Source of the DNA: a virus | Lineage: Duplodnaviria > Caudoviricetes | Length of the DNA: 64,000 nucleotides | Reading direction: 5' to 3' (one strand) | Virus record (IMG/VR): IMGVR_UViG_3300025120_010521 | Part shown: piece after piece, positions 1 through 64,000 of the stretch | Layout of the letters: each line of letters starts with the position of its first letter | Position numbering within the stretch: the first letter of the stretch is position 1 | Position numbers and translations under genes: made by a program | Notes under the pieces: model-generated | Database searches by the model: none | Told to the model about the DNA's origin: nothing | The model's input: the letters and a program-made list of their open reading frames with translations, nothing else

Positions 1-1
1 A

Positions 2-151
2 GAGTTAGACGAGTGTGAAGAATGCTACGAAGAACCTTGTGGCTGTGATAACGAAGATGACGACAACGACTTCGAAGAAGACGAAGACGAAGACGAAGAC
101 CAAGACGAAGATGACTTTGAGTACGACGAAGACGACAAAACTTATAACTAA
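2..151 (+). CDS. 3' end of a gene entering from the left: Cys-containing, extremely acidic C-terminus
   Basis: Frame 2 is open from the window start: ELDECEECYEEPCGCDNEDDDNDFEEDEDEDEDQDEDDFEYDEDDKTYN-TAA(149-151), followed by a hairpin. Confidence 0.6.
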   Translation, partial: ELDECEECYEEPCGCDNEDDDNDFEEDEDEDEDQDEDDFEYDEDDKTYN

Positions 152-161
152 TTTATGTATA

Positions 162-189
162 AAGGTAGGGTATTAATTTACCCTACCTT
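162..189. terminator. Bidirectional intrinsic-terminator-like hairpin between convergent genes
   Basis: AAGGTAGGGTA-ttaatt-TACCCTACCTT, 11-bp perfect inverted repeat. Confidence 0.7.
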
Positions 190-1396
190 AATTATTTGCT
201 TTATTTGAAATATCTTTTTCAACCCGTGTAACAGTTTTCTTACTGCATATTCTTTTACACATTTCCATATTTTCAAAATTATCCATTATTTTTTTAAATG
301 CAGGACCGTTTATTATTTCTTTATATGTATTTTTGTAAATGCTCATTGACTCGGCATCCTGCTTTGTAATTCCTGCTTGATCAAAAGTCCATTGTTGGTC
401 AACTCTCATGAAACAACATGGCAAAAATAATCCTTCACTAGATATAAAATTAGCATAATTTTTTACGTTCATACATTGTGGATACACATTTTCTGTTTGT
501 ACAATGTCTACTTCATCTTTAGCTAATGGCAATGTTCCGTATGATCTTTTTGCTTTACTACCTTCTGGTAGCTTAACTATGTCTATTGCATTAGACTGTT
601 TTATTTTAGTTAGCTCTGCACCTGCTTCTCTATTCCATATATATTTTGGCTTTGGTTCTTCTTTTTTACGTTTTGCCAATACTGCTGTTCTTGGAGTGAT
701 ATTAATTGTTAAATCTGTTACTTTTGTTTTCCAACTATCAGGGCCACTTTTTAAATCATTTACATACAATTCTAATTGATCTAGACTTTGATTAAATTCT
801 TTTTTATTTACTAATTGTCCAACTGGTGCTCTATGAGTATCAATCAATTCAAAATATGTAAACCCAATTTCGTTAGCTATATCAAATGCAGTCTTCATAT
901 CGTTGTAAGAATTGTTATATTTAAAAACAATGTATTTCCATTTTATACGTCTATTCTGTTTTGCTAGTATTTCTGTCCCAACTTTAATACTTGGCCAATC
1001 AGCATTGACTCTATATTGTGTAAAGTTTTCTGGTGTTCCATCTAAACTAAATGTTATTAGATCTGAATTTGTCATTAGGTCAGCAATTTGTTCCCAGTCT
1101 TTTGCTTTTCTATAACTACCGTTGGTGTCCATCATAAAGTTAATATTGGCTTCTTTGATTGCTTTTAAGGTCTTTACAAGGTGGGGATGATACAATCCGT
1201 CACCGTAGGCTCCAGTTAATAGTATTTTGGTTACTGGTAGTAGTTTTAAAAAGTCTATTAATTTATCAGCATCTATATGTCCGTTATCCCATAAATGTCT
1301 TTTGTCTGCTTGAAAGGTACGGGGACAGTTAGGACATTTAATTGTGCATTTACTAGTTAACTCTAGCTCTAAAGTATTAGACTCAGGGAATTTCAT
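188..1396 (-). CDS. Radical SAM protein with C-terminal auxiliary Cys cluster
   Basis: ELTSKCTIKCPNCPRT (CxxxCxxC), GAYGDG, C-terminal C...CC...CxxxC. Confidence 0.85.
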   Translation of the reverse strand: MKFPESNTLELELTSKCTIKCPNCPRTFQADKRHLWDNGHIDADKLIDFLKLLPVTKILLTGAYGDGLYHPHLVKTLKAIKEANINFMMDTNGSYRKAKDWEQIADLMTNSDLITFSLDGTPENFTQYRVNADWPSIKVGTEILAKQNRRIKWKYIVFKYNNSYNDMKTAFDIANEIGFTYFELIDTHRAPVGQLVNKKEFNQSLDQLELYVNDLKSGPDSWKTKVTDLTINITPRTAVLAKRKKEEPKPKYIWNREAGAELTKIKQSNAIDIVKLPEGSKAKRSYGTLPLAKDEVDIVQTENVYPQCMNVKNYANFISSEGLFLPCCFMRVDQQWTFDQAGITKQDAESMSIYKNTYKEIINGPAFKKIMDNFENMEMCKRICSKKTVTRVEKDISNKANN

Positions 1397-1421
1397 AATA
1401 CATGTATTTATTATTATGAAT

Positions 1422-1450
1422 GGTAGGGTAATATTACCCTACCTTTTTTT
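1422..1450. terminator. Palindromic terminator-like hairpin, near copy of 162-189
   Basis: GGTAGGGTAATATTACCCTACC is a perfect 22-bp palindrome (1422-1443) followed by a T-tract. Confidence 0.65.
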
Positions 1451-1455
1451 ATGAT

Positions 1456-1548
1456 TTATAAGAAAAATAAAAGTAACATAGATAGCATTGTAATAACAAC
1501 TGTAGCAACTGCAACTATTCCTGCTACAGTATATACTTTATTCATCAT
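1456..1548 (-). CDS. Small single-TM membrane protein (30 aa), not in ORF track
   Basis: MMNKVYTVAGIVAVATVVITMLSMLLLFFL; ATGA overlap with the upstream ORF. Confidence 0.5.
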   Translation of the reverse strand: MMNKVYTVAGIVAVATVVITMLSMLLLFFL

Positions 1549-1658
1549 TTTTTAACTTTACCTTTGCCTGACAGGTATTTAACAGTGTGTGGCTCACCAA
1601 ATATTTTTATGTATAATTTTGTAATGAAAGTTGTAATTTTGTTTATAAATTTTGGCAT
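1545..1658 (-). CDS. Small basic protein (37 aa), not in ORF track
   Basis: MPKFINKITTFITKLYIKIFGEPHTVKYLSGKGKVKK; upstream TTGCAA-16-TATAAT with extended -10 TG. Confidence 0.5.
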   Translation of the reverse strand: MPKFINKITTFITKLYIKIFGEPHTVKYLSGKGKVKK

Positions 1659-1737
1659 TTTTAACTGCTTATGATTTTATTATAACATATAAAAATAATT
1701 TTGCAATACAAAAAATTAGTTGTTATCCACAATTGAT

Positions 1738-1814
1738 TGGCCTGCCCGGCAGGATTCGAACCTGCAACCTACGGTTTAGAAGACCGTTGCTCTGTCCTGT
1801 TGAGCTACGGGCAG
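1738..1814 (-). tRNA. tRNA-Arg(TCT)
   Basis: Cloverleaf: acceptor CTGCCCG/CGGGCAG, anticodon arm ACGGT-CTTCTAA-ACCGT, GTTCGAATC T-loop, A20, encoded CCA. Confidence 0.95.
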
Positions 1815-1822
1815 ACAATAAC

Positions 1823-1978
1823 TTACTTTTTCTTTTTCTTTTTACTGCCCCATCCGTATTTTTTATTAATAGTTTCTGGATCTGACCTTCGCATAGGTGG
1901 ACAAGTTGTTGGTTTATTATTTTTTAACCATTTTTCAATTAAAATTTTATCTTCTAATGTTATTTGTGATCTAGTCAA
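1823..1978 (-). CDS. Small Lys-rich protein (51 aa, TTG start) between two tRNAs
   Basis: MTRSQITLEDKILIEKWLKNNKPTTCPPMRRSDPETINKKYGWGSKKKKKK; AAGGA SD upstream. Confidence 0.45.
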   Translation of the reverse strand: MTRSQITLEDKILIEKWLKNNKPTTCPPMRRSDPETINKKYGWGSKKKKKK

Positions 1979-1997
1979 TTTAGTTAATCCTTATGTT

Positions 1998-2084
1998 TGG
2001 TGCGAGTGGAGGGACTTGAACCCACACATCATGATTGATAACGGATTTTAAGTCCGTTGCGTCTACCTATTCCGCCACACTCGC
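1998..2084 (-). tRNA. tRNA-Leu(TAA)
   Basis: Acceptor GCGAGTG/CACTCGC, anticodon arm ACGGA-CTTAAAA-TCCGT, long variable arm, encoded CCA. Confidence 0.95.
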
Positions 2085-2091
2085 TTTTAAA

Positions 2092-2376
2092 TTATGATCT
2101 AACGTTTCCGCGATCTTTTTCTATTTGCATATAGAAATCGTTAAGCTCGGAAGTAATATTTGGTTGATGTGTAACTATGTGGTCAATTACAAATTGTTTA
2201 AATTGTTCATATGAAGGAACTGTATACGATCCCCAATCAGGAACTTCTTTCCAATTTATTTCATTCTTGTTTGCATCAAGGACTACATGCATATTTTTGC
2301 GTGTATCTTCATCTTCATCATATTCAAGTACATAGGTGTACCCAAGATAGGTATAGTATTCTTTGTATGAGTGCAT
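2092..2376 (-). CDS. Hypothetical protein (probable early gene)
   Basis: 94-aa ORF with GAGG SD and upstream TTGACA promoter. Confidence 0.65.
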   Translation of the reverse strand: MHSYKEYYTYLGYTYVLEYDEDEDTRKNMHVVLDANKNEINWKEVPDWGSYTVPSYEQFKQFVIDHIVTHQPNITSELNDFYMQIEKDRGNVRS

Positions 2377-2466
2377 GACAACCTCTTACTATTGCTCTCT
2401 AACTGTATGCATTATTACATAGGTATTTGATCTTGTCAACCACTTTTGGCCAAATAAATACTACAA

Positions 2467-3240
2467 ATGGCAAATTCAAAAAGTTTTCATACACTTGTTA
2501 AACAAAACAAGATAGAGATTATAAAAGCATCTGATCCTGCAAAAAATCTTATTGACAAAATTTTTAAAACTTCTGCAGAATGGATAGATAAAGATTACAA
2601 AAACCCTGTGCTTGTTTTTCAAGACAAAGACTTTATCTATAAAGTATTCTATCATGATATAAAAATAAATGGTATAACTTTGAAAAATCAGAAACATACA
2701 ATTGATATGTATATAAAGTTTTTTAAAAACTATAAAGGTGACATGCAATTAAAAAATTACTATATCGATACCCAATGTTCTATTTTACAACTAGTTAAGT
2801 TGCCTGGTGAAACATTAACTAATTTAAAAGGTGATATTGACTTAACCATACATCAAGCTGGAGAATGGTTTGCTGAGCAATGCAAACAGATACATTTAGC
2901 AGGTATAGATTGTGTAAAAAAATATAAAGAGTTTCAAATAGAAAGACATATATTTAATAATGGTTATTACTTTATATTTTCAGATTGGAATCCTGATAAT
3001 ATTTTATATGACCAAACAACAAACAAATTATATCTTGTAGATCTGCAACCAGTGAATTGGATCCCAAATGATTTATGGAAATGCACTATAAGATCCCAAT
3101 GGAGAGATATTGCTAGATTAAATTGGAAAATACCAAAAAGACAAATAACAAAGCAACATTTATTAAATATAGAATATAATACCATTAACTTAATTAAAGA
3201 AAGTCTTGGAGAACAATATAGATCAAGGAAAAGCAGATGA
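2467..3240 (+). CDS. Protein-kinase-like / APH-type phosphotransferase
   Basis: SDWNPDNILYD...LYLVDL resembles the catalytic loop DxxxxN plus metal-binding Asp; VYK lysine near the N-terminus. Confidence 0.55.
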   Translation: MANSKSFHTLVKQNKIEIIKASDPAKNLIDKIFKTSAEWIDKDYKNPVLVFQDKDFIYKVFYHDIKINGITLKNQKHTIDMYIKFFKNYKGDMQLKNYYIDTQCSILQLVKLPGETLTNLKGDIDLTIHQAGEWFAEQCKQIHLAGIDCVKKYKEFQIERHIFNNGYYFIFSDWNPDNILYDQTTNKLYLVDLQPVNWIPNDLWKCTIRSQWRDIARLNWKIPKRQITKQHLLNIEYNTINLIKESLGEQYRSRKSR

Positions 3241-3920
3241 ATAAAGATTACGGGAAAAGCATAGTTGAAGAAATATTCAACACTAAAGTTAAGGCAATGT
3301 ATAAAAATGATTATGCAAGTAGTCGTGCCGTGTACTCAGATTCTAATTTTATATATAAAGTTTTTCGCAAAGAAACAGTAGTTGAGCAGTTTAAAAAATT
3401 CTTACAAAATTATCAAGGTGACTTAAAACTACTTGATACTTATGAAAGTGATGAACTAGTTATATTTAAAATGAATAAACTGCCAGGCGAAACTATGTTA
3501 TTAAGATGCAAAGATAAAAATAAAACTTCTATTGATTTGCCTGTGCTAATGTCTTGGTTTAAACAACAGGTACATGAAATACATAACACTGGTGTTAGAT
3601 GCTACAACAAGTATGATGAATATAAGATTAAAGATGACCCATGGGGGAATGGATTTATATTTACATTTTGTGATTGGACCAATGGTAATTTTTTATACAA
3701 CGAAATAGATAAAAAACTGTATCTAATAGATCTAGAGCCAGTTAACTGGATTCCAAGAAATATATGGAATTGTATTGTTAGAGATCATTTTAGGACTTTT
3801 ATTAAAAATTTTGCTGTTAAAGGTTTAGAGGATCCTAACTATGTATCACATTTAGAAGATATAATAGTAGAACAACTGTCAAAAGAAATAGCATTATTTG
3901 GGCACTACACTAGTGATTAA
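3237..3920 (+). CDS. Kinase-like phosphotransferase, paralog of 2467-3240
   Basis: FIYKVF, KLPGET, CDWTNGNFLY...LYLIDLEPVNWIP shared with the upstream gene; ATGA overlap. Confidence 0.55.
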   Translation: MNKDYGKSIVEEIFNTKVKAMYKNDYASSRAVYSDSNFIYKVFRKETVVEQFKKFLQNYQGDLKLLDTYESDELVIFKMNKLPGETMLLRCKDKNKTSIDLPVLMSWFKQQVHEIHNTGVRCYNKYDEYKIKDDPWGNGFIFTFCDWTNGNFLYNEIDKKLYLIDLEPVNWIPRNIWNCIVRDHFRTFIKNFAVKGLEDPNYVSHLEDIIVEQLSKEIALFGHYTSD

Positions 3921-3921
3921 A

Positions 3922-3992
3922 AGGTGTCTTAGTCCTGTTTTAAAGCGTCTACAAGCGTCATACAGTGTGTGAACTAGTGTTTGACGCTTGTA
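3922..3992. other. Two adjacent stem-loops in the convergent intergenic gap (terminator and/or repeated element)
   Basis: AGGTGTCTTA-GTCCTGTTT-TAAAGCGTCT (3922-3950) then TACAAGCGTCA...TGACGCTTGTA (3950-3992). Confidence 0.5.
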
Positions 3993-4019
3993 CTGTTAAA
4001 ACCCTATTTAAAAGAAGAT

Positions 4020-4463
4020 TTAAGCCAATGCTTGTATTCTATCTCTAAGCCTTTCAGCCCTATTTCCTACTTGTTTTGCCCAACGTGAGTCCATCATTTC
4101 AACGGCCGCTGTGTTCCAGTCGCTGTTATTCACTCCAGCAATAAACTTTTTAAATTTGGCCAATCTTGGAGCACCCATATTGAATGTCATATTTACAATA
4201 ACTTCTTGTGCTTCGCTAGGTAATTCTGTTAGATTAGGAAATACTTTTTTTGCTTCACTTATATAAATTGCAACGTCACTATCAAAAACTGCATTTACTC
4301 TTTGTTCGTTTACAAGAGTGCCTACGGGTTTTCCATATTCTTCGTCTGCTTCTGTAATTAAATGTCCAATACCAAATGTAGGATAACCTAAGTGATCGTT
4401 ATACACTTCGTATTTGACTCCTTCATCTATTTTAAGTTGTTCTCTTAATTTATCTACGTTCAT
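4020..4463 (-). CDS. T4-type lysozyme (GH24) endolysin
   Basis: DEG...YNDHLGYPTFGIGHL catalytic region; NMTFNMG; DSRWAKQVGNRAERL. Confidence 0.9.
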   Translation of the reverse strand: MNVDKLREQLKIDEGVKYEVYNDHLGYPTFGIGHLITEADEEYGKPVGTLVNEQRVNAVFDSDVAIYISEAKKVFPNLTELPSEAQEVIVNMTFNMGAPRLAKFKKFIAGVNNSDWNTAAVEMMDSRWAKQVGNRAERLRDRIQALA

Positions 4464-4492
4464 TGTTTTATCCTTTTACACGTACAATTTAT

Positions 4493-5689
4493 TTAGTTAA
4501 AGTTATAGTGTTTGCTTATCTCTGGAAAATGTTTTGAAAAATCTAAGTTTCTTGTTTTATCAATATTTTTTATTTTTTTAACAAATCCTTGAGTAGCTGA
4601 TTGATCTGTTTTTGTATCTAATCTTTTTAATATTTGTTGAGACTTATCTAAAAATACTTCTTTTTGTTTTAATGGCAGTGAGTTAGCAAACTGGTAAAGA
4701 TTATCCTTTGCTTCTTGCTTTAGTTCTTGTGGCATGTGTTCCATGTTATACTCATTACCTTCAACCATATTAAAATCGTAAGTATCTAAATTACTATCTA
4801 AGAAAAACTTTATTAGTTTTGTAAAATGAATAGCATTATAAGTTCCAATTGTTATCTGCGGTTCTACCCATATATTAGGATTGTCTCTTAATTGTAATAG
4901 GTTTTGTTCTAGTTGGTTCCATATCGTACCATATCTAATATATTCTGCTTGTGGTCCCATAGCATCTATACTTGGTGCTATACTAACTCTTTTAAAATGT
5001 TTCCACAACTCTGTTGTATCTTTATTCTTGTGTGTTAGCTTTAGGATATTACTATTGTAATGTAAATTAACATCTGTTCTTTTAATGTCTATTAACTTTT
5101 CTAGTATATAGTAGTGTTCGTCCATTACTAACGGTTCACCACCTGCAAAATAAATTGACTCTACATTTTTAGCATGGTTATCTATAAACTCATATGTTTT
5201 ATTTTTATCATCAAAATTGTTTAATATTTTGCCTTTGTCTGATTTCAATTCTGCCTGCCATTTACTACTAAATTCTGGACCGCACATAATACAAGCCATA
5301 TTACATATATTACTAAAACGTACATCCCAATACTTTGCAGATACTTCTGTTAAAGTTCCATCTTCTTTAGTAATATCTTTTATTGTATTTTTTACTTCTT
5401 TTGTCCATGGATGGTATTTTTCTAATATTGTTCTAAAACTTTCTCCTAAGACTTCTTCTTTTCTATAACACCTTTCGCAACCTTTTGGTTCAAGATTATT
5501 CATCATTTCTTTACGCATAGTTTTAGCTTTAGGAGAATTTATAATTTCTTCGTAGCTTTGCGTCTTAATGTTACCCCAAAAATTATTTGCTGTCCAATGT
5601 AAACAACATGGCATAACTGTTCCGTCTGGGTTTGTGCTTAATCCAATCCAAGGTAATGGGCACCATGTGTCTAATATCTTTCTGCTCAT
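4493..5689 (-). CDS. Radical SAM protein with N-terminal twitch/SPASM-like Cys domain
   Basis: WCPLPW...PCCLHW...CERC, then CNMACIMC and FAGGEP. Confidence 0.85.
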   Translation of the reverse strand: MSRKILDTWCPLPWIGLSTNPDGTVMPCCLHWTANNFWGNIKTQSYEEIINSPKAKTMRKEMMNNLEPKGCERCYRKEEVLGESFRTILEKYHPWTKEVKNTIKDITKEDGTLTEVSAKYWDVRFSNICNMACIMCGPEFSSKWQAELKSDKGKILNNFDDKNKTYEFIDNHAKNVESIYFAGGEPLVMDEHYYILEKLIDIKRTDVNLHYNSNILKLTHKNKDTTELWKHFKRVSIAPSIDAMGPQAEYIRYGTIWNQLEQNLLQLRDNPNIWVEPQITIGTYNAIHFTKLIKFFLDSNLDTYDFNMVEGNEYNMEHMPQELKQEAKDNLYQFANSLPLKQKEVFLDKSQQILKRLDTKTDQSATQGFVKKIKNIDKTRNLDFSKHFPEISKHYNFN

Positions 5690-5702
5690 ATAATGTATTT
5701 AT

Positions 5703-5779
5703 TGGCCTGCCCGGCAAGATTCGAACTTGCGACCTTCAGTTCCGCAAACTGACGCTCTATCCAACTGAGCTACGGGCAG
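5703..5779 (-). tRNA. tRNA-Arg(GCG)
   Basis: Anticodon arm TCAGT-TTGCGGA-ACTGA; A20 and G73 Arg identity elements; encoded CCA. Confidence 0.9.
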
Positions 5780-5782
5780 TCT

Positions 5783-5857
5783 TGGCTGGGGTAGATGGAT
5801 TCGAACCACCGAATGTCGGTACCAAAAACCGATGCCTTACCGCTTGGCTATACCCCA
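5783..5857 (-). tRNA. tRNA-Gln(TTG)
   Basis: TGGGGTA acceptor, TCGGT-TTTTGGT-ACCGA, encoded CCA. Confidence 0.95.
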
Positions 5858-5858
5858 A

Positions 5859-5935
5859 TGGTAGCAGTGGGTAGATTCGAACTACCGACCTTCCGAATAT
5901 GAGTCGGATGCTCTAACCAACTGAGCTACACTGCC
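5859..5935 (-). tRNA. tRNA with CAT anticodon (Ile2-like; elongator Met not excluded)
   Basis: TCCGA-CTCATAT-TCGGA; no initiator GGG/CCC anticodon stem; GACTCATA context resembles Ile2. Confidence 0.85.
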
Positions 5936-5938
5936 ATG

Positions 5939-6015
5939 TGGTAGGCGATGGAAGACTCGAACTTCCGACCCCTGCGTTATCAACACAGTGCTCTAACCAA
6001 CTGAGCTAATCGCCC
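5939..6015 (-). tRNA. tRNA-Ile(GAT)
   Basis: CTGTG-TTGATAA-CGCAG anticodon arm, encoded CCA. Confidence 0.95.
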
Positions 6016-6512
6016 ATATCATATTCAAAGTTAACGGTATTCTTATTTACTCGTAACTCTTTAGCACCGTTCTTTGTATGAAATTTTCTTGCCATTTCTG
6101 TCATTGGTGACAAGGTAATTAATCTAGTTAAATGATTTGATTTCTTAATCATTTTATATACTTCATCTACTATCTTTTGTCCGCCTCCACGTTTACGACT
6201 CCAAACAGTATATGCAATAGCAATACGTCCTTGTACTCCTGCTCTGTGTATGGCTTCCATGTGTGCAACTTTACTCATGGTATCTAATTCTTGTACTGAC
6301 GCTGGTACTTCATTGGTGAATGCAAAACACATCACAGCAACTATTTCATCATTGTCTTGAAGGCCATATATTTTTCTACCATATTGTTGTCTAAACCAAT
6401 TGTCCAGTTCTGGTCTTACTGGATCTTCAGATGTGTCAACTTCGTTAAGTTCTACTAACTTAACTTTTTTTAACCATTCAAATTTATCTAAAATTTTATT
6501 TAAAACGTCCAT
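6006..6512 (-). CDS. Hypothetical, GNAT-like acetyltransferase fold
   Basis: AYTVWSRKRGGGQKIV resembles acetyl-CoA motif A; ARKFHTKNG resembles motif B; stop codon lies inside tRNA-Ile. Confidence 0.45.
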   Translation of the reverse strand: MDVLNKILDKFEWLKKVKLVELNEVDTSEDPVRPELDNWFRQQYGRKIYGLQDNDEIVAVMCFAFTNEVPASVQELDTMSKVAHMEAIHRAGVQGRIAIAYTVWSRKRGGGQKIVDEVYKMIKKSNHLTRLITLSPMTEMARKFHTKNGAKELRVNKNTVNFEYDMGD

Positions 6513-6568
6513 ACTGTATAATACTTTCTTTTAAGTTTTTGTCAAGTACATGTTTACGATTGTTGTAT

Positions 6569-7159
6569 TTATGGTGTAATTGGTGAAGTATCTAATACTG
6601 TGGCCACTAGATGGACTCTGTCCTCTTCGCCACCATTAAATGCATTATGATATCGTGTGTTGTCTGTAATCCAGACTGATCCATCTGCAGGCATGTGTCT
6701 GACTTCTGTATCAATGCACATTCGAGCTCCGGGGTTGGTAACAATTGGAATATGTAATCTTGGTTCTGGATCTCTATGCCAGCTTAATGTTGTTCTTGGC
6801 AACTTCCATAAAAGTCTAATTCTGCCTAGTTTGTATTTGTTTGTTAATGTAGTATAAACTTCTTTAAAATATGTATCTTCAAATAAATTTACAAATTCAG
6901 AATATTGTGTTTCATCAATTATTGCTTCTCTTGTTACTTCAACACCTGTATGATCTGGTCTAGTCCAAAATAATCCTCTAACGTTTCCACCTGTAATAGA
7001 ATTTGGATCTCCTGGTATTTGTGTAAGACAAATTGCATTTATATCTCTTTCACCTAATGGTGATTGCCTAGCAACTCGTTTATCTACTTCTGTTAGTGCT
7101 GATTGTAACTTTGTTATATCAAAACTAATATCTGGGTCTTTATAAAAGTTTGTATGCAT
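6569..7159 (-). CDS. Asp/Asn beta-hydroxylase-like 2OG-Fe(II) oxygenase
   Basis: LSWHRD...RLHIPIVTN...DNTRYHNAFNGGEEDRVHLV. Confidence 0.8.
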   Translation of the reverse strand: MHTNFYKDPDISFDITKLQSALTEVDKRVARQSPLGERDINAICLTQIPGDPNSITGGNVRGLFWTRPDHTGVEVTREAIIDETQYSEFVNLFEDTYFKEVYTTLTNKYKLGRIRLLWKLPRTTLSWHRDPEPRLHIPIVTNPGARMCIDTEVRHMPADGSVWITDNTRYHNAFNGGEEDRVHLVATVLDTSPITP

Positions 7160-7160
7160 A

Positions 7161-7322
7161 CTACATATTTATTATTAGATAAATTAATAATCCTATCATT
7201 GCGTTTATAAAAAGTAAAAATGTTATCTTAGCCCAAAAAACTTTATTAGGTATATCTTCCCATTGCTTTTTCTTACTATCACTCAATGGTGGTGGGATGG
7301 TAAACCAGGATCCCCAAGACAT
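7161..7322 (-). CDS. Small membrane protein (53 aa), not in ORF track
   Basis: MSWGSWFTIPPPLSDSKKKQWEDIPNKVFWAKITFLLFINAMIGLLIYLIINM; TAATG coupling to the upstream gene. Confidence 0.55.
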   Translation of the reverse strand: MSWGSWFTIPPPLSDSKKKQWEDIPNKVFWAKITFLLFINAMIGLLIYLIINM

Positions 7323-7594
7323 TATTCTTCCTTATGAGCTCCACCACGTTTGATTGTATCAAGTATCATCTCAATATCATCAAATGCATCTCTCTCTTCT
7401 GATAAACTATTTTTATATGCAATCTTAATTGCTTTGTTTAATACAGTAGGTTTAACGTCAAGCTCTTCTGCAATATGTTTTACTGTATCTCTTAGACCTG
7501 CTCTCAAATCATCTGACTCTTGCAATACCTGTGTGCCTTCGTCAAACAATCTAATAAGTTTTGCCTTTTCTTCTTGATTAATTGTTAATGCCAT
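7322..7594 (-). CDS. T4 DsbA-like double-stranded DNA-binding protein
   Basis: 90-aa helical protein LRDTVKHIAEELDVKPTVLNKAIKIAYK, typical of the phage DsbA family. Confidence 0.65.
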   Translation of the reverse strand: MALTINQEEKAKLIRLFDEGTQVLQESDDLRAGLRDTVKHIAEELDVKPTVLNKAIKIAYKNSLSEERDAFDDIEMILDTIKRGGAHKEE

Positions 7595-7595
7595 T

Positions 7596-8039
7596 TTATT
7601 TTCCTATTAGTGTTTGTATTGTAGCTATTGAATACTCACGTGCTCCGTCATCGTCACCGTCGCATTCATGACTGTCAGCTACTTTATTTGCTCCAAGTTC
7701 TACCATACGTTTGTCAATTTTCTTAGGGCCACCACAAAAATAAGTGTGTGAGCTATCTCCTAAACCACAAATAGCATAGTTCATATTACTAAGATCTACT
7801 TCAGCTTCTGATAGTTTATTAAAAAAATCATCTCCGTTTGTAGGAACGTCACCTTGTCCTGTAGTGCTTGATATAAACATTACATTCTTCATATCTTTAA
7901 ACGATTCAATATCAATATCGTTCATTTCATTTATTTTAATGTCGGCACTTGATTCTTTTGATATACTATCAAATACATCGGTGGCTACATCTTCTGCTGT
8001 GCCAAACATCGATGCCCATAATATGTTTACTTGTGTCAT
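7596..8039 (-). CDS. Short-chain flavodoxin
   Basis: FMN loops SMFGTAEDVA, STTGQGDVP, GLGDSSHTYFCGG. Confidence 0.9.
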   Translation of the reverse strand: MTQVNILWASMFGTAEDVATDVFDSISKESSADIKINEMNDIDIESFKDMKNVMFISSTTGQGDVPTNGDDFFNKLSEAEVDLSNMNYAICGLGDSSHTYFCGGPKKIDKRMVELGANKVADSHECDGDDDGAREYSIATIQTLIGK

Positions 8040-8044
8040 TTATT

Positions 8045-8251
8045 TTATCTTCCTAGTTTTTTACTTCTGCCTAATGGTAAAGATTGATCTTTTTCGTATT
8101 CTCCACCTTTTTTAGCTGTCCATTCCACACGGACAATTTTACTTTTACTTCCGCCTTGAAACGATTTTACTGCTCGTCTATAGCTTAATGCTTCTATAGT
8201 TTTTGGCTCTTCATTGCCTTCAAAGAACGTGTATGTTCTCATTTTTGCCAT
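8045..8251 (-). CDS. Hypothetical basic protein
   Basis: 68-aa ORF with strong SD AAGGAGG. Confidence 0.65.
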   Translation of the reverse strand: MAKMRTYTFFEGNEEPKTIEALSYRRAVKSFQGGSKSKIVRVEWTAKKGGEYEKDQSLPLGRSKKLGR

Positions 8252-8277
8252 AACCCTCCTTGGTTACAATTTATTTA

Positions 8278-8448
8278 TTAGTACTTTACTTTCTGCTCTA
8301 AATGTCTTATTTCCCAGCCTCTGCCTTTTTCTTTTTTTTGCAGGTCAACCCAAACATTTTGAGTATCCAGTTTTTGATATATAGAATTTAGTTTAGTTAT
8401 GTTTTCTTTAAAATTCTTTACCAATTCAATAACTTTTGGATCTTTCAT
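8278..8448 (-). CDS. Hypothetical protein (56 aa), not in ORF track
   Basis: MKDPKVIELVKNFKENITKLNSIYQKLDTQNVWVDLQKKEKGRGWEIRHLEQKVKY; AAAGGT SD. Confidence 0.55.
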   Translation of the reverse strand: MKDPKVIELVKNFKENITKLNSIYQKLDTQNVWVDLQKKEKGRGWEIRHLEQKVKY

Positions 8449-8511
8449 AATTATTACCTTTCAATAAATACTATAATATTGTAATATGATACAATAGTCA
8501 AGAGAAATTAT

Positions 8512-9672
8512 ATGAAAAAAGCAAATGTTCCAAACTCTACGTATTTCTGCACCCTACCTTTTAGTGGTGCACAAATCAACGAATTTGGTGTAGTTACACC
8601 TTGTTGTAATTGGGATTTTAATGATCGAAAAGGTTGGCCAAAATTGGAAGATGGTGGATTAGAAAAAGCAGTACAGCATCCTCGATTTCAAGAAGTACGT
8701 AATAACATGCTAGAACAAAAACCTACTTCTGGATGTAGAAAATGCTTTGATAACGAACGTGCTAAAAGTCAAAGTTTTAGACTGTGGACTCTTGAACGTG
8801 ATAAAGAGTGGATTAAAGAATCACAACAAAGAAACCTATTTGATAAAGATTTTTTTGAAATGCGTTATCTAGATAGTGTTTTTAGTATTTTATGTAATTT
8901 AAGTTGTAGAATGTGTAGCTCTAGTGTTAGTAGTACATATAGTAAAATTGTAGAGCCACATAAAAAAGTTTTAAAAACTCCACAATTGGATTTATATGAT
9001 ATTGACTTTTCTAAACTATCTTATTTAAAATTTGTAGGTGGAGAACCATTAATGGAACCAAAGCATGATCAATTTATAGAAAAGATTACACAAGAAGATG
9101 TTGATATTCCTAACCTATCATTAATATATCATACAAATGCAACTATGTTACCAAACAAAAAAGTTCAGGCTGTTTGGAAAAAATGTAAGTCTATACAAAT
9201 AAATTTAAGTATTGACGGGTATGGCGATATTAATTGGAAACAACGTCCAGGTCCATACACATGGCAAGATGTTGAAAAAGTATGTAAACAATATCGATTA
9301 TGGGCAAGAGAATGGAAGAACATTAAAATACGTGTTAGTTCAGTTATAACAAAAATAAATGTTTTTCATCTACACGAATTAGAACAATGGGCAGATACAT
9401 TTTGGGATAAAGATATGCATGATAAAGATCATTCATTATTTGAGGCTCATTGTATTGAACACCCTGGAGAGTTATCTATTTGTGATTGGCATGATAACTT
9501 AGAAAGAAAAACCCAAATAAAAAAATATTTACAAAATATAAAAAGACCGTACTTAAGAGATCATATTCTATATTGGTTAGAAAATGTTTCTTCAAAAACT
9601 GCATTTGATTATAACATTAAATCTAAAAGGCTTGACAAGTACTGGAAATACGATATTGACAAGTATCTATAA
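8512..9672 (+). CDS. Radical SAM protein with N-terminal twitch/SPASM-like Cys domain
   Basis: FCTLPF...PCCNW...CRKC; CNLSCRMC; FVGGEP. Confidence 0.85.
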   Translation: MKKANVPNSTYFCTLPFSGAQINEFGVVTPCCNWDFNDRKGWPKLEDGGLEKAVQHPRFQEVRNNMLEQKPTSGCRKCFDNERAKSQSFRLWTLERDKEWIKESQQRNLFDKDFFEMRYLDSVFSILCNLSCRMCSSSVSSTYSKIVEPHKKVLKTPQLDLYDIDFSKLSYLKFVGGEPLMEPKHDQFIEKITQEDVDIPNLSLIYHTNATMLPNKKVQAVWKKCKSIQINLSIDGYGDINWKQRPGPYTWQDVEKVCKQYRLWAREWKNIKIRVSSVITKINVFHLHELEQWADTFWDKDMHDKDHSLFEAHCIEHPGELSICDWHDNLERKTQIKKYLQNIKRPYLRDHILYWLENVSSKTAFDYNIKSKRLDKYWKYDIDKYL

Positions 9673-9684
9673 TAGGATTATAAT
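9656..9684 (+). promoter_or_regulatory. Perfect consensus sigma70 promoter
   Basis: TTGACA(9656-9661)-17 nt-TATAAT(9679-9684); ATG at 9693. Confidence 0.75.
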
Positions 9685-9692
9685 ATTAGTAT

Positions 9693-10742
9693 ATGGATTT
9701 AGAAAAAATAAAACAGTATGAAATAGAAATAACATCTAAGTGTAATGCTAGATGTCCTGGATGTTCACGTACTCATAATGGAGATACACACCCTGACTTA
9801 AAGATGTTAGAAATTTCGTTGTCACAATTTAAACATATATTTCCACCAAACACAATTAAAGATAGAGCATTTGGTTTTTCTGGAGTATATGGTGATCCAG
9901 GAATGGCTAAAGATATAATTTTAATTTGCAAATATATTTTAGAAAATAATCCTTCTAAAGTTTGGTTAGATACAAATGGTGGTATGCAAACAGAAAAGTT
10001 TTGGCATGATTTATCTCAGTTAAGTTTTAAATACAATCACAAACTTGTTGTTGGTTTTAATATAGATGGCTACAAGGATACAAATCATATGTATCGTGTT
10101 AATGTTATTTGGGATAAACTTATAAAAAATATTACAGCATATTCAAAAGGGCAAGGCAGAGCGACATGGTCTTATATTGAGTTTGATCATAATACTAGTG
10201 ATATAGATAATGCAAGACAACTAGCAAAAGAGCTAGGATTTAATTTTAGAGTAAGGAGATCTTCAAGAAATCAAATTAAGGCTCCATGGAAAACTAATAA
10301 AACAACTATTACAACTAATAAAAAAGAAATTCAACATTCACAAGCTCAAGTTAAATTTAATGTAACTAAGAAAATAGAATCAGAAACAGTAAAGAATACA
10401 AAATTTAAAGATATCAGTTGCAGATTAATACATGAGCAAAGAGCTTACATATCACATGACATGAAATTATGGCCTTGTTGTTGGATTGGTGATATGTATC
10501 ATGATTCTATAAGACCGAGTGTACAAAAACAAGGCAGAGATAAGTTGTTTGAAATTGAAGAACAATATGGAAAAAACTGGAATGATCTAAGACATAACTC
10601 AATTGATAATATACTAGGTCACGAATACTATGATTCTGTATTAGAAGACTCGTGGGATACTGATCATAATTTATATATTAAAAGATGTGTGATAGAATGT
10701 GGCGGGCACGGCTCTAGAGCAAAAGTAGAATATCAAAAATAA
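9693..10742 (+). CDS. Radical SAM protein (paralog of 188-1396 and 39614-40612)
   Basis: EITSKCNARCPGCSRT, GVYGDP, C-terminal PCCWIG...CVIEC. Confidence 0.85.
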   Translation: MDLEKIKQYEIEITSKCNARCPGCSRTHNGDTHPDLKMLEISLSQFKHIFPPNTIKDRAFGFSGVYGDPGMAKDIILICKYILENNPSKVWLDTNGGMQTEKFWHDLSQLSFKYNHKLVVGFNIDGYKDTNHMYRVNVIWDKLIKNITAYSKGQGRATWSYIEFDHNTSDIDNARQLAKELGFNFRVRRSSRNQIKAPWKTNKTTITTNKKEIQHSQAQVKFNVTKKIESETVKNTKFKDISCRLIHEQRAYISHDMKLWPCCWIGDMYHDSIRPSVQKQGRDKLFEIEEQYGKNWNDLRHNSIDNILGHEYYDSVLEDSWDTDHNLYIKRCVIECGGHGSRAKVEYQK

Positions 10743-10743
10743 C

Positions 10744-10944
10744 TTAAGATTTTTTTTTAAAAGTATCTGATGTTAATCCAGCTTTAGCAAATGCCTCAGC
10801 AAAGGCGTTATTAATCATTGGTGCTTCTTTAGTTTTAAATGCTTGTGGCTGAACGTTTCTAACAGGTTTTTTCTTCTGCTTTGGTTTGGTTATTTTTTTA
10901 GTAGGTGTAATATCACCTATAATGTATGTTTGCTTTTTTTTCAT
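10744..10944 (-). CDS. Hypothetical basic protein
   Basis: 66-aa ORF ending AFAEAFAKAGL. Confidence 0.55.
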   Translation of the reverse strand: MKKKQTYIIGDITPTKKITKPKQKKKPVRNVQPQAFKTKEAPMINNAFAEAFAKAGLTSDTFKKKS

Positions 10945-10989
10945 AGACTGCTCAATCTTACTTTGTATTTATATAGATATCTGTATTTA

Positions 10990-11232
10990 CTACCTATAAT
11001 CGTCTTTATTGATCTTTCCTGCTTGTTCTTTTAAGTATAACCACCAATCAATAAACAATAGTTGCATCACAGTACCTAAAGGTGTTAGCAGATATCCAAA
11101 TAAAAATGGAAGGCCTATTAGAAAGAATACAATTGTTAATAGATATTTTAAAGGATTATCTGGTTGCCATCGACTCCACTTTGGAGGATCATATGGATCT
11201 TTATTTCTATAGTCGTTAAATTCATAATTCAT
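10990..11232 (-). CDS. Hypothetical membrane protein
   Basis: Two hydrophobic segments. Confidence 0.6.
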   Translation of the reverse strand: MNYEFNDYRNKDPYDPPKWSRWQPDNPLKYLLTIVFFLIGLPFLFGYLLTPLGTVMQLLFIDWWLYLKEQAGKINKDDYR

Positions 11233-11338
11233 CTAAATTCCAATATTAAATATTAATAAGGTTATTATAATAATACTTATAGTAACTACATAAATCCAAG
11301 CATCAGATAAGAGATCTTTTAATGCTTCTTTAATGAAA

Positions 11339-11626
11339 TTACTTATCTTCATACTTGTGAAGATCTTCAAGAACACCCAAAGCCATAGCAGATGTCATTC
11401 TCAATGTTTGAGATGTTTTGCCAATCCTTTTTAGATGTGCTTTGGCAGTATCATTGTATTTGATACCATAATGGTTTTTGACATATTTGGCAAACTCAAG
11501 TATTTCTCCTTCAAGTTCTTCCAACCACCAAACTTTCATGTCAAGTTTTGATGCAACAGAATGTTTAACGTATGCTGGATCTAATTTAATATGATCGTCT
11601 TTTTTAGTTATACGTTTCCTCGCCAT
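11339..11626 (-). CDS. Hypothetical protein
   Basis: 95-aa ORF in a contiguous operon. Confidence 0.6.
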   Translation of the reverse strand: MARKRITKKDDHIKLDPAYVKHSVASKLDMKVWWLEELEGEILEFAKYVKNHYGIKYNDTAKAHLKRIGKTSQTLRMTSAMALGVLEDLHKYEDK

Positions 11627-11907
11627 TTGCCATACCTTTCTCTTTTAACTTTTTTTTTAACTTTTTTCTTTTTAGTTATAATACGAGATACCCACCATCT
11701 GTCTAATAGATAGTACCAAACTGAATTAACCAAAGGTTCAACTATTGCATCTGTGATTGCTACCCAAAGCTCTATGCCTGGATCTAATAGTTTTAATATT
11801 GTGGCCGCAATTATAAAATGGCCAATAGTGAATATTATTGTTCTAGTTAATGACCCTTTTGCTTGTTTATCAAATAGTTGTTTTATTTTTATTTTCATTT
11901 TTATCAT
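11608..11907 (-). CDS. DUF2061-like membrane protein
   Basis: SLTRTIIFTIGHFIIA...EPLVNSVWYYLLDRWW. Confidence 0.6.
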   Translation of the reverse strand: MIKMKIKIKQLFDKQAKGSLTRTIIFTIGHFIIAATILKLLDPGIELWVAITDAIVEPLVNSVWYYLLDRWWVSRIITKKKKVKKKVKRERYGKWRGNV

Positions 11908-12054
11908 TTATTTTATTTTATTTTTTTCTTTCCATTAACCATACAATTATAGGTAATGAAAATGCCATTATTAAATAAATTTCTAAAGTAGTTAGATCCA
12001 TTCCGCATTGCAGTATGCATTCTCCCCACCAAGTGTTTATTGCATCAATCAATG

Positions 12055-12330
12055 TTAACCTACAGGTTCAAGTTTGCCGTTTTTATCTGTAAACCAAGTA
12101 TATCCAGCGATTTTGGCCTGTTTATCATAACCTTTAAGATTATAAGCAAAAAGTAATTCAGGTTGATGCGTATTTCTAATCAATCCGTATCTTGACTGTC
12201 TATTACCTTCTAGGATATAACTTGCTTGTTTAGTAGTAGGATCTTGTACTAATTCTACCTTAAACTTGTGTTTACCAATCTGAACTTCAGTGCTTTTTAG
12301 TAAATCACTATGTTGTTTAACGTCACTCAT
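12055..12330 (-). CDS. Hypothetical early protein
   Basis: GAGGT SD; downstream of a conserved early promoter. Confidence 0.7.
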   Translation of the reverse strand: MSDVKQHSDLLKSTEVQIGKHKFKVELVQDPTTKQASYILEGNRQSRYGLIRNTHQPELLFAYNLKGYDKQAKIAGYTWFTDKNGKLEPVG

Positions 12331-12365
12331 TTATTTTACCTCGTTTATTAGTTATATATTTCTAT

Positions 12366-12393
12366 AGTATAGCACAATATAGATATCTGTCAA
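12366..12393 (-). promoter_or_regulatory. Conserved early promoter, copy 1
   Basis: TTGACA-GATATCTATATTGTGC-TATACT. Confidence 0.7.
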
Positions 12394-12517
12394 GTGAAAA
12401 GATACCTATCTATCTTGTTTTTCTGTAAATAAAATCCTATATTTTTCAATAAAATACACTATAATAGATAAATAACATTGTATATACTAAAAACAAATAC
12501 ACATAGGAGAGCTCATT

Positions 12518-12790
12518 ATGTTAATATCTTGGAAAACAAACGGTTCTGCAGATGCAGTAGATACTATGAGAGGTCGTTTAGAAAATAACGATTTCACAGA
12601 CTATATTACTTGGGCATCAGTTAACGGCAGAGTCAATTTCAAATATGAGATGGTTGGTGATGATCTTGTTATCAGTGAAGAATGGAATTGTGATAGAGCG
12701 GCATACGACGCACTAAACATTGACCAAACTGACGGCGAAGGCAACGCATTACCAATGGTAGAAACTACTGACCATTTATCATTCGATTAA
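12518..12790 (+). CDS. Hypothetical acidic protein (90 aa), late-type promoter
   Basis: GATAAATA upstream, AGGAGAG SD, own terminator; convergent on the enzyme cluster. Confidence 0.75.
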   Translation: MLISWKTNGSADAVDTMRGRLENNDFTDYITWASVNGRVNFKYEMVGDDLVISEEWNCDRAAYDALNIDQTDGEGNALPMVETTDHLSFD

Positions 12791-12802
12791 TAATTAATTA
12801 TT

Positions 12803-12837
12803 AAGGCTCACTGTTGGACAAACAATGGTGAGCTTTT
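12803..12837. terminator. Bidirectional terminator
   Basis: AAGGCTCAC-TGTTGGACAAACAATG-GTGAGCTTT. Confidence 0.6.
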
Positions 12838-13410
12838 ATAATACTCATACACATCATTTATAGTCATACCATAATCAAAGTCAAGTTGAAACCCATAACG
12901 TGTCATTGTGTCGCCGCCTTTAGCACTGTGTAATTGTCCTGTGTTTACTACTACCGGGTGGTTGTAATACAGTGTTTTTGTATGTTCTCTTTTATTATTA
13001 TACCAACTAATAGAACCACCTGCAGGTTTAAATTCTACAAGTAAAGCTACCATTCGTTGTACATCTCGATGAATATTTAAAAACCAACCAGGAGACATCT
13101 TTGTGTATTGTTTTCTAACAATAAGACTTGTAGGCATATTTAAAACTTTACAAGTGTCTTCTACTATCTTTTCAATTAATGGACTACCATTAAAATCTGC
13201 TCCATGGTCAACATCTTGATAGTATACCCATTCATGATCGTTTTTATCTTCTTTAATACCTTCTTCATAAGTTACTTGGTGTCCTGCATAGGCTACATCA
13301 ACTTTTTGAAACTTATCTTTTAATTGGTCAATAGCATCAATGTTTGATTTATTATCTATTTTTAATTGTGGTAGTTCAAAGTACTCAAAGTGATTCATGT
13401 TTATCTCCAA
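12808..13410 (-). CDS. Putative 2OG-Fe(II)/cupin oxygenase
   Basis: LNIHRD...NTGQLHSAKG...RYGFQ (HxD...H...R). Confidence 0.5.
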   Translation of the reverse strand: MEINMNHFEYFELPQLKIDNKSNIDAIDQLKDKFQKVDVAYAGHQVTYEEGIKEDKNDHEWVYYQDVDHGADFNGSPLIEKIVEDTCKVLNMPTSLIVRKQYTKMSPGWFLNIHRDVQRMVALLVEFKPAGGSISWYNNKREHTKTLYYNHPVVVNTGQLHSAKGGDTMTRYGFQLDFDYGMTINDVYEYYKSSPLFVQQ

Positions 13411-14155
13411 ACTCTATTGCATAGTCTTTATATTTGTTCCAACTACGAACTAACGTATCTAAATGTTTATTAGGATCAATAGATCCTGTAGTAGTAATAA
13501 CAAACTTTTGTTGTTCAATTTTTTTAGCACCATGTGGTCTATCTAATTCATTTAATACAAATGTATTTGTGTCCATTGGTAGTTCCATAAATCTATAATC
13601 TTTTTTATCTTGTTGCTCTAAACGTTCTGTCCAAAATAAACTAGGTTCACGTACATCATTAATTAACAATCTGTATCCTGAAGGCTCTAAAGGTCTTAAA
13701 GTACTATGATCAGAAGATGATAAACCTGGCACATCCATATGCAATGGAACATCTCTGCGTTGTCTAATTAGTTCTGCATGATTGCATTGTATTGGTAATT
13801 GTTCTATTAGTTTAATTATTCCGTATAGTTCTTTTGGTAACGCAGGATTAATATTTACTTTTCTTTTTCTAGTTAAACGATTCAACCAACTTTCTCTAAC
13901 TTTATCTGCTTTGCCAAAGTCTTCTTCATCGAGCTGTCCAAGTAAACAAACAATACGCCATAATTCGTGTGGTGCAGTTTCTACATATGGAGCATTTTCT
14001 AAGTTGTTAGCTGAATAAGATTCCGTAACAACATCCGGTGGCCACATGTAGTTTCTATCATGGAATACTTCTAACTCGTCTAAATTAATTTTTTGGTAAG
14101 GCAAGTCGATTGGTAAGTAACATACGTTACGAAAGTCTTTATAGTCCTTCTTCAT
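13385..14155 (-). CDS. Putative 2OG-Fe(II)/cupin oxygenase
   Basis: VPLHMD...FVLNELDRPHGAKK (HxD...H). Confidence 0.45.
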   Translation of the reverse strand: MKKDYKDFRNVCYLPIDLPYQKINLDELEVFHDRNYMWPPDVVTESYSANNLENAPYVETAPHELWRIVCLLGQLDEEDFGKADKVRESWLNRLTRKRKVNINPALPKELYGIIKLIEQLPIQCNHAELIRQRRDVPLHMDVPGLSSSDHSTLRPLEPSGYRLLINDVREPSLFWTERLEQQDKKDYRFMELPMDTNTFVLNELDRPHGAKKIEQQKFVITTTGSIDPNKHLDTLVRSWNKYKDYAIEFGDKHESL

Positions 14156-14897
14156 CCTTATACCTCTTATCTAATAAAAAAGTTTTTATAACCCATCCTG
14201 GAAAATCTATTTCCCACCATTTTTCTTTATTCGTCCAACTCTGTGGTTTTTGATGATGTGTATTGTGTAGTCCACTACCAAGTGTTATTAGATTTACCCA
14301 TGTATTATTTGTACTACCATCAGGTGTATTAAATAATCTATAACCCCATTTATGACACAATACATTAACAGCACCAGCACTATGAAAAGTTATCACTGCT
14401 GGAATTGATATTAAAAATACTGCAATACGCCAATCAACTAAAGCAATGGCTCCATAAGAACATAGTAATAACTTTAAGTAATGTTGATGTATAAATTTAA
14501 TCCATTTATCTTTAATTAAATCTTTTACAAATTTTGTTTCAATTGTAAATGGTTCCCAAAAAGTTGTCCATATTCTCCATGCTGGTTGACCACCATGTGG
14601 ATCTTCTTTAGTTTCAGGAACTGCATGATGCTTTCTGTGTACACCACACCAAGCAATTGGTGATCCAAAACAGTTAAACATACTTAATATGATTAACATT
14701 CTTGATTTCCAATAAGATGTTTCAAAACTTTTATGTGATAGGTATCTATGTAAAGCTATTTCTCCACCGACTTTACCAAACATAATCCAGCCAATAAGAG
14801 ATAGCCATAGCCAGCTTAGATCTGCGTATAATAACCCTACTATAAGCAGTAAGTGGTTAGTTAATAAAATTAGTTTTAATTTATACTCGTAGCTCAT
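14139..14897 (-). CDS. Membrane fatty-acid desaturase (delta-9 type)
   Basis: His boxes HRYLSH, HRKHH, HNTHH; C-terminal WWEID. Confidence 0.9.
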   Translation of the reverse strand: MSYEYKLKLILLTNHLLLIVGLLYADLSWLWLSLIGWIMFGKVGGEIALHRYLSHKSFETSYWKSRMLIILSMFNCFGSPIAWCGVHRKHHAVPETKEDPHGGQPAWRIWTTFWEPFTIETKFVKDLIKDKWIKFIHQHYLKLLLCSYGAIALVDWRIAVFLISIPAVITFHSAGAVNVLCHKWGYRLFNTPDGSTNNTWVNLITLGSGLHNTHHQKPQSWTNKEKWWEIDFPGWVIKTFLLDKRYKDEEGL

Positions 14898-15546
14898 TCT
14901 TTTTTATAACCTGTGTATTGTATTTATTCGCACTTTGCTTTATTAGGTTTTGATGTTCTGATTTAATCACTTTTCCTAGTACAAACCCAACTATACGATC
15001 GTCATCGATACCTTCTTGTACATCAACACCGTGTGGCTGTGTACAATTATTAATTAAAAACGCATCTGTTTCTTCTGGTATTGTACAAAAATGTTTAAGC
15101 TGATTACTCATATCTTGACTATAATCATATTCTTTGCACATATACAAGCTATCACGTGATCCGCTTACTACAAATCTATATCCTATAGGTTCATTTGCTC
15201 GTTGATGATCAAACATTTCTTGAGTAATTGTCATATGATGTGGGTGTGGTGCTTTAACATAATTACCGTCCACATGTGGAGCAACATTCCCTGTTGACCG
15301 TGCTATTCTTACGTAAAATTTATATTCAAATGGAAAGTATGTATCTATCCAATTTAGTAATTCTGGATACTTTTGTTTAGCAGAAGCATTCCATTCCTGC
15401 ATTTCACCAAATGGTTTGGAAAGATCTTTTACCCCTAATAGTGTTTCTTCTTTCCACCATGCAAACTTTTCTCCACCGATGAAATTATCTAGTATCGATT
15501 GTTTGTTTGGAATTGGTGGTATATCTAAAGGAGTGAATACTATCAT
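14881..15546 (-). CDS. Putative 2OG-Fe(II)/cupin oxygenase
   Basis: VAPHVDG...FLINNCTQPHGVD...DRIV. Confidence 0.45.
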   Translation of the reverse strand: MIVFTPLDIPPIPNKQSILDNFIGGEKFAWWKEETLLGVKDLSKPFGEMQEWNASAKQKYPELLNWIDTYFPFEYKFYVRIARSTGNVAPHVDGNYVKAPHPHHMTITQEMFDHQRANEPIGYRFVVSGSRDSLYMCKEYDYSQDMSNQLKHFCTIPEETDAFLINNCTQPHGVDVQEGIDDDRIVGFVLGKVIKSEHQNLIKQSANKYNTQVIKKNELRV

Positions 15547-16304
15547 CTTTGCACAAATGCCTTCTCTACTACAAATTGTCCTGGAATGGATGTGTTACCT
15601 TCCTGCATACCTAAAGACTCAAAATGTTCAATTAAATCTTTGTTAAGACCTTGCGATCCACATATCATAAATCTATCTTCTTTTGTATCTAAACTTTGTC
15701 CAGCAGTCTCAGAAAACAATTTATTATTCTTTATCCATTCAGTAATTCTACCTTTGCGTGGCCAGTCTTGTTGCGTTAGTGTATTGAAATACTTAAAGTT
15801 TCCTAGTGTTAATTCTTTCCATTCTTCATTAAACCAATTAAGAGGCTCATGATATGCTAACTCGTTTTCATACTGTACTGTATGAGTTAAGATAACTTTT
15901 TCAAAACGTTCATATGTCGCAGGATCTTTTATTATTCCTAGAAATGGTGCAAGACCTGTACCTGTTGCAATCAAGTATAAATTACGACCAGGTAATAGGT
16001 AATCAATTACAAGTGTACCTGTTGATCTAGGATTAATTAGTATCTCATCACCTTCTTTAATATGTTGTAGTTTTGATGTTAATGGTCCATCATTTATTTT
16101 AATAGATAGGAATTCTAAATAATCTTCATGATTGGCTGATGCAATTGAGTATGCTCTCATTAATTTTTTACCTTCATGCTCCATACCTATCATTGCAAAC
16201 TCACCGTTATTAAATTTGTTTGGATAGTTTCTTGTAGTTTTAAATGAAAACGTTTTATCGTTCCAGTGTTTAACCCAAGTTACTGTTTCTTTATTAACTG
16301 CCAT
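15543..16304 (-). CDS. fpr: Ferredoxin/flavodoxin-NADP+ reductase
   Basis: RAYSIAS, GPLTSKL, ATGTGLAPF, MICGS, C-terminal VEKAF. Confidence 0.92.
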   Translation of the reverse strand: MAVNKETVTWVKHWNDKTFSFKTTRNYPNKFNNGEFAMIGMEHEGKKLMRAYSIASANHEDYLEFLSIKINDGPLTSKLQHIKEGDEILINPRSTGTLVIDYLLPGRNLYLIATGTGLAPFLGIIKDPATYERFEKVILTHTVQYENELAYHEPLNWFNEEWKELTLGNFKYFNTLTQQDWPRKGRITEWIKNNKLFSETAGQSLDTKEDRFMICGSQGLNKDLIEHFESLGMQEGNTSIPGQFVVEKAFVQR

Positions 16305-17519
16305 TTATACGTTCCTTGTGTTACCATACTCAATTACTGTGCAACCTTCTAACTGTGGACATTGTCTCCACGGGTCAACAATAATTGATCCTTTTGGAAA
16401 ATCATATTTAGAAGTGTCATCTGTACCGTATGTTACGTTTGGATTATGTGCAAGTAGATAAACTGCGTTACCTAAATCTTTTGGTGGCTGATCACCTGTA
16501 TGCTCATCTTTATAATATAATGTTCTACCTGCTTTTTCAATGTAATGTCCAATAAGCAAACTATATGATCCATTAGTGTAAGGCACGTGAGGCTTATATG
16601 CTTTACCTACAATCACAATTGGTAAGTTATACGACATTAATTTTTTAGCAAGATTTTCTGCTTGTATTTCTCTAGCACCCATAATAGCATCAAACAAATC
16701 GTAACCTAAGCCTAGATGGTCTGCCATCCAACGTAATGCAATGTTATCACGTGGGTGACAAGCACCGCCATCGCCCATACCTGCTGTCATATATTTTGGA
16801 CCCATAATACGCATATCAGAATATGCAAGTGCAGATGTTACTACATCAACATTAATATTACCCTGTTTTTCTGCTACGTCTTGAATCATATTTACTAAAC
16901 CAATCTTTGCTGAAATAAAGGTGTTGTAAAAAATTTTAATTGATTCACATTCATCCCAAGTACCAACTACATATCTAGGACTATTCTGCATCATTGGTTT
17001 ATAAAAATCTATAAGCTCTTTTGCATCACCAGTTTTTGATCCATCTTCAGTACCAATCATAATCATTTCTGGATTTACCATATCCCATTTTACTGACCCC
17101 ATTGCAATTAGGTACGGGTTATAAACAAAACGTGCATTTGTAATTAAAGGTTCAAGCTCACGTCTTGTTGTACCTGGTAGTACTGTTGATATAAGAACTA
17201 CTAATTGTTTTTTGTTAACAACCTTATTAACTTCTTTTAAAATATTTTTTACAATTGTATAATCAAAATCTTTTGGCTCTAAGTGTGCTGTTGGTGTTGA
17301 CCCATCATAACGTGGATCATGTGGTGTTGGCGCCGCAATAAAAACAATATCTTTGTCTTTTACTGTTTCAGAAATTGATGTCTTCATTGCAAAATTTTCT
17401 GGTGTTCTTGGTTCTACATCGTAGCCTTCAACCATATATTGTTGTGCCATAACTTCTGCACAGTCTTGTCCTAGTTTACCGCAACCTATCATTGCGACTT
17501 TTGTATTTTTTGGTTTCAT
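16305..17519 (-). CDS. ugd: UDP-glucose/GDP-mannose dehydrogenase family protein
   Basis: IGCGKLG Rossmann motif, STVLPGT, YNPYLI, GDGGACHPRD. Confidence 0.85.
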   Translation of the reverse strand: MKPKNTKVAMIGCGKLGQDCAEVMAQQYMVEGYDVEPRTPENFAMKTSISETVKDKDIVFIAAPTPHDPRYDGSTPTAHLEPKDFDYTIVKNILKEVNKVVNKKQLVVLISTVLPGTTRRELEPLITNARFVYNPYLIAMGSVKWDMVNPEMIMIGTEDGSKTGDAKELIDFYKPMMQNSPRYVVGTWDECESIKIFYNTFISAKIGLVNMIQDVAEKQGNINVDVVTSALAYSDMRIMGPKYMTAGMGDGGACHPRDNIALRWMADHLGLGYDLFDAIMGAREIQAENLAKKLMSYNLPIVIVGKAYKPHVPYTNGSYSLLIGHYIEKAGRTLYYKDEHTGDQPPKDLGNAVYLLAHNPNVTYGTDDTSKYDFPKGSIIVDPWRQCPQLEGCTVIEYGNTRNV

Positions 17520-19000
17520 GAATATACCCTCACTTTATGTTGTTGTTCAAATGCGTCTGCATGTTGTCTTGTGTTTACTAACGGTTCACCTTTAATATTT
17601 AGGCTAGTGTTTAATAATATTGGACATCCTGTTTGATCATAGAACTTTTTAATTAAATTATAAAATCCTGGTGCTTCTTTTTGTGTTACTGTTTGTACAC
17701 GAGAAGTACCATCAGCATGTATTATTGCTGGAAACTCTTGTGGCTTTCTACATATAGCAACTGCCTGCATATATGGTGATTCTGTAATACCTCCTGGCAT
17801 TGTAAAATATTGATGAACATGTTCTTCAAGAATAGCAGGAGCAAATGGTCTAAACTTTTGTCTTTTTTTAATGTCATTTACTCTATCTTTTATTTCAGTG
17901 CCTCGAGGATCAGCAAGTAGACTTCTATTACCTAATGCTCTTGGTCCAAACTCTGCTTTGCCACTTGCTACACCAATAATATTTCCATTTAATAATGCAT
18001 CACAGGCAGAATCTACAGGATAATCACCTTCAATATTTGTACCTAAGAAAGGTCCTTGCCAATCTAACTTATCGCCATAACCTATTGCCGCGGCTCCTAA
18101 TGAATTACCTGCGTCGCCTGGGTTAGGCATAATCCATATATTTGGATTTTTATTATACATTAATGAATTAGCTACACAATTAAGTGCAACTCCTCCCATC
18201 CATACAATGTTTTTTTGTGAACTATATGAACGTGCTATTTCAAATAGTGTAAGAATTTTCTTTTCAATAACTTGTTGAATTGATGCCGCAACGTCATATG
18301 AAAACTGATGATCAATCAACGGCATGTGTGCCATCCATTCCTCAATACCTGCATGAACATTCATTGTTAGTTTCAAAGGATCTTTTTTATCAAAGAAATG
18401 CTTTTCAATATCTTTTGCATACTTTGGTTCTCCATAGGCCGCCATGCCCATTAAAATGTATTCTTCTTCGTTTGCTTTTAATCCAACTCTTTGTGTGAAT
18501 GCTGAATACAATAACCCCAACGAGTGTGGATATTGGTATGTCTTTAATCTTTTTAATCCGTTTGGTGCTGTATATTCCCATATTGACATAGTATCAAACT
18601 CTCCAATAGCATCAGCAACAATAACACAGGCACTATTGTAAGGTGATGTATATGCTCCTGCGGCCGCGTGTGCTTTATGATGTTCTACATATTCTAACTT
18701 ATGTGGTACCATATGTTGGAACTGTTTCATATATTGTGATGGTAAGTTAGACGTTTGAAATAATTCATTCCATTGCCCAGAAACCATTTGTCTACGTTTT
18801 TTTAGCCAAGGTCTTTCATGCCATATAACCTTATCTGGATCACCATGTTCTAATGCTTCATTTATTATTTCATCGCACAAGTAAGGATCATTTTTTATTC
18901 TTGTGTATCTTTCTGTATGACCAGCAAATACTATTTGATTGTCTTTTATTACAGATAAAGATCCATCATGACCTAAACCACATATACCCCAAGTTATCAT
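17516..19000 (-). CDS. Carbamoyltransferase (NodU/CmcH family)
   Basis: GHDGS, HHKAHAA, GGVALNC, EFGPRALGNRS, FRPFAP, NTSLN. Confidence 0.92.
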   Translation of the reverse strand: MITWGICGLGHDGSLSVIKDNQIVFAGHTERYTRIKNDPYLCDEIINEALEHGDPDKVIWHERPWLKKRRQMVSGQWNELFQTSNLPSQYMKQFQHMVPHKLEYVEHHKAHAAAGAYTSPYNSACVIVADAIGEFDTMSIWEYTAPNGLKRLKTYQYPHSLGLLYSAFTQRVGLKANEEEYILMGMAAYGEPKYAKDIEKHFFDKKDPLKLTMNVHAGIEEWMAHMPLIDHQFSYDVAASIQQVIEKKILTLFEIARSYSSQKNIVWMGGVALNCVANSLMYNKNPNIWIMPNPGDAGNSLGAAAIGYGDKLDWQGPFLGTNIEGDYPVDSACDALLNGNIIGVASGKAEFGPRALGNRSLLADPRGTEIKDRVNDIKKRQKFRPFAPAILEEHVHQYFTMPGGITESPYMQAVAICRKPQEFPAIIHADGTSRVQTVTQKEAPGFYNLIKKFYDQTGCPILLNTSLNIKGEPLVNTRQHADAFEQQHKVRVYS

Positions 19001-19515
19001 TTTGCACTCACCATTAATTGTTTTACTTCATATGATTGATCAATAATCCATTTTATTGTTTCAACTATATCTTTATATGACAGCTTTGCTCCATCATAGT
19101 CTTTGTTAAATTCTGTATCAACATACCCTAGTCCTAGTGTTGTAATTTTACATTTACGTTGTTGATTGTGTAACAATTCAACTTGCGAATGTAATGCAAC
19201 TTTCTCTACAGGATATTGCTGGTGCACTACTTGCCAGTTACTATAAGGAACTGTATCAACACCAATGTTAATTATTAATTTGCTATAATCTTTCCATGCT
19301 GTAAAAACATCATTTAACAATTCTACTTGTCCAAATCCTTCATGTGCATTATTAATAAACACATCACAATCATTAATAGCATGAACTATTTTAGTTCTTG
19401 AATTTTTATCAGTAATATCAAATCCTTGTGATTTACTTAATCCAATACTATTTGGAAATGCATCATAGATTGCCTTACCAATTCTTTTTGTGTGTCCAGT
19501 AATTGCTACTTTCAT
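18997..19515 (-). CDS. Short-chain dehydrogenase/reductase-like protein
   Basis: KVAITGHTKRIG, FINNAH, YxxxK (YPVEK). Confidence 0.75.
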   Translation of the reverse strand: MKVAITGHTKRIGKAIYDAFPNSIGLSKSQGFDITDKNSRTKIVHAINDCDVFINNAHEGFGQVELLNDVFTAWKDYSKLIINIGVDTVPYSNWQVVHQQYPVEKVALHSQVELLHNQQRKCKITTLGLGYVDTEFNKDYDGAKLSYKDIVETIKWIIDQSYEVKQLMVSAK

Positions 19516-19874
19516 TCTTTTAAATATCCTTTTCTTATTTGTGTAGCACTAATTTTATGAATTTCTTCACCAAGGTCATGTTTAGTAAACGTATATCCTA
19601 CATCTCTTCCATAACTAATATCTACAATATTCGGAACACTAATAATATCATAATCGTGTTTAAATACGTATCCTTCTTTTGATAAATGCTCTTGTATTTT
19701 TAAACCAACCTGACCTCCTGCATATGGATTACTGTTATTAACTTCCATATCACGTATCATTATTACCACTTGCCCAGTTTCATTCATTGCTTTTTTAAAT
19801 AAAGCTGTATGCCCATCATGCCATGGTTGAAATCTTCCTAGCATTTGTGCTGTTGGTTTTTTACTATTGTACAC
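19512..19874 (-). CDS. Cytidylyltransferase-like (HxGH) nucleotidyltransferase
   Basis: GRFQPWHDGH and ISATQIR motifs. Confidence 0.85.
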   Translation of the reverse strand: MYNSKKPTAQMLGRFQPWHDGHTALFKKAMNETGQVVIMIRDMEVNNSNPYAGGQVGLKIQEHLSKEGYVFKHDYDIISVPNIVDISYGRDVGYTFTKHDLGEEIHKISATQIRKGYLKE

Positions 19875-19876
19875 AA

Positions 19877-20743
19877 TTAAATCCTTTCATATGCTGGTGT
19901 TAAGCACACTCGGTTTATACCATTTTCTCTTTTAAATCTATCCCATTCAGCATCTGTTGTAGTTCCTAACAGATATGAATCACTTGGTTGTAAGTTAAAT
20001 TGTTTACATAATGTTTGTTGCATTTTGTTATATTCTTCTTTTTTTGCAAACACACTACTACTTATTATTACCGCTCTAAATACATCAATTATTGCATGGT
20101 TAAAATATCCAACTCCTTGCAATTCTTGTTGTACTAATTCTGGTTCTCTAACAAAACGTACACCTGCTCTTAATAATCCAAGCCCATATGGTTTTGAACA
20201 ACTCCAAAATACTTCTTTAACATTTTCATATAATTTTATTTTATGTGGTCCTGTGGTTCCAGCAAATGCTAAATCTAAATATATTGGGCATTGTTGTCTT
20301 TCACCAACTTCATCATATCTTTTATCAAAGTTTCCTGTTGCACTAAATGGATTACTCATATACAAAGGTACACTAGATAATAAGTCATTAACAGATTTAG
20401 CAACATGTACTGGTTTTTTTATAAATGTTGGGTATCTATATTCTCCTTCAAATACTTGATACTGCGTAACTTTATTACACATCCAATCAATACTTTCATG
20501 TATACCATTTGTAGGATACCCCCATCTTAGTTCCGATAAGTCAATAAGCGGATTTAAATAATTTCTAATTTGATTTTGACAGTTTTCCCAACGTACACGT
20601 CTTTTTACAGATGGTGTTTTATCATTCTCGTTTGTACTTTCAATATAAGAACCATATGTACTAGATAGCATAGTTTTAATAGCCATATCGGTTGGTGAAT
20701 GTATTGCTTTACTTTTACCAAATGTTTCGTTTGTTATTTTCAT
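19877..20743 (-). CDS. PLP-dependent aminotransferase/decarboxylase-like protein
   Basis: SNP, YLDLAF (DxA) and SCSKPYGLGLLRAG (SxSK...R). Confidence 0.6.
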   Translation of the reverse strand: MKITNETFGKSKAIHSPTDMAIKTMLSSTYGSYIESTNENDKTPSVKRRVRWENCQNQIRNYLNPLIDLSELRWGYPTNGIHESIDWMCNKVTQYQVFEGEYRYPTFIKKPVHVAKSVNDLLSSVPLYMSNPFSATGNFDKRYDEVGERQQCPIYLDLAFAGTTGPHKIKLYENVKEVFWSCSKPYGLGLLRAGVRFVREPELVQQELQGVGYFNHAIIDVFRAVIISSSVFAKKEEYNKMQQTLCKQFNLQPSDSYLLGTTTDAEWDRFKRENGINRVCLTPAYERI

Positions 20744-20745
20744 AT

Positions 20746-21408
20746 CTACCTTTGCTTCATATTTTTACACACACCTGCAAGTGTTTCTTCATTTACATCA
20801 ACATTAACAACTAACCAATACGCAGGATCAGGTGTTGTATTAAAAAGATAATGCATTTTAGCAGTATCAACAAAATATAAGATTCCTTGTTGCCATTGTA
20901 AAACTTTATCTTCTAATATAAATGTCATACCAGGAGTGTCACAATTCTTTAACGGCATTATTAATCTAAATGTATCAAAAATTAATTTATTTGATTGATG
21001 AAAATCATATTCATCTGGATGATCTCTATGTGGAGGAAAAAATCCACCTGTGTTTAATTTTAAAATATGTGTTCTAAATATATGTCCTTTAAATGGTTCT
21101 AAACATTCTTGTAATGACTGCCAATCAAATACCGGCGTTGGTGTTTTAAAGTCTCTTTCGGTCCACTCTGTTCCATTTTCTTTATTATATTCATATACAC
21201 TATCTAAATCTGGTCTACCAGATAGTCCGCCATCTAAACTTGTAATACTTAAACCTTCTCTAGGATAACTTTTTCTTGGATTATACTGTACATAATCAAA
21301 CTGTTTTTCAGTCCAATCAATAAATGCAGAAGAATCCTTCATACGAAGTTTTAAAGGATACTGTGCTCCAAATGTTATTAGATCTCTGTATAAACTGTTT
21401 TTACTCAT
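20746..21408 (-). CDS. Asp/Asn beta-hydroxylase-like 2OG-Fe(II) oxygenase
   Basis: GGFFPPHRD...LYFVDTAKMHYLFN. Confidence 0.7.
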   Translation of the reverse strand: MSKNSLYRDLITFGAQYPLKLRMKDSSAFIDWTEKQFDYVQYNPRKSYPREGLSITSLDGGLSGRPDLDSVYEYNKENGTEWTERDFKTPTPVFDWQSLQECLEPFKGHIFRTHILKLNTGGFFPPHRDHPDEYDFHQSNKLIFDTFRLIMPLKNCDTPGMTFILEDKVLQWQQGILYFVDTAKMHYLFNTTPDPAYWLVVNVDVNEETLAGVCKNMKQR

Positions 21409-22571
21409 TCGTATGTTTTATCTCCTGGCCATAATGGTAATTTAGTTCCTTTGGCTCTCTTTGGTATTTTTGAATCAGCACTTGATACACAGCTTTGTGA
21501 AATACAAGTCTGTGGCTTATCAAATAGTTTAAATCCTGTTTCAATATTTCCAAGAGGCTTATCGTGACAACTGTAACTTCTTTTTATACTACCATCTGGT
21601 TCTCTAATAATAATTGATCTATACCCTGACGAGCATTCCCATCCTTCAAATTTATTAAAATTAAATGCGTTAAATCTTTCTGCTTGATCCATAAAGTAAG
21701 GATTGTTTTCTTTGTCTCTAAATTCAACTTGAAAGTGTTGTGGTACTCCTTCCGAGTATGTTTGTTTTTGCATAGTACGATCATCATCTATTTTAAACGT
21801 TGGCTTTGGTCTTTTTACATGTTGATTTTTTTCTTCAGTAAATCCACGTTGTGGCATTCCGTTATGTAACTTGTCAAGCATTTCTTTCGTGTAGCCATGG
21901 ACAACTTCTGATGCTGTTGGATCGCTTTGAGCTTTGAGCGTAACGTTAATACCTCTATTGTGGAAATATAATGATTCCTCGTATAGTTCATTAAACCATT
22001 CTGGAACCATAACTTGGTTAATTGTAACTTGGACATCGTGTTCTTGTGCGAAGCATAACTTATCGGCAAAATCTGCTCTTTTTTCTTTTGAGTTAACGTG
22101 TTCCCTGTGGTATGAAGCCGTGATACTGGCTCTATGGAACGGTGCGACTGCTTTAACATATTGTTCAAACCATTTCATGTTTCTACTGCAATTACTTGTC
22201 ATATGGACAGAAGTATAATTAGTGTTTTTTGTATCATCAGCAAGATGCTGAAGAATATCAAGGTAACCAGGATGAAACGTAGGCTCGCCTCCAGAAAGAC
22301 TGAAGTGGAAACTATTAAATCCTCTATCTCTTGCTTGTCTTTTAATCTCGTCAATGGTAGCAAGACAAAGCTCAGTAGGCCTATGATCTTTTCTGTCACT
22401 TCTAGCATACGGCCAACAGTAGCTACACCTGTAATTACAAAACCTACCAAGAAGCCAACTGACTGTAAAAAGATCCCTGTAAAGCATAGTACGTTGTCCA
22501 ACACGTACGAGATTGTTGTACGGAATTTGTGTAAAATCATATTCACTCCATTTTAAATCACTCATTGCCAA
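21405..22571 (-). CDS. Radical SAM protein
   Basis: CNYRCSYC, LSGGEPT, C-terminal C...C...C...C. Confidence 0.88.
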   Translation of the reverse strand: MAMSDLKWSEYDFTQIPYNNLVRVGQRTMLYRDLFTVSWLLGRFCNYRCSYCWPYARSDRKDHRPTELCLATIDEIKRQARDRGFNSFHFSLSGGEPTFHPGYLDILQHLADDTKNTNYTSVHMTSNCSRNMKWFEQYVKAVAPFHRASITASYHREHVNSKEKRADFADKLCFAQEHDVQVTINQVMVPEWFNELYEESLYFHNRGINVTLKAQSDPTASEVVHGYTKEMLDKLHNGMPQRGFTEEKNQHVKRPKPTFKIDDDRTMQKQTYSEGVPQHFQVEFRDKENNPYFMDQAERFNAFNFNKFEGWECSSGYRSIIIREPDGSIKRSYSCHDKPLGNIETGFKLFDKPQTCISQSCVSSADSKIPKRAKGTKLPLWPGDKTYE

Positions 22572-23791
22572 TAGTCCTTAAATTCTGGATACACTTCTAG
22601 AAAATTAGTTTTGTTTAATCTATCCATGGTTTCAATATATTCCCTTGTTGATTTTGGCAATGTATCATTGTTTATATCAGTATTATTCATATAATCTAAT
22701 ACATAGTTTGACCATTTAATTATTTTGGCCAAACGGTTCTCCTTAATATTTTCTAAACTTTCTATTTTATTATAAACTCTTTTTGTTATAATGTCTTTCA
22801 TTTTCTTTGGTATATATTGAATATTTAGAGCTTCTGGGTATTGTACCAAACTACAATGAAAGGAACAATCCAAAGATGTATAATAATCAATAATATCATC
22901 AAATCTAGAAATATTGTACAACGAAACTGTACATGTTGTTGTTAAATTAAAAACTTCTTGTGATAATTTAGATTTTAATGTTTTTATATTATCTTCAACT
23001 GCTTGTAAATTACTTCCTGTTCTTAAATAACTGTGTATTTTTTTATCACCATCTAAACTTACACGACAGTTTATCTTTTTAAATTTACTCCAAAGGTCAC
23101 TAATATGCTTATCCTTTAATACTATATTGTTTAAATTTGTATTATATTCTAGTGTAATGTTATGAGCATAGGGTAAAAGTTTTTCTAATGCATCATAATG
23201 CTGTGGCTGTATCAAAGGCTCGCCACCTGCTATAATTATTTCTTCTACTCTTGGTCCTATGTCATTTACTACTTGATTAAATGTTTCTATAGGTAATTTT
23301 GCTATGCCTCTCCATGTGCTGGTTTCAGTTAGTTGATATTTGTCAAACAAACGTTTAACCTCATCATGCTTGTTAACTGCTACTGCCCAAGTTGAACTGT
23401 ATATCGAAGAACAATGTCTACATCTTAGATCACACACATTACCAAAACGTAATTCAATTGTTTTAACGTTCATAGGTAATTCACCGTCATTTACTTCTTT
23501 TAATACTTGAGGAATATGCTTTTCATAGTCTTGATTACATTGTTGCCTAGTTGATATGACATTTGCTTTTTCCATATCCCAACAACTTTTACAGCCGTCA
23601 TGCTGTACTCCATTCATTAAATTATCACGTATTTTTTTATAGTTGTCATTGTTCCATATTTCTTTTAAAGTTTTATCTCCATAATGTCCTAGCGAATCAT
23701 GATTACGCCAACAAGCACTTACAAAGCCTTTTGGCTTTAGGTTCATGTGTATAAATGGCATTATACAAAATGTATTTGATTGTTTGCTCAT
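22562..23791 (-). CDS. Radical SAM protein with N-terminal twitch-like domain (start probably 23791 rather than 23830)
   Basis: FCIMPF...ACW...CKSC; CDLRCRHC; AGGEP; the ATG at 23791 gives an ATGA overlap with the upstream stop. Confidence 0.85.
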   Translation of the reverse strand: MSKQSNTFCIMPFIHMNLKPKGFVSACWRNHDSLGHYGDKTLKEIWNNDNYKKIRDNLMNGVQHDGCKSCWDMEKANVISTRQQCNQDYEKHIPQVLKEVNDGELPMNVKTIELRFGNVCDLRCRHCSSIYSSTWAVAVNKHDEVKRLFDKYQLTETSTWRGIAKLPIETFNQVVNDIGPRVEEIIIAGGEPLIQPQHYDALEKLLPYAHNITLEYNTNLNNIVLKDKHISDLWSKFKKINCRVSLDGDKKIHSYLRTGSNLQAVEDNIKTLKSKLSQEVFNLTTTCTVSLYNISRFDDIIDYYTSLDCSFHCSLVQYPEALNIQYIPKKMKDIITKRVYNKIESLENIKENRLAKIIKWSNYVLDYMNNTDINNDTLPKSTREYIETMDRLNKTNFLEVYPEFKDYWQ

Positions 23792-25035
23792 GTCAATGCC
23801 TCTGATAGTTCTAAAAAAGTAGTACGCCAATTCTCATTACGAACACTATCAATTAGATTTGCTTTCTCAAAGAACTCTGTCGACAGATCACTAGAAGCAT
23901 AATTTAATCCTTTTAATATTTTATCATAACTTTTTTCTATAATAGATATTAATTCCTTATTACTTTGATATGTTAACAATAACTGATCTTTATGTTGTAA
24001 TACTAAATTTTTAATTTTAGATTGATTAGATATACTTAAATTTGATAATGACAGATACTGTGGTGTTTGTGCTAAATGTAAATCTAAAAAGTTTTTTGTT
24101 ATAATACTTTTTGGAAAATAATTAGCTATCCAATTAATAAACTCTTTTAGATACAAAACATTATATATTGTTAAGGTATGTCCAATTACAACTGAAACGT
24201 TTGTATGCTGTTGACTTACATCTACCCACTTTGTAGCTGATTCTGTAACCTTATCCCATTGCGAACCTTTTCTTAAAAACTCTGCTCGTTTTTCAATTGC
24301 ATCTAAACTTAGATCTATTTTAGCACTTTTAAAATTTGGTATTAGTTTTCTATATTGATCTTTTGGAAAGAAAGAACAATTTGTAAAAACTTCTAAATGT
24401 ATATTTTTTGCTATATCCCACTTAACTAAATTAGCTAGAAAAGTTTGAAATTGATCATTTAAAAAAGGTTCACCGCCTGTTGCTTTTACATTTTTTAAAT
24501 GTTTTACTGTATCAAATGATATTGTCGATAACGATTGATTTGTTTTTGGAAGTTGTTTTATATTAATATATTCGTGGTGTTCATTTCCAAAAAAGTTTTT
24601 TATTAGTTCACTATCTTTATCTAAATCTTCATCCCATGTTGTTGATAGTTTTGGTCCACATGATCTACATTTTAAATTACAATACCTACCTGTTTGTATT
24701 TCAAGAAACTCTAACTGTGTTTCATCATATTTAGGGTTTTGTTTATAATCATAACTTATTTCACCATTTGTATCAATAGCACTTTCACGCATTGATTTTA
24801 TACCAGCTTGTTCATCTTGATAACATCTCCAACATCCTTTAATTTGTTTACCTTCTAATGATTTTTTTCTTAACGTATCCCATATCTTATTGTATCCATT
24901 ATCAAAAGACTTTGAATATTCTAATGAATCATCTTTATATCGACAGCATGGAACAATAGAGCTATCAGGAACCTGCATGACAGCACCCCGAAAAAGGTAT
25001 GGACAGTAAGTTTTATTGTTTTTTAGATCAATCAT
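23788..25035 (-). CDS. Radical SAM protein with N-terminal twitch-like domain
   Basis: YCPYLF...PCCRY...CWRC; CNLKCRSC; TGGEP. Confidence 0.85.
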   Translation of the reverse strand: MIDLKNNKTYCPYLFRGAVMQVPDSSIVPCCRYKDDSLEYSKSFDNGYNKIWDTLRKKSLEGKQIKGCWRCYQDEQAGIKSMRESAIDTNGEISYDYKQNPKYDETQLEFLEIQTGRYCNLKCRSCGPKLSTTWDEDLDKDSELIKNFFGNEHHEYINIKQLPKTNQSLSTISFDTVKHLKNVKATGGEPFLNDQFQTFLANLVKWDIAKNIHLEVFTNCSFFPKDQYRKLIPNFKSAKIDLSLDAIEKRAEFLRKGSQWDKVTESATKWVDVSQQHTNVSVVIGHTLTIYNVLYLKEFINWIANYFPKSIITKNFLDLHLAQTPQYLSLSNLSISNQSKIKNLVLQHKDQLLLTYQSNKELISIIEKSYDKILKGLNYASSDLSTEFFEKANLIDSVRNENWRTTFLELSEALT

Positions 25036-25158
25036 TTTTTTATAAGTATACAGTAAAATCTTAATTAAATCAATATAAAGTGTGTACTTTATATATTTAC
25101 CACTTGCATTCTATGATAAATATATGTATAATATTGCTTATTAGGAGAAATAATTAAA

Positions 25159-25974
25159 ATGTTAGTACGTAAAAAATATCAATTACCAACAATGTGGAAA
25201 TTTGAGAACCATAAGTTTGACATCGAACGATTAAAGAAAGAAGCACTTGTTTTAGCTAATGACTATGGTAATGTGATGGACACTAATAAAGCATTATGTT
25301 CAAACAATCACGAATTAGTTATGAGTGTGTATAAACATTTTAAACAAATTAATCTTACAGAATTTGATCCGCAAGGAGAAGCACCTACTGTTGAGTCTTG
25401 TGAAGTAATGGGTAAGACTGCGGGAACTGGTGATGAAGCAATTAGTAAAATTGCAAAATATAGGTTAAAAGCAAGACGTGGAGAAAACTTAGATCCAGCA
25501 TTAAACGAGCATAACTATAATACTCCTACTGAAAAGTATAAAGGTACATACTTTGAAGAAGTAGTAAACTCTTTTAATTCAGATGCAATAAGAGTAAGAC
25601 TTGTAAGGTTAGATCCCGGCAAGACTCTTACGCCACATATTGATTACGATCCGACTTATGCTGTAAGAGTTATTATTCCTATCTTTGCAGAAGAAGAAGC
25701 AACAAATTACTTTTGGAGAAAAAGTAAAGAAGAAGCATATCATTTAAAAGCAGATGGTTCAGCATATTTCTTAAATATAGGATTTACTCATACTGTAGTA
25801 AATTCTGGAAATACACCAAGAATTAGCTTAATGTTTAGTTTAAAAGATCAATCAGACTTACAAGAAATACCAGAGAATGATTGGAATGAAAATAACAACA
25901 TGGGCAACTTGCAAATACAAAAAGCATATAAAGAACATAAGGCCCAGGCAGATGCCCAACCATTGGCTGTTTAA
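25159..25974 (+). CDS. Asp/Asn beta-hydroxylase-like 2OG-Fe(II) oxygenase
   Basis: LTPHIDY...FLNIGFTHTVVN...PRISL. Confidence 0.7.
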   Translation: MLVRKKYQLPTMWKFENHKFDIERLKKEALVLANDYGNVMDTNKALCSNNHELVMSVYKHFKQINLTEFDPQGEAPTVESCEVMGKTAGTGDEAISKIAKYRLKARRGENLDPALNEHNYNTPTEKYKGTYFEEVVNSFNSDAIRVRLVRLDPGKTLTPHIDYDPTYAVRVIIPIFAEEEATNYFWRKSKEEAYHLKADGSAYFLNIGFTHTVVNSGNTPRISLMFSLKDQSDLQEIPENDWNENNNMGNLQIQKAYKEHKAQADAQPLAV

Positions 25975-26278
25975 AACAGAAGTAAAAGAATCAAATATAC
26001 ACGGACAAGGAAGGTTTGCATTAGAAAACATTCCAATTGGTCGACAGGTAGTTGAGCTTAAAGGCTCTATTGTTCCAAAAGAACAAGCACCTCAAAAATT
26101 TCCTGTTAGTTTAACTCACAACATGGATTGTGAAGATACATTTATTAATCACAGCGAAGATTCAAATTTAGCATACTTAGGTGGTACTAGTTTTGTTTCT
26201 GCTAAAAATATAAAAAAGGGTGAAGAATTAACTATGGACTATAAAGAATTTGCTGGTGATAGAAAATTTTTATTCTAA
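25952..26278 (+). CDS. Stand-alone SET-domain protein (lysine methyltransferase fold)
   Basis: SNIHGQGRFA...FINHS..SN...IKKGEELTMDY; start taken at ATG 25952. Confidence 0.85.
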   Translation: MPNHWLFKTEVKESNIHGQGRFALENIPIGRQVVELKGSIVPKEQAPQKFPVSLTHNMDCEDTFINHSEDSNLAYLGGTSFVSAKNIKKGEELTMDYKEFAGDRKFLF

Positions 26279-26388
26279 TGAACGATCCATTAAGTTATAA
26301 ACTTAAAAAACTTATTGAGTGGCTATTAATACAGCAGGTTCCTGCTATTTTAGTAATACTATTTTTAATTTACTACTTTATATTTTAA
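26278..26388 (+). CDS. Small membrane protein (36 aa), not in ORF track
   Basis: MNDPLSYKLKKLIEWLLIQQVPAILVILFLIYYFIF; TAATG coupling to the SET gene. Confidence 0.5.
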   Translation: MNDPLSYKLKKLIEWLLIQQVPAILVILFLIYYFIF

Positions 26389-26525
26389 TCTTGTTTTTCA
26401 ATTAATTTTGCAAAATACTTTGTTAAAGGATTATTTGGCTGATAGTGGTTATATTCTGAACGTACATATTTACGTTTTTTAACTGTTGTTTTACGTTTCT
26501 GTTTCTTTTTTTGACTATCCTGCAT
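26385..26525 (-). CDS. Small basic protein (46 aa), not in ORF track
   Basis: MQDSQKKKQKRKTTVKKRKYVRSEYNHYQPNNPLTKYFAKLIEKQD; GATAAATA 8 nt upstream. Confidence 0.5.
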   Translation of the reverse strand: MQDSQKKKQKRKTTVKKRKYVRSEYNHYQPNNPLTKYFAKLIEKQD

Positions 26526-26542
26526 CAAAGCAATATTTATCA

Positions 26543-27232
26543 TTATTGATTAAATTTTGCTTTCCAATCCATATTAGCAAATGGCCAGCCTGTAATAACA
26601 ACACGACAATTTGGTTTAGCATTTGTAACAGGATTTACATAATGAGCTGATCCTACTCGCATTAGCACACAAGAGTTTCTTTTTGGTTTAATTGCTAATG
26701 GACCTACTAGATAAGGGTCTTGTTTTGATTCTTTAAATAATTTTGTTTTAAATTCTTCCCAGTTTTCTTTTTCTTCAGGATGAAAGTTAAAATGATCTGC
26801 TAACATATATTCGTTTGGCAATACTAATTCGCCGCCTTCTTCATTTGTTAGATAATGTATAAAAACAAATTCACCATATATATCTTTACGTTCAGTGTGG
26901 ACATTATATATACTTTTTGGATTAAATGTTTTAGTAGTAAATTGTAAAACATTTTTTTCATTTATATCTTCTATTAGTATTGGTTTATATACATCTGCTA
27001 ATATTTCATTTAGTTTATTAATTACTGCTAATACTATATCATTATCTTGATGTACATTATATTTTACATGATTATAATTGTAGTATGACTTACTAATAAT
27101 ATGTGGTTGTTCATTACCATCTAGTTCTTTAGTTTCTGATTCACGGATATGACTTAATGCTTTGTCTACAAGAGCATCATCGATAAAATGTTCTGTGTGC
27201 CATACTTCATCATAAACTAATTCATTCCACAT
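26543..27232 (-). CDS. 2OG-Fe(II) oxygenase (prolyl-hydroxylase-like)
   Basis: YNVHTE...GGELV...KPKRN...AHYVNP...RVVI. Confidence 0.65.
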   Translation of the reverse strand: MWNELVYDEVWHTEHFIDDALVDKALSHIRESETKELDGNEQPHIISKSYYNYNHVKYNVHQDNDIVLAVINKLNEILADVYKPILIEDINEKNVLQFTTKTFNPKSIYNVHTERKDIYGEFVFIHYLTNEEGGELVLPNEYMLADHFNFHPEEKENWEEFKTKLFKESKQDPYLVGPLAIKPKRNSCVLMRVGSAHYVNPVTNAKPNCRVVITGWPFANMDWKAKFNQ

Positions 27233-27999
27233 TAATGACAGTCCTCTGGCTTTGGTTGTTCATGACGTTTAGAGTCAAAGTAATAATTAAAATTACAATG
27301 TTGATCTAAACCATTAATGAGATCTTTTGTAGCATAAGGCCATCCAGTGACTACTTGTCTTGATTCTTTAGTTACTTCGCCTTGCAAAGGATTTACATAA
27401 TGAGCTGACCCTATTGCAAATACTACACACTTATTATACGTTGGCTTTACAACTACATCATCTAAATAACGCATTGGAAATCCTTTTGATTCTACTAACT
27501 GTATATTTTCTTGCCATCTAGCTTCTTGTTTAGGAAACTGCTGTAAATGTTTTTCTACTCCATTGCGACTAGGAAATACTAACTCACCACCTTCTTCAGA
27601 AGAAAGAAAATGCATAAAAGCATATGGACCGTATTTGTCAATTGGCTCAGTATGTAGATCATACCAACCACGTTTTGAAAAACTCTTTGTGAATAACTGT
27701 AAGCCTTCTAAGTTATCCATAGGTACTGTTGCTTCTGTAAGTGGTTGCATTAGCTCATTCACTTTACCCATATATAAATCAATCAATACTCTATCTTTAT
27801 GTATATCAGTTCTATGCACTGTGTAATTATATGTTGTTGCATTAACTCCTGAATTTCTAAAGTTTGGCAATATTGCTTCGCCAGGTTCTAGTTCAGTTTT
27901 ACCTGCTGTTAACATATTTTGTTTTATTTGACTAATTGTACTGTCATCAAGAAAGTTATCATATTCCCATAACTCATTCTTTACTAATTCTTTCCACAT
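27232..27999 (-). CDS. 2OG-Fe(II) oxygenase, tandem paralog of 26543-27232
   Basis: MWKEL/MWNEL starts; YDLHTE, GGELV, SAHYVNP, TGWP shared. Confidence 0.65.
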   Translation of the reverse strand: MWKELVKNELWEYDNFLDDSTISQIKQNMLTAGKTELEPGEAILPNFRNSGVNATTYNYTVHRTDIHKDRVLIDLYMGKVNELMQPLTEATVPMDNLEGLQLFTKSFSKRGWYDLHTEPIDKYGPYAFMHFLSSEEGGELVFPSRNGVEKHLQQFPKQEARWQENIQLVESKGFPMRYLDDVVVKPTYNKCVVFAIGSAHYVNPLQGEVTKESRQVVTGWPYATKDLINGLDQHCNFNYYFDSKRHEQPKPEDCH

Positions 28000-29780
28000 T
28001 ATCTTTCGCTCCCTATAGCAACAATCTCAGTTGGTTTAATACGAGCGTCTGTACCATACATACTCATATCAAATTCTTTTTTCCATTCTGATATATCATA
28101 TTTAACCAACTTCTCTGGAAATACTTTTGACAAATCTTCTACAAACTGATCTTGGTTATGCCAAAACTGATATATTTCATCTGCACGTAAACATCTTGAA
28201 AAATACAAATATGTTGCTAAATCTTTTACTTCTGTTCTTGGCTCATCTTTAAATATATTTCTAATTATTTGTCTGTTCTTTTCTACTAGTTTAATCATTA
28301 AAGGCATTTTATCTAAATGCTTATAAAACCATTTAACTTGGAACTCTATATCATGCCCAGTATCAAATAAATCTTTCATAGTATGATTTAATGCTCTTGA
28401 GTTATGAAAGTTATGGTAGAACCACCAATAGTCAAACATACGAACAATTTCATCTTCATCATATGAAAAACATTTATGCATAATTTCTATCTCTTCAAAT
28501 TCATATGTGCTACGTTCATCTCTGTACTCTGGATGATTATGCAATTGCTTATATCCTAGTCCTGAAAACGAATAAGGAAATGCAAGTATCTTAGATTCTA
28601 CCTTGTGTTCTTTTTGAAACTTATCTGTATATAATTCTGTATTAGGTACTAGGTTTAAAAAGTATGATCGCATAAAATCAATACCAAGCTCATAATCTTT
28701 ATTCAATGAGTATAACCAACTGTCTGCTGTTTCGCCAGGTAAAGCAATAATCATTTCTGATGTTACTGGTAATCCTTTAGACTTAAAACTATCAATTAAA
28801 GGTAATAGTTTATCATTGTTAATATTTGCTCTGTTAATAACTTTTAATGTTTCTTTTGCATGTGTTTGGAAACTTACTTTCAAATTACGTTGATCAGCAT
28901 CTAAATTGTTATGTATTATATCGATAATCTCTGGTAACCATTTACTACCATTCTTTGCAAGTCCACTATAAGATATTTTAGGATTATTGCCTGTTGCTTC
29001 TTTATTTGCTTTCATTTTTTTAACGACATCTAAATCTCTAGGTAACATACCAAAGTTAGCATCAAGTATCTCTACTTCTGCTATGTTGGTGTGTTTGTAT
29101 ATAAAGTCTAATTGTTCATTTACAGGATCCATATCAAACTTTGTAACTTTTGATCTTGCTTGTCCACCCCAATCGCAGAATGCACATTTAAAAGGACAAC
29201 CACGATTAGTTTCAAATGATGCTTTAACTCTTTTTTCTTCAGCAAGTATAGAATCAAATACTCCATCTAAATATGGTGTAGGCATTTCATGAGTTTCAAT
29301 TTGATATAATTTTTTTCCTACCTCTACGTTATTCCATCCTAACCCAAAACTACCGTCATGTGTACTCATTGGAGTATCAATATTTTGTAAAAACTTACTA
29401 ATTAACTTTTCACCAGGACCTACCCAAAATATATCTATATAAGGATGATCTTTTGCAAACTTTTCTGCAAGTTTAGGATCTTCAGGTACATTAGGTCCAC
29501 CATACATTGTAATACCATTTGGGTTTACATCTTTGTAATGACTCATCAATTGATCATTATATGCTTGGTTCCATACGTAACAAGTTAACCCAAATACATC
29601 AATATTTTTAAACTCTTCTGTATATTCTTCTACAGGTTTATATTTGTATATTGGATCATTGAATTTATAATTTGATTTTATTTCTGGAATCTTATTACAG
29701 TAACTAATAAGGCATGCCGCGGCATATGGCAACCATGTTTCATGTATAACCGATACTGTGCCTAATTGTACTGTTTTCAT
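27999..29780 (-). CDS. Cobalamin-dependent (class B) radical SAM protein
   Basis: N-terminal B12-binding-like domain (GLTCYVWN, YGGPNV, GPGE) followed by ETNRGCPFKCAFCDWG. Confidence 0.85.
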   Translation of the reverse strand: MKTVQLGTVSVIHETWLPYAAACLISYCNKIPEIKSNYKFNDPIYKYKPVEEYTEEFKNIDVFGLTCYVWNQAYNDQLMSHYKDVNPNGITMYGGPNVPEDPKLAEKFAKDHPYIDIFWVGPGEKLISKFLQNIDTPMSTHDGSFGLGWNNVEVGKKLYQIETHEMPTPYLDGVFDSILAEEKRVKASFETNRGCPFKCAFCDWGGQARSKVTKFDMDPVNEQLDFIYKHTNIAEVEILDANFGMLPRDLDVVKKMKANKEATGNNPKISYSGLAKNGSKWLPEIIDIIHNNLDADQRNLKVSFQTHAKETLKVINRANINNDKLLPLIDSFKSKGLPVTSEMIIALPGETADSWLYSLNKDYELGIDFMRSYFLNLVPNTELYTDKFQKEHKVESKILAFPYSFSGLGYKQLHNHPEYRDERSTYEFEEIEIMHKCFSYDEDEIVRMFDYWWFYHNFHNSRALNHTMKDLFDTGHDIEFQVKWFYKHLDKMPLMIKLVEKNRQIIRNIFKDEPRTEVKDLATYLYFSRCLRADEIYQFWHNQDQFVEDLSKVFPEKLVKYDISEWKKEFDMSMYGTDARIKPTEIVAIGSER

Positions 29781-30379
29781 AATACCTCTGAAACATCTTT
29801 TATAGTTCCATTATGTTGATGCAATATTACTGCGTTGGTTGGTTTCCATTTATAATTTGGATCAATGTAATAGCTATAGATAAACTGTATCATATTTGAT
29901 TTTGGCTTATCGTGAAACACTAGATCTTTTTCAAGTGTTAGCTTTTTATAATCTTCATCTTCAAACCAACTGTTATCGCCACCTACGTATTTTTTCTTAT
30001 GCTGAAATAATTTATTAATTGCTACATCTTTAACATCATGTGTCCAGTAATAATGTTTAAACCCATTGTCTTTTGCCCAAGCAATTTGATGCTTCATCAT
30101 TTTAAATCCATAACGTCCATGCCTGTGTTTTTTAAGAATATGATATCTGCATTTCCTAATAGACTCTGGAGTGCCTGTGATAAAACTTCTTTCAGCATAA
30201 CTTATACTAGCAACTTCGTTATCAACTAATGCTAACCACAAACTGCTTTTATCATCTAATTCATCTATGTTAAATTTTTCTTTTTTATAAGTTCCGGAAC
30301 TTCCTTCTATTACTGCTTGTATGAGAAAGTCTTCAACTATTGGTTTATATGCTGAAGTATATTTTAATATTTTTTCCAT
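29777..30379 (-). CDS. GNAT-like acetyltransferase (start probably 30379)
   Basis: YHILKKHRHGRYGFKMMKHQIAWAKDNG resembles GNAT motif A. Confidence 0.5.
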   Translation of the reverse strand: MEKILKYTSAYKPIVEDFLIQAVIEGSSGTYKKEKFNIDELDDKSSLWLALVDNEVASISYAERSFITGTPESIRKCRYHILKKHRHGRYGFKMMKHQIAWAKDNGFKHYYWTHDVKDVAINKLFQHKKKYVGGDNSWFEDEDYKKLTLEKDLVFHDKPKSNMIQFIYSYYIDPNYKWKPTNAVILHQHNGTIKDVSEVL

Positions 30380-30380
30380 A

Positions 30381-31043
30381 TTATATGTACCATGATTCAA
30401 TAGATATATTTTTGATATGCACATTCTTTGGTTGGTTGACCATATAGTATACTGATTCAGCTATCTTATCTGATGGTACTAGTTTTACTCCCATAGGAAT
30501 TGTTTTTTTATATTCAGGAGATTTTTCAAATAGTCCTGTGTCTACCCAACCTGGTCTTATGATAGAAACTTTACATTTTCCTTTTCCATAAACACCAAAG
30601 TTATCAACAACTGTTTCTAATGCAATTTTTTGATGATAATAAGGTTTGACTATTTCAGCTGGCTCATTATGATCTTTTGCTGTTGACCCTATGCAAATAA
30701 TCAGTTTATTTTGTTTTTGCCACATTTCATAAACAGCATAGAGTAAATCTAACTGGCTCCATTGTAAGTGAGCATTGTTGATGAATATATCATAGTCTTT
30801 GATTTCTCTCAAAAATCTTTTTGTATCTTCTGTGTATTCAAAGTCTTGGTGTTTATCAGATTCTTGATCAGTAGTATATTGTTTTCCGATGTTTTTTAAA
30901 TTAAAACCTGTGGCACGACTAAAGCCAACAACATCATGGCCTTGTAAAATTCCCATATTGTATATGGATTTACCAATTCCGGATGTATGACCTGTTACTG
31001 CTATTTTTAAATTTTTAGAAGATTGAGTCTTCCTTTTTCCCAC
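30381..31043 (-). CDS. Short-chain dehydrogenase/reductase-like protein (paralog of 18997-19515)
   Basis: IAVTGHTSGIG, FINNAH, YYHQK, PGWVDT. Confidence 0.8.
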   Translation of the reverse strand: MGKRKTQSSKNLKIAVTGHTSGIGKSIYNMGILQGHDVVGFSRATGFNLKNIGKQYTTDQESDKHQDFEYTEDTKRFLREIKDYDIFINNAHLQWSQLDLLYAVYEMWQKQNKLIICIGSTAKDHNEPAEIVKPYYHQKIALETVVDNFGVYGKGKCKVSIIRPGWVDTGLFEKSPEYKKTIPMGVKLVPSDKIAESVYYMVNQPKNVHIKNISIESWYI

Positions 31044-31044
31044 T

Positions 31045-31797
31045 TTATTTTACCTCTAATTGTTTTATGAACCAACCACCCATATCAAACTCCCACCATT
31101 TATGTTGAAAATTTGAATTGTTAGGATTTGCATGATGATTATTATGCCAGCCTTCACCCCACATTAATATTCCTAACATTGGAACATTAGTTGAGTTATC
31201 AGGAGTTTCATGGTTTCTATATCCAATCATATGAGAAAGAGTGTTAATAAATGATCCTGCATTCCAAAGTATCATTGCTGGAAATAGATAAGCTGATACT
31301 AGTAACATTGGATCAATCATATACCATGTTCCGGCAATTGCTAAATGTATTAAAATATAATATCTATGAGTGAACAAATGAAATTTATTTCTAATAAGTT
31401 TAACAACGTACCTCGGTTTTGGCTTATCAAACATGCTTAACCATTGAACTTTAAAAAAGCCTTTGTACGATGGTGAGTGTGGATCATCTTCGCTATCAGT
31501 ATGCACATGGTGTTCTCTATGAATAGCTACCCATCCTATAGTTGATCCGGTTAACCCGTATGTACCTGCTAGTGATCCAAAGTAGTAAAACCATTTAGGC
31601 GCCTTCCAACTTGCATGACTTAACAATCTATGATATGTCATTGTCATTCCAAAACATCCAGTAATAAAATATACAAAAAATGCTATCACCCAATGATACC
31701 AAGCACCATACACAATCATAGGTATAATGCTTAGATGTGCGATCATCTGAGCAACAAATAAAAAATACTGATCTTTAGTTGTTTCTTGCTTTTTCAT
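31045..31797 (-). CDS. Membrane fatty-acid desaturase (delta-9 type), second copy
   Basis: HRLLSH, HREHH, GEGWHNNHH, WWEFD. Confidence 0.92.
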   Translation of the reverse strand: MKKQETTKDQYFLFVAQMIAHLSIIPMIVYGAWYHWVIAFFVYFITGCFGMTMTYHRLLSHASWKAPKWFYYFGSLAGTYGLTGSTIGWVAIHREHHVHTDSEDDPHSPSYKGFFKVQWLSMFDKPKPRYVVKLIRNKFHLFTHRYYILIHLAIAGTWYMIDPMLLVSAYLFPAMILWNAGSFINTLSHMIGYRNHETPDNSTNVPMLGILMWGEGWHNNHHANPNNSNFQHKWWEFDMGGWFIKQLEVK

Positions 31798-31853
31798 GGT
31801 TTTCCTTTATTAACACAATTATAACAATATTTATCCTAATTTACAAGTCTATA

Positions 31854-33716
31854 TTAAAACTTTAATTTCCATCCAACTGTTATATTTCTTCCGCCTTGAT
31901 TATAACCATCTGGTCTTTCATACTGATCATCTGTTAAGTTTTTTACGTTTAAAACTATTTCAGAATCTTGTGTTAGATAATAACCTGCTGTAAGATCTGC
32001 TGTTGTTCTTTCTTTAACAGTAATAGTTGACCAGTTAACTGAGTCAGTATCTCTATGATCACCATAATATAATATGCTAGGTGATATATAATAGTTATCT
32101 TTAGCATAAGTTACACCAGATTTCCAAGTAGTATGAGGTCTACGTTTTAACCAAGTACCTGATGAATCTTGTGCTGATGTTAGTGCTACATTGTTCACAA
32201 AGCTAAAATTACCAACATAGTAAGTAAAGTCAATGTCTGCACCCTTCATATTAGATGTTCCATTACTATCATTATTATATGTTGAATTAGAGTATGTTAT
32301 CATGTCTTTGATATCTGTTGAATAAAAAGCAATATCAAAATTATAAGATTTATCTTTACGATTATATCCTATTTCATTACTAACAGATTGTTCTGCTTTA
32401 AGATTTACGTTACCTGTGTAACCATAGTTATCTGCACCATATAGTTCATACAGTGTTGGTGCTTTATATCCTGTTGATTGGCTTATACGAAAACCATTAT
32501 ATGCCGCTCCAATTGAATATGTTGATTGACCATTTGCAATAGAATGCTCGTCATGTCTTAAACCACCTGATACAATTAGATTGTTTGTAAATGAATAATC
32601 AAAGTTATGATATATCCCTGTTACTGATGCTGACTTATCAACTGTAGAATTATAGCTACCTGTATTATTAAAGTCTACATCAAATCCAGTTACATCTACA
32701 CCTGTTTTAGTTGATACTTGGTCTGAACTTGTTACCCAATCTAAAGATCCATGTGTTGCAACAGAATCATAATTGTCTATTTCTGTTCCATTTACGTATT
32801 GTCTATCCCATATAGTATGATCAAAAACTGTTTTTATCTTTCCATACTTTACATCAGTTGACGTCTGCATTTGTCCAAAGTAAAACTTTGTTTCATTTGT
32901 ATAATCCAAATCATCTGCACCTGAGGCATCAATATCTGCGTTGGTTGTATTTGTTACTCCTGTAAATTTAATCTTTGTATCATCAAGAGTTATAACATGC
33001 CCAACATTAAATCCTAATACATCATATCCATCTGGTTCTGTACCCTGTGGATAAACTGATATCCCGTCTGACTGTTCTGTATATATTCCAAAGGTAAAAA
33101 AATCTTTACCATATGTATAAGCCATAGTGTTTGTGTCATGTGACCCTTGCGATATGGAAAATTCATTTTGTTTGTAATCAGATGTTTGTATATCAACAAC
33201 ACCACCAACTGCATTTGGTCCGTAGTTAGTACTCATTGGTCCTGTGTATAAATGTAAACCATCTGCAAAATGTATGTTAATGTTGTTTAAATCTGTAGCA
33301 CCATTTGTTGTTGAGTAGTCTGTAATTGCTGACCCGTTAATTGTTACAAGTGTGTGATTTGAATTTGTTCCTCTTGTAAATAACGATGTCTGTTGTCCTG
33401 CTGGTCCTGATCTAACTGCATTAAAACTTGGTGCGTCTTCTAATGCTTCTGATAATATGCTAGACCCTTCTTTCTTTTCATCGTCTAACCAAATAAACGA
33501 ATCTGTGTATATTCTATCTGCTTTTTGAGATGCTGTCATTGTATGAAATATTGGTATGTTTATTACCAATGAATCACATACAATTGTTTCATCCATCATT
33601 TCTTCCCAATAACATTCATTCTCTCCTGCTTTTGCAGGTTTAATTAAAAATGCTACAAATAATATTGCTAATACTATTATTCCTCTTCCGATGTTTCTTT
33701 TGCCTTCACTATTCAT
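31854..33716 (-). CDS. btuB: TonB-dependent receptor, BtuB (vitamin B12)-like
   Basis: Signal peptide; DETIV TonB-box-like; plug GQQTSLFTRGTNSNHTLVTING and GPMSTNYGPNAVGGVVDI; C-terminal YERPDGYNQGGRNITVGWKLKF. Confidence 0.8.
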   Translation of the reverse strand: MNSEGKRNIGRGIIVLAILFVAFLIKPAKAGENECYWEEMMDETIVCDSLVINIPIFHTMTASQKADRIYTDSFIWLDDEKKEGSSILSEALEDAPSFNAVRSGPAGQQTSLFTRGTNSNHTLVTINGSAITDYSTTNGATDLNNINIHFADGLHLYTGPMSTNYGPNAVGGVVDIQTSDYKQNEFSISQGSHDTNTMAYTYGKDFFTFGIYTEQSDGISVYPQGTEPDGYDVLGFNVGHVITLDDTKIKFTGVTNTTNADIDASGADDLDYTNETKFYFGQMQTSTDVKYGKIKTVFDHTIWDRQYVNGTEIDNYDSVATHGSLDWVTSSDQVSTKTGVDVTGFDVDFNNTGSYNSTVDKSASVTGIYHNFDYSFTNNLIVSGGLRHDEHSIANGQSTYSIGAAYNGFRISQSTGYKAPTLYELYGADNYGYTGNVNLKAEQSVSNEIGYNRKDKSYNFDIAFYSTDIKDMITYSNSTYNNDSNGTSNMKGADIDFTYYVGNFSFVNNVALTSAQDSSGTWLKRRPHTTWKSGVTYAKDNYYISPSILYYGDHRDTDSVNWSTITVKERTTADLTAGYYLTQDSEIVLNVKNLTDDQYERPDGYNQGGRNITVGWKLKF

Positions 33717-34242
33717 AGAGACCTTTCCTGTTAACTACCATTAAGTAGATGTTGTGTAAAGGTCGAGATAATGCTATAGTCAGTGACACCATTAAGGCAG
33801 TATAAACAACTGTGCCTAACAGTGTATTTTGGAAAAATGGTATTGCCATTGTGTAACACATTATTAATCCTTCTAATGTGTTAGGATAGTAGTCCCACAT
33901 AATCCATACTGCAAAATTTGTTACTACAAAAAATAACACTGATGATCCTATTGTCATTATTGCTAATGGTATGTATTTGCCAAACTGCATAGCCCATCTG
34001 CTAATAACTGTGGACATTGCTATTGATCCATAAACCCAAAGCATATAAGGATGAAACCCTATAAACACATCTCCAATAAACATTGCCATTAATGGTACTG
34101 CTATTGCTATCCAACGATCGTTAACGATGTATGGTGCAAATATAGCCGCGGCCAATATTGGTGTAAAGTTTGGTGGATGTGGTATGAGTCTACCTATGGC
34201 GAGAATGCCAGAAATATATAAAAATGACAGTATAATCTTCAT
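33709..34242 (-). CDS. DUF6580-like inner-membrane protein (putative cobalamin transport component)
   Basis: RLIPHPPNFTPILAAAIF, FFVVTNFAVW, CYTMAIPFFQNTLLG; several TM helices; overlaps btuB start. Confidence 0.7.
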   Translation of the reverse strand: MKIILSFLYISGILAIGRLIPHPPNFTPILAAAIFAPYIVNDRWIAIAVPLMAMFIGDVFIGFHPYMLWVYGSIAMSTVISRWAMQFGKYIPLAIMTIGSSVLFFVVTNFAVWIMWDYYPNTLEGLIMCYTMAIPFFQNTLLGTVVYTALMVSLTIALSRPLHNIYLMVVNRKGLYE

Positions 34243-34245
34243 AAT

Positions 34246-34321
34246 AGTATTACCCCAACCTCTATTGTTAAATACGGTAAATTGTAATACTATTTATAAC
34301 ATACTTTCCAATATCTGTCAA
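34246..34321 (-). promoter_or_regulatory. Overlapping sigma70 and TATAAATA promoters with a 5'-UTR hairpin upstream of the B12-uptake genes
   Basis: TTGACA(34316-34321)-17-TATAAA; TATAAATA 34291-34298; AGTATTAC/GTAATACT stem 34246-34291. Confidence 0.55.
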
Positions 34322-34335
34322 TATGCTAAATCTAA

Positions 34336-34674
34336 CTAATTTTTTTTTCTAAAAGCGGAATTAAACATTCTATGCACGTTTTGATGAACAGCATTTTCTA
34401 GTGATTCCATATCTATATAAATTTCCATATTTACTATGTCGTGATAGCTTTCTGCAACTTTGTCCCAATCAACTTGGCCATGTACAGGAATAGTATTATA
34501 GATATCATCACTAGTCATTAGGCTTGTTGAACCATCTCTATGAAATAGTTTAATTTTATCAACAAAATTTGCTGGAATTTTTTTTGGATGTATCTCATGC
34601 ATGATACGATCAAATTCTTTGTGATCTCTATCATTTCGAGAAGGTATAAATTTTCTGTTTGAGTCTTGTGTCAT
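34336..34674 (-). CDS. Hypothetical protein
   Basis: 112-aa ORF. Confidence 0.65.
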   Translation of the reverse strand: MTQDSNRKFIPSRNDRDHKEFDRIMHEIHPKKIPANFVDKIKLFHRDGSTSLMTSDDIYNTIPVHGQVDWDKVAESYHDIVNMEIYIDMESLENAVHQNVHRMFNSAFRKKN

Positions 34675-34676
34675 AA

Positions 34677-34717
34677 AAAACCTGCCTATGTACTAGTATT
34701 TATCATAGACAGGTTTT
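34677..34717 (-). terminator. Terminator hairpin whose loop contains a late-promoter motif
   Basis: AAAACCTGTCTATG-ATAAATACTAGTA-CATAGGCAGGTTTT then T-tract and ATG. Confidence 0.6.
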
Positions 34718-34724
34718 AGTAAAC

Positions 34725-35351
34725 TTATGAAGTCGTTTCTGCGGTAGCTTCTTTTTTAGGTCTACCTCTTGGTCTTTTTGGTTCAGCAAAAATAGGCTCT
34801 TTGCCTAATTTTCTCTGTATACCAGGTGAAACTGATTCAGCTTCTTCACGTTTTCTCATTGCGTCAGCTTCCATTAATTCTGCTTGAATTAATAAATTTC
34901 TTGCAATACCATCTTCGTTAGTTTCATCTAGTGGCTTTGCCATTTCGCCTGCTTTAGTTGATGAATCTGGTGTTTGCGGAATTGCTGGATCTGTTTTTGT
35001 TTCAGAAACCATTTTTTGGTATGCATTAAACTCTTTCAAAGGAAGTGTATCTGTAGTTGTCGGTAACAATGTTACTGTGTCTACTGGAATTCTTCTTAAG
35101 AAACCTTTTTCATGCAAAGTTGTTAGTATGTTTTTACCATCCCAAAACAACTTTCTGCCTAGCACTTCGTATAATTTATTAGATGCTTGAGCTTCTGGTG
35201 ATTCAACCGCCTGCATTAAACCATCGTGATATCTTTGTTCTAATGCATTGATGTCAACCACAAGACAGTTGTCTTGATCTTCTGGTATCGATGGAAATAC
35301 AACTACAACACGTCTGTTGGTTGAGTCCACTCTACCTGTATGTTTTATCAT
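34725..35351 (-). CDS. Hypothetical protein with C-terminal AT-hook-like motif
   Basis: Ends KRPRGRPKK. Confidence 0.7.
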   Translation of the reverse strand: MIKHTGRVDSTNRRVVVVFPSIPEDQDNCLVVDINALEQRYHDGLMQAVESPEAQASNKLYEVLGRKLFWDGKNILTTLHEKGFLRRIPVDTVTLLPTTTDTLPLKEFNAYQKMVSETKTDPAIPQTPDSSTKAGEMAKPLDETNEDGIARNLLIQAELMEADAMRKREEAESVSPGIQRKLGKEPIFAEPKRPRGRPKKEATAETTS

Positions 35352-35374
35352 TATTTTTCTCCTAATTGCAATTA

Positions 35375-35701
35375 TTATTTTTGTTCAGGTTGTTCCTGAT
35401 TAGGTTGTGCATCGCCAATTTTACCTTCGTCAATTGCTCCGCCTTCAGCTTCAGTTTTGCTTTTAGCATCTGCTTGAGCTTTCTGCTGATCTGCGACATG
35501 CTGTAAAAACTTTGTAAGTTTATCAGCTATACCACCAACGTTGGTAAGTTCATTGGCTCTGAACGCACCTCTTGAACTTGCTACGTCAATAACATTCAAC
35601 AAAGCCTGTAAGTCAGCAATTGACAATTGTGGTGCCTCTGCCGCTGGTGCTTGTTGTACTGCTTCTTGAGTAGATTCTTTTTGTGCTTGTTCTTCAGCCA
35701 T
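35375..35701 (-). CDS. Hypothetical protein
   Basis: AAGGAG SD; core LSIADLQALLNVIDVASSRGAF. Confidence 0.7.
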   Translation of the reverse strand: MAEEQAQKESTQEAVQQAPAAEAPQLSIADLQALLNVIDVASSRGAFRANELTNVGGIADKLTKFLQHVADQQKAQADAKSKTEAEGGAIDEGKIGDAQPNQEQPEQK

Positions 35702-35767
35702 TTTCTTCTCCTTAATATTAAGTTTGTTTATTATAGTATACTTTAATATTTATCGTCAACCTTTTTT

Positions 35768-36313
35768 TTAGGCGACTTTAATTAAATTATCATCCCATTT
35801 TAAATAGGATTTCCAACTATGATGAGGAATTATCAAAGGAAACTGCGATCTTTTTCCTGCTAGTTCCCAATAATCTGGCCTATAAGGCATTTGTTTTGGC
35901 CTAATATTTTGACTGCCTTTTTCAACATTACAAGTCATACATGATGTTACTATGTTTTCCCAATGCGAATGTCCACCTGCTGATCTTGGTACAACATGAT
36001 CTAATGTAAGGTCTTTCCAGTTTTTATCGTCATACTCACATCCGCAATATTGGCAAGTAAACAAATCTCTTAGATAAACATTGTTTCTTGAAAATCTAGG
36101 ATGCCTAGCTAAATTTAAATATTCTTTTGCTATTAATACACTTGGTACGTGCATTTCAGTTGAAGGGCTGTGAATTATCCAATCATCATAATGTTCTAAA
36201 ACTTTAAATTTATCTAGCCATATGAATTTGATTGAGAGATGCCAATTTACTGCACTAATGGGCAATAAACTTAACGGAGATCCGTCTGCATTTAAGATTA
36301 ATGTATCACTCAT
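35768..36313 (-). CDS. HNH endonuclease
   Basis: RDLFTCQYCG...LTLDHVVPRSAGG...WENIVTSCMTCNVEK. Confidence 0.92.
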   Translation of the reverse strand: MSDTLILNADGSPLSLLPISAVNWHLSIKFIWLDKFKVLEHYDDWIIHSPSTEMHVPSVLIAKEYLNLARHPRFSRNNVYLRDLFTCQYCGCEYDDKNWKDLTLDHVVPRSAGGHSHWENIVTSCMTCNVEKGSQNIRPKQMPYRPDYWELAGKRSQFPLIIPHHSWKSYLKWDDNLIKVA

Positions 36314-36397
36314 TGTTATATTTGTTTATATTTAGTTTTAATTCTTATTAATATAAAGTATCATGTTATGGTTTGTCAACCGGGGTTAAATACTTAT

Positions 36398-36898
36398 ATG
36401 GCACGTTTATTATTCTTAATCATTGCGTTATTTACATTTTTAAGTGTATCTGCTAAAGCAGAGCAACCAGATCTTGCAGATAACAAAGATTATCAATCAT
36501 TAGCTGGAGACTTTAGAATGTATTCAGTATGTCAATCAATACATCAAAACCTTGCTATGTTTATTGCTATAAATTATGGTGTTGGTTCAAATTTAAATTT
36601 TCCTGAAGATTGGAAAAATCAACAAAGATCTTTAATTAATAATATTGTTATACAAGAAGAAACATTTGGCAACAAACTTATTGTAACAATACAAAAATTG
36701 CATGAAGAATTTGGTATGCCATTACAAGGTTTACAAAATCAAAAAGCAAGAAATCAATCACAAACAACGCAATCAATTATATTTACAGTTGCAGGATCAA
36801 TTAACGATCCAGATAAAGTAACATTGACTATTAAAAATATGCTAAATGAATCTGTTAAATGTAGAGCATATAAGTCTGCTTATAATTACGAGAGGTAA
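36398..36898 (+). CDS. Hypothetical secreted protein (start probably 36398)
   Basis: Signal peptide MARLLFLIIALFTFLSVSAKA; TAAATA 5 nt upstream. Confidence 0.6.
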   Translation: MARLLFLIIALFTFLSVSAKAEQPDLADNKDYQSLAGDFRMYSVCQSIHQNLAMFIAINYGVGSNLNFPEDWKNQQRSLINNIVIQEETFGNKLIVTIQKLHEEFGMPLQGLQNQKARNQSQTTQSIIFTVAGSINDPDKVTLTIKNMLNESVKCRAYKSAYNYER

Positions 36899-36900
36899 AC

Positions 36901-37113
36901 ATGAAGAATCCGTTTACCGACCATCCACATAGTGTCGATGAAAGCTACATTACCCATATGGGTCATTCTTTGTCTTATAGTATAAAATTTTTATGGTTGT
37001 CGTTTATGACTCTTGTACATGCTTTTGTTCCTTTTATTTTTACTAATTCAAGTAGTAAAATGGTTAAGAAAATTAATGAACACCTAGATGATAGGTTAAC
37101 TAAAAATAACTAA
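36901..37113 (+). CDS. DUF6356-like small protein
   Basis: MKNPFTDHPHSVDESYITHM...VHAFVPFIF. Confidence 0.65.
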   Translation: MKNPFTDHPHSVDESYITHMGHSLSYSIKFLWLSFMTLVHAFVPFIFTNSSSKMVKKINEHLDDRLTKNN

Positions 37114-37224
37114 TAGAGATAAAAGTCCAAACCAACATATCCCTGTAATCAAAGCAATTTTAACTGTACCTTTAATTCCAAAAGCCCAAAGGAAGATTGC
37201 AAGGAAAAATAAAAACCAAAACAT
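37096..37224 (-). CDS. Small hydrophobic protein (42 aa), not in ORF track
   Basis: MFWFLFFLAIFLWAFGIKGTVKIALITGICWFGLLSLLVIFS; TAATG coupling to the vWA gene. Confidence 0.45.
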   Translation of the reverse strand: MFWFLFFLAIFLWAFGIKGTVKIALITGICWFGLLSLLVIFS

Positions 37225-38447
37225 TATATATTTTCGTAATGTGTTGTTATTCCAAATGGTGCTTCAAGGTCTTTATCATGATTTGAATGTATCACCCAAA
37301 GTGTATCACAATAATTTTCATCACCCCAAGATCCCCAAGGATAACCATCTGTGAATACAATTAGCTTTTTAGGTTGTACCCCTTCTTCTTTCATCCAAGA
37401 CCAATTAGCTTCAAATTCTGTACCACCAAAGCCACCTGGCTTGTAATCTGTAATATCTCTATCTGGTGTAAACACTTCTGGATTATGAACTTCTGTATCA
37501 AAACTCCATACATGAACTTTGTAATCTTGGAATGAATCCATAATACCTTTTACTTCACCTAAGAAAATATTTAATTGTTTTTCACTAATTGACCCTGATG
37601 TATCAATAGCAACACATACGTCAACTGCTGGCTCTGGTTGTAAGCCAGGAAGTATAGCATTTACTGTCCAACCCTTACGTGAAGGTCTCATAAATGAATA
37701 GTCTGATTTTACAACTGATGTTATATGTTGATCTAATAAAGAACGCCAATCCATTTTAGGCTCAGTCATATTTTTAATTAAACGTTCAACACCTTTAGGT
37801 ACATTACCTGCTCCAGCCGCCTGTGCCGCCTGTAATACTGCATTTTTAATTTCATCTTTTAACTTGTCTTTATCTGCTTTAGACATAGCAGGCATCTTGC
37901 CTTTGCCATCTTTGCCATCACCATCTTTACCTTGTCCTTGACCTTTATCACCTTCGCCATCTAGGTGCATATCAAGAGTAACTTTGATTTCAACTTGATT
38001 CTTTTTTAGTTCAGTGTATATTTCATCTGAGTTTTTATCGTAATACTTTGAATCATGTAATCCTTCTTTAGGCATTTTGCCTAACCCTTCACGAACTAAC
38101 TGACCATTAATTACATAGTCTGTTGCCATATTCCAAATTTGAGGTTGTCTACCTTCTCTACGTTCCATATGATCATATACACAATGCATTACTTCATGCC
38201 CAATAAGGAAATCAAGTTCTTCTGAACTTAATGGCGAAATAAATTCTCTATTGTAAAATAAATGCATTCCATCAGTGGCCGCAGTAGGACACCAATCATC
38301 AGCATTTTTAAGTTTTAATCTTGTTGCAAGATTACCAAAGAACGGATGTTTTAATAAAAGACGTACTCTACTTTGAACTATTCTTTCACGTATTTCGTGA
38401 TCTTCTTGAATATTAATCTTTTTCTTTATTGCAGTTTTTGTTGCCAT
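37224..38447 (-). CDS. Metallopeptidase-like (HExxH) plus vWA domain protein (DUF2201 type), MoxR partner
   Basis: TAATDG, HEVMH, MIDAS IDTSGS, GGTEF, VFTDG. Confidence 0.85.
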   Translation of the reverse strand: MATKTAIKKKINIQEDHEIRERIVQSRVRLLLKHPFFGNLATRLKLKNADDWCPTAATDGMHLFYNREFISPLSSEELDFLIGHEVMHCVYDHMERREGRQPQIWNMATDYVINGQLVREGLGKMPKEGLHDSKYYDKNSDEIYTELKKNQVEIKVTLDMHLDGEGDKGQGQGKDGDGKDGKGKMPAMSKADKDKLKDEIKNAVLQAAQAAGAGNVPKGVERLIKNMTEPKMDWRSLLDQHITSVVKSDYSFMRPSRKGWTVNAILPGLQPEPAVDVCVAIDTSGSISEKQLNIFLGEVKGIMDSFQDYKVHVWSFDTEVHNPEVFTPDRDITDYKPGGFGGTEFEANWSWMKEEGVQPKKLIVFTDGYPWGSWGDENYCDTLWVIHSNHDKDLEAPFGITTHYENI

Positions 38448-38474
38448 TTGTTTCTCTCTCCTTATTATGTATAT

Positions 38475-38502
38475 ATAATAGCACGATATAGAGATCTGTC
38501 AA
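38475..38502 (-). promoter_or_regulatory. Conserved early promoter, copy 2
   Basis: TTGACA-GATCTCTATATCGTGC-TATTAT. Confidence 0.7.
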
Positions 38503-38543
38503 CCATTATCTACATAAAAAAACCTAATAAAATCAATGGTTTA

Positions 38544-38861
38544 TTACGAACTAAAATAATAATTTGCTAGACCTAGTACTAATAATGTCACTAAAATAAC
38601 ATTTAAAACTAATAATGCTCTATCATGCCAAAGATATCCAACCCATGCCCAGCCTAGTGTTCCAAATAATCCAAACCACATATCAATATGTGGAATCGTT
38701 CCAACACTTCTTGCCACTGTAGCAATTAAGATAAGAACAACTGATACCCATTTGACATACCAAGACAAGTCGCCTTTGGGAGTAACTTTTTTAAACACCC
38801 TAGATGAGTTTAATAGTTTGATCTTATCGTCAAGTTTTTCTTTAATTGGTTCTATTGTCAT
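38544..38861 (-). CDS. DUF6552-like membrane protein
   Basis: SWYVKWVSVVLIL...GTLGWAWVGYLWHDRALLVLN. Confidence 0.6.
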   Translation of the reverse strand: MTIEPIKEKLDDKIKLLNSSRVFKKVTPKGDLSWYVKWVSVVLILIATVARSVGTIPHIDMWFGLFGTLGWAWVGYLWHDRALLVLNVILVTLLVLGLANYYFSS

Positions 38862-39042
38862 ATTCTTTCTTTGTTATCATTTCTAATACTACTGCATCCA
38901 TTTTAGCACATTTGTATAATATGTCAACCGATTCCATTAAATTGGCATACGTTCTTTCCCACCAATAATGGGTAGAAGACAATTCTCCTCTTGTCACGAT
39001 TACCTTGTAATACACATCACTCATGATGCTATTTTCTCCCAT
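38842..39042 (-). CDS. Hypothetical protein
   Basis: Short ORF in a contiguous operon. Confidence 0.5.
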   Translation of the reverse strand: MGENSIMSDVYYKVIVTRGELSSTHYWWERTYANLMESVDILYKCAKMDAVVLEMITKKEYDNRTN

Positions 39043-39251
39043 GCTAAAAAACCTTTAACAATATCTTTGTCCTTGGCCTTTTTAAATGCAAAATAACTGC
39101 CACCTGCTATGTAATACCAACCTGTAGCATGTCGCCTAACAGTTTTTTTAAGTTCTTCCTGTATATTATTATCTAATAAAGGAAGATCAATAACATGATA
39201 TTCACCTTTGTAATTCATGAATTCTTTTTGTGTTAGTTTTCTAGACTTCAT
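39021..39251 (-). CDS. Hypothetical protein
   Basis: 76-aa ORF in operon. Confidence 0.55.
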   Translation of the reverse strand: MKSRKLTQKEFMNYKGEYHVIDLPLLDNNIQEELKKTVRRHATGWYYIAGGSYFAFKKAKDKDIVKGFLAWEKIAS

Positions 39252-39621
39252 TGATTGCTTTCTCTATCTTTTTGTAGTAGTCGTCAAATATTTCTGCTTC
39301 TTTGCTGTTTAGATATGCTACAGATCCAAAGCACGGATATCCATTTATACCAGTTGGAAACTGATCTTTCATGTAAGAATAAAACATGCATGGTCTATCC
39401 TGATGCATACCTTGACCCATATCTGGTGACATCAACATTAGTGGCATGAACACTGAAGCTATGTCTTGAGGATTTTGTATTTGAAAACTAGTAAACACTT
39501 CTCCACGATATACTTGTTGTGCTAGTTCTTTTAGAAATTCATTTGATTTTAAAGGACGTTTCTTACGACTTTTTTTATTAACTTTGTATTCTTTTATATC
39601 TTCTTTTTTTATTTCAAGCAT
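39241..39621 (-). CDS. Hypothetical protein
   Basis: 126-aa ORF in operon. Confidence 0.6.
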   Translation of the reverse strand: MLEIKKEDIKEYKVNKKSRKKRPLKSNEFLKELAQQVYRGEVFTSFQIQNPQDIASVFMPLMLMSPDMGQGMHQDRPCMFYSYMKDQFPTGINGYPCFGSVAYLNSKEAEIFDDYYKKIEKAINEV

Positions 39622-40612
39622 ATTCTTTCTTATTTTTGTATACTCCTTTTAATGCACAGCTTTTAATACATCTTGGTAGATGATTATCATGTGATGCATA
39701 CCATCTTTCTCTTAAAGATGTATAAAAATTATTCTGTAATATTTCACTAATTGTATTTTTTGTAAGATTATTAAAGTCTTTATCATTTGACATTACTACA
39801 TCTTTATATGATTTTTTAGATTGATCATACAAATAACAACAAGGCCACATAGTCATATCTGCACCTATATAAACTTCTGGTTCATCATAATGCTGGCATG
39901 TAATTGTTTTTACAATATCATTTATTGTTTTTACACTTTTTTCTTTTATTACTTTTTGTAATTTTGATAAATCGTTATGTGGTAATTTTGTTGATGTAGT
40001 TAATTGTATTTCCTTAGTCATTTTTTTAGTTTTATGAACTTTTTTTGCTAGAACATTACGTCCACTTGTTCTTTTAATAAATCTAAAACCAAATTCGTTT
40101 GCTAACTGTTTTGCTTTTTCATATTCATGTTCGTTATGAGCAAACGGAATAAACACCCATGCTCCATTTCCTCCAGCTTGTGAAAATGCTTTCATATTTC
40201 TTACAAGGATATCCCATTTAACATTTACTCGGTATATATGATTTGTGTCTTCAAATCCATCAACACTAAAATCAACTTTTAAATTTTTAACTTTAGCAAG
40301 TTTACTCCACCATTCAGGATTGTTATATCCTCCATTGGTACTAATAATAACATTACCACCTTTTTCACCCAACCATTGCGATATTTCTAAACATTGTGGG
40401 TGAACAATTGGATCTCCTAATACTCCACATAATTTAAATTCTTTATTTTTAACTGACTTTTCTGTTTGAAAAAGATGCATGATATTTTTTAATGATATTT
40501 CTGAATTTCCTCTTAATGACATTCCCATTTCTGTTCTAGCACATAACGGGCATTGTGCATTACAATTAGCACTAATTTCTAATTCATATTTTTTAATATC
40601 AGCTTCTATCAT
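39614..40612 (-). CDS. Radical SAM protein (paralog of 9693-10742)
   Basis: EISANCNAQCPLCART, GVLGDP, WPCCYL...CIKSC. Confidence 0.85.
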   Translation of the reverse strand: MIEADIKKYELEISANCNAQCPLCARTEMGMSLRGNSEISLKNIMHLFQTEKSVKNKEFKLCGVLGDPIVHPQCLEISQWLGEKGGNVIISTNGGYNNPEWWSKLAKVKNLKVDFSVDGFEDTNHIYRVNVKWDILVRNMKAFSQAGGNGAWVFIPFAHNEHEYEKAKQLANEFGFRFIKRTSGRNVLAKKVHKTKKMTKEIQLTTSTKLPHNDLSKLQKVIKEKSVKTINDIVKTITCQHYDEPEVYIGADMTMWPCCYLYDQSKKSYKDVVMSNDKDFNNLTKNTISEILQNNFYTSLRERWYASHDNHLPRCIKSCALKGVYKNKKEYA

Positions 40613-40857
40613 TATATGTGTTTATCCGTTGTATCATGAAAGCACTCTGGTGGTTGTGTATATTCCGGAGACAATGTAGAATCATATTCATACCTTGTGT
40701 TACAATATAAACAAACCTTATAATCTAAATTTCCCATAGTCAAATATACGTGAGGATGATCATCTGGTGGTGTTGCTCCAATGCATACAAACCCTTTGAC
40801 TCCAATCTTTATTGTCTTAACGCCTATATCGTTTTTATATGCTGGTGTTACTGCCAT
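40612..40857 (-). CDS. zf-CHCC zinc-finger protein
   Basis: C..(G)...DHPHVYL...VCLYC. Confidence 0.8.
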   Translation of the reverse strand: MAVTPAYKNDIGVKTIKIGVKGFVCIGATPPDDHPHVYLTMGNLDYKVCLYCNTRYEYDSTLSPEYTQPPECFHDTTDKHI

Positions 40858-40858
40858 C

Positions 40859-41044
40859 TTAATGTATAGTCCTACTATTCTTTAGTATTCCTAAATGACT
40901 CATGTTTTCAAATAACTGTTCTTTTTTAGATGTCCAAAAATTAAATGCCCATGAACCTTTAGCTGAATTTTCAATTGCCTTATCGCAATTACTTAACAGT
41001 CTATTGTACATTTTTTCTAAATCTTGTTTAGTTGTTATGATCAT
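40859..41044 (-). CDS. Hypothetical protein
   Basis: 61-aa ORF in operon. Confidence 0.55.
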   Translation of the reverse strand: MIITTKQDLEKMYNRLLSNCDKAIENSAKGSWAFNFWTSKKEQLFENMSHLGILKNSRTIH

Positions 41045-41510
41045 TTTTTACCTTACTTTCTTCTTTCCTTAGGTTATTAGCGAATGATGAACCTGATACT
41101 CCTGTTTGTTTTGATTTATTCTTCATTAACTTACTAACAGTAATTCTATAATACTTTTCTGCTTTTCTTAATGCCGTAGCAACAACAGGATCTATTTCTG
41201 TACTGAACAATTCAGTATATTTCCATATACCTTTTTTTTCATGTTCTAAAAAATATGATTTTAAACCAATGTCGTGTAATTCTTGTGTATAACATTGTAT
41301 CTTATATAATTCATTGTTATGCATTATATTAAAAATAAATGCATTGCTATCTATATATTTTTTATAATAGTCAGTTTTAGCTAAAATTTCTTTTTCACTT
41401 TTAGTAATTTGTCTATCTTCTTGAGTATATAAAAAATGTTCAACACTTTCCCATTTTACTTCTGGGTTTTTTAAACTTGTTAATTTAAATATAAAAATTT
41501 TGTTTTGCAT
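41028..41510 (-). CDS. Hypothetical protein
   Basis: 160-aa ORF. Confidence 0.6.
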   Translation of the reverse strand: MQNKIFIFKLTSLKNPEVKWESVEHFLYTQEDRQITKSEKEILAKTDYYKKYIDSNAFIFNIMHNNELYKIQCYTQELHDIGLKSYFLEHEKKGIWKYTELFSTEIDPVVATALRKAEKYYRITVSKLMKNKSKQTGVSGSSFANNLRKEESKVKNDHNN

Positions 41511-41532
41511 AATAGTACTTATCAGTTAGTAC

Positions 41533-41581
41533 GGGGAACCGATCTACTTTTAAGAGCAGAGAGAGGCAGATCTAGTTCCCC
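41533..41581 (-). terminator. Long GC-rich hairpin immediately after the AAA ATPase stop
   Basis: GGGGAAC..GATCTGC-loop-GTAGATC.GTTCCCC. Confidence 0.55.
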
Positions 41582-41591
41582 TAACGGCGTT

Positions 41592-42683
41592 CTAAACGTC
41601 TACGATTAGTTTGCCGTATCTCTTATAAAACTCCTTAAAGCTCTTTAGCTCTTTAGGGGAAAACGGTAGTTGGTGATTCTTAAGTGCAATTCTGGCACCA
41701 AGTACTACCATTTCAGTTTCAAAATTGTCCATCATATATTGTAAGAAACAATCTGCCATTTTGTGCCAAGGCGACATTTTTTTATTTTTTTGTGCCTTTT
41801 CACATTCGTCTTTTAATTCATAACACAATGAAGTAATTAATGAATACATTGCACTTACTTCTTTTGTATCAAGACTTTTAACTTTACCATTTAAAATATC
41901 AGTTGGATTAGGTAACTTACCTGCCACTTCTCTGTGAGCATTAAATTTAACTGCAAGACCTTCTCCTACTGCACCAGCAATAATATCTGTAAGTTGTGAA
42001 CCTTGTAAGTCATTATCTTCAAGCATATCACTTACAAATGACCAACTTCTTGGTGTAGCAAATGCTCTTGATGAACTTCTTGGATCAAAGTCATACAAAT
42101 CATTTTTAGCAAATGTTAAGTAACCAACTACATCTGCATGGATGTCATGTTTGGTTGCCCAATCTTGCCAGTCTTCGAAGTTAACTGCCATTTCAATATG
42201 CAACATTCTATTAGCAAGTGGACTAGGCATTCTATAAGTAACACCTCTATCACTTTCTCTGTTACCAGCCGCCACAATTGATACTCCTTCCGGCAATTTA
42301 TAAGTACCAATTCTTCTATTAAGAATTAACTGATACGCCGCCGCCTGTACACTTTGTGGTGCCGCATTAATTTCATCTAAGAACAAGATGTCTGTTGCTT
42401 TTGGATCACTTGGAAGATCAACTGGTGGTGCCCAATCCATTTTATTTTCTTTAGAATTAAAATATGGAATACCACGTAAGTCAGTTGGTTCTAGAAGAAG
42501 CAATCTAAGATCGATTACACTTCTATTAGTGTTCTTACCAATTTGATCAATAATTTCTGATTTACCAATGCCTGGAGGACCCCATAGCATAACTGGTCTT
42601 TGTTTTTTAATACAAGCAAGAACCTCTGTCATTACGTCACCGGGTCTTACTGTTCTAGTGTCTGTAGTTGTTGTTTTTACCAT
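41592..42683 (-). CDS. MoxR-like AAA+ ATPase
   Basis: Walker A GPPGIGKS, Walker B LFLDEIN, AAGNR, PLANR, TPRSW. Confidence 0.92.
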   Translation of the reverse strand: MVKTTTTDTRTVRPGDVMTEVLACIKKQRPVMLWGPPGIGKSEIIDQIGKNTNRSVIDLRLLLLEPTDLRGIPYFNSKENKMDWAPPVDLPSDPKATDILFLDEINAAPQSVQAAAYQLILNRRIGTYKLPEGVSIVAAGNRESDRGVTYRMPSPLANRMLHIEMAVNFEDWQDWATKHDIHADVVGYLTFAKNDLYDFDPRSSSRAFATPRSWSFVSDMLEDNDLQGSQLTDIIAGAVGEGLAVKFNAHREVAGKLPNPTDILNGKVKSLDTKEVSAMYSLITSLCYELKDECEKAQKNKKMSPWHKMADCFLQYMMDNFETEMVVLGARIALKNHQLPFSPKELKSFKEFYKRYGKLIVDV

Positions 42684-42717
42684 TTTTTCTCTCTCTGTTT
42701 AAATGTTTATTAAGTAT

Positions 42718-42745
42718 ATAATAGCATCGTATAGGTATCTGTCAA
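42718..42745 (-). promoter_or_regulatory. Conserved early promoter, copy 3
   Basis: TTGACA-GATACCTATACGATGC-TATTAT. Confidence 0.7.
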
Positions 42746-42813
42746 CCAGAAAAATGCATATTATTGGATAAAAAAATCCAATAATATCAACGGTTTAAAA
42801 AAAAAGTTAAAAT

Positions 42814-43194
42814 TTATTCAAAATCTGGTGAATAATCTTGGTTGTTTACAGTACAATTTCTTGACCAAAGTTCAACATCTCCATCAATTAACTTGAGGTC
42901 TACTGCATCTTTTTCATTGAATACAACAATTTTCTTATTATCTATATAATAAGGAAGAAGCATCTCCTTCTCAAGATTATGGATATGGATTGCTTTTACA
43001 CTAAATGGCTGTTTTGTTTTTATTATGTATGAAGGAAAGTATTGTTCTACTATCTGTACACCAATTTTAGTTAACCGTAGAGAATAATCACTTAACCTAC
43101 TTACAAACATGTTAAGTATCTGTGCTTCTGTTATGCCTTTAGATTTGACATAATCGACAACAATGCGTTTATTGTGATTGATACGGCTTGACAT
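42814..43194 (-). CDS. Hypothetical protein
   Basis: 126-aa ORF. Confidence 0.65.
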   Translation of the reverse strand: MSSRINHNKRIVVDYVKSKGITEAQILNMFVSRLSDYSLRLTKIGVQIVEQYFPSYIIKTKQPFSVKAIHIHNLEKEMLLPYYIDNKKIVVFNEKDAVDLKLIDGDVELWSRNCTVNNQDYSPDFE

Positions 43195-43474
43195 CCAATT
43201 TCTTTCCAGCTGTTAAAACATGCACTGAAAAGTCATTGGTTTTGAAAAGTGCATTTAATTTTTCTGCTAAATTAATTGCGTGTCCCGAATTTGAAAATGA
43301 TACTTTTTTGTATTTTGGTCCTGGATAGTTTACTAACGTATTCAAAGACCTAAGGTTCACTGGAGCATCTTTGTAGAAAACTGCATAGATGGCTTCTGCT
43401 TTAAGAACTTGTTCGCTCTTATAGTTTTTAGGGTTAGTGAATTCTAACAATATATCTGGTTTTGGTCTACTCAT
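43169..43474 (-). CDS. Hypothetical protein
   Basis: 101-aa ORF, GGAG SD and GATAAATA upstream. Confidence 0.7.
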   Translation of the reverse strand: MSRPKPDILLEFTNPKNYKSEQVLKAEAIYAVFYKDAPVNLRSLNTLVNYPGPKYKKVSFSNSGHAINLAEKLNALFKTNDFSVHVLTAGKKLDVKPYQSQ

Positions 43475-43519
43475 AATTGCTCCGTTATATACATATATTT
43501 ATCTCAGTTTAAGTAAAAT

Positions 43520-45505
43520 CTACATGTAACTTACTAAAACTTTAGCCGTTCCTGTTGTAGCAGAGGCAATGTTCAAGTAAGCATTAATAGTAGCGTCAGA
43601 ACCGGTAGTATATTGGTATGCTGGCTGTATAGCATAGGTACCTGTTGACGTTAAATCTATTTCGTCATTAGTTACAAGTCTATCGGCATCACCTGTATCA
43701 CCTACAGTTAGTGTTGCATTAGCATCATCAAATGCTACTGTAACTTCTATAGATACAAGTGTAATTCTTGAACCATCGGAAACTGTGCCAACTGCGGTTG
43801 TACCTGAACCGCCACCTTGTGTAATTGTTGCTGATAGTGTATTTGCATCTGTGTTTGCAGAATCTTCGTCTGCTAATAAGTTCCATGCACTACCATTGTA
43901 AACAAAGAATGCATACTCACCGTTGCCTGAGTTAATAACATAAACAGTATCACCAGTTGTGGCTGATAGAGCATTTCTTGCCGTGATGTCTGCAACCACA
44001 GTAGTACCACCGCCACCGCCACCTGCAACAATACCTTGTTCTACTGTTACTGCTAATGGATGTCTTCCATTGTGTACAGAGTATACACCTAATGATGCTA
44101 ATGGTGTACCAGTTGTTTCATCTAATAATATTTCTCCACCATCTGCTCTTGTTAATTTTATATAGTTACCTGATGATGCACTAGTTGATAATGCCCAACC
44201 TGATCCTGAACTTGGTCCAGCAACATTTGAACCGTTACCGTCAACAGTTACGTTTACAATAGTAATTGTACCACCTGTTGAGTTTGTTAATACAACGTTC
44301 GATCCGTTTAATGATGCTGTAATATTTGTAGGACTTGCCGCATTAACGTCTGCTACAATGTCTGCACCAATACCAACTGCAATACCATAAGCGGCTTGAC
44401 CTGCTGTTGTAGTTGAGAATGTTACTGACGTTCCGTTAATTGTAATAACACCACCTGGATATATACCAACTAGTCCGTATGCTAGACTTTCTGTTGCTGT
44501 AGTTGCCGTCGACGGAGAAGGTGAACTTGATGCTGTTACCCCATGCGTTGATGTACTGCCATTGATGTCTGCTATTGTCTGTGTCAGTGTTGTGCTTGTT
44601 AGTGTGACTGCTGTTTCATTAATTTCTAGTACGTCATTCGCTGTTACTGTTGGATCTACCACTGTACCTGTTACTGATGATGCAATAGAATCTGCTATCT
44701 TTAAAAACTGTATTTTGCCTGATGTTGAAGTAGTTGTTAAACCACCTGCTGTTGAATTATCTGTGTAAAGAAAATCTCCAACTGATCCAGGTATTGCAGG
44801 ATTGAAATCAATAATTCTTGTGTTTGGTCTTAACATAAATTGATTTGGACCTGGTCCTGGGTTGGTTACTGTGCCAATTGTTTTTGCCGCTGTTGATGAC
44901 GTTGTTTTAGCGAAACCTGAACCTGTGATTGATATAACATCTCCTGAACTAAAACCATGTGATGCTTGATCTAATACATAGTGCATCTGTGGGTTTAAAT
45001 ATTGAAATCTTGAGTTAATGTTTTGATAAAATGTTTGTGATGTAATTGAAGCCGGTACTGGATCTATCATTGGGTGTCCGTTTTCATTTAATTGAAAACA
45101 CACTGCCGACCCTACTGCAAATACACCAGTACCTGATGGTGATCTAAATGTGTTATATCTCAACCAATCTTCTACTACACAAACTACAGAAGTTGTTGTT
45201 TTGGATGTTATAGAAACAATTCTACAGCACACACCAGTTGTTGCACCAGATATCCAATCACCTACTTGGACATCTAAACCATTGTATTGAAAATCTTTTC
45301 TTGTTAAGTGAGATCCGTGGTCTTGTGCTGTAACTGTTGCTGTTACTGTCCATCTATAATATTTTGGGTTACTACCGCCTGAATACCATTTATCACCTTG
45401 TCCATCATTGTGTGGCCACTGTGTATCATTGGCAATGTTTGTTATGTTAAGACTTAAAACTTTTGCTGGTTTGTTTACGTCAATAAAGTTAGTTTTGTAG
45501 GCCAT
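43520..45505 (-). CDS. Putative virion structural protein (tail/baseplate-associated)
   Basis: Thr/Ser/Gly-rich beta-type composition; follows the tail-fibre-like gene. Confidence 0.6.
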   Translation of the reverse strand: MAYKTNFIDVNKPAKVLSLNITNIANDTQWPHNDGQGDKWYSGGSNPKYYRWTVTATVTAQDHGSHLTRKDFQYNGLDVQVGDWISGATTGVCCRIVSITSKTTTSVVCVVEDWLRYNTFRSPSGTGVFAVGSAVCFQLNENGHPMIDPVPASITSQTFYQNINSRFQYLNPQMHYVLDQASHGFSSGDVISITGSGFAKTTSSTAAKTIGTVTNPGPGPNQFMLRPNTRIIDFNPAIPGSVGDFLYTDNSTAGGLTTTSTSGKIQFLKIADSIASSVTGTVVDPTVTANDVLEINETAVTLTSTTLTQTIADINGSTSTHGVTASSSPSPSTATTATESLAYGLVGIYPGGVITINGTSVTFSTTTAGQAAYGIAVGIGADIVADVNAASPTNITASLNGSNVVLTNSTGGTITIVNVTVDGNGSNVAGPSSGSGWALSTSASSGNYIKLTRADGGEILLDETTGTPLASLGVYSVHNGRHPLAVTVEQGIVAGGGGGGTTVVADITARNALSATTGDTVYVINSGNGEYAFFVYNGSAWNLLADEDSANTDANTLSATITQGGGSGTTAVGTVSDGSRITLVSIEVTVAFDDANATLTVGDTGDADRLVTNDEIDLTSTGTYAIQPAYQYTTGSDATINAYLNIASATTGTAKVLVSYM

Positions 45506-45508
45506 CTA

Positions 45509-48500
45509 TTAGCCTCCCATTACCACTTGTACCCATGCATGAGTGACTGTACCAAACGATCTTGATGCTCCTGAGTCACCTTCTGACGCTTTGATTTTTA
45601 TTGAACCAAATGATCCAAATGCTGTTGGTGATCCTGATGATCCTCCGCCTGGTATTTCTCTCAATGTAATGTCTTTGTTTAGAGGCATCATTGTGTATTT
45701 GTTTGATGCATACACATAACCATATAGTGTAAGACTTGCTGGTGGATAACTGTAACCTGTAAAGTTAATTGTTATGTCACCACCTGATGCTGAATCAATT
45801 GATACACTTGATATACCTGATGATGTATCTGTTATACTTGATAATGTACCATTTGTTGCATAATTAATTTTAAACATTTCAACTGCTGTTGAACCACCGC
45901 CACCTGATATAGTTGTAAAAGATAATTGTCCTGAACCATTTGTTACAAGTGCCTGTCCTGATGTACCATCTGTGATAGCCGCCGGTGATGCTGTAGCAAA
46001 CACTGGTAAGTGTCCTGAAGCATCTGGTAAGTTGATTGTTCTGTCTGCTGTTGGATCAACTGCTTGAAGTTTTGTTTCGTTGTTGTCTGCTGTTGAACCT
46101 TCAAAAGCAATACTTGTAATACTGTTAATGTCTGATGCTAAACTTAATGTAACATTGTTTGCGGCAATGCCTGCATTAATTTGTCCAGTAGTTCCTAAGA
46201 ACGTTAGTGTTTCTGTAGCAGTGTTGAATGTGTGTGTACCAGTGTTACCTGCAAGGCCGAATGTTCCGCCTCCGCCACCATCTGTTTTCCATTTAAATGA
46301 AGTTGATGAATGATCGTAGTATAGTATCTTGCCATCATCACCTCCAGCTACTGCGTCAACATCACTTAATGTTGTTAAGCCTGCCGCCGCTATTCTGGCA
46401 TCTGCTCTTGCGTTCGTGTAGTATAAGTTAGAACCTTCTGCTACATCACCTGTGTCTTTTGCCGCTAGTCTTGTGTCAAATGCTGAGTTGTCAAATAACG
46501 TTGTGTTACCTGCAAGTGCTGTTGTAGAACTTGTACCTAATTGTAATGAGTCTGTAATTCCGTAACCTGCTATTGTACTTGGCTTGCCTGTTAGTGAAGC
46601 AAATGATTGTGCTGGTACTGATGTTAAGTAACCTGCACTTGCATGATTGCCCCAACCATATGCTGTATCCCAATTACTTGAGTTTGATGTTGATGAATCA
46701 ACATAAGCCTTGATTGATTGTTGCGTTGCTACTTTTGTATTTGAATCAGACGCCATATTGTCTTCATCTAGTGTTGCCGCTGTAATTCTAGCATCTGCTC
46801 TTACGTCAGTATAGTATAGGTTTGTGCCTTCACTTAAATTTGTTGTTGTTGATGAAGTTTCATCTAATAACTTGATCCAGTTACCACCGTGTGCAAAATA
46901 ACCTTTGCCTGTGCCGTGTACGTGTGCAAACATACCGTGATATGTTGAAGCATTTGGTAATGCGGCCTCATTTGAATATGGTGCCGTCCATTTTAAGTAA
47001 TCGTTATCTGAACCATCTATTTTAACGTTTGCAGAAAGTATAACATCACCTGTACCATGTGTTGCTAGTGTAATGTTACCATTTGATGCTGTTGTTGAAA
47101 TTGATAATGCACCTGCCGCCGACACACTTGGTGAAGCACCTGCTGTTGTTACTGACCCTACTGTTAATGCATCTGTTGTTTTGTTGTAAGTAAAGCCACC
47201 ATCAGCACCCATTACACCACTGTCATTAAACTGTACGTATGTATCTGAACCAGCCGCCGAAGCCGCCGTTACTGTTACGTTCTCCCATTTAGATGTTCCT
47301 GTGTTGTATTTCAAGAACTGGTTGTTTTGAAGTGATGCTATCGTAACATCATTCATTTCACTTAATTCGTTTTCACTTGCTACCTGTGAGTCAACGTATG
47401 CTTTAACTGATTGCTGTGATGGAAGTCTAGTAGCACTGTCTGATGCCATGTTGTCTTCATCAATCAATGCATTTGTAATTCTTGCATCTGCTCTTGCATC
47501 TGTGTAGTATAAGTTAGTACCTTCTGATAGGTTAGTTGTTGATTTAGTTGCTAATCTTGTATCAAATGCCGAGTTTGCTCTAGCATCTGTATAGTAAAGA
47601 TTTGAACCTTCAGTTAGGTTGGCTGTTGTTTTAGTTGCCAATCTGTTATCAAAATCTGTGTTTGTGTAGCCTGCGTTAGTAACCCAAGCATAGTCCGAAC
47701 CATTCCAACTCAATACATATCCTGATGTTGGATTTGATTGATTTAGATGTGCATCAATTGACGCATTAAGGTCTGTGATTCCGTAACCAGATATCGTAGT
47801 TGGCTTGCCTGTTAGTGAAGCAAATGATTGAGCTGGTACTGAAGTCAAGTAACCCGCACTTGCGTGGTTGCCCCAACCGTATGCTGTGTCCCAATTCGTA
47901 ACTTTTGCACCTGTTACACCTGCGTTAGTAATTCTTGCGTCTGCTCTTGCATTAGTAAAGTATAAGTTTGAACCTTCTGCTACATCACCTGTGTCTTTAC
48001 TTGCTAATCTTGTGTCAAATGCTGAGTTGTCAAATAATGTTGGTTTGCCAGTTAAGTCGGCATAAGCACCACTGAATGAATCTGTAATTCCATAACCTGC
48101 TATCGTAGTTGGTTTACTTGTTAAACTAGCAAAAACTCCGTCAAACAATGCTGTATTACCTGCAAGTGCTGTTGTGGCACTTGTACCTATTTGTAATGAA
48201 TCTGTAATTCCATAACCTGCTATCGTAGTTGGTTTACCTGTTAGTGAAGCAAATGACTGAGCTGGTACACTTGTTAAGTATCCTGCACTTGCATGGTTAC
48301 CCCAACCATATGCTGTAATAAATTGTCCTAGGTTTGTATCAGTTAATACATTCGTACCCATATCAATTGTGTTACCATTAGCATCTAATGTTCCACCAAG
48401 TTGTGGAGTAGTATCATTAACTATATCTGTAATACCACCTGTACCATTTGCCACCCAAGCATAGTCTGAACCGTTCCAAGAAAGAACGTAACCACTTGTT

Positions 48501-50473
48501 GGACCACTTTGGTTTAGGTGTGCATCAACATCACTGTTAGTATAAGAACTTCCTGATGCATCTACTTTCCATTTAAATGAAGTTGATGAATGATCATAGT
48601 ATAAAACTTTTCCATCGTCGCCTGCCAATACTGCATCAACGTTTGATAAATCTGTTAGTGATGCCGCTTGTACTCTAGCATCTGCTCTTGCGTTTGTATA
48701 ATATAAATTTGTTGCTTCTGGAATATCTGCTGTTGATACTTGGTTTGCACCTGTACCAAAATCAATATGCGTGTCATTAATTGAGTCTGCCGCAATTGAT
48801 GTTAAGTAACCTGCACTTGCATGATTACCCCAACCATATGCTGTGTTCCAGTTTGCTGAACCTAATGCTAAAACTCTTGCGTTTACTCTTGCATCAGTAT
48901 AGTAAAGGTTTGACCCTTCTGTTAAATTTGTTGTAGACTTACTTGCTAGTCTTGTATCAAAATCTGAATCAGTATAACCTGCGTTAGTTACCCAAGCATA
49001 ATCTGATCCATTCCAACTTAATACATATCCTGAAGTTGGATTTGATTGATTTAAATGTGTGTCTACATCTGAGTTCGTATAACCTGCTGGCATATTTGTA
49101 AGTGCTGAACCATCCACTGCTGGTAGTTTAGCTGAACCATCTAGTTGTACAATTTTACCTGCACTTGTACCAACGTCAACGTTTAATGTTGCTGAACCCG
49201 ATGTTGCACCGCCTGTTAAACCTGTGCCGGCAACAACTGCTGTAATATCTCCTGCACCTGTGCTTGATGGTGCCCATCTACTGTTTCCAGAATCCCATGC
49301 AAGTACTTCTCCATTGTTTGGAGCCGCTGTGTGTACATTTGATAAATCACTTATCTGTGCCGCACCAATACGTGCATCTGCTCTTGCATTTGTATAATAT
49401 AAATTTGTACCCTCTGATACATCTGAAGTTGACTTGCCTGATAGTCTTGTATCAAATGTAGTATTAAAATCTGCTGTTGCTAGTTTTGTTGCAATTGAAT
49501 TTGTTATTGTTGTTGAAAAGTTTGCATCATCACCTAGCGCCGCCGCTAATTCGTTTAATGTATCTAATGTGCCTGGAGCTGAATCAACAAGTGCATCAAT
49601 TTTTGCCTGTGCTCTTGCATCTGCTCTTGCATCTGTATAATATAAATTTGTACCTTCAGCAACGTCTGTTGTAGTTAAAGTATCAAACTCTATTGCGTTT
49701 GCACCTGAATTAACTTTTAAATATTTTCCTGCGTCACCTGTAAAGTTACCTGGAGTATCTGATAGACCAACGAAAGTAGATGAACCACCTCCACCGCCAC
49801 CTGAGTCAACACCAATTTCCCAATTAGTTGTTGATGAGTTATATTTTAAAACTGAACCGTTTACTGCACCTGCTACATCTACGTCACCTATGTTTGCAAT
49901 TGAATCAATTGATCCTGCCACTGAAGCTCTACCATAAAAATTATCTGCATAAATGTTTAACCATTTGTATGAGTTAGAACCTAATGAGTATGTACTGTCT
50001 GTGTCTGGTAATTGGTGTGCATTATTTTTTAATGTATTTGCATCAACTTCTGCTTTTGAATAAACTGATAAATTTGTTCTTGCTGTTGCTAAATTTGTAA
50101 CTGATGCTAAATTGTCTGATTTTCTTAAAAAGTCTGAAGCCGCTACACCACCTAATTTACCTGCGTCAACATTGGCATTAAGTTGTAGTGTTAAATCGTT
50201 TGAATTTGATATAACAGTTATACCTGAATCTACATTTCCTATTATTGATTTTAACTGTAGGTTATCACTTGATTTACTTGTGAATAAACCAGAACCTGTA
50301 CCTAAATTTAGTGCTGTTGTATCATTTGATGCTGTAATAGTAATATTGTTACTATCAGCTGTTAGTGTTACATTTGTACCTGCAACAAGTGATTTAAATT
50401 GTAGATCATCACCTACTTTTTGTGCAAAAATCCCTTGTCCTGTACCTAAGTTTGACGCTGTGTTATCAGACAT
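45509..50473 (-). CDS. Long tail-fibre-like protein built from shuffled repeats
   Basis: 1654 aa; 9x E[GA][ST]NLY[YF]T[DN]xR, 4x TAYGWGNHASAGYLTS, 3x HLNQSxPTSGYVLSWNGSDYAWV, APGTLDTLNELAAALGDD motif. Confidence 0.8.
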   Translation of the reverse strand: MSDNTASNLGTGQGIFAQKVGDDLQFKSLVAGTNVTLTADSNNITITASNDTTALNLGTGSGLFTSKSSDNLQLKSIIGNVDSGITVISNSNDLTLQLNANVDAGKLGGVAASDFLRKSDNLASVTNLATARTNLSVYSKAEVDANTLKNNAHQLPDTDSTYSLGSNSYKWLNIYADNFYGRASVAGSIDSIANIGDVDVAGAVNGSVLKYNSSTTNWEIGVDSGGGGGGSSTFVGLSDTPGNFTGDAGKYLKVNSGANAIEFDTLTTTDVAEGTNLYYTDARADARAQAKIDALVDSAPGTLDTLNELAAALGDDANFSTTITNSIATKLATADFNTTFDTRLSGKSTSDVSEGTNLYYTNARADARIGAAQISDLSNVHTAAPNNGEVLAWDSGNSRWAPSSTGAGDITAVVAGTGLTGGATSGSATLNVDVGTSAGKIVQLDGSAKLPAVDGSALTNMPAGYTNSDVDTHLNQSNPTSGYVLSWNGSDYAWVTNAGYTDSDFDTRLASKSTTNLTEGSNLYYTDARVNARVLALGSANWNTAYGWGNHASAGYLTSIAADSINDTHIDFGTGANQVSTADIPEATNLYYTNARADARVQAASLTDLSNVDAVLAGDDGKVLYYDHSSTSFKWKVDASGSSYTNSDVDAHLNQSGPTSGYVLSWNGSDYAWVANGTGGITDIVNDTTPQLGGTLDANGNTIDMGTNVLTDTNLGQFITAYGWGNHASAGYLTSVPAQSFASLTGKPTTIAGYGITDSLQIGTSATTALAGNTALFDGVFASLTSKPTTIAGYGITDSFSGAYADLTGKPTLFDNSAFDTRLASKDTGDVAEGSNLYFTNARADARITNAGVTGAKVTNWDTAYGWGNHASAGYLTSVPAQSFASLTGKPTTISGYGITDLNASIDAHLNQSNPTSGYVLSWNGSDYAWVTNAGYTNTDFDNRLATKTTANLTEGSNLYYTDARANSAFDTRLATKSTTNLSEGTNLYYTDARADARITNALIDEDNMASDSATRLPSQQSVKAYVDSQVASENELSEMNDVTIASLQNNQFLKYNTGTSKWENVTVTAASAAGSDTYVQFNDSGVMGADGGFTYNKTTDALTVGSVTTAGASPSVSAAGALSISTTASNGNITLATHGTGDVILSANVKIDGSDNDYLKWTAPYSNEAALPNASTYHGMFAHVHGTGKGYFAHGGNWIKLLDETSSTTTNLSEGTNLYYTDVRADARITAATLDEDNMASDSNTKVATQQSIKAYVDSSTSNSSNWDTAYGWGNHASAGYLTSVPAQSFASLTGKPSTIAGYGITDSLQLGTSSTTALAGNTTLFDNSAFDTRLAAKDTGDVAEGSNLYYTNARADARIAAAGLTTLSDVDAVAGGDDGKILYYDHSSTSFKWKTDGGGGGTFGLAGNTGTHTFNTATETLTFLGTTGQINAGIAANNVTLSLASDINSITSIAFEGSTADNNETKLQAVDPTADRTINLPDASGHLPVFATASPAAITDGTSGQALVTNGSGQLSFTTISGGGGSTAVEMFKINYATNGTLSSITDTSSGISSVSIDSASGGDITINFTGYSYPPASLTLYGYVYASNKYTMMPLNKDITLREIPGGGSSGSPTAFGSFGSIKIKASEGDSGASRSFGTVTHAWVQVVMGG

Positions 50474-50529
50474 AATTCTCCATACCTTTACAAATATTTG
50501 TATTATATGTATTTATTATCAAACTGGAA

Positions 50530-50907
50530 TTAATGGTTCAAAAGAATTGAAGCAACTGCGCCTGCTGTAGCATTAAAAACTAATGCTTTAATATATACAT
50601 AGTTTCCAGTAAATGTGTATGCTGTAGTGCCTGTGTAAGTAGTAAACGACTGTAGGTTAGCACCATTTAGTGGTATTCTAAACCAATCATCAGCTGTTGG
50701 TGTTGTAGCTAATGTGGCTTCTAGAGCTAATGATCCCGTAAATACGTTACCTTTAAATGCGACTGTATGTAATCCGTCTGTAAATCCGTAATATGAATCT
50801 GCTGGAATGTTTGCTGATGTTATACTTGTTCCTGTATAACTCCATGGCAATGAAATTGAATTTCCTGCACTATCTTTTGCTAACATTTGTATACTGGTTC
50901 TTGACAT
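50530..50907 (-). CDS. Hypothetical (probably structural) protein
   Basis: 125 aa, beta-rich; GATAAATA 5 nt upstream of ATG. Confidence 0.6.
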   Translation of the reverse strand: MSRTSIQMLAKDSAGNSISLPWSYTGTSITSANIPADSYYGFTDGLHTVAFKGNVFTGSLALEATLATTPTADDWFRIPLNGANLQSFTTYTGTTAYTFTGNYVYIKALVFNATAGAVASILLNH

Positions 50908-50923
50908 ACTGTTATTTATCGTT

Positions 50924-52777
50924 TTAACCGAAAGTTACACCGCTGTTAACAACAACACCGCCTGATAGTGTCATTTGAATTGAAGCATCATTAATTGTTA
51001 ATGTATATGCTCTGTCTTCATAGTCGAACCCGTTAGTTGATCTAACTGTAAAGTTATATGATCCGCTTGATGAAGGATCTGGTGTGCCAGATAAAATACC
51101 TGAAGAACTTAATGTTATTCCGCTTGGTATAGTTCCAGTCTCTATTGAATGTGTTACTGTGTGCAATTGTTCCGATGCTGAATTTCTAAAAGTAGAAGAT
51201 ATGTCATAACTTTGATTTGTACCTTCATTTAAACTTCCTAAAGATCCTGCACCAGTATTCCAAGTAATTGTGTAATCTTGATAAGGTTGATAAGCTCTAT
51301 TTAGATTTGATAGTGCATATCCACTAATTGCATTGTCAATATCACCATTACCTTGAATAAATGTTTTTGCTGAAATTTGATTGTCTTTTGTTGATACTGC
51401 CCCAAACGTACTTGAATCTGTATCAAAGTAACAAGCAACTAATCCTGCTACCTGTGGCGATGCCATCGACGTTCCTTGTAATTTATTTAGATAAAATCCT
51501 GTTGCACCAATTTGTTGTGCTGAACCAGAATTTATATATGCACTAATAATTCTTGTACCAGGGGCCCATACTGTTAATGGTTCTCCGTAGTTTGAAAATG
51601 ATGCTTTTGCAAGATTGGTGTCATGTGCCATAACACTTATATCGTGTCTTGTTGATGTTCCTGATTCTATCCAAGCATTTGATGGCGACTGTCCATTATT
51701 AGTTGCTTGAAAATAAATTGTATTTCCATAACTACCGCTTGGAGGTGCACCAGGTGTTCCTGTTCTTGAACCCGTACCATGTACATTTGGATCATGTGCT
51801 GATGCATCTTCTTTGTAAATTTTTTCATTAGTTCCATAGCCCAAGTCATTGCCTGAATCAAAGAAATACCAATAACCTGAATTCCAACCTGACTCTGTTG
51901 AATCATAAACTCTCTCATTGTCATTACCTGCTGATGAAACTGTTACTATTCCTGCGTTGTGCATATTTTTAACAAGTGTATCATAAGAGCTTGATCTTGC
52001 CATATGATATTGACTGCTAGGAATATTACTTGCGTCCCATGATGCAGGATTAATAAAATGTGAAGGATGGTTTGGTGGATAGTAAGTTGACGTTGCCCAA
52101 CTCATGTTTACCACTGTTGGTTTACCTGTGCCTTTTGAATTATGCCAAGTAGTAATGTACCCCATTGAACTTGCTGAGTATCCATAACTAACACTGCCTA
52201 AATTTGTAGTGAAAGGATAAATTTGTGCATCTCTGGCCCACCCTTGTGTTCTACCTGCTACTGTGCCTGCAACGTGTGTTCCGTGTCCGTTTGAGTCTGT
52301 ATAAAAATTAGCACCTTGTGATCCGCCCCAACTGATTTGATTTATTCTTGATGATGAGTTAGACGACAAGTCATTGAATTCTGGATGTCCTACAACAATA
52401 CCTGTATCCATGATAACACAATCAACATTCGCACCTGTTTGTGAATATGTAAAGTTAGTTGATAGTGTTGTACTGTTTTGGGTCATTTGTGCAAGTCCCC
52501 AATTATGATATGATGTGTTTACTGTTGATGTTGTGTTTGGATTTATAGTTGCTGATGCATCAACATCAAATTTTAATTTCTTTTCGTAATCCTCACTGTT
52601 TGCACCTGCTACTTTTTCTGAATTTAACCATTTGTCAAACTGTGCTCTATCAGTCATTTCTGCCCAAATAATTTCAGGAATAGAAGCATCTGTGATAGTT
52701 ATACCATCAGCTTCTAATTCAATAATTAGCTGGTCTTTTGTAATAATATCTAAGTTAGGTACAATTAGTGCTTTCAT
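50924..52777 (-). CDS. Subtilisin-like S8 serine protease with C-terminal Ig-like (He_PIG-type) domain
   Basis: Triad MDTG, HGTHVAG, GTSMASPQVAG; C-terminal GTIPSGITLSSSGILSGTP. Confidence 0.9.
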   Translation of the reverse strand: MKALIVPNLDIITKDQLIIELEADGITITDASIPEIIWAEMTDRAQFDKWLNSEKVAGANSEDYEKKLKFDVDASATINPNTTSTVNTSYHNWGLAQMTQNSTTLSTNFTYSQTGANVDCVIMDTGIVVGHPEFNDLSSNSSSRINQISWGGSQGANFYTDSNGHGTHVAGTVAGRTQGWARDAQIYPFTTNLGSVSYGYSASSMGYITTWHNSKGTGKPTVVNMSWATSTYYPPNHPSHFINPASWDASNIPSSQYHMARSSSYDTLVKNMHNAGIVTVSSAGNDNERVYDSTESGWNSGYWYFFDSGNDLGYGTNEKIYKEDASAHDPNVHGTGSRTGTPGAPPSGSYGNTIYFQATNNGQSPSNAWIESGTSTRHDISVMAHDTNLAKASFSNYGEPLTVWAPGTRIISAYINSGSAQQIGATGFYLNKLQGTSMASPQVAGLVACYFDTDSSTFGAVSTKDNQISAKTFIQGNGDIDNAISGYALSNLNRAYQPYQDYTITWNTGAGSLGSLNEGTNQSYDISSTFRNSASEQLHTVTHSIETGTIPSGITLSSSGILSGTPDPSSSGSYNFTVRSTNGFDYEDRAYTLTINDASIQMTLSGGVVVNSGVTFG

Positions 52778-52786
52778 ATGTTTATC

Positions 52787-52842
52787 CTAGTATATGGCAC
52801 CTTAAAACTGGACTAAGACGCCATTATATACTAGTATTTATA
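52787..52842 (-). promoter_or_regulatory. TATAAATA late promoter followed by a long 5'-UTR hairpin
   Basis: TATAAATA 52835-52842; CTAGTATA..TGGCGTCTTA-loop-TAAGGTGCCA-TATACTAG abutting the AGGA SD. Confidence 0.6.
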
Positions 52843-52844
52843 AA

Positions 52845-53000
52845 CTATATTCCTTGCATACGATCATCTTTAGATAACAAGTTTTTTTTGGCTTTTGGCC
52901 TAGCAACAGAGTCTTGTGAGCGTTTTCGTAAAATTGCTTTAGCACTGATTTTGCGTTTTAGATCTGCTAAGGGTTTCTTTAAATCCCATTTAAAGTTCAT
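52845..53000 (-). CDS. 51-aa basic peptide downstream of the riboswitch, not in ORF track
   Basis: MNFKWDLKKPLADLKRKISAKAILRKRSQDSVARPKAKKNLLSKDDRMQGI; strong SD AAGGAGG. Confidence 0.75.
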   Translation of the reverse strand: MNFKWDLKKPLADLKRKISAKAILRKRSQDSVARPKAKKNLLSKDDRMQGI

Positions 53001-53028
53001 ATCACCCTCCTTATGTTAAAAGTTAGGT

Positions 53029-53071
53029 GCGTTCCTTCGCTTATGCTACTTCCGTCCCATTGGGATGAACG
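53029..53071 (-). ncRNA. glnA-type (glutamine-I) riboswitch aptamer
   Basis: CGTTC-A-TCCC(AAT)GGGA-CGGAAGTA-GC(ATAA)GC-GAAG-GAACG-C: P1 CGTTC/GAACG, P2, E-loop GGAAGTA/GAAG and short P3 match the glnA consensus. Confidence 0.8.
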
Positions 53072-53081
53072 ATTGTACTAG

Positions 53082-53089
53082 TATTTATA
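53082..53089 (-). promoter_or_regulatory. T4-type late promoter TATAAATA driving the riboswitch transcript
   Basis: Exact TATAAATA ending 10 nt upstream of the aptamer. Confidence 0.6.
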
Positions 53090-54092
53090 TACATAAAGTT
53101 TCAAATTGTAGCATTAATCTATTTTCATTACCTATTCCACCATCGCCTTGTAATTTGAATGGTTTTGCCATATGGTATCTTTTGTTGTCCCAACTAATTA
53201 ATGTTCCTGGTTGACCAAAATATAAGATTTTATTTAATGATAACCCACTTAATTTTTCTATTGGAAATTGTTGTTTAAATCTACCTATTATGTTTGGGTT
53301 TGTTATAGGCTTCATCATCTCCATATAGTCCTTATGGGGGAAAGGTTTGTTAGTTAATCCTCTTACATATTCACCAAATCTTTCAAATAAGCCATTGTCA
53401 TCTTTACACCAAGTTATGCAAGGTCTTTTCATTTCATCGAGATTATCAACATTATTAACTATATCATAATATGTACTATATGGAAACCATTGGTCAAATA
53501 TAATTGTAGCTTTGTCTGGTTGTGCATCTAAGTTTACTAACCCTTGATGTGCATATTTAAAATATTCTACAGGATCATATTCTTGTTTTAAATATTTTGG
53601 ATGATGTTTTGGTCTTGGTGATTTATTTTTTAATTTTTGAAAGATGTCTTGACCATCACAATGAATTTTTAATGATGACCCAAAATTGTGAAATGCAACA
53701 TCAACAACCTTAGCAGGTCTGCCTATTTCTTCAAATCTTTTTTCCATTATACTAATAGTATCTTTTAGCCAGTTGTTATATTTTTGTATAAATTCAAATC
53801 CATCATCTTTGTGCCAAAAATCTAACTGTACTCTTTTTTCTTTACTATGTTTTTCTTTATTTCTAATAGCTGAAACAATTTGACTCCATACTACATCCGG
53901 TGTTCCTTTTCTACTAAAATTTGCTTCTTCTATTCTCATGTATGACTTATCATGGTCAAATTTTTCAATTTTGTTTAATACATCATTATACAATTTCCAA
54001 TATCCATCAGTGACAAATTTTAATTCTGATTCATTAAAAAAATTTGGATACTGCAAAGAGTCATATAGATTTTCATTATAAAATTTATTCAT
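53085..54092 (-). CDS. Putative 2OG-Fe(II)/cupin oxygenase
   Basis: LKIHCDG...ISWDNKRYHMAK...RLML. Confidence 0.45.
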   Translation of the reverse strand: MNKFYNENLYDSLQYPNFFNESELKFVTDGYWKLYNDVLNKIEKFDHDKSYMRIEEANFSRKGTPDVVWSQIVSAIRNKEKHSKEKRVQLDFWHKDDGFEFIQKYNNWLKDTISIMEKRFEEIGRPAKVVDVAFHNFGSSLKIHCDGQDIFQKLKNKSPRPKHHPKYLKQEYDPVEYFKYAHQGLVNLDAQPDKATIIFDQWFPYSTYYDIVNNVDNLDEMKRPCITWCKDDNGLFERFGEYVRGLTNKPFPHKDYMEMMKPITNPNIIGRFKQQFPIEKLSGLSLNKILYFGQPGTLISWDNKRYHMAKPFKLQGDGGIGNENRLMLQFETLCI

Positions 54093-55026
54093 TACAGTCC
54101 TTAACAGTTATATTTGGAAAAGGCTTATCTTCTAATCCAGATGTATTTTCTAATACATTAATTTTAAATTCTATTTTACTAGAACTTATTTCTTGTAAAT
54201 TTACTATCCTTTGATAATAACTATGAGAGCCAGTAAATGGTCTATTAGGATGATTTGTCATTACATAATCTTTATCTAAAGTAGCATTAAAATATAACAT
54301 TGCGTTATCGTTAATTGATGGCTTTGTTTTAAAATCAACCACAGATTTAATATATGCGTTATCATATAAATCTAAATCATCAATAGTTTTAAATTTAAAT
54401 AAGGTATGATCAGACTCTGATTGAGAAAGTTTATAATAGAACTCCGTAGTATCGTCGCCACCTACAAAGTAGGCTGTATCTAATAAATCATTTGGTAATA
54501 ATGATTTTAATATTTCTAACTTAACTGGTGCCTGAACACAGAAATCTAGATCTTTTTGTTTAGGTACTATATAATTGCCATATGCTTTTAATTCAAATTG
54601 TTCAGGTATTTGTTTTGGAACATTATATCTTTTAACAAAATCTAAAAAATCGTACAACATTCTACTTTCAAAAAGATGATCACCAATACATTCAGAAATG
54701 ATTAGATCCACTTTTAAATTAGATTTTTCTTTTAAAAAGGATTGGCTTGTTCCTACATATACTTCTATAATATCTTGCATGTTGTTTATTTTTATATTGT
54801 GTTTAAGCTGTTCTGCTACAATTAGATCTTCTTCAATTGCGTAAACTTTTTTTGCACCAAAATGTGCGGCAATTATTCCAAGTACTCCAGTTCCTGCACC
54901 AAAGTCAATAACCGTATCTCCTTTGGTAACTTTGTTTTCAATTGCTTTAAAATATAAAGACATTCTGTAACTGTCGTTAACCATAATGTCGTGTGATATA
55001 GAATTTATATACTTGCCTTTAAACAT
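54085..55026 (-). CDS. PRMT-like class I SAM-dependent methyltransferase
   Basis: HDIMVNDSYRM, VIDFGAGTG, KKVYAIE, VDLIISECIG...FE (double-E loop). Confidence 0.75.
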   Translation of the reverse strand: MFKGKYINSISHDIMVNDSYRMSLYFKAIENKVTKGDTVIDFGAGTGVLGIIAAHFGAKKVYAIEEDLIVAEQLKHNIKINNMQDIIEVYVGTSQSFLKEKSNLKVDLIISECIGDHLFESRMLYDFLDFVKRYNVPKQIPEQFELKAYGNYIVPKQKDLDFCVQAPVKLEILKSLLPNDLLDTAYFVGGDDTTEFYYKLSQSESDHTLFKFKTIDDLDLYDNAYIKSVVDFKTKPSINDNAMLYFNATLDKDYVMTNHPNRPFTGSHSYYQRIVNLQEISSSKIEFKINVLENTSGLEDKPFPNITVKDCNE

Positions 55027-55074
55027 TGTTTCTCTCTTTTAATAATATATATAACTATTTATTTTGGCCATAAA

Positions 55075-55101
55075 AAAAGGGCGAGTAAAACCCGCCCTTT
55101 T
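55075..55101. terminator. Intrinsic terminator
   Basis: AAAAGGGCG-AGTAAAACC-CGCCCTTTT. Confidence 0.7.
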
Positions 55102-55134
55102 AAGTATCTTGTATTCTAGCTAATCAATTAATGA

Positions 55135-55443
55135 TTATGCTTTTGTTTGATCGAAGTCTGCTAATATAGTTGAAGCCGCACCTGTTACGCCTAATGCGTT
55201 TGATGAGTCAGCTACGTATGTAATTGTGCTTTGTAAAGCAAATTGCACGTTATCAGCTTGATCGTCTGAAGTATAACCATCTACAGCCGCTACTGTGTGA
55301 CCTTCTGTTTTAAGAGATTGGATCAAAGTAGTTAATTCTGCACGAGTGATGTTTGTTTTCGCTACGTTAATGATTTGAGTTCTTGGACCTAGACCATTAC
55401 CGTTATCACCTGTTGGTTTACCTGAAGTTGGACCGAATGACAT
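55135..55443 (-). CDS. Hypothetical (probably virion) protein
   Basis: AAGGAG SD, late motif, own terminator. Confidence 0.7.
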   Translation of the reverse strand: MSFGPTSGKPTGDNGNGLGPRTQIINVAKTNITRAELTTLIQSLKTEGHTVAAVDGYTSDDQADNVQFALQSTITYVADSSNALGVTGAASTILADFDQTKA

Positions 55444-55570
55444 AATATTGTCTCCTTAAATTTTTTAAAACTGCAATATGACCCATATTGTTCATATCGC
55501 AATCGTTACAGTTTTATTTATGCTTGAGAGGCCTATATTATGTGATAATATATAGATTTCTATTTATATT

Positions 55571-56023
55571 TTAAATTAGACTTTGAAAAGTACCCTGTTT
55601 ATTAATTGTAAGTACTTGTTTTCGGTTATCGGCATTGTCTTTATATGATATATGAACCCAGCCACTACGTGGGTCCTTGCCATTATAAAATTCAAGTATT
55701 AGCTGATCGAAGTCTAAATTGTTTTTGATCCATTCTGCTAAATCTCTATTGCTGAGAGTTGGTACTTCTATATCTGCCGCTTCTCCAAAACAATGCTGTG
55801 ATTTTTTGGAACCACCAATTGCTGTGTTTAATTTTTTACATCTATAACCTGAATTAATTACTGTAGGACCAAACTTATCTCTAACAGGCTGTAATATTTC
55901 TTCTGCAAGTGTTTGCATTTTAGAAACAATATCAGGATCTTTTGGTAAGTTATCAATACCTTTACGTAATGCTGTTTGACTTTTGCAAAGTTCTGCTAGT
56001 GAAAAATTATTAGTGAGTTGCAT
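55571..56023 (-). CDS. Peptidase M15A (Zn D-Ala-D-Ala peptidase-like)
   Basis: NFSLAEL, INSGYRC..LN..IGG...SQH..GEAAD, WVHIS. Confidence 0.9.
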   Translation of the reverse strand: MQLTNNFSLAELCKSQTALRKGIDNLPKDPDIVSKMQTLAEEILQPVRDKFGPTVINSGYRCKKLNTAIGGSKKSQHCFGEAADIEVPTLSNRDLAEWIKNNLDFDQLILEFYNGKDPRSGWVHISYKDNADNRKQVLTINKQGTFQSLI

Positions 56024-56456
56024 GATTATCTTTTCCTTCTACCATGTCTCCGTATGTTTTGTAACCTGTTTTTACACTTTCATCTTTTGGATAATATATT
56101 TCACAACCATTTTCACCATCTTCAGATACTTCAATTCTTACATCACGTTTAACATACTTTTGCTTAATTTCTTTATATAAATCATCTGCCATCATTTCAC
56201 ATGACTTATAATCAAGTTCAAGTGTTTTTTCTGCATATAGTTTTTCAAGCCATCTTTTAAACTGTATAAATTCAATATCTCTATCATCATGGAATACTTC
56301 AATAGCGACTTTAAAATGAAATATATGTCTATGTGGATATCCTAAAAAACTAACATCATATTCATCACCTGTTGCAAGTTTAGGGTCATCTAATGCCGCC
56401 GGATACTTATGTATTCCTTCTTTTCTAAATGTTACCCAAATTAGTTTTTTCATCAA
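56010..56456 (-). CDS. QueD/6-pyruvoyl-tetrahydropterin-synthase-like T-fold protein
   Basis: EGIH.YP, HRHIFHFKV, DRDIEF, SCEMMA, VSEDGENG. Confidence 0.65.
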   Translation of the reverse strand: MMKKLIWVTFRKEGIHKYPAALDDPKLATGDEYDVSFLGYPHRHIFHFKVAIEVFHDDRDIEFIQFKRWLEKLYAEKTLELDYKSCEMMADDLYKEIKQKYVKRDVRIEVSEDGENGCEIYYPKDESVKTGYKTYGDMVEGKDNHATH

Positions 56457-56653
56457 TCTATCTCCGTTCTAACTATGTGTTTCCTTAATGCTCTAACAAG
56501 CTCTTCAATTTTATCAATACAGCCAATTAAATCTCTATCTGTTATATACTTAGATTTTTCTTTTAGCTTGTCATATTCTTTTAATGGTATTGTTACCATT
56601 GACTGCTCGTTTTCATAAGTTTTATCATGATCGTAATCATCTACACTTGTCAT
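56453..56653 (-). CDS. Hypothetical protein
   Basis: GGAGG SD, 66 aa. Confidence 0.6.
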   Translation of the reverse strand: MTSVDDYDHDKTYENEQSMVTIPLKEYDKLKEKSKYITDRDLIGCIDKIEELVRALRKHIVRTEID

Positions 56654-56829
56654 AAACCTCCGTTGTTATTATTTTTTAACTTATCTTTTGCTATTAGTTT
56701 TTCTTTTTTTAGATTCACTAATTCTTCTTTGGTTAACCAATCTCTAGCATGTTGTCTTAATTTTTCTGCTTCGTTTACTTTTTTCTTTAAGTTTTTATGT
56801 TCTTGCTTTAGTTCTTTTGCTGTTACCAT
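56650..56829 (-). CDS. DUF465/YdcH-like coiled-coil protein (59 aa), not in ORF track
   Basis: ELKQEHKNLKKKVNEAE...LVNLKKEKLIAKDKL; AAGGAG SD; ATGA overlap downstream. Confidence 0.6.
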   Translation of the reverse strand: MVTAKELKQEHKNLKKKVNEAEKLRQHARDWLTKEELVNLKKEKLIAKDKLKNNNNGGL

Positions 56830-57031
56830 TTGTACTCCTTATAAAGTCTTTTGCTGTTGGTTCTAACTTTTTTAACCTAAAACTTAATGCTTTTTTATCG
56901 CCTTTGCTTGTAACAATAACAGGCTGTCCATGTAAATCTTTTTTAATATCTTTAATTTTTGCACTGACATTTTTAAATCTACCAAGCTCAATGCTGTCAC
57001 CAACTTTCAATGTTATTGTTGTTGATTTCAT
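56795..57031 (-). CDS. Hypothetical protein
   Basis: 78-aa ORF. Confidence 0.55.
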   Translation of the reverse strand: MKSTTITLKVGDSIELGRFKNVSAKIKDIKKDLHGQPVIVTSKGDKKALSFRLKKLEPTAKDFIRSTNGNSKRTKART

Positions 57032-57549
57032 ACTGGCTTATCCTTTTTATATTCTTCCCAACCTGTATAGTTATTTGGAACTTTAATTGTTTCTATAGTA
57101 GTAGACCATACTCCATTATTTGTTGCTTCAAAATCTTCATCATCAAGTTTAATATTGATTGTTCCTTTAATTTTATCAATGTTAGGAACTACAATTGCAT
57201 AAGTTAAACTAAATCTTGCATGTGAAAGAAACTGTTTTATTTGATTTGGAACTGTTACAGGATCAACATCGACTGTTACATGTAGCTTTGCATTTAAACA
57301 TTCTTTAATAAGATCAAACATAGGATCTGTCCATTGTTTTTTCCAGTTTTTAAATGAATGATTGGCTCCAAAATAAATTTGTTCTATATCATGTTTAATG
57401 ACTTTGTTAACAAAATTTACTGGTGTTTCTTTTGGAACCCCAACTACAAAATATGTGTTCATTCCATAGCAAGGAGTTCTTTCAACTTCTATGCCAACAA
57501 AGTCAGTGACATTCTCTTTGATCTCTTGATTATCGTATTCTCGCTTCAT
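57028..57549 (-). CDS. Hypothetical protein in the TGT/QueD neighbourhood
   Basis: 173 aa; FVGIEVERTP, IYFGANHSF, KLDD.DF.ATN.GVW. Confidence 0.7.
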   Translation of the reverse strand: MKREYDNQEIKENVTDFVGIEVERTPCYGMNTYFVVGVPKETPVNFVNKVIKHDIEQIYFGANHSFKNWKKQWTDPMFDLIKECLNAKLHVTVDVDPVTVPNQIKQFLSHARFSLTYAIVVPNIDKIKGTINIKLDDEDFEATNNGVWSTTIETIKVPNNYTGWEEYKKDKPV

Positions 57550-57584
57550 TGTACAATAATAACATACATACAGATTTTGTCAAT

Positions 57585-57989
57585 CTATATGTCGCCTTCT
57601 TTTCTATTTTCACTTTTGGCCACATTAAATTCACCTTCTGGATATCTGGCCATTAGCTTTTCTTTATTCATACTAATTACTTTGTTAGGATCAACACCAA
57701 GTGCCATACACCCTTGTGTCCAATACCACATAACATCACCAAGTTCTTTAATCATGTGTGTTTTAGTTTCTTCTGTTAGTGGCTTTCCTTGAAACACTAG
57801 TTTTTTTACAATTTCTGTAAACTCTCCTGATTCTGCTGATAATCCCATTGCCGCTGTTAGTAATCTTGGAACATCTTTATTTCCTAAATCATCTAACCTT
57901 TGTCTAAATGCTGTTGAATCTTTAGATTCGTTGCTGGTAACTTTATCCACAAACTGTGAATATTCTTTTAAATCAATCTCTGACATCAT
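57585..57989 (-). CDS. mazG: MazG-like nucleotide pyrophosphohydrolase
   Basis: GLSAESGEFTEIVKK...ELGDVMWY...N.EKL..RYP. Confidence 0.88.
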   Translation of the reverse strand: MMSEIDLKEYSQFVDKVTSNESKDSTAFRQRLDDLGNKDVPRLLTAAMGLSAESGEFTEIVKKLVFQGKPLTEETKTHMIKELGDVMWYWTQGCMALGVDPNKVISMNKEKLMARYPEGEFNVAKSENRKEGDI

Positions 57990-58206
57990 CTTCCTCCATT
58001 TGCTCTTCTACTTTGTCTACAAGTTCTTTTACGTCCTGTTGCCATAAAATTCTATCTTGTGGTATTGCTTTAATTAATTCTTTAACTGTTTTTTTTAGTT
58101 CGTTGTACTTGTACTTCATATTGGCTGATTCATTTTTATATTCATTTGCCATATATTCCGCTGTGTATCTCATTTGTGCTTCTTTGTTTTGCCAATCTGA
58201 TGACAT
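57973..58206 (-). CDS. Hypothetical protein
   Basis: 77-aa ORF coupled to both neighbours. Confidence 0.6.
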   Translation of the reverse strand: MSSDWQNKEAQMRYTAEYMANEYKNESANMKYKYNELKKTVKELIKAIPQDRILWQQDVKELVDKVEEQMEEDDVRD

Positions 58207-59732
58207 TATACAGTTTCTAACACCTTTTCCAACTCTTCTAATTTTACATCATTTGGATCACCTAGATCGCCATCACCCATTGAGCTTTGTGTATCAACAT
58301 CAAATAGATTAGTGAAGTTGTTACCAGATTGTCCAGTCCATCTCACACCTCTTATGTCATGTAAGAATGCTTGGTTGTCTTCTAACATCTGCATAGGAGT
58401 TTCTGACTTGAAGAAATCTTCAATGAAAGCATTAAAGTAAAGTACATTTCTAGGACACCAGTCACTAAATTCTGCTGATGTTTCTTTTTGTTTTACTTTA
58501 CGCCAGTGTCTGTAATCTGGCTTGTGTATAGATGATTCAATATCAGTAATTTGATTTGCTTTTTGTACAATCTTAATATGTTGATTAACATTATGACCCA
58601 TCATCAATGCATAAGCAAATGAATCCCAAGATGTTTTACCTTCTTTGCCTACCTTGTTTAAATCACCAGGCCCATACCAACAAATATCACCAATAGTAAG
58701 CCTTCTGCCAATCTCCGACTCCCATGGAAACGGTATAGTAGAAAGTTTTAATGCTTTACTATCAGTTGCTTTGTCCATAATATATGACCATCGCTTGTTA
58801 GTATGAACCGGTGAAGTATATACCAAACCATGTGCTGTTGCCACAAACGCACTTGCACTATCATAAGATACTGTCAGGTTTGGATTTACATGCTTTCTTA
58901 GTTGCCTTTGAATTGACGTTAAGAAACAAGCCCAATCTAATTTACTTGTACCAAGAAAGTGTATCCAATCTCTGTTATCAAGTAATTTAGAATCACGTAA
59001 TATAATTAGGCGTCGGAGAGCCATTGTCATATCACACATATTGTTTCCGCCAAATGCCCAACCTTCAAATGGAAAATGCTTCACAGCATCATACCATACG
59101 TCTCCAGTTGGAATATCAAAGCCTTGAAGCACGTTCAGAAACTTTGTTTGTCCAAGTCTATGTTTTAAAAAATATTCATTGTTATGTACTGTACCTGAAA
59201 TACAATCACCATACGATTTCAATCCTGTCTTAGGGCTGTGTGTGGCATCACTTGCCCAACTAGGAATATCTAACACCATTGACCAATCTGCTGTAAGTTC
59301 TAACCAATGTAGAATCTTATTACGCATTGTGTTTGCAGATTTGCCTTTGAAGTTTTCCCAATCAAATTTTAGTATGCCTTTACCAATTTGATATCCACCA
59401 CTGTCACCTACAATAATAGTATCTTTTTTATTTCTTGTGTGAAACATTGATTCGTTCACAATAGATTTTTCAACATCTAGATGAGCGTGGCCGGCTGAGT
59501 ATAAGCCATATTTGTAATTGAAGTAACCTTTTTCTTTGTTAAGATAGTTTAGTCCTTCAATACCATTTTCAAATCCTTTTGGGATTCTATCATCTGGCAC
59601 AAACTGTTTGTCAGTTCCGCCTGTTTGTTGTTGCTTACTTACATAAGTTTGATAAAAGCCACTAACTGCTGGTAAAAACACAGCATAGTCTTTGTGGCTG
59701 GCTGTTAGATCTTCTCCGTATGGTTTTGACAC
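58206..59732 (-). CDS. tRNA-guanine transglycosylase-like (DpdA/TGT family) protein
   Basis: DSGGYQI, LDIP, FLNVLQG, GWAFGG, IHFLGTS, SYDSAS. Confidence 0.75.
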   Translation of the reverse strand: MSKPYGEDLTASHKDYAVFLPAVSGFYQTYVSKQQQTGGTDKQFVPDDRIPKGFENGIEGLNYLNKEKGYFNYKYGLYSAGHAHLDVEKSIVNESMFHTRNKKDTIIVGDSGGYQIGKGILKFDWENFKGKSANTMRNKILHWLELTADWSMVLDIPSWASDATHSPKTGLKSYGDCISGTVHNNEYFLKHRLGQTKFLNVLQGFDIPTGDVWYDAVKHFPFEGWAFGGNNMCDMTMALRRLIILRDSKLLDNRDWIHFLGTSKLDWACFLTSIQRQLRKHVNPNLTVSYDSASAFVATAHGLVYTSPVHTNKRWSYIMDKATDSKALKLSTIPFPWESEIGRRLTIGDICWYGPGDLNKVGKEGKTSWDSFAYALMMGHNVNQHIKIVQKANQITDIESSIHKPDYRHWRKVKQKETSAEFSDWCPRNVLYFNAFIEDFFKSETPMQMLEDNQAFLHDIRGVRWTGQSGNNFTNLFDVDTQSSMGDGDLGDPNDVKLEELEKVLETV

Positions 59733-60475
59733 TATTGACTCCTAGCAGGTAGGATATAGTCATAAGTTGCTGTGCCAGAATCAATTGATATCTGCATAGC
59801 ACCTTGATCACTAAATGACATACTTGCTTGTGAAGTATCACTTAATTTCAAAATACTCAATACCTGTGCTAGTGGCCAAGCCCAACCTTTAGTTAGTTTG
59901 CCTTGCACATTTTGAGCAAATGGAATTTCAACTCTGTCATTTGCGCCATCTCCAATATAAAACTTTAGTGTATCACCATCTGTTTTTGCAACAAATGTTG
60001 GCTCAAAGCCACCCATAATACCATTAAAGTAAGTCAAGTCTTTAATATTTTGTTGTGTTGGCTGTACTGTAATATCCCATTCAACACCTTTAAACTTGAT
60101 TGTTTTTAATTGTTCTTCAATTAAAGAACTTACCATGAATCTATAGTTTGCAGTATAACCACCTGGCGATGTAAATTTTAGCTCTTCTGCTGTTTCTACA
60201 CCATCTCTTGTGTTTGTCATAACTTCGATGTTTGCACCATCTTTGCCATATGCTTCATAGTTTAAGTAGCCTGATAGTACACCAAGTCTACCCATTCCAA
60301 TTAATCCTGGAACGTTGTCTAATTTATCTTTTAATTTACCTTTTAGAACTACTGTTCTATCATCATCCATTGCTTCAATACTTGTGCCTTCATCTGTGCT
60401 TTCAAGTTTTACTGCTTGAATAAAGCCCAACGAATGAGTATGTTTTACAATGTCTAGTAATACATCTTTTAACAT
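59732..60475 (-). CDS. DNA sliding clamp (gp45/PCNA-like)
   Basis: 247 aa, repeated beta-alpha-beta pattern, C-terminal YDYILPA, near the polymerase. Confidence 0.65.
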   Translation of the reverse strand: MLKDVLLDIVKHTHSLGFIQAVKLESTDEGTSIEAMDDDRTVVLKGKLKDKLDNVPGLIGMGRLGVLSGYLNYEAYGKDGANIEVMTNTRDGVETAEELKFTSPGGYTANYRFMVSSLIEEQLKTIKFKGVEWDITVQPTQQNIKDLTYFNGIMGGFEPTFVAKTDGDTLKFYIGDGANDRVEIPFAQNVQGKLTKGWAWPLAQVLSILKLSDTSQASMSFSDQGAMQISIDSGTATYDYILPARSQ

Positions 60476-60527
60476 ATTTTTTTACCTCCGACGTTTGTTA
60501 TTTTTACTAATATAACACTTATTTAGG

Positions 60528-61301
60528 TTATCTGTCAACAACTTTATTTGTATAATCCACTGCAATTTTAATATCAATCCATTCAGTTGGTTTTAACGTT
60601 GTTTTCCACCCTAGTTTCTTTAATTCTGAATTATCTGCTGTATTATCGTCAGCTTCTGCATCTTGGCCTTCTTGTATAGGAACATCATATCCTGCATGTT
60701 TTACTATATCAGATACTTTATATCCTTGGCCAGTTCCAACTTCGTAAGTTGTATTTCTATTTTCAGTTCCTTGTTCAACAAATATCATTATTGCTGAAAC
60801 AACATCTTCTACATAAATTAAATCTCGTATGTGTTCTGTAGCAAATTTAACTGTGCCATTGCGTATTCTTGACATTAGCATTGTATCTCTGGCTCCGTCA
60901 CCAAATACTGTTGTAAATCTTAGACCAACTTGCCCAGGATGTGCTACTGCCTCCATTGCTTTTTTGCTTGTGCCATATGGTGACTTCCACCATGCATGTA
61001 CACAAGATGAAGATGCATATACAACAGGAATATTATTTTTATGACATAGGTCAAATATGTTTTTACTATATTCTACATTAGTTGTCCAGTATAATTCTGG
61101 TTCTTTTAAACTACGTCTTACATCTGCTATTGCGGCCAAATGTACGACAAAGTCAATATCTGCTGGTATAGTAGCAGGAGAAAGGTCTTTGATATCTTTC
61201 CCGTGTGCTCTATCCCATTCAATAACTTCATGTCGACCAGCTAGTCGTTGGACTAGATGTTTTCCAATAAATCCTGTACTACCTGTTACAATTATTTTCA
61301 T
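60528..61301 (-). CDS. NAD-dependent epimerase/dehydratase
   Basis: VTGSTGFIG, HLAA, YASS, YGTSK, RDLIYVED. Confidence 0.9.
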   Translation of the reverse strand: MKIIVTGSTGFIGKHLVQRLAGRHEVIEWDRAHGKDIKDLSPATIPADIDFVVHLAAIADVRRSLKEPELYWTTNVEYSKNIFDLCHKNNIPVVYASSSCVHAWWKSPYGTSKKAMEAVAHPGQVGLRFTTVFGDGARDTMLMSRIRNGTVKFATEHIRDLIYVEDVVSAIMIFVEQGTENRNTTYEVGTGQGYKVSDIVKHAGYDVPIQEGQDAEADDNTADNSELKKLGWKTTLKPTEWIDIKIAVDYTNKVVDR

Positions 61302-64000
61302 GCTGACTCAAATAAACTTTCAAATACTGATGATGTTTTTGTTGATTCTAAATCCCAACCTAATTCACTCATTAAGTTACTAACTTTTTGATCAATAATA
61401 GATTGTTCCATACCATCATGATCAAAAGGAAGTTCTTTAAACCATTTTGGAATATTTAACTCATCAATTGGATATGCAATAGATGTAAAGTTCATTGGAT
61501 TTGCTTTTAATTTACACACAATAACCTTTTGTCCATCCATAATTGGCAATGAATATAAATCTTTATATGCACTACGCATTGAATTCCAATTAATACTTGC
61601 TCTTACATGTCCTGGCATTACTGGTTTTTTAATTTTGCCATTTGCACCACCATTAGCCATACGTGATGTAGCACGTTTATATTTTTCAATATCTTGCACA
61701 TATTTGGTTAAGTTGTTTACACGTTTTGGAGTGCCTTTTTCCCAACCAGGTCTGTCTGCAAACTTACGTTTGAATTCTTGTATTGCTGTTAATATTTCTT
61801 TTTTATCAACACCTGTTAAAACTTGTAACAATATGTCTGATAAAAAGTTTTGTACAAAATCAGGAGTATCAGATCTTTTTAAATCAAGCCCCATTGCTTT
61901 TAGTTTACCTGGCTTGTCAACATCTTGCCTATTACCTTCTAAATCATATATTAATGCCGCATATCTTTTCTTTGTGATAAACAATCCTTTTGATGCAACC
62001 ATTTCTCTACCACCTTTAATAATTTCACCATTCTCACGTGGCACATTTGTTGCTTTCATCATAAATGGTGGAAATGATTTGTTTACTTCATCTGCTATGC
62101 TATCATATAATTCAATAACACTTTCTTTAGTCCACGGCAATGCACCACTTTTAACATCTTCTTTAACCATTGGATATGCTGAGAAATAAACAGAGTCTGT
62201 ATCACCATATATAATTGATTTACCTACATGATCATACTCACCTGTCATTATTTGATTTGTGATTGCACCCATGTGTTTTGTGATTGTTCTACCTGTGAGT
62301 GTAACTGACTGACCTATTCTCTGATCAAAAAATCTACATCCAGGATTTAGTATTGCACCGTATAAACTATTCAAGTTAATCTTTTTAACAAGTTGTCTTT
62401 TATCCCAAAACTCTATTTGTTCTTTATCACCACTTGCAATAGCTTCACGCATTTTGCCTTGTAATACTTTTCTTTCTGCAAACCATGTTTCTAACAATCC
62501 AGGAATAACTGCTTTGGTAGTTGTATCAAATATTGTACCATTTGCTGACAAACACCAACCTTGATTTTGATGGAATACAATTGCATATACTTCTGCTCCA
62601 CTCATTTGTTCTGTAGTTCCATCTTCAAAGTCAACAATAATTTCTACTCCGCGATCTTTTTCCATAACTGCTGTGTACTCAATTGTACCAAACATTCCTT
62701 CCCATGCATCTGCGGCAGACTTTTTTTCTTTATAAATTTTGTCATTAATATATTTTTCTGTATGTGTTGGTCTTAACTGTCCAACTATAGTTTCTGGACC
62801 CATATTCAAACATCTAATTACACTAGGATATAGTGAATTAATATCAATTGATGCAATCCAATCATGCAAACCTTTTTTAGGTTTTGCTACATAGGCTCCA
62901 ACTGCCGCACCAGATGAGTGAGGCTCTCTATATGGTCTATTTGGAATAATAAGTCCACGTTTATGTGCTTCATTTACAATTGCTTGTTCTGTTTGTGCAA
63001 CTGCACCCATCGTTGTTTGTAGTAACACAGTATTAGAGTGTGCTAACACATTTGCTAAATCAATAAATTTTAATTTGTCATCAAGTTTTGATAGTAGTGC
63101 AACGTCTTGTCTTGAATAAGCAATAAATTTTTCAAAGTCTTCATTGTAAAGTTGATCAAGTGTTCCTTCATATGGAACTTTCTTTTCATTAACTTCATAC
63201 TCACCAATTGCATCAAGTCTATATGAGTGCATTTCATGATATGTGTATTTCCTATATAATTCCAAATAATCTAAATGTACACGGCCAAAGAAATCAAATG
63301 TTTGTTGTTCATTACCAAACTTTGTAAACATTCTTTCACGTGGATATAAGTCCCACAAACTAAAACGTCTAACATCATCTTTGCTCAATACCATTTCAGT
63401 TCTGTTTACAATGTATGGAATATCAAAACCTTCACTATTCCATCCGCTTAATATATCTGCATCTTCAATTAAATGTAAGAATGTGTTTAGTAATTGAGCT
63501 TCCGTTTCACACAATACAGTATTGTCAAACTTTTTAGCAATTGAATCTGCCATTTCAAATGGCATGTCTTTTGGAGCAAGACATAGTGTAATTAAACTAT
63601 CTAACCAATTAAGATGTACACTGATTGCTGTAATACGTTGATGCGGATCATTTGGTCTTGCAAATCCACGATTCTTATCAAAGTCTACCTCAATATCAAA
63701 TAGTGCTACATGTAGGTTTGGTGCTTCTTTTTCAATATAATTTTCTTCTAAGCATCTAAAAACAGGATTGAGATCTGCTTCATACAATCGCTGACCTTCA
63801 TATAGTTTCTTTTCTCGTTGAAATGATTTATTGTTTAGTGTTTCGAACTTACTTAATGGGCGATTATGTATTGATGTGTGTTGCCCATCTTTATCTTCAT
63901 AATAGAATCTATATGTTGTTGGAAAAGTTTTGTATATTCTTTTTCCATCAATACGTTCTACTATATTGATTTGATCTTTATCTCTATTTAAATATGCGTC
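61298..64000 (-). CDS. Family B DNA polymerase (T4 gp43-like), 5' end beyond the window
   Basis: Exo I FDIEVD, SIDINSLYP, KINLNSLYG, YGDTDS; frame stays open from 63787 to the window end (DAYLNRDKDQINIVER...). Confidence 0.95.
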   Translation of the reverse strand, partial: DAYLNRDKDQINIVERIDGKRIYKTFPTTYRFYYEDKDGQHTSIHNRPLSKFETLNNKSFQREKKLYEGQRLYEADLNPVFRCLEENYIEKEAPNLHVALFDIEVDFDKNRGFARPNDPHQRITAISVHLNWLDSLITLCLAPKDMPFEMADSIAKKFDNTVLCETEAQLLNTFLHLIEDADILSGWNSEGFDIPYIVNRTEMVLSKDDVRRFSLWDLYPRERMFTKFGNEQQTFDFFGRVHLDYLELYRKYTYHEMHSYRLDAIGEYEVNEKKVPYEGTLDQLYNEDFEKFIAYSRQDVALLSKLDDKLKFIDLANVLAHSNTVLLQTTMGAVAQTEQAIVNEAHKRGLIIPNRPYREPHSSGAAVGAYVAKPKKGLHDWIASIDINSLYPSVIRCLNMGPETIVGQLRPTHTEKYINDKIYKEKKSAADAWEGMFGTIEYTAVMEKDRGVEIIVDFEDGTTEQMSGAEVYAIVFHQNQGWCLSANGTIFDTTTKAVIPGLLETWFAERKVLQGKMREAIASGDKEQIEFWDKRQLVKKINLNSLYGAILNPGCRFFDQRIGQSVTLTGRTITKHMGAITNQIMTGEYDHVGKSIIYGDTDSVYFSAYPMVKEDVKSGALPWTKESVIELYDSIADEVNKSFPPFMMKATNVPRENGEIIKGGREMVASKGLFITKKRYAALIYDLEGNRQDVDKPGKLKAMGLDLKRSDTPDFVQNFLSDILLQVLTGVDKKEILTAIQEFKRKFADRPGWEKGTPKRVNNLTKYVQDIEKYKRATSRMANGGANGKIKKPVMPGHVRASINWNSMRSAYKDLYSLPIMDGQKVIVCKLKANPMNFTSIAYPIDELNIPKWFKELPFDHDGMEQSIIDQKVSNLMSELGWDLESTKTSSVFESLFESA

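Follow-up and report, generated by a model that had tools for sequence, protein, structure and literature searches.

A conserved enzyme core shared by large phages and bacteria

A ~21-kb block (positions 12808–34242) in the genome of an uncultured marine giant phage contains a conserved enzyme core: a cobalamin (B12)-dependent radical SAM enzyme, a PLP enzyme, a mini-SDR, a desaturase and a number of oxygenases, sometimes joined by a SET-domain protein. As this core recurs in dozens of large phages and a few predatory bacteria, it probably represents one working pathway. The first-pass annotation of the window (the whole 64,000-nt stretch of DNA analysed here) had presented the entire block as its best candidate for an undescribed system, namely a dedicated pathway. 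The new point is the specific core only, as tailoring-enzyme islands of marine phages have already been published in outline (PMC2938197, PMC7824862, PMC7029224, PMC5332604), and the 21 kb is no indivisible pathway but is made up of the conserved core, lineage additions and cofactor supply.

In 36 viral contigs carrying a B12 enzyme ≥33% identical to that of the window, we counted the gene families up to 10 kb away from it. The core was recovered near the B12 enzyme of this clade in 36 of 36 contigs. AspH-like oxygenases were present in 100% of them (1–7 copies each), the PLP-like enzyme in ~97%, the desaturase in ~92%, the mini-SDR in ~85%, and the oxygenase families P4H_A and P4H_B in ~80% and ~75%, respectively. 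As an internal control, 45 contigs whose B12 enzymes were more distant were scored for the same families, which occurred in 0–20% of them. The core families held together (≤10 kb) over B12-enzyme identities from 95% to 34%, also in bacteria.

The proposed linkage of the block genes withstood a comparison of gene neighbourhoods in relatives: gene order was shuffled, and the genes were still linked. Recurrent adjacencies included desaturase-PLP-AspH-B12, PLP-B12-P4H_B, radical SAM-SDR (the family of the radical SAM gene at 21405 usually adjoins the mini-SDR gene) and SET-AspH, the last pair being kept where loci share ≥40% identity. For every close relative, and for some loci at 46–51% identity, the GNAT gene lies immediately upstream of the B12 enzyme gene. 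The DUF6580 and receptor genes move as a pair, which was relocated or lost in some relatives. The carbamoyltransferase (restricted to close relatives and a few other loci), sugar dehydrogenase, FNR, BtuB-like receptor with DUF6580, and N-twitch radical SAMs are lineage-specific additions.

The core set was also found on Bdellovibrionales chromosomal contigs, one of which was 398 kb long with ABC-transporter flanks. Phage polymerase was absent from these core-bearing genomes, and phage structural genes were absent beside the module. The bacterial versions additionally carry TauD (amino-acid hydroxylase type), PALP and EgtB-like FGE-domain enzymes. SufB/D genes were located within the island of a 328-kb relative.

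Organization and gene content of the block

The block is made up of three units, A, B and C, each led by a promoter-like site (Table 1). The near-gapless run of coupled genes reported at first pass was confirmed: the coding fraction was 0.979 with 24 ORFs, and same-strand junctions included six ATGA and two TAATG overlaps. The remaining overlaps between block genes measured 8 to 44 nt, and a single same-strand gap exceeded 2 nt (56 nt). The dN/dS ratio was 0.03–0.35 in 23 of the 24 genes, indicating purifying selection, with one exception. Catalytic motifs were intact across the block enzymes in residue checks of the B12 enzyme, PLP enzyme, SDR, oxygenases, desaturases and N_Twi_rSAM. Judged by low dN/dS, intact motifs and 98% coding density with stop/start overlaps, the block genes are functional. 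GC content was even over the block and both flanks.

Table 1. Features of the block and of its surroundings in the window
Positions	Strand	Unit	Feature	Evidence and remarks
188–1396	−	outside	Radical SAM-SPASM	
4493–5689	−	outside	N_Twi_rSAM	
6569–7159	−	outside	AspH-like (Asp/Asn-hydroxylase-like)	
7596–8039	−	outside	Flavodoxin	
8512–9672	+	outside	N_Twi_rSAM	
9693–10742	+	outside	Radical SAM-SPASM	
12808–13410	−	C	Oxygenase-like, final gene	HRD motif, distal His; phage DSBH family HMM E 3e-6
13385–14155	−	C	Oxygenase-like, distant P4H_B paralogue	HMD motif, distal His; no family in databases searched; matches same L005 gene as 14881
14139–14897	−	C	Second delta-9-type desaturase, 252 aa	PF00487 E 5e-14; HRYLSH, HRKHH, HNTHH His boxes; TM segments
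14881–15546	−	C	Fe/2OG oxygenase-like, P4H_B, core	HVD motif, distal His; prolyl 4-hydroxylase by name in Atlas viral clusters (score 0.96–0.98)
15543–16304	−	C	Fpr-type ferredoxin/flavodoxin-NADP reductase (FNR), accessory	PF00175, PF00970; NF008178 E 7e-36
16305–17519	−	C	Divergent NDP-sugar dehydrogenase, accessory	PF03721, PF00984, E ~3e-16; TIGR03026 133.6 bits, under 189.8 cut-off
17516–19000	−	C	O-carbamoyltransferase (NodU/TobZ/GdmN family), accessory	PF16861 E 1e-55; PF02543 E 4e-37; PDB relatives GdmN, NovN, TobZ
18997–19515	−	C	Mini-SDR, 172 aa, core	Family alignment motifs kept
19512–19874	−	C	Nucleotidyltransferase-like fragment, 120 aa, doubtful member	PF01467 E 2e-5, confined to residues 13–46
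19877–20743	−	C	Minimal fold-type I PLP enzyme, 288 aa, core, HisC/CobD/C-S-lyase-like	D157, K184, R192 invariant among 17 sequences; AF2 pLDDT 84; Foldseek 3p1t, 3fkd, HisC at E ~5e-10
20746–21408	−	C	Cupin/Asp-Asn-hydroxylase-like oxygenase	PF05118 and Cupin_2, E ~1e-3, below cut-off; HRD motif, distal His; captured by AspH family HMM
21405–22571	−	C	Radical SAM, separate strongly conserved family	PF04055 E 2e-12; 64–74% identity in distant loci L008, L009; no match in PDB
22562–23830	−	C	N_Twi_rSAM paralogue	NF033640 322 bits; start probably at 23779; four N-terminal Cys invariant, plus CxxxCxxC; AF2 pLDDT 88; fold matches only generic radical SAM, TM 0.35–0.41
23788–25035	−	C	N_Twi_rSAM (radical SAM, N-terminal twitch domain)	NF033640 243 bits (cut-off 170)
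25045–25073	−	C	Putative promoter-like site before 14-gene unit	TTGATT, 17 nt, TATACT; overall result of promoter scan not above chance
25105–25133	+	B	Putative promoter-like site	TTGCAT, 17 nt, TATAAT, then AGGAG
25159–25974	+	B	Asp/Asn beta-hydroxylase-family oxygenase	PF05118 E 8e-6; HID motif, distal His
25952–26278	+	B	Minimal SET-domain methyltransferase	PF00856 E 2e-8; ORF open from 25877, start probably at 25952; weak matches to KMT2 SET domains
26278–26388	+	B	Hydrophobic 36-codon ORF	Coupled to stop codon of SET gene; 86–89% identical in L002, L003, L013
26385–26543	−	A	Basic 52-codon ORF, uncertain gene	Start overlaps oxygenase stop; single weak relative, 56% in L003
26543–27232	−	A	Fe/2OG oxygenase (2OG-FeII_Oxy_3), P4H_A	PF13640 E 8e-8
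27232–27999	−	A	Fe/2OG oxygenase-like, P4H-type, P4H_A	HTE motif, distal His; paralogue of 26543–27232 (33% identity, E 4e-41)
27999–29780	−	A	Cobalamin-dependent (class B) radical SAM, TokK/CysS/KedN5-like	TokK E 3e-49 (residues 15–387); CysS E 2.4e-33; KedN5 family 155 bits; CxxxCxxC invariant; dN/dS 0.04–0.07
29777–30424	−	A	GNAT acyl/acetyltransferase	PF00583 22.3 bits (cut-off 20.7)
30381–31043	−	A	SDR oxidoreductase, 220 aa	adh_short E 1.5e-6; paralogue of 18997–19515 (30% identity, E 5e-20)
31045–31797	−	A	Delta-9-type (SCD/DesC) membrane di-iron desaturase, 250 aa, core	PF00487 E 1.4e-13; DesA family 106.7 bits; HRLLSH, HREHH, HNNHH His boxes; TM segments
31854–33716	−	A	TonB-dependent outer-membrane receptor, BtuB-like	Plug and barrel domains; Sec signal peptide ending AKA; TonB-box-like DSLVIN; dN/dS 0.08–0.28
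33709–34242	−	A	DUF6580 small polytopic membrane protein, gene 1 of unit	PF20221 E 3e-44; at least four hydrophobic segments; 8-nt overlap with receptor gene; PDB and literature gave no match
34291–34321	−	A	Putative promoter-like site, read from sequence	TTGACA, 17 nt, TATAAATA (five copies in whole window, minus strand only); sigma-70-like, T4 late-promoter word also matched
39614–40612	−	outside	Radical SAM-SPASM, paralogue of 9693–10742	

Family assignments agreed with the first-pass annotation for four radical SAMs, two desaturases, the FNR, carbamoyltransferase, two SDRs, PLP enzyme, GNAT and SET protein, and its UDP-sugar dehydrogenase corresponds to the NDP-sugar dehydrogenase. All seven proposed oxygenases possess an HxD/E motif and a distal His; four (20746, 25159, 26543, 27232) are backed by a Pfam match or paralogy to one, and three (14881, 13385, 12808) by Atlas name and family HMMs. 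The nearest solved relative of the oxygenase at 25159 is Cpz10, a small-molecule beta-hydroxylase in caprazamycin synthesis (PMC9814697). TGxxxGxG, NNAH and YxxxK were retained in the SDR family alignment (A3), including the mini-SDR. The B12 radical SAM is probably a C-methyltransferase and the anchor of the core, judging by its homologues. Two functions named earlier are less secure. The proposed cytidylyltransferase matches only in its N-terminal HIGH-type motif; it is a short ORF without an orthologue in close relatives, whose PLP gene directly adjoins that of the SDR. For B12 uptake, TonB-B12 (TIGR01779) was the top NCBIfam match of the receptor, but at 180.7 bits it lies below the equivalog cut-off of 599.7, and a search found no cobalamin riboswitch; the B12 role is thus putative. 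The DUF6580 protein is a possible inner-membrane partner of this receptor.

Profile searches detected no glycosyltransferase, PKS/NRPS or ATP-grasp within 12808–34242, upholding the absence of the first two noted earlier. As a scaffold-forming enzyme, a carrier protein and a glycosyltransferase are all absent there, the block content does not name the substrate.

The block is one concentration inside a genome-wide radical SAM expansion and not an isolated island. There are 10 radical SAM genes in the window and 22–23 in related genomes, and their scatter over the relatives' genomes makes one island with one product less convincing. Block-type genes continue at 188–10742 and 39614–40612.

Proposed pathway and its substrate

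Gene identities, intact motifs, purifying selection on all but one gene, operon-like packing and the co-location of the core genes are observations; the single-pathway nature of the core, the type of substrate, and which way and to what end the chemistry runs are what we infer from them. Tentatively, we propose a three-layer phage-encoded tailoring pathway with a lipid or lipid-linked envelope molecule as its likeliest target, a reading to which we give somewhat less than an even chance. In the first layer, the core, the B12 C-methylase, a PLP amino-transfer/decarboxylase-type enzyme, the mini-SDR, the delta-9-type desaturase and Fe/2OG hydroxylases would act sequentially on one non-ribosomal substrate, with SET and GNAT transferases as frequent companions. 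The core genes travel jointly and are shared by large aquatic phages with Bdellovibrio-like bacteria. In the second layer, the carbamoyltransferase, NDP-sugar dehydrogenase and three more radical SAMs, added in this phage lineage, would supply extra decorations. The third layer would serve cofactors: the BtuB-like receptor and DUF6580 protein may import cobalamin, while the Fpr-type FNR and the flavodoxin at 7596 may deliver electrons to radical SAM clusters, cobalamin and desaturases; the SufB/D genes in the island of the 328-kb relative are further support for a cofactor layer. The target would lie in the envelope of the infected cell, for example an aminolipid, glycolipid or lipid A altered on an acyl chain or in its head group, so that the cell surface or membrane would be changed during infection.

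A lipid or lipid-linked target is favoured because the membrane desaturase belongs to the core. The closest characterised homologues are small-molecule enzymes: TokK and CysS for the B12 enzyme, Cpz10 for the AspH-like oxygenase, and GdmN, NovN, TobZ and NodU for the carbamoyltransferase. The TauD, PALP and EgtB-like enzymes of the bacterial versions lean towards a small molecule or lipid too, as does the negative search for an RRE/PqqD domain or precursor peptide. A nucleotide or DNA, also listed at first pass, is hard to reconcile with an integral-membrane desaturase or a module residing in bacterial chromosomes. The PLP enzyme is HisC/CobD-like and unlike sugar or sphingolipid PLP enzymes, which counts against a lipid. 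Since the GNAT, SET protein, carbamoyltransferase, FNR and receptor are not universal, some of the 21 kb may have other purposes.

Two further observations are counterpoints to a lipid target: the SET, AspH and P4H families have protein-acting precedent, and the module lies near fibre genes, Mtd-type in one phage lineage and, in the window, a 1654-aa tail fibre ~11 kb from the block. Co-location in itself is no proof of one pathway.

Alternative explanations

Proteins are the classical substrates of AspH- and P4H-type oxygenases and of the GNAT family, and SET domains are known as protein-lysine methyltransferases only. Together with the radical SAM and B12 enzymes, these families could modify a phage structural protein (tail fibre or receptor-binding protein) after translation, or else some protein of the host or a short peptide, tuning adsorption or stability. 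We consider this unlikely, although it fares best among the alternatives. Beta-hydroxylase/sulfotransferase neighbourhoods were predicted by Iyer et al. in 2010 to modify tail-collar and collagen-like proteins (PMC2938197), and distant versions of the module contain sulfotransferases and, in nine loci, an Mtd_N fibre gene. The island occupies a tail-fibre-proximal variable region, comparable to the pelagimyophage 'host recognition cluster' (PMC7029224), and the top (weak) fold matches of a twitch-type radical SAM were sactipeptide maturases and anSME. However, profile and small-ORF searches found no precursor peptide, RRE/PqqD recognition domain, leader peptidase/protease or exporter, leaving a RiPP-like peptide the least supported of the substrates listed at first pass. 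Collagen-type repeats are missing from the tail fibre, and neighbouring proteins have no C-terminal Asn-Cys repeats. The core desaturase, SDR and HisC-like PLP enzyme have no obvious protein role, the B12 enzyme matched a RiPP C-methylase model far more weakly (E 8e-11) than the small-molecule methylase TokK, and the bacterial modules lack phage structural genes.

Alternatively, the block could be a hypervariable 'junkyard' of independent auxiliary genes with no common product, combining lipid desaturation, cofactor uptake, mixed oxygenases and radical SAMs of unrelated function. Such islands have been called hypervariable (PMC7029224), and the shuffled order, mobile or lost receptor pair, lineage-confined accessory genes and dispersed radical SAMs are in line with this. 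We judge it improbable, given the cohesion of the core families down to 34% B12-enzyme identity, bacteria included, their near absence beside more distant B12 enzymes, and particular pairs that remain adjacent and translationally coupled.

Marginally less probable still is a soluble secondary metabolite, in which an amino acid or similar precursor would become a diffusible decorated toxin, antibiotic, signal or osmolyte in the infected cell. The nearest characterised homologues all tailor natural products, the bacterial versions carry TauD-type hydroxylases for amino acids plus PALP and EgtB-like FGE-domain enzymes, and cyanophage carbamoyltransferase/dioxygenase clusters were suggested by Iyer et al. 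to make a secondary metabolite (PMC7824862). Against this, the phage loci have neither a core synthase nor an exporter, the membrane desaturase is almost universal in the module, and a lytic giant phage would have scant time to gain from a diffusible product.

Although the TonB receptor, the FNR and the sugar dehydrogenase look cellular, host-derived misassembly or contamination is ruled out by the even GC, the phage genes on both flanks and the recurrence of the same arrangement in at least seven viral contigs of independent origin, one of them a complete genome of 328 kb that has terminal repeats. Near-identical DNA also turned up in 13 or more marine metagenome studies, where contigs bridge the block junctions. 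The T4-type DNA polymerase and tail-fibre genes confirm that the genome carrying the island is that of a phage.

Conservation of the Core Across Viral Loci

We surveyed the loci around homologues of the cobalamin-dependent radical SAM enzyme of the block (hereafter the B12 enzyme), comprising 79 viral loci and two metagenome contigs. The ORFs of these loci were searched with family HMMs built from the window proteins, using a scoring distance of 10 kb. We compared 36 loci whose B12 enzyme was at least 33% identical to that of the window with 45 loci carrying more distant B12 enzymes. AspH-like oxygenases were present at all of the 36 loci (100%, one to seven copies), the PLP enzyme at ~97%, the desaturase at ~92%, the mini-SDR at ~85%, the two P4H-like oxygenase families at ~75–80%, the 21405-type radical SAM enzyme at ~60%, and the twitch radical SAM enzymes (N_Twi_rSAM) at ~47%. 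SET proteins were found at 70–86% of the loci with a B12 enzyme more than 40% identical, and the GNAT mainly at the closest loci. Beside the 45 more distant B12 enzymes, the core families were found at only 0–20% of the loci, so that the pattern is not accounted for by their mere abundance in phages.

The first-pass annotation had proposed a dedicated pathway, at odds with any free shuffling of its genes among relatives. The genes proved to be linked, with the core lying within 10 kb of the B12 enzyme, although its order varies by lineage. Several pairs persisted despite these changes in order: desaturase–PLP, PLP–B12, B12–P4H_B, radical SAM–SDR, and SET–AspH. The core, which counts about eight families, is inherited together and is under selection; at least 36 viral contigs carry it, as do chromosomes of predatory bacteria.

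The carbamoyltransferase, the sugar dehydrogenase, the FNR, the receptor, and DUF6580 were restricted to close relatives of the window, among which the receptor pair was relocated. Other lineages possessed additions such as sulfotransferases, a nitroreductase, TauD-type dioxygenases, a PP-loop enzyme, a methyltransferase-like protein, and further oxygenase families. In 25 distant module versions (loci L015, L017, and L019–L043; for example, L034:15996–16454), the SDR and desaturase genes are separated by the gene of a highly conserved 153-aa protein of unknown family, which is missing from the window.

Integrity and Architecture of the Block

A misassembly, which the first-pass annotation had named as a possible artefact, does not account for the block: the same gene set was found on at least seven IMG/VR contigs at a protein identity of 80–95%, one of them a complete 328-kb genome with terminal repeats. 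Near-identical DNA was detected in runs of at least 13 marine metagenome studies, with contigs spanning the unit boundaries. Relative to the IMG/VR relatives, dN/dS was 0.03–0.35 for 23 of the 24 block genes. Exact fragments of several island genes were present in one metatranscriptome library, as contigs with patchy coverage for which DNA carry-over is possible.

The almost gapless, coupled run described at first pass was recovered as 24 ORFs with a coding fraction of 97.9%, whose junctions include six ATGA and two TAATG overlaps. The block splits into three units (see the table). The described lack of glycosyltransferases also held, as none was found inside the block. Conserved linkage, coupling, and selection together argue that the core is probably one functional unit.

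A scan for consensus promoters and terminators yielded no excess over the shuffled expectation, and the three promoter-like sites are candidates read by eye. The T4 late-promoter word TATAAATA occurred five times in the window versus ~14 expected; all five sites are on the coding strand, and those that were inspected sit directly 5' of genes, including the DUF6580/receptor unit. The 36-codon ORF of unit B ends in a hydrophobic stretch and is coupled to the stop codon of SET; its identity in three relatives is 86–89%.

Coordinates of the features in the window
Feature	Position (nt)	Strand	Remarks
Enzyme-rich block	12808–34242		Units A, B, and C
Unit A	34242 to ~26385	−	DUF6580, receptor, desaturase, SDR, GNAT, B12 radical SAM, and two oxygenases, in this order
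Unit B	25159–26388	+	AspH-like gene, SET, 36-codon hydrophobic ORF
Unit C	25035 to 12808	−	14 coupled genes
Promoter-like site ahead of unit A		−	TTGACA-17-TATAAATA, read from sequence
Promoter-like site ahead of unit B			TTGCAT-17-TATAAT, read from sequence
Receptor	31854–33716		Next to DUF6580
B12 enzyme	27999–29780	−	Anchor of the locus survey
36-codon ORF	26278–26388	+	In unit B
PLP enzyme	19877–20743
Mini-SDR	18997–19515
Further radical SAM genes	188–10742; 39614–40612		Outside the block
Flavodoxin	7596–8039
TATAAATA sites	10966, 34291, 52835, 53082, 55561	−
tRNA genes, two clusters	1741–2084; 5706–6015	−	Six genes
Kinase-like paralogues	2467–3240; 3237–3920	+
HNH endonuclease genes	35768–36313; 37224–38447	−
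AAA ATPase	41592–42683	−	Phage "CobS-like" family
Glutamine riboswitch aptamer	53026–53073	−	glnA-type
DNA polymerase	61298–63787		T4-type family B

Enzymes of the Block

Almost all items on the first-pass enzyme list were upheld by Pfam, NCBIfam, Atlas, and motif reading. The four radical SAM enzymes comprise two with an N-terminal twitch domain (NF033640), one of a separate family, and one of the cobalamin type. The latter, the B12 enzyme (593 aa), aligned with TokK over residues 15–387 (E 3e-49), covering the cobalamin and radical SAM domains, and with CysS (E 2e-33). It has the class B domain order, with cobalamin binding at the N-terminus and a CxxxCxxC radical SAM core behind it, in which C195, C199, and C202 are invariant. 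PF02310 was recorded for many of its homologues, but not for the window protein itself. It did not reach the cut-off of any named equivalog (KedN5, TokK, PhpK, and others), the best being NF033712 with 155 bits against a cut-off of 700, and tblastn detected no homologue among 50,697 GenBank phages.

Seven small proteins carry an HxD/E...H iron triad. Pfam or paralogy backed four of the seven oxygenases listed at first pass, and an Atlas name and family HMMs backed the other three. Both short 250-aa desaturases possess HRxxSH, HRxHH, and HNxHH boxes together with membrane helices, and by motif they would be acyl desaturases of the delta-9 (SCD/DesC) type.

The 288-aa PLP protein is a shortened fold-type I enzyme, ~70–100 aa below the normal length. 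D157 (the pyridine-N Asp), K184 (the Schiff-base Lys, in an S-x-S-K motif), and R192 (the phosphate Arg) were invariant in 17 homologues. Its predicted model (pLDDT 84) matched the large-domain fold of HisC/CobD-like enzymes, with Foldseek E-values of ~5e-10 to 3p1t, 3fkd, and HisC (HisC, CobD, C-S lyases). A profile search for this family initially returned TALE repeat proteins, which were discarded as summed weak repeat matches.

Two items of the list fared less well. The "cytidylyltransferase" is doubtful: it is a 120-aa fragment-like ORF that matched a HIGH-motif segment only and had no orthologue in the relatives. The NDP-sugar dehydrogenase scored below the TIGR03026 cut-off, with no C-terminal domain detected, so that the block lacks the complete nucleotidyltransferase and above-cut-off dehydrogenase of a nucleotide-sugar pathway. 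"B12 uptake" was retained in part. BtuB was the best-matching family of the receptor by a wide margin, and the plug, barrel, signal peptide, and TonB-box-like motif that characterize BtuB structurally were all present, but the scores fell far under the equivalog cut-offs (180.7 against 599.7 for TIGR01779; 124.7 against 836 for NF007926), and no cobalamin riboswitch was found at the Rfam gathering threshold. Searches of PDB sequences returned no match for the twitch radical SAM enzyme, the 21405 radical SAM enzyme, DUF6580, or the GNAT.

Radical SAM Expansion and Cofactor Supply

The window contains 10 radical SAM genes, five of which belong to the twitch family; against the NF033640 cut-off of 170, scores of 354, 322, 243, and 188 bits were obtained. 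These enzymes share invariant C5, C23, C63, and C66, which form an N-terminal four-Cys cluster domain, followed by CxxxCxxC. The complete 328-kb relative had 22 radical SAM matches spread genome-wide, 14 of them over the twitch cut-off, and a 243-kb relative had 23, including 17 over the cut-off. A tandem run of ~12 radical SAM genes was observed at 198–219 kb of the latter genome. With 14–17 paralogues per genome, one radical SAM family has expanded to an unusual extent for a virus. Atlas clusters of the twitch family were 93–100% viral; only three remote records were detected among 50,697 GenBank phages. In a fold search, the model of one member (pLDDT 88) gave generic matches to known radical SAM enzymes and no substrate clue. 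We know of no twitch-family member with a known reaction.

An Fpr-type FNR is encoded inside the block and a flavodoxin outside it, at 7596–8039; no flavodoxin was found in the two related genomes searched. In E. coli, radical SAM clusters and cobalamin enzymes are reduced by electrons from the pair of Fpr and flavodoxin. In the complete 328-kb relative, SufB/D-type Fe-S assembly genes (65667–66395 and 71601–72062) lie within the island and flank the B12 radical SAM gene on both sides.

Bacterial Counterparts

In a set with one genome per prokaryote species, the B12 enzyme had full-length close matches almost exclusively in MAGs of Bdellovibrionales, Pseudobdellovibrionaceae, and Bacteriovoracaceae. 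The loci of these MAGs carry the same core and additionally encode a TauD enzyme, a PALP enzyme, and an EgtB-like FGE domain. One such locus is on a 398-kb contig with a flanking ABC transporter, and the carrier genomes contain no phage polymerase, indicating that these loci are bacterial. Within the phylum the module has a patchy distribution, with ~5 strong matches among 301 genomes, which points to horizontal transfer.

One further candidate, a 6.9-kb contig labelled as a Phycisphaerales MAG (L095, JBIKJV010000344.1), was left out of the cellular count. It carries phage-specific families, among them homologues of the window genes at 34725 and 35375, and is probably a phage contig mis-binned into a bacterial MAG.

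Comparison with Known Systems

The block has the composition of a marine myophage tailoring island of the multi-dioxygenase/HRC type: several unrelated small dioxygenases in tandem, together with transferases, in a variable part of a phage genome close to the fibre genes. Such islands with dioxygenases, carbamoyltransferases, and radical SAM enzymes are already known in outline (PMC2938197, PMC7824862, PMC7029224, PMC5332604). The feature described here is real and conserved. Two papers describe a ten-dioxygenase array in the marine cyanophage Syn9 (Iyer et al. 2010, PMC2938197) and a ten-gene cluster in S-SSM6a (Iyer et al. 2021, PMC7824862). Shared with these are the arrays of unrelated small Fe/2OG and cupin oxygenases, a NodU/CmcH-type carbamoyltransferase, methyl- and acetyltransferases, the lack of a scaffold enzyme, and a product that is not known. 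A TonB-receptor association was noted there for the bacterial counterparts of the cyanophage clusters. Unlike those clusters, the island has no halogenase and no HAD phosphatase, and its core (cobalamin radical SAM enzyme, minimal PLP enzyme, mini-SDR, membrane desaturase) is absent from the passages of these papers that were consulted.

The "host recognition cluster" of pelagimyophages (Zaragoza-Solas et al. 2020, PMC7029224) and the radical-SAM-rich T4-like genomes, one with 12 radical SAM genes and Fe-S genes (Nishimura et al. 2017, PMC5332604), likewise have a large variable island near tail-fibre genes, with radical SAM cassettes, a UDP-glucose dehydrogenase, and an Asp/Asn hydroxylase. 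Fe-S assembly genes alongside many radical SAM genes are common to these genomes and the phage group of the window. The published genomes have at most 12 radical SAM genes, compared with 22–23 (14–17 twitch) in the relatives of the window phage. The window block differs further in having no glycosyltransferases inside it. Neither paper reports the conserved core or its occurrence in Bdellovibrionales. The literature searched contained no report of this specific core or its Bdellovibrionales occurrence, of a phage B12 radical SAM enzyme with a BtuB-like receptor, or of a twitch expansion of such size.

Among pathways for small molecules, the B12 enzyme resembles the class B methylases TokK/ThnK (carbapenems), CysS (cystobactamid), and KedN5 and keeps the CxxxCxxC motif, but its neighbours have only enzyme classes in common with the carbapenem, cystobactamid, and kedarcidin pathways. 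The same presumably applies to the island and the sphingolipid, capnine, carnitine, Nod-factor, and saxitoxin-type pathways. PF05118 and PF00487 are shared with LpxO/OlsC and with phage and cyanobacterial delta-9 acyl-lipid desaturases at the family level only; the island proteins are much shorter, and the nearest solved relative of the AspH-like protein is a nucleoside-antibiotic enzyme, not a lipid hydroxylase. The link of the island oxygenases to LpxO/OlsC is one we assume from general knowledge.

Radical SAM/SPASM RiPP clusters (sactipeptides, ranthipeptides, proteusins) resemble the island in having several radical SAM enzymes with auxiliary Fe-S domains, and we take the combination of a B12 C-methylase with hydroxylases and N-methyl/acetyl transferases to be like that of polytheonamide-type pathways. 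In contrast to RiPP clusters, the island is without a precursor, RRE, protease, or exporter, and its auxiliary cluster domain, a twitch with one cluster, sits at the N-terminus. In its predicted model, the twitch enzyme gave only weak fold matches to the maturases (TM ~0.4).

Substrate and Function

We favour a non-ribosomal small molecule as the substrate, most likely a lipid or lipid-linked envelope component. This preference is based on the integral-membrane acyl-type desaturase being nearly universal in the module, on the closest characterised homologues all acting on small molecules or sugars (TokK, CysS, Cpz10, GdmN, NovN, TobZ, NodU), on the addition of amino-acid-type enzymes in the bacterial versions, and on the hallmarks of ribosomal-peptide pathways all being missing. 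A plausible sequence would lead by hydroxylase, SDR, and aminotransferase from C-H through C-OH and C=O to C-NH2, with C-methylation and desaturation in addition.

A fuller proposal, which we offer tentatively and consider rather unlikely to hold as a whole, is that the core (the B12 enzyme, minimal PLP enzyme, mini-SDR, delta-9-type desaturase, and numerous small Fe/2OG hydroxylases, in some cases with SET) is a complete mobile pathway of a hitherto undescribed kind. It would C-methylate, desaturate, repeatedly hydroxylate, and aminate a lipid of the envelope or a molecule linked to such a lipid. Giant aquatic phages would thereby alter the surface of the infected cell, and Bdellovibrio-like predators their own envelope or that of their prey, with cobalamin import, electrons, and Fe-S assembly supplied by the phage.

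Modification of proteins, for example those of the tail, is an unlikely alternative in our view. The main evidence for it, and against the small-molecule reading, is the protein-type flavour of the SET, AspH, P4H, and GNAT families, together with the position of the island near the fibre genes and the published prediction that hydroxylase/sulfotransferase neighbourhoods modify tail-collar proteins (PMC2938197). The 1654-aa fibre contains no collagen-type repeats as a P4H substrate, and no fibre tips with Asn-Cys repeats were detected in neighbouring proteins. A ribosomal peptide is the weakest reading: no ORF of at least 20–25 aa in the gaps and flanks had a leader/core look or belonged to a repeated family (those at 26278 and 26385 encode poorly conserved peptides of hydrophobic or basic character), none of ~40 proteins scanned had an RRE (PqqD-like, PF05402-type) domain, and no leader peptidase or exporter was found in the block.

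A vague island has become a defined test object with its own apparent cobalamin and electron supply. An envelope lipid or a virion modification as the product would bear on phage host range and superinfection exclusion, as well as on how infected marine cells manage B12 and iron. Genes for chemistry without an explanation make up a tenth or more of large marine phage genomes.

Source Phage and Other Features of the Window

The window derives from an uncultured marine giant phage. Its T4-type polymerase was 52% identical to that of Sinorhizobium phage Phosso and 48% identical to that of Atu_ph07. A glutamine riboswitch, tRNAs, and the gene of the 1654-aa tail fibre are likewise present in the window. 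The block had no megablast match among 50,697 GenBank phages. GC content (0.29–0.35) was even over the block and its flanks.

The two tRNA clusters lie amid the upstream radical SAM genes. The riboswitch aptamer scored 56.9 bits against a gathering score of 35. Two paralogues near the start of the window, 36% identical to each other, have a kinase-like catalytic-loop look ("DWNPDNILYD ... LVDLQPV") and resemble small-molecule or LPS kinases; neither had a Pfam match. The AAA ATPase matched phrog_1297 and, weakly, phrog_249 ("porphyrin biosynthesis"); its gene is a few kb away from the B12-related genes, and any link to cobalamin would be a candidate only. The two HNH endonuclease genes separate the island from the radical SAM gene that follows; as possible mobile elements, they could contribute to cassette shuffling.

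Follow-up and report, generated by a model that had tools for sequence, protein, structure and literature searches.

Why would a tailed phage carry the gene for a BtuB-like TonB-dependent receptor, and which enzyme, if any, would the imported vitamin B12 (cobalamin) serve? The question is raised by a 64,000-nucleotide stretch of viral DNA (here termed the window), for which an earlier note, made from the letters alone, had proposed that the phage installs its own B12 import across the outer and inner membranes in order to feed a B12-dependent radical SAM enzyme encoded nearby. Cobalamin is scarce in seawater and limiting to microbial growth, and the known viral auxiliary genes for vitamins mostly code for steps of synthesis, such as cobS and cobT of cyanophages, rather than for import. 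Among 50,697 deposited phage records, we found no TonB-dependent receptor apart from those of bacterial contaminants, and a literature search retrieved no paper tying a phage receptor to B12. The new element is the phage setting of a probable B12 uptake module made up of a receptor and a DUF6580 protein.

An overlapping gene pair in a jumbo phage

The module consists of a gene for a 177-aa DUF6580 membrane protein (33709-34242, minus strand; PF20221, 151.5 bits) and one for a 620-aa BtuB-like TonB-dependent outer-membrane transporter (31854-33716, minus strand), the open reading frames of which overlap by 8 nt (33709-33716). A gene for a 593-aa class B radical SAM methylase of the TokK/ThnK/CysS type (27999-29780, minus strand) starts 2,074 nt (2.07 kb) downstream of the receptor stop, and the three genes in between code for a desaturase-like enzyme, a short-chain dehydrogenase/reductase (SDR), and a GNAT-type acyltransferase. 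The layout originally described, an overlapping same-strand pair about 2 kb upstream of a class B radical SAM gene, was recovered with each gene in its place. The viral origin was likewise borne out: the window carries a T4-type phage DNA polymerase gene and tail-fiber genes, and its polymerase shares 85% identity with the one in a complete 328-kb IMG/VR genome that has direct terminal repeats and the same gene order as the window. The window belongs to a marine jumbo phage with a genome of roughly 330 kb. Within this phage lineage, the three genes are under purifying selection (dN/dS of 0.04 to 0.27 overall; 0.09 to 0.17 for DUF6580, 0.08 to 0.27 for the receptor, and 0.04 to 0.07 for the methylase gene, the most conserved of the region).

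The receptor is BtuB-like

The receptor has a signal peptide (...PAKA/GE), a PF07715 plug (54.9 bits), a PF00593 beta-barrel (88.6 bits), and the C terminus ...KLKF. Its best profile is TIGR01779 (TonB-B12) at 180.7 bits, the runner-up family reaching only 69. Because its scores, although by far the best for any family, lie below the NCBIfam cutoffs for BtuB equivalogs (180.7 versus 599.7 bits for TIGR01779 and 124.7 versus 836 bits for NF007926), the protein is best described as BtuB-like and not as an equivalog. The best match among sequences of solved structures is Escherichia coli BtuB, aligned over its full length (E = 1.6e-21), with Cir matching in the plug only (8.6e-9). In a Foldseek search with the AF2 model of the receptor (pLDDT 79.4, pTM 0.82), the best twelve matches are all E. 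coli BtuB (E = 1.8e-33, TM 0.78 to 0.85), against 2.5e-28 for Cir. The tree places E. coli BtuB inside the group and FhuA, FecA, FepA, and CirA outside it, with an SH-aLRT of only 68 for the basal split. Profile, sequence, and fold thus agree in placing the receptor with BtuB and not with the siderophore receptors, as had been predicted.

Like E. coli BtuB (PDB 1NQE-1NQH, 2GSK), the phage receptor combines a plug with a beta-barrel in about 600 residues and has orthologues that are controlled by cobalamin riboswitches. It differs in being virus-encoded and only 20 to 25% identical, in having an extra Cys..Cys segment at the N terminus and an atypical TonB-box-like strand, in being paired with DUF6580 rather than with BtuCDF, and, in the window copy, in having no riboswitch. 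The TonB box of E. coli BtuB, DTLVVTA, aligns with residues 52 to 58 of the receptor, INIPIFH; the alternating hydrophobic pattern of this strand is kept across the family, and the region is disordered in the model. Further, Asp195 and Asp230 of E. coli BtuB, which we take to be calcium-site residues, align with the near-invariant Asp229 and Asp263 of the receptor family.

The earlier note had found no tonB in the window, and this agrees with the complete 328-kb relative, in which no TonB_C domain was detected. PF03544 (TonB_C) also gave no match in four module-bearing SAR11 genomes. This result and the atypical TonB box count against the import reading.

DUF6580 resembles the solitary cobalamin transporter BtuM in fold

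Pfam assigns the partner protein to DUF6580 only, and searches against solved proteins, BtuM included, gave no PDB match at E<=10 with either the single sequence or a 22-sequence profile. The AF2 model (pLDDT 88.5, pTM 0.81) has BtuM as its top fold match (8ovv and 8c7p, Z of 14.9 and 14.8; rmsd of 2.7 Å over 155 residues for 8ovv), followed by RibU, FolT, BioY, and ThiT. All strong matches are S-components of ECF transporters, and BtuM leads those for riboflavin and folate by no more than about 1 Z (RibU and FolT lie about 1 to 2 Z below). BtuM of Thiobacillus denitrificans is a solitary, S-component-like cobalamin transporter (Rempel et al. 2018, PMC6072759), and the modeled fold leads us to propose that DUF6580 is likewise a solitary inner-membrane cobalamin carrier. 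BtuM (8C7P, 8OVV; PMC6072759) and DUF6580 are both small (about 22 kDa and 177 aa, respectively), share the six-helix S-component fold, are encoded next to a btuB-type gene, and occur in genomes without an ECF module; in the complete phage relative, neither EcfT/CbiQ nor a BtuC-type (FecCD) permease was found. However, the two belong to different Pfam families with undetectable sequence similarity, and the context of Cys80, the essential loop 3 residue that ligates cobalt in BtuM, has no evident counterpart in DUF6580. The conserved positions of DUF6580 itself lie elsewhere and comprise an invariant R..PHPPNFT motif, an invariant His22 and Asp58, and a near-invariant Cys129. The DUF6580 and receptor genes are neighbors in 44 of 75 IMG/VR loci and in 16 loci of Pelagibacteraceae. 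Viral genomes lend independent support to this uncharacterized family as an inner-membrane B12 carrier.

Cobalamin riboswitches precede orthologous modules

The strongest evidence for B12 uptake comes from riboswitches on orthologous modules. The AdoCbl-II riboswitch (Rfam RF01689) lies directly 5' of the module in the cellular locus L005 (63.7 bits) and in the phage-type loci L008 (84.1), L014 (85.1), and L020 (78.4). A model built from these four sites (R1) retrieved 30 more among the window and 95 loci, and a second batch added 6 strong ones. Every site is on the coding strand and directly upstream of the module; among them are the nearest cellular relative (L170), a phage-like locus (L171), and many SAR11 genomes. 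In the window itself, positions 33600 to 35500 gave no riboswitch even at E<=10, nor did the R1 model find one. The window's own clade has lost it, so B12-responsive control cannot be claimed for this phage.

In SAR11 and other bacteria, riboswitch-BtuB-DUF6580 operons resemble the phage module in having both families adjacent, often with class B radical SAM genes at the flanks. The gene order is reversed, however, with the receptor first in SAR11 and DUF6580 first in the phage contigs, and compared with the SAR11 operons and their AdoCbl-II (RF01689) elements, the window copy is phage-borne and has lost its riboswitch.

A TokK-type methylase in a conserved cassette

The methylase aligns with residues 21 to 395 of TokK (7kdx, E = 3e-49), a stretch that covers the Cbl-binding domain as well as the radical SAM domain. 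It also aligns with CysS (2.4e-33). Its cluster motif CxxxCxxC is formed by C195/C199/C202 in a PF04055 radical SAM domain (43.3 bits), and residues 15 to 190 align with the Cbl-binding domain of TokK within the same E = 3e-49 alignment. The B12-binding profile PF02310 does not match the window methylase and matches homologues that are 44 to 47% identical. SCYVW76N and FCDW215G of TokK align with TCYVW70N and FCDW204G of the phage protein; Trp76, which lies under the cobalt, and the active-site Trp215 are conserved only in this subgroup (10.1101/2021.07.10.451909). These features point to a cobalamin-dependent class B radical SAM enzyme of the TokK/ThnK/CysS subgroup. Its score for the KedN5 family lies below the cutoff (155 versus 700 bits). 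With the TokK/ThnK/CysS C-methylases (7KDX, 9N1B) it shares the Cbl-binding Rossmann and radical SAM domains, the CxxxCxxC motif, and the two tryptophans, but its C-terminal 200 residues do not align with theirs, and it sits in an oxygenase/radical SAM island rather than in a carbapenem or cystobactamid cluster. We propose that it is the consumer of the imported B12.

The methylase gene is held in a conserved cassette, the first gene of which codes for a membrane di-iron enzyme of the fatty-acid-desaturase type (31045-31797, minus strand; 250 aa; PF00487, 51.7 bits; DesA family, 106.7 bits). This gene adjoins the radical SAM gene in L001, L008, L010, and L013, with 73 to 90% identity kept. The SDR gene (30381-31043, minus strand; 220 aa; matches to adh_short and the SDR family) is present only in some relatives: L010 and L013 have it, L001 and L008 do not. 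The GNAT gene (29777-30424, minus strand; 215 aa; PF00583, 22.3 bits) is conserved as the immediate upstream neighbor of the radical SAM gene, with orthologues of 74 to 82% identity in L001, L008, and L010-13, and in L185 a GNAT gene likewise precedes a 46% identical radical SAM homologue. On the other side, the gene for a conserved 255-aa protein with no assigned function (27232-27999, minus strand) abuts the radical SAM gene, the stop of one and the start of the other having one base in common. The protein has no match in Pfam, NCBIfam, or PHROG, and orthologues of 72 to 91% identity lie directly 3' of the radical SAM gene in L001, L008, L010, and L013. Last in the codirectional run is the gene for a 2OG-Fe(II) oxygenase (26543-27232, minus strand; 229 aa; PF13640, 33.6 bits), which is kept in L001 and L010-13. 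Around the cassette extends a large, conserved, and unexplored phage island rich in radical SAM and oxygenase genes, which would depend on B12.

Co-occurrence and repeated capture

The gene order of the window recurs in L001-L004 and L010-L013. Receptor and methylase are both encoded in the complete 328-kb genome, a 243-kb record, and a 324-kb contig, and every record of more than 100 kb of the phage lineage that could be checked has both. The co-occurrence that the earlier note called for is thereby observed: the three genes stand together in every large record of the phage lineage, and class B radical SAM genes recur with the module in SAR11 and in other viral contigs. Of 169 loci, 45 have such a gene flanking the module, seven SAR11 genomes among them. 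In a related record (G002) the methylase gene lies 50 kb away from the receptor gene, and four short methylase-bearing fragments are without a receptor.

Phages with the same polymerase or methylase (89% identical) have receptors that fall into three subclades, set apart from one another by cellular sequences. This distribution of related phages' receptors over separate subclades suggests repeated capture. A broader scenario, in which marine jumbo phages captured the BtuB-type/DUF6580 module from their hosts at least three times, in several cases together with the cobalamin riboswitch of the host, to supply their own methylase, is offered tentatively, as something that could well be so but that we would not yet call probable.

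Import for the phage's own enzyme and its alternatives

On the basis of these observations, we consider it probable that the BtuB-type receptor and the DUF6580 carrier import B12, most likely for the phage's own TokK-type methylase, with the host energizing the process. This reading of a phage-installed B12 import is supported by the sequence and model evidence, and none of the tests run against it spoke to the contrary. The two-gene unit would provide an outer-membrane transporter of the BtuB family and an inner-membrane DUF6580 carrier, which together might form a minimal cobalamin path across both membranes without a periplasmic binding protein, an ABC pump, or an ECF module. Energy coupling, by TonB/ExbBD or an equivalent, would come from the host. 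The imported corrinoid would most likely load the methylase encoded 2 kb downstream, which lies in the conserved cassette of the desaturase-like enzyme, the GNAT, the methylase, the 255-aa protein, and the 2OG oxygenase. The substrate, the direction of flow to the phage enzyme, and the energization are the parts of this scheme that we infer. If it is correct, cofactor supply can limit phage replication, B12 being limiting for such viruses; infected cells would act as marine B12 sinks and change B12 fluxes, and phages, in the relatives with riboswitches, would carry a metabolite-sensing RNA for nutrient uptake.

Alternatively, the imported B12 might mainly sustain B12-dependent metabolism of the host, such as methionine synthesis or the host's own class B radical SAM enzymes, while a long infection runs its course; the nearness to the phage methylase would then be incidental. 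The distant methylase gene of G002 would fit this, as would the many IMG/VR loci in which the module has no class B radical SAM gene closer than 10 kb and the cellular relatives that have B12-dependent radical SAM genes of their own beside the module. Yet the checked large records of the lineage all hold both receptor and methylase, the methylase is the gene under the strongest conservation, and the complete relative shows no other B12-dependent enzyme family (its ribonucleotide reductase is the class Ia NrdAB, which does not use B12, and PF02310 is absent). We regard the host-directed role as unlikely.

BtuB is known as a receptor for phages and colicins, and the phage protein could accordingly serve in surface defense against phages or colicin-like toxins, by superinfection exclusion, decoy, or masking, with uptake secondary or lost. 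[quoted passage not shown] The loss of the riboswitch in the window clade and the extra N-terminal Cys..Cys segment of the phage receptors would be in line with such a role, as would the divergence of the receptor, which is far faster than that of its neighbors (63% versus 92% identity to L013). However, translational coupling still ties the receptor to an inner-membrane carrier, which would be useless for a decoy; sister phage modules are repressible by B12 riboswitches, an arrangement sensible only for uptake; and the plug, the barrel, and the TonB-box-like strand are under purifying selection. The paired carrier and the riboswitches of relatives make a superinfection or decoy role less likely, and we hold surface defense as the main function to be improbable. 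The 22-strand Lak-phage receptor resembles that of the window in being encoded in a very large phage genome, but that report favors receptor interference and mentions B12, BtuB, and cobalamin 0 times (10.64898/2026.10.24.761521), and the window receptor differs in that it is of the BtuB type, has an inner-membrane carrier as its partner, and is associated with riboswitches and a B12 enzyme.

Least probable of all, and very unlikely in our view, is that the pair carries another corrinoid or related molecule (cobinamide, pseudocobalamin, or a lower-ligand precursor) or another vitamin instead of cobalamin: the receptor's scores below the curated BtuB equivalog cutoff, the many vitamins carried by S-component folds (with RibU and FolT so close to BtuM), and the salvage genes that AdoCbl-II riboswitches also control would allow it, but cobalamins are what this class of riboswitch senses, profile, sequence, and fold all rank BtuB first, and the recurrent neighbor is a cobalamin-dependent enzyme.

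Possible transcription of the module

Two studies with metatranscriptome libraries yielded contigs that match the DUF6580 and receptor genes with 0 to 3 mismatches and span the junction between them, which hints at expression, DNA carry-over being possible. Upstream, the motif TATAAATA (34291-34298, minus strand) lies 49 nt before the DUF6580 start codon. The 64-kb window has only 5 copies of it, every one on the minus strand, where 14 ± 4.3 would be expected, and those copies that were placed against the starts of open reading frames lie between genes. It is a candidate T4-type late promoter. The copy 5' of DUF6580 occupies the place that the cobalamin riboswitch holds in the relatives.

Gene organization and viral setting of the module

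The phage B12-import reading, in which an uptake pair feeds the phage's own B12-dependent radical SAM enzyme, is supported on genomic evidence by the receptor, the fold of the DUF6580 protein, riboswitches in relatives, and a cooccurring viral enzyme. The components are of known kinds; what is new on this evidence is a virus-borne two-membrane uptake route tied to a viral cobalamin enzyme and riboswitch controlled in relatives, and the contribution of the window is to place the module in a phage and to link it to a B12 enzyme of viral origin.

The DUF6580 gene (33709-34242, minus strand; 177 aa; PF20221, 151.5 bits) overlaps by 8 nt the gene for the TonB-dependent receptor (31854-33716, minus strand; 620 aa; plug, 54.9 bits; beta-barrel, 88.6 bits), with which it forms the module. 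Genes for a fatty-acid-desaturase-like enzyme (31045-31797), an SDR (30381-31043), and a GNAT (29777-30424) stand between the receptor and the radical SAM enzyme (27999-29780; 593 aa; here called the methylase), which is followed by its 255-aa partner (27232-27999), without a family match in profile searches, and a 2OG-Fe(II) oxygenase (26543-27232), all likewise on the minus strand. The genes named in the earlier note are all on this strand where it had placed them, and the gap to the radical SAM gene is 2,074 nt, in agreement with the roughly 2 kb claimed. Elsewhere, the window has six tRNA genes in two clusters (1741-2084 and 5706-6015, minus strand).

Contig context confirms a viral origin. 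Among the genes of the window are those for a 1,654-aa tail-fibre-like protein and for a T4-type DNA polymerase (phrog_262, 628.7 bits) whose best isolated relatives are from jumbo phages of 350 to 490 kb (Sinorhizobium phage Phosso, 52%; Agrobacterium phage Atu_ph07, 48%). A complete relative, the IMG/VR genome G001 (328,149 bp; direct terminal repeats; CheckV completeness, 100%), has a polymerase 85% identical to that of the window and shares the DUF6580-receptor...radical SAM arrangement, and the gene order is kept in four further contigs from four metagenomes. That polymerase identity to a module-bearing 328-kb genome, together with the synteny in four metagenomes, rules out a misassembled or cellular contig. 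The stretch is present in marine metagenomes of more than 10 studies. Housekeeping genes flanking the nearest cellular modules are only 70% (aldehyde dehydrogenase) and 75 to 78% (SufB) identical to those of Pelagibacterales, and the host is placed no more closely than as a streamlined low-GC marine bacterium with a possible relationship to SAR11.

The BtuB-like receptor and the proposed DUF6580 carrier

The receptor is BtuB-like by HMM, sequence, fold, and tree. Its best NCBIfam model is the TonB-dependent vitamin B12 receptor, TIGR01779, at 180.7 bits, well under the curated cut-off of 599.7, with the next unrelated family at 69 bits. In sequence searches against solved structures, E. coli BtuB aligned over its full length (E 1.6e-21) and Cir through the plug only (8.6e-9). 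Foldseek searches with the AlphaFold model (pLDDT 79.4, pTM 0.82) returned E. coli BtuB as the top twelve matches (E 1.8e-33 to 3.5e-30; TM 0.78-0.85; rmsd 3.5-4.0 A), followed by Cir (2.5e-28). In a tree of 78 receptors, as the B12 reading had led one to expect, it groups with E. coli BtuB, which lies within the group of hits, with FhuA, FecA, FepA, and CirA outside (basal split, SH-aLRT only 68). The protein further has a signal peptide and ends in ...KLKF, and the E. coli TonB box aligns with a strand at its residues 52-58. An additional N-terminal two-cysteine segment (C..13..C; window 33563-33626; residues 31-51; columns 47-65 of alignment A1) precedes this strand in phage receptors from two clades, that of the window and that of the phage-type contig L008; among aligned sequences with context checked, the cellular relatives P0024 and P0027 are without it.

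Structure prediction for DUF6580, using a model built from 22 homologues, was confident (pLDDT 88.5, pTM 0.81), and Foldseek returned ECF S-components as all twelve of its best matches. VIA-align placed BtuM with hydroxo- and cyanocobalamin at the top (Z 14.9 and 14.8; rmsd 2.7 A over 155 residues), ahead of RibU (13.8), FolT (13.0), BioY (12.5), and ThiT (12.1). BtuM is a solitary S-component of about 22 kDa that transports B12 and is colocated with btuB in organisms without an ECF module (PMC6072759). DUF6580 and BtuM have the S-component fold in common but no detectable sequence similarity; membership in the BtuM family was therefore rejected, and the protein is described as BtuM-like in its predicted working, as the modelled fold suggests. 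Our literature search found no mention of DUF6580.

We also considered phage-encoded partners of the two proteins. The earlier note had reported no tonB in the window, and the complete relative is equally without a TonB_C match; neither EcfT nor a BtuC-type permease was found in that genome. Four module-carrying SAR11 genomes (loci L089 of HIMB114, L087, L088, and L093) also gave no match to TonB_C (PF03544), and each has a single ExbD/TolR-type gene. These SAR11 genomes contain riboswitch-receptor-DUF6580 operons, often with class B radical SAM genes alongside.

Riboswitches and a candidate promoter upstream of the module

The strongest evidence is provided by riboswitches that tie the module to cobalamin. 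The AdoCbl-II riboswitch (Rfam RF01689; gathering score, 36.5) is found immediately 5' of the orthologous module in four sequences, namely, the cellular contig L005, with a receptor 44% identical (63.7 bits), the 324-kb phage-type contig L008 (7300-7378; 84.1 bits), and two IMG/VR records, the 243-kb L014 (9369-9447; 85.1 bits) and the 115-kb L020 (9742-9822; 78.4 bits). When the four riboswitches were combined into a covariance model, a search of the window plus 95 loci recovered 30 sites, and a second batch yielded 6 more strong ones, every site being on the coding strand and immediately before the module. Among them are sites in 16 IMG/VR loci, in the isolate HIMB114, in about 12 Pelagibacteraceae genomes, in L170, which is the nearest cellular relative, and in the phage-like contig L171, where the AdoCbl-II riboswitch occupies 7382-7476. 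Our literature search on cobalamin riboswitches and phage genomes found no relevant paper. Just upstream of the riboswitch-controlled module of the 324-kb contig are genes for ClpX, ClpP, ClpS, HSP20, ribosomal protein S21, glutaredoxin, and ThyX (L008/L009, 1-7263).

No cobalamin riboswitch was detected in the window by Rfam at the gathering threshold, by Rfam at E<=10 on 33600-35500, or by our own covariance model, and its closest relatives (L001, L010-L013) also have none at the module. In the riboswitch's place is TATAAATA (34291-34298, minus strand), 49 nt before the DUF6580 start codon. This motif is depleted in the window (5 sites versus 14 +/- 4.3 expected), and all of its copies (10966-10973, 34291-34298, 52835-52842, 53082-53089, and 55561-55568) are on the minus, that is, coding, strand, with those compared with ORF starts being intergenic, which suggests a candidate T4-type late promoter. 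A sigma-70 promoter upstream of DUF6580, discerned by eye as TTGACA-17-TATAAA, was dropped after a scan returned 46 sites versus 53 expected from shuffles. Another copy of TATAAATA (53082-53089) precedes a glutamine riboswitch (RF01739; 53026-53073, minus strand; 56.9 bits; gathering score, 35); this metabolite sensor, carried by the phage, has no connection with the B12 module.

The radical SAM methylase and its proposed link to import

Residues 21-395 of TokK align with the phage enzyme (E 3e-49) across the cobalamin-binding Rossmann and radical SAM domains, and CysS aligns at 2.4e-33. The cluster motif is C195-x3-C199-x2-C202. TokK has Trp76 beneath the cobalt and Trp215 within its active site, and conservation of the two is limited to TokK, ThnK, and CysS (10.1101/2021.07.10.451909); their counterparts in the phage enzyme, W70 and W204, show that it has kept both tryptophans of this subgroup. 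The Pfam B12-binding domain (PF02310) is carried by homologues 44 to 47% identical and gave no match in the window enzyme or in G001, class B membership being based on the TokK alignment. From these conserved features, the enzyme is predicted to be cobalamin dependent.

The proposed link between import and enzyme is reflected in gene content: methylase orthologues (83 to 95% identical) and the module occur together in every checkable record of the lineage above 100 kb. The two are neighbours in G001 and in the window clade; 5 kb separate them in L008 and 50 kb in the related record G002. Four short viral fragments have the methylase without a receptor; they are 7 to 19% complete and therefore say nothing about receptor absence. 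Outside the phage lineage, 45 of 169 loci have a class B radical SAM gene no more than 10 kb from the module; among them are seven SAR11 genomes and members of several further groups of viruses. In the cellular contig L005, the gene immediately after DUF6580 combines B12-binding and radical SAM domains. A B12-dependent ribonucleotide reductase as the consumer is ruled out, since that of the complete relative is class Ia (NrdA, 1046 bits, cut-off 813; NrdB, 455 bits, cut-off 346) and therefore not a B12 user.

On other contigs of 220 to 330 kb, the methylase family is found within a conserved island of radical SAM/SPASM, SET, Asp/Arg-hydroxylase-like, 2OG-oxygenase, desaturase, and GNAT genes. 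The island of the window (12808-27232 and 39614-40612) has four further radical SAM/SPASM genes, a SET-domain protein, an Asp/Arg-hydroxylase-like protein, 2OG oxygenases, a second desaturase, a carbamoyltransferase, a UDP-glucose dehydrogenase, and an FNR; L184 and L185 are among the contigs with a similar set. A flavodoxin (7596-8039) and the FNR-type reductase (15543-16304) could serve as a source of reducing power.

Comparison with other phages, expression, and evolution

No relative of the receptor is found in deposited phage genomes, except in Salmonella records present as contaminants and in short fragments. The huge Lak phages encode beta-barrel outer-membrane proteins, including a TonB-dependent receptor, for which receptor interference is favoured in a preprint of October 2026 whose text does not mention B12 (10.64898/2026.10.24.761521).

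Metatranscriptome libraries yielded contigs that differ from the window by 0 to 3 mismatches and cover the desaturase, both receptor ends, the receptor/DUF6580 junction, and DUF6580. They come from runs X18 and X19, probably a single data set, and from X20, which belongs to another study; the contigs carry no strand or level information and may reflect DNA carry-over.

All three genes are under purifying selection within the phage lineage (dN/dS: receptor, 0.08-0.27; DUF6580, 0.09-0.17; methylase, 0.04-0.07). The receptor has diverged much faster than the methylase (36% versus 89% identity for L008). A 60-sequence receptor tree, from a quick search with no bootstrapping, pairs the window clade (SH-aLRT 100) with a sister clade that contains the cellular L005 and L170 receptors. 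L008-type receptors fall into another subclade, and L074, with a polymerase 64% identical to that of the window, has a receptor that is sister to the genomic Pelagibacteraceae receptors. The simplest reading of these relationships is that receptors would have been repeatedly captured or replaced from hosts.

Follow-up and report, generated by a model that had tools for sequence, protein, structure and literature searches.

A phage-encoded type-1 glutamine riboswitch precedes a conserved small basic protein gene whose aptamer-less relatives lie in lysis cassettes

The window, as we call the whole stretch of 64,000 nucleotides of viral DNA that was analysed (IMG/VR record IMGVR_UViG_3300025120_010521), carries on its minus strand an RNA element that, by family membership, is a genuine type-1 (glnA-type) glutamine riboswitch and would on that ground be expected to bind glutamine. 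Directly behind it lies what its pattern of substitutions marks as a real, conserved gene for a very basic 51-aa protein. Glutamine riboswitches of phages have already been published, from T4-like cyanophages (PMC9964418, PMC9602691) and from Methylophilales phage Melnitz, Pelagibacter phage Mosig and pelagimyophage contigs (Buchholz et al. 2022, PMC9004378). What is new here is that the regulated gene is named, and is a conserved small protein overlooked by annotation pipelines; that a helix masking the ribosome-binding site, until now postulated for this riboswitch class, receives comparative support; and that the same protein forms part of lysis cassettes in related phages, which provides a first functional lead. 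Taken as a whole, the account that we favour, a translational ON riboswitch on a late mRNA combined with a lysis-linked 51-aa protein, is in our judgement an even call.

Read along the minus strand, the order is TATAAATA, ten bases, the element CGUUCAUCCCAAUGGGACGGAAGUAGCAUAAGCGAAGGAACGC, the leader CACCUAACUUUUAACAUAAGGAGGGUGAU, an ATG and the 51-codon ORF. The parts of this region are as follows:

53082–53089, minus strand: T4-type late-promoter-like box, an exact match to TATAAATA, 10 nt upstream of the 43-nt element
53071–53029, minus strand: 43-nt element CGTTC...GAACGC, read directly from the sequence
53026–53073, minus strand: type-1 glutamine riboswitch aptamer, matched by the full RF01739 model (56.9 bits; gathering score 35)
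53071–53067 with 53034–53030, minus strand: aptamer helix P1, CGTTC/GAACG
53065–53062 with 53058–53055, minus strand: aptamer helix P2, covarying across 74 viral cassettes
53054–53047, minus strand: aptamer junction CGGAAGUA, identical to the consensus
53046–53045 with 53040–53039, minus strand: aptamer helix P3, covarying across the same 74 viral cassettes
53038–53035, minus strand: aptamer GAAG, identical to the consensus
53025–53029, minus strand: switching tail CACCU, directly 3′ of P1, pairing in a fixed register with 53007–53003
53006–53012, minus strand: Shine-Dalgarno sequence AAGGAGG, read directly, with a spacing to the start codon that is constant in aligned viral cassettes
53003–53007, minus strand: anti-tail GGGUG, overlapping the 3′ end of the Shine-Dalgarno sequence and ending 3 nt before the ATG
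52845–53000, minus strand: gene for the 51-aa basic protein (family A), with ATG at 53000, TAG at 52847–52845 and AAGGAGG upstream
52835–52842, minus strand: second TATAAATA box, before the S8 protease gene
52777–50924, minus strand: Peptidase_S8 protease gene, directly downstream of the peptide gene and with its own TATAAATA box

An earlier note on this DNA, made from the letters alone, had described a phage glnA-type riboswitch in front of an unlisted Lys/Arg-rich 51-aa ORF, and this description was borne out by the RF01739 match, the dN/dS values given below and the late-promoter box. The box (53089–53082) and the 43-nt element (53071–53029) that it reported are both found on the minus strand; P1 (CGTTC/GAACG), P2, the E-loop bases and the minimal P3 are all present within a full-model RF01739 match; AAGGAGG follows the aptamer at 53012–53006; and the 51-codon ORF, missing from the ORF track, does end at TAG 52847–52845. 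Its placement of the gene just upstream of an S8 protease and tail genes also holds, as the Peptidase_S8 gene is followed by one for a 1654-aa fibre-like protein.

The same note had proposed searches with two Rfam models. The first, RF01739 (Glutamine), gave a significant match at 53073–53026 on the minus strand, covering model positions 1–53 with a whole-window E-value of 6.9e-10; CGGAAGUA, GAAG and every other conserved junction base equal the consensus. With these bases, this E-value and 56.9 bits against 35, the element is not a chance match. The second, RF01704 (Glutamine-II, or Downstream-peptide), scored 14.2 bits on the window RNA against a gathering score of 33, which rules out membership in that class. 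Glutamine-II RNAs of marine picocyanobacteria have a related ligand-binding core and likewise precede short ORFs, of 17–100 aa (PMC2864571), but these ORFs mostly belong to DUF4278. Across 74 viral cassettes, the window included, P1 is paired in 100%, P2 in 94.6% and P3 in 88.7%, with changes on both sides at three P2 pairs and three P3 pairs, and the C directly 3′ of P1 is invariant in all 71 distinct sequences.

We also sought the expression platform of the switch. A helix between CACCU and GGGUG and, inside it, a CUU/AAG stack that covers the Shine-Dalgarno sequence are present in both the minimum-free-energy and the centroid folds of the window leader (ViennaRNA). In a MAFFT alignment of 74 sequences this tail/anti-tail helix is 98.6% paired and has both-sided changes at three of its five pairs, one pair being C-G in 39 sequences and U-A in 27, and pairing over the whole structure drops to 30–51% when the partner is slid by 1–3 columns. 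The alignment left out 14 of 88 cassettes, which have a different leader architecture and mostly belong to the YRG family; a separate test on 100 cassettes, which takes in those 14, found 69% Watson-Crick cells between tail and anti-tail in the fixed register against 24–40% at seven other offsets, and swapping tails between sequences lowered the score by 10.6 standard deviations (z = 10.6). The platform of a type-1 switch can thus be recognized in these leaders as a paired, covarying helix lying over the ribosome-binding site.

How this helix may respond to the ligand is suggested by earlier work on the same class. The type-1 switch of the Synechocystis gifB gene activates protein synthesis (Klahn et al. 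2018, PMC6212724), and the C after P1, with its neighbours, was postulated to pair with the ribosome-binding site until glutamine binds, the mode of action being left open (PMC6212724). According to two published accounts (PMC6212724, PMC11477058), a ligand-dependent linchpin pair joins a G in J2/3 to a C located 3′ of P1; from this literature, C53029, the first base of the tail, would correspond to the linchpin C of the solved aptamer. In the absence of glutamine, CACCU would pair with GGGUG, masking the Shine-Dalgarno sequence and the spacer, and the inner CUU/AAG stack would cover the rest of the ribosome-binding site; with glutamine bound, C53029 would instead form the linchpin pair of the aptamer, which would open the masking helix and allow the 51-aa basic protein to be translated. 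Since the tail that masks the ribosome-binding site starts with the very base needed by the bound aptamer, an ON switch is predicted, and covariation of the masking helix provides comparative support for the mechanism postulated by Klahn et al., and hence for the ON reading of the window. On the strength of the gifB homologue and of the pairing model, we consider it quite probable that the window element acts as a translational ON switch.

The window and gifB leaders have in common the aptamer family (RF01739), the position in the 5′ UTR before a gene for a small basic protein, and the postulated ON mechanism. They differ in that the window switch is encoded by a phage and preceded by a late-promoter-like box, whereas gifB has an NtcA promoter; in that its target is not DUF4278/IF17 and its tail reads CACCU where the cyanobacterial one reads CGCCUC; and in that a masking helix of the window type has covariation behind it, whereas the 2018 paper left the mechanism open.

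It is very unlikely, in our estimate, that the window element is instead an OFF switch, or that what it controls is not the initiation of translation at the 51-aa ORF but, for instance, mRNA stability or read-through into the S8 gene. In Pelagibacteraceae-, SAR116- and SAR86-labelled and other proteobacterial genomes the aptamer lies before amt, glnA-like and gltD-like genes, and for amt and glnA repression by glutamine would be the expected logic; those amt/glnA leaders, however, have a different tail (CAUGCAAA) and long spacers, and the overlap between the masking tail and the base required by the bound aptamer predicts the opposite sign. Read-through would agree with the window sequence in that no terminator is seen between the peptide gene and the second TATAAATA box, but the S8 gene has that box of its own, and neither the window sequence nor its predicted fold contains a terminator hairpin between the aptamer and the ORF.

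T4-type late promoters have a box near −10, lack a −35 element and precede late genes. By sequence match and position, the TATAAATA box ahead of the aptamer is a candidate of this type. With 5 matches, the motif is rarer in the window than in shuffles (14 ± 4.3 expected), and all five copies are located on the coding strand, 29–125 nt upstream of an ORF. A 14-mer, TATAAATACTAGTA, occurs exactly twice in the window, once before the aptamer and once at 52842–52829 before the S8 protease gene; the second box, from its sequence and position, is a separate candidate late promoter of that gene. The end of a TAAATA box is found 5–8 nt before P1 in 41 of 100 non-redundant viral cassettes, with a sharp peak at 6 nt; the gap in the window is 10 nt, and in 10 of the 11 cassettes with the window's peptide family, counting the window, the box is no more than 12 nt (5–12 nt) from P1. 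If the box is used, the window mRNA should start about 6 nt downstream of it, approximately 5 nt before P1, which would place the riboswitch at the very start of a late mRNA of the phage. In metatranscriptome contigs from four runs in three studies, the 3′ half of the aptamer and the start of the ORF are covered in a 90–95% relative. One such contig reaches 201 nt upstream of the aptamer, and contigs of this kind prove neither transcription nor a start site.

The family A protein of the window has a pI of 10.9, with 16 Lys and Arg among its 51 residues, and pairwise dN/dS values of 0.10–0.35 between its gene and six homologues identify the ORF as a real, conserved gene. Homologues of the same length, 59–68% identical, are found in four cultured Pelagibacter phages, namely the podophages HTVC023P, HTVC103P and HTVC104P and the myophage Mosig, and relatives are encoded by at least 207 IMG/VR viral contigs. 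They form 13 clusters at 90% identity; at 50% identity an exhaustive profile search yields 55, and every cluster is small and unnamed. Searches of Pfam, NCBIfam and PHROG with family A gave no match, and a search of a protein atlas gave no usable one. AlphaFold2, supplied with an alignment of 27 sequences, predicts a single helix at residues 3–33 followed by a basic tail of lower confidence (mean pLDDT 76.5). The tail beyond the predicted helix is disordered as well as basic.

Disruptin-like proteins are cationic amphipathic lysis peptides with an amphipathic helix. The window peptide has no membrane segment, and its apparent hydrophobic stripe is unsupported by the hydrophobic moment of residues 3–26, which at 0.11 against a shuffle mean of 0.24 is not that of an amphipathic helix; a disruptin-like membrane peptide was therefore dropped from consideration.

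Known partners of the same aptamer suggest that the peptide could be an effector of nitrogen metabolism, functionally analogous to IF7 and IF17, by which the phage would import the high-glutamine shut-down loop of glutamine synthetase (GS); the earlier note had likewise mentioned inhibition of nitrogen assimilation. Only one type-1 switch has been studied by experiment, and what it turns on is IF17, a small basic inhibitor of GS (PMC6212724); in cyanobacterial genomes the same aptamer core lies upstream of YRG/IF17 genes. In roughly one-fifth of the viral cassettes the downstream peptide has YRG repeats and is a true DUF4278 member by the Pfam threshold (26–37 bits against 25.3), and every downstream peptide family is small and basic, as are IF7 and IF17 themselves (gifA, gifB), which are under glutamine/nitrogen control. 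In addition, the SAR11-family, SAR116 and SAR86 aptamers before amt, glnA and gltD-like genes indicate that glutamine sensing serves nitrogen control in likely hosts. Family A, however, has no sequence or profile similarity to these proteins: DUF4278/IF17 (PF14105) was rejected, as Pfam gave no match at E up to 10 and NCBIfam nothing, and hhalign assigned a probability of 0.1% to a relationship with the phage YRG peptides, which are thus unrelated. Control of GS by inhibitory proteins has been described as restricted to cyanobacteria (PMC6212724), and the aptamer-less homologues of the window peptide keep company with lysis genes rather than metabolic ones. The suggestion of interference with nitrogen assimilation has accordingly gained no support from Pfam, hhalign or NCBIfam, and we regard an effector of this kind as unlikely.

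The distribution of family A homologues points in another direction. The earlier note had asked whether riboswitch and peptide co-occur in related phages: among 78 related viral loci with enough upstream sequence, the aptamer is present in 22 and absent from 56, as Rfam confirmed for a sample of both, and it also precedes the peptide in Pelagibacter myophage Mosig and in myophage contigs. At the aptamer-less loci the peptide is built into tight lysis cassettes. In one of them (L146), the order is a small TM protein, a holin (PHROG 3427; Pfam GTA_holin_3TM, PF11351, 40.7 bits against 24.8), the peptide, a protein of about 125 aa combining an N-terminal TM helix with a coiled coil, a protein of about 74 aa with a hydrophobic N-terminus, and an Amidase_2 endolysin, with adjoining genes overlapping or abutting. 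Variants of this block (L198, L178, L209, L163) have an M15 endolysin in place of the amidase, the endolysin right after the peptide, the peptide after the TM pair, or two copies of the peptide; adjacency to lysis genes is kept both where the peptide is duplicated (L163) and where the gene order differs (L209), and translational coupling with the lysis genes, at distances of −4, −1 or +2 nt, recurs across gene orders and endolysin types. At least one lysis-block neighbour lies within 2.5 kb at 54 of 57 aptamer-less loci. Downstream sequence of 2 kb or more is available for 38 such loci; a same-strand endolysin is found within 2 kb at 25 of these, and a TM coiled-coil gene within 1 kb at 32. 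Many of the aptamer-less loci come from related phages, which makes all these counts non-independent.

The aptamer-bearing loci look different. None of the 24, counting the window, has a holin, TM coiled-coil or 74-aa gene near the peptide, and the TM coiled-coil gene is absent altogether from the riboswitch-bearing Mosig and Melnitz. In most aptamer-bearing contigs the peptide adjoins the capsid gene gp23 or a peroxiredoxin-like gene and not lysis genes; in T4-like contigs it follows gp23, sometimes beside the polyamine-synthesis gene for S-adenosylmethionine decarboxylase.

The closest relatives of the window, L139 and L144, are informative in this respect, and two further features of the window need to be considered alongside them:

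53085–55026, minus strand: genes for a 313-aa PrmA-like methyltransferase and a 335-aa protein, absent from the closest relatives by tblastn
55571–56023, minus strand: Peptidase_M15_3 endolysin gene (Pfam 76.7 bits; PHROG 894, endolysin)

In L139 and L144, which encode a peptide 90% identical to that of the window, the order is M15 endolysin, 102-aa gene, terminator, CTAAATA box, aptamer, peptide and S8 protease; the endolysin, the 102-aa gene, the peptide, S8 and a 125-aa gene are 84–92% identical and contiguous, and the endolysin lies 613 nt from the peptide cassette. As tblastn with the methyltransferase and the 335-aa genes found no match in either relative, the two genes represent an insertion specific to the window, so that in the window's lineage, too, 613 nt originally separated the cassette from the endolysin, and it is because of this insertion that the window endolysin is now 3 kb from the peptide. 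Positions in or next to a lysis cassette are thus found in the homologues and in the closest relatives, with the window endolysin itself 3 kb off. The 335-aa protein matches nothing in Pfam or PHROG. The idea that the neighbouring PrmA/PRMT-like methyltransferase and the 335-aa protein use the peptide as their substrate found no support, as the closest relatives keep the cassette but lack both genes.

Inclusion of riboswitch-less homologues in tight lysis cassettes suggests that the peptide may be a lysis accessory or regulator, for example an antiholin-like one, and to this extent the lysis-timing role put forward by the earlier note has found support in gene context. From these neighbourhoods, the most likely role would be that of a cytoplasmic accessory or timing factor of lysis, a view that we hold at just short of even confidence, and glutamine could either delay or promote lysis. 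Our confidence is set at this level because the argument is one from gene neighbourhood, the constant neighbours are unannotated (the TM coiled-coil and 74-aa proteins are PHROGs 20984 and 24646, both listed as “unknown”), the loci are related by descent, and Mosig and Melnitz do without the TM coiled-coil gene. A complex prediction for the L146 peptide with its TM coiled-coil neighbour scored 0.00, which we count on neither side. Phage T4 has two antiholins, the cytoplasmic RIII and the periplasmic RI, which delay lysis on a signal. By analogy, the window peptide would resemble them as a small non-membrane protein encoded with lysis genes and serving cue-dependent timing of lysis; it differs from them in having no sequence similarity to either, and in that the cue is superinfection in T4 but would here be intracellular glutamine, read by RNA.

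Lysis genes could also be neighbours of the peptide merely as part of a late-gene neighbourhood, with the peptide itself binding nucleic acid or the ribosome, serving as a counter-ion for DNA or as an internal virion protein, or acting against host defences. Its extreme basicity, single predicted helix, disordered tail and want of a membrane segment would fit such roles, as would its position after gp23 in T4-like contigs, at times beside S-adenosylmethionine decarboxylase, and the absence of the TM coiled-coil partner from phages of the riboswitch type. Against them stands the close coupling to lysis genes, which recurs with different gene orders and endolysin types, and no family, fold or atlas match indicates any of them; we treat this group of roles as possible but doubtful. 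The lysis-linked role remains the one that we prefer for family A.

The aptamer core was found in at least 120 IMG/VR contigs, and in almost all contigs listed it is followed by a leader of 17–37 nt with a strong Shine-Dalgarno sequence and a small basic ORF. Apart from family A and the YRG-repeat peptides, at least four further basic peptide families, sorted by motif, occur behind it:

28–38 aa: Melnitz-type “W..YC” peptides, behind the glutamine aptamer
64–65 aa: “GTSGY” family, behind the glutamine aptamer
45–55 aa: “..NPFYP” family, with tandem aptamers in 9 of the 9 loci retrieved with one member
78–83 aa: fourth basic peptide family, behind the glutamine aptamer

Single members of these families matched no Pfam or NCBIfam model above threshold. 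Peptide families C and D are almost never aptamer-free (aptamer in 24 of 26 and 9 of 9 loci, respectively) and thus provide no aptamer-less contexts, so that the link to lysis comes from family A.

What the glutamine riboswitches of marine phages control has been unclear for years, and one paper chose an upstream gene: in Melnitz, the riboswitch was said to control the two-piece tmRNA (ssrA) that precedes it, along with a speculation about a curli pore (PMC9004378). That paper deals with the same aptamer class in marine myophages, as do the cyanophage reports, and Mosig encodes the same peptide family as the window; none of these papers, however, identifies the downstream peptide as the gene under control, which is named here together with its platform and lysis context. 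In the Melnitz record (L001), the deposited tmRNA feature does overlap the aptamer, as would be expected if the two belonged together, but the Rfam tmRNA at 3574–3991 ends before the aptamer at 3999–4047. The aptamer is then followed by the same type of leader and by an unannotated basic ORF of 32 aa, at a place where the record has a minus-strand CDS. In the window, neither ARAGORN nor Rfam finds a tmRNA at all. Riboswitches act on sequence downstream of them, and the tmRNA is upstream. With this layout in Melnitz and no tmRNA in the window, the simplest reading is that the small downstream ORF is controlled in all these phages, and we give practically no credence to the idea that the window aptamer belongs to, or controls, an upstream tmRNA. 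In the papers searched, coverage of which is incomplete, we found no description of the family A peptide, its lysis context or the covariation of the platform.

The DNA polymerase of the window is closest to those of jumbo myophages (52% identity to Sinorhizobium phage Phosso, 48% to Agrobacterium phage Atu_ph07 and 44% to GAP32-like phages), and the GC content of the window is 33.0%. The 69.6-kb contig of the nearest relative was estimated by CheckV as 19% complete. The M15 endolysin of the window is 51% identical to gp49 of HTVC023P, and its Asp/Arg-hydroxylase-like gene 54% identical to a gene of Mosig; because these two genes and the peptide have counterparts in Pelagibacter phages, the host could plausibly be a SAR11-type bacterium or a similar AT-rich marine heterotroph. 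As the aptamer occurs in Pelagibacteraceae, SAR116 and SAR86 genomes, glutamine is sensed by the same class of RNA in the suggested types of host.

If the lysis lead holds, lysis late in infection would respond to the glutamine, and thereby the nitrogen, status of the host. The timing of phage lysis would then be tied directly to host metabolite levels in SAR11-type systems, whose virus-host pairs rank among the most abundant in the ocean. In its boldest form, which we put forward tentatively and consider rather doubtful, a glutamine level read by RNA would set the timing of lysis in marine phages of heterotrophic bacteria, with the 51-aa protein acting as a cytoplasmic antiholin-like factor made only in a nitrogen-replete host. 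The latent period, and hence the burst size, would in that case track host nitrogen status, and the other, unrelated basic peptides that follow this aptamer in hundreds of viral contigs might serve as additional outputs of one glutamine-sensing module.

Besides the DUF4278 (YRG) proteins, at least five unrelated families of small basic peptides were found downstream of type-1 glutamine aptamers in IMG/VR loci L002-L121. The aptamer is present at 24 of the 26 loci of the “GTSGY” family, and the “..NPFYP” family has tandem aptamers upstream in all nine loci retrieved with one of its members. On the T4-like contigs L126-L130, the gene for the window's own peptide (family A) comes behind gp23 and the gene for an AdoMet decarboxylase. 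Two known motifs are found directly downstream, which brings the structured RNAs to three inside 700 nt:

4217-4583 of L126-L130: manA (RF01745) and freshwater-2 (RF02980) RNA motifs

In Methylophilales phage Melnitz, the tmRNA was claimed to be the target of the riboswitch (PMC9004378). In its record, MZ577097, the aptamer is followed by a leader of the same type as that in the window, and then by a short ORF:

3999-4047: type-1 glutamine aptamer
ATG at 4070, within region 3999-4168, plus strand: unannotated basic ORF of 32 aa

Instead of this plus-strand ORF, the record carries a minus-strand CDS at 4093-4194, and its tmRNA feature is stretched across the aptamer. Riboswitch control of the Melnitz tmRNA is probably a misassignment.

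Two viral contigs without the aptamer place the gene for the family-A peptide, the 51-aa basic protein of the window, among lysis-type genes:

233-385 and 977-1129 of L163: two diverged copies of the peptide gene
3153-3748 of L146, and homologues: conserved gene pair coding for ~125-aa and ~74-aa proteins (PHROGs 20984 and 24646)

The two copies in L163, a single viral contig, enclose genes for a TM coiled-coil protein and a 71-aa protein, just upstream of an M15 endolysin. The conserved pair, located between the peptide and endolysin genes in Pelagibacter-podophage-like contigs, looks like an unannotated spanin-type pair: the ~125-aa protein combines an N-terminal TM helix with an acidic coiled coil, and the ~74-aa protein is hydrophobic at its N-terminus and contains two conserved Cys.

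Other features concern the window itself:

53085-55026, minus strand: PrmA-like methyltransferase (313 aa) and a 335-aa protein without a family match
61298-63787, minus strand: DNA polymerase gene

The methyltransferase/335-aa pair is a recent insertion: neither gene occurs in the closest relatives, L139 and L144, in which gene order is otherwise the same as in the window, at 84-92% identity. Nor is it a conserved partner of the peptide. The DNA polymerase is nearest to those of jumbo myophages (Phosso, 52%; Atu_ph07, 48%), and the 69.6-kb contig of L144 is rated 19% complete; the source of the window is probably a jumbo phage, well over 300 kb, with several genes in common with Pelagibacter phages.

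In cyanobacterial genomes (L270, L292, L317, L338, L378), some aptamers lie upstream of 46-52-aa ORFs sharing the motif “AR.LM....R....NRQQ...SR.AAEIG”, which presumably resemble IF7 (gifA) more than IF17. Non-cyanobacterial aptamers were found on genome contigs L325, L265, L310, L318, L358, L370, L276, L362 and L290, whose genomes carry the labels Pelagibacteraceae, SAR116, Rhodobacterales, SAR86 and other Proteobacteria. These aptamers have the tail CAUGCAAA or CGACCGUU, and are located 80-160 nt upstream of ORFs that were classed, by N-terminal sequence only, as amt-like, glnA-like, GS-like or gltD-like. Because it is present in genomes with these labels, the type-1 glutamine aptamer class is not confined to cyanobacteria, against the 2018 statement that it is exclusive to them (PMC6212724).
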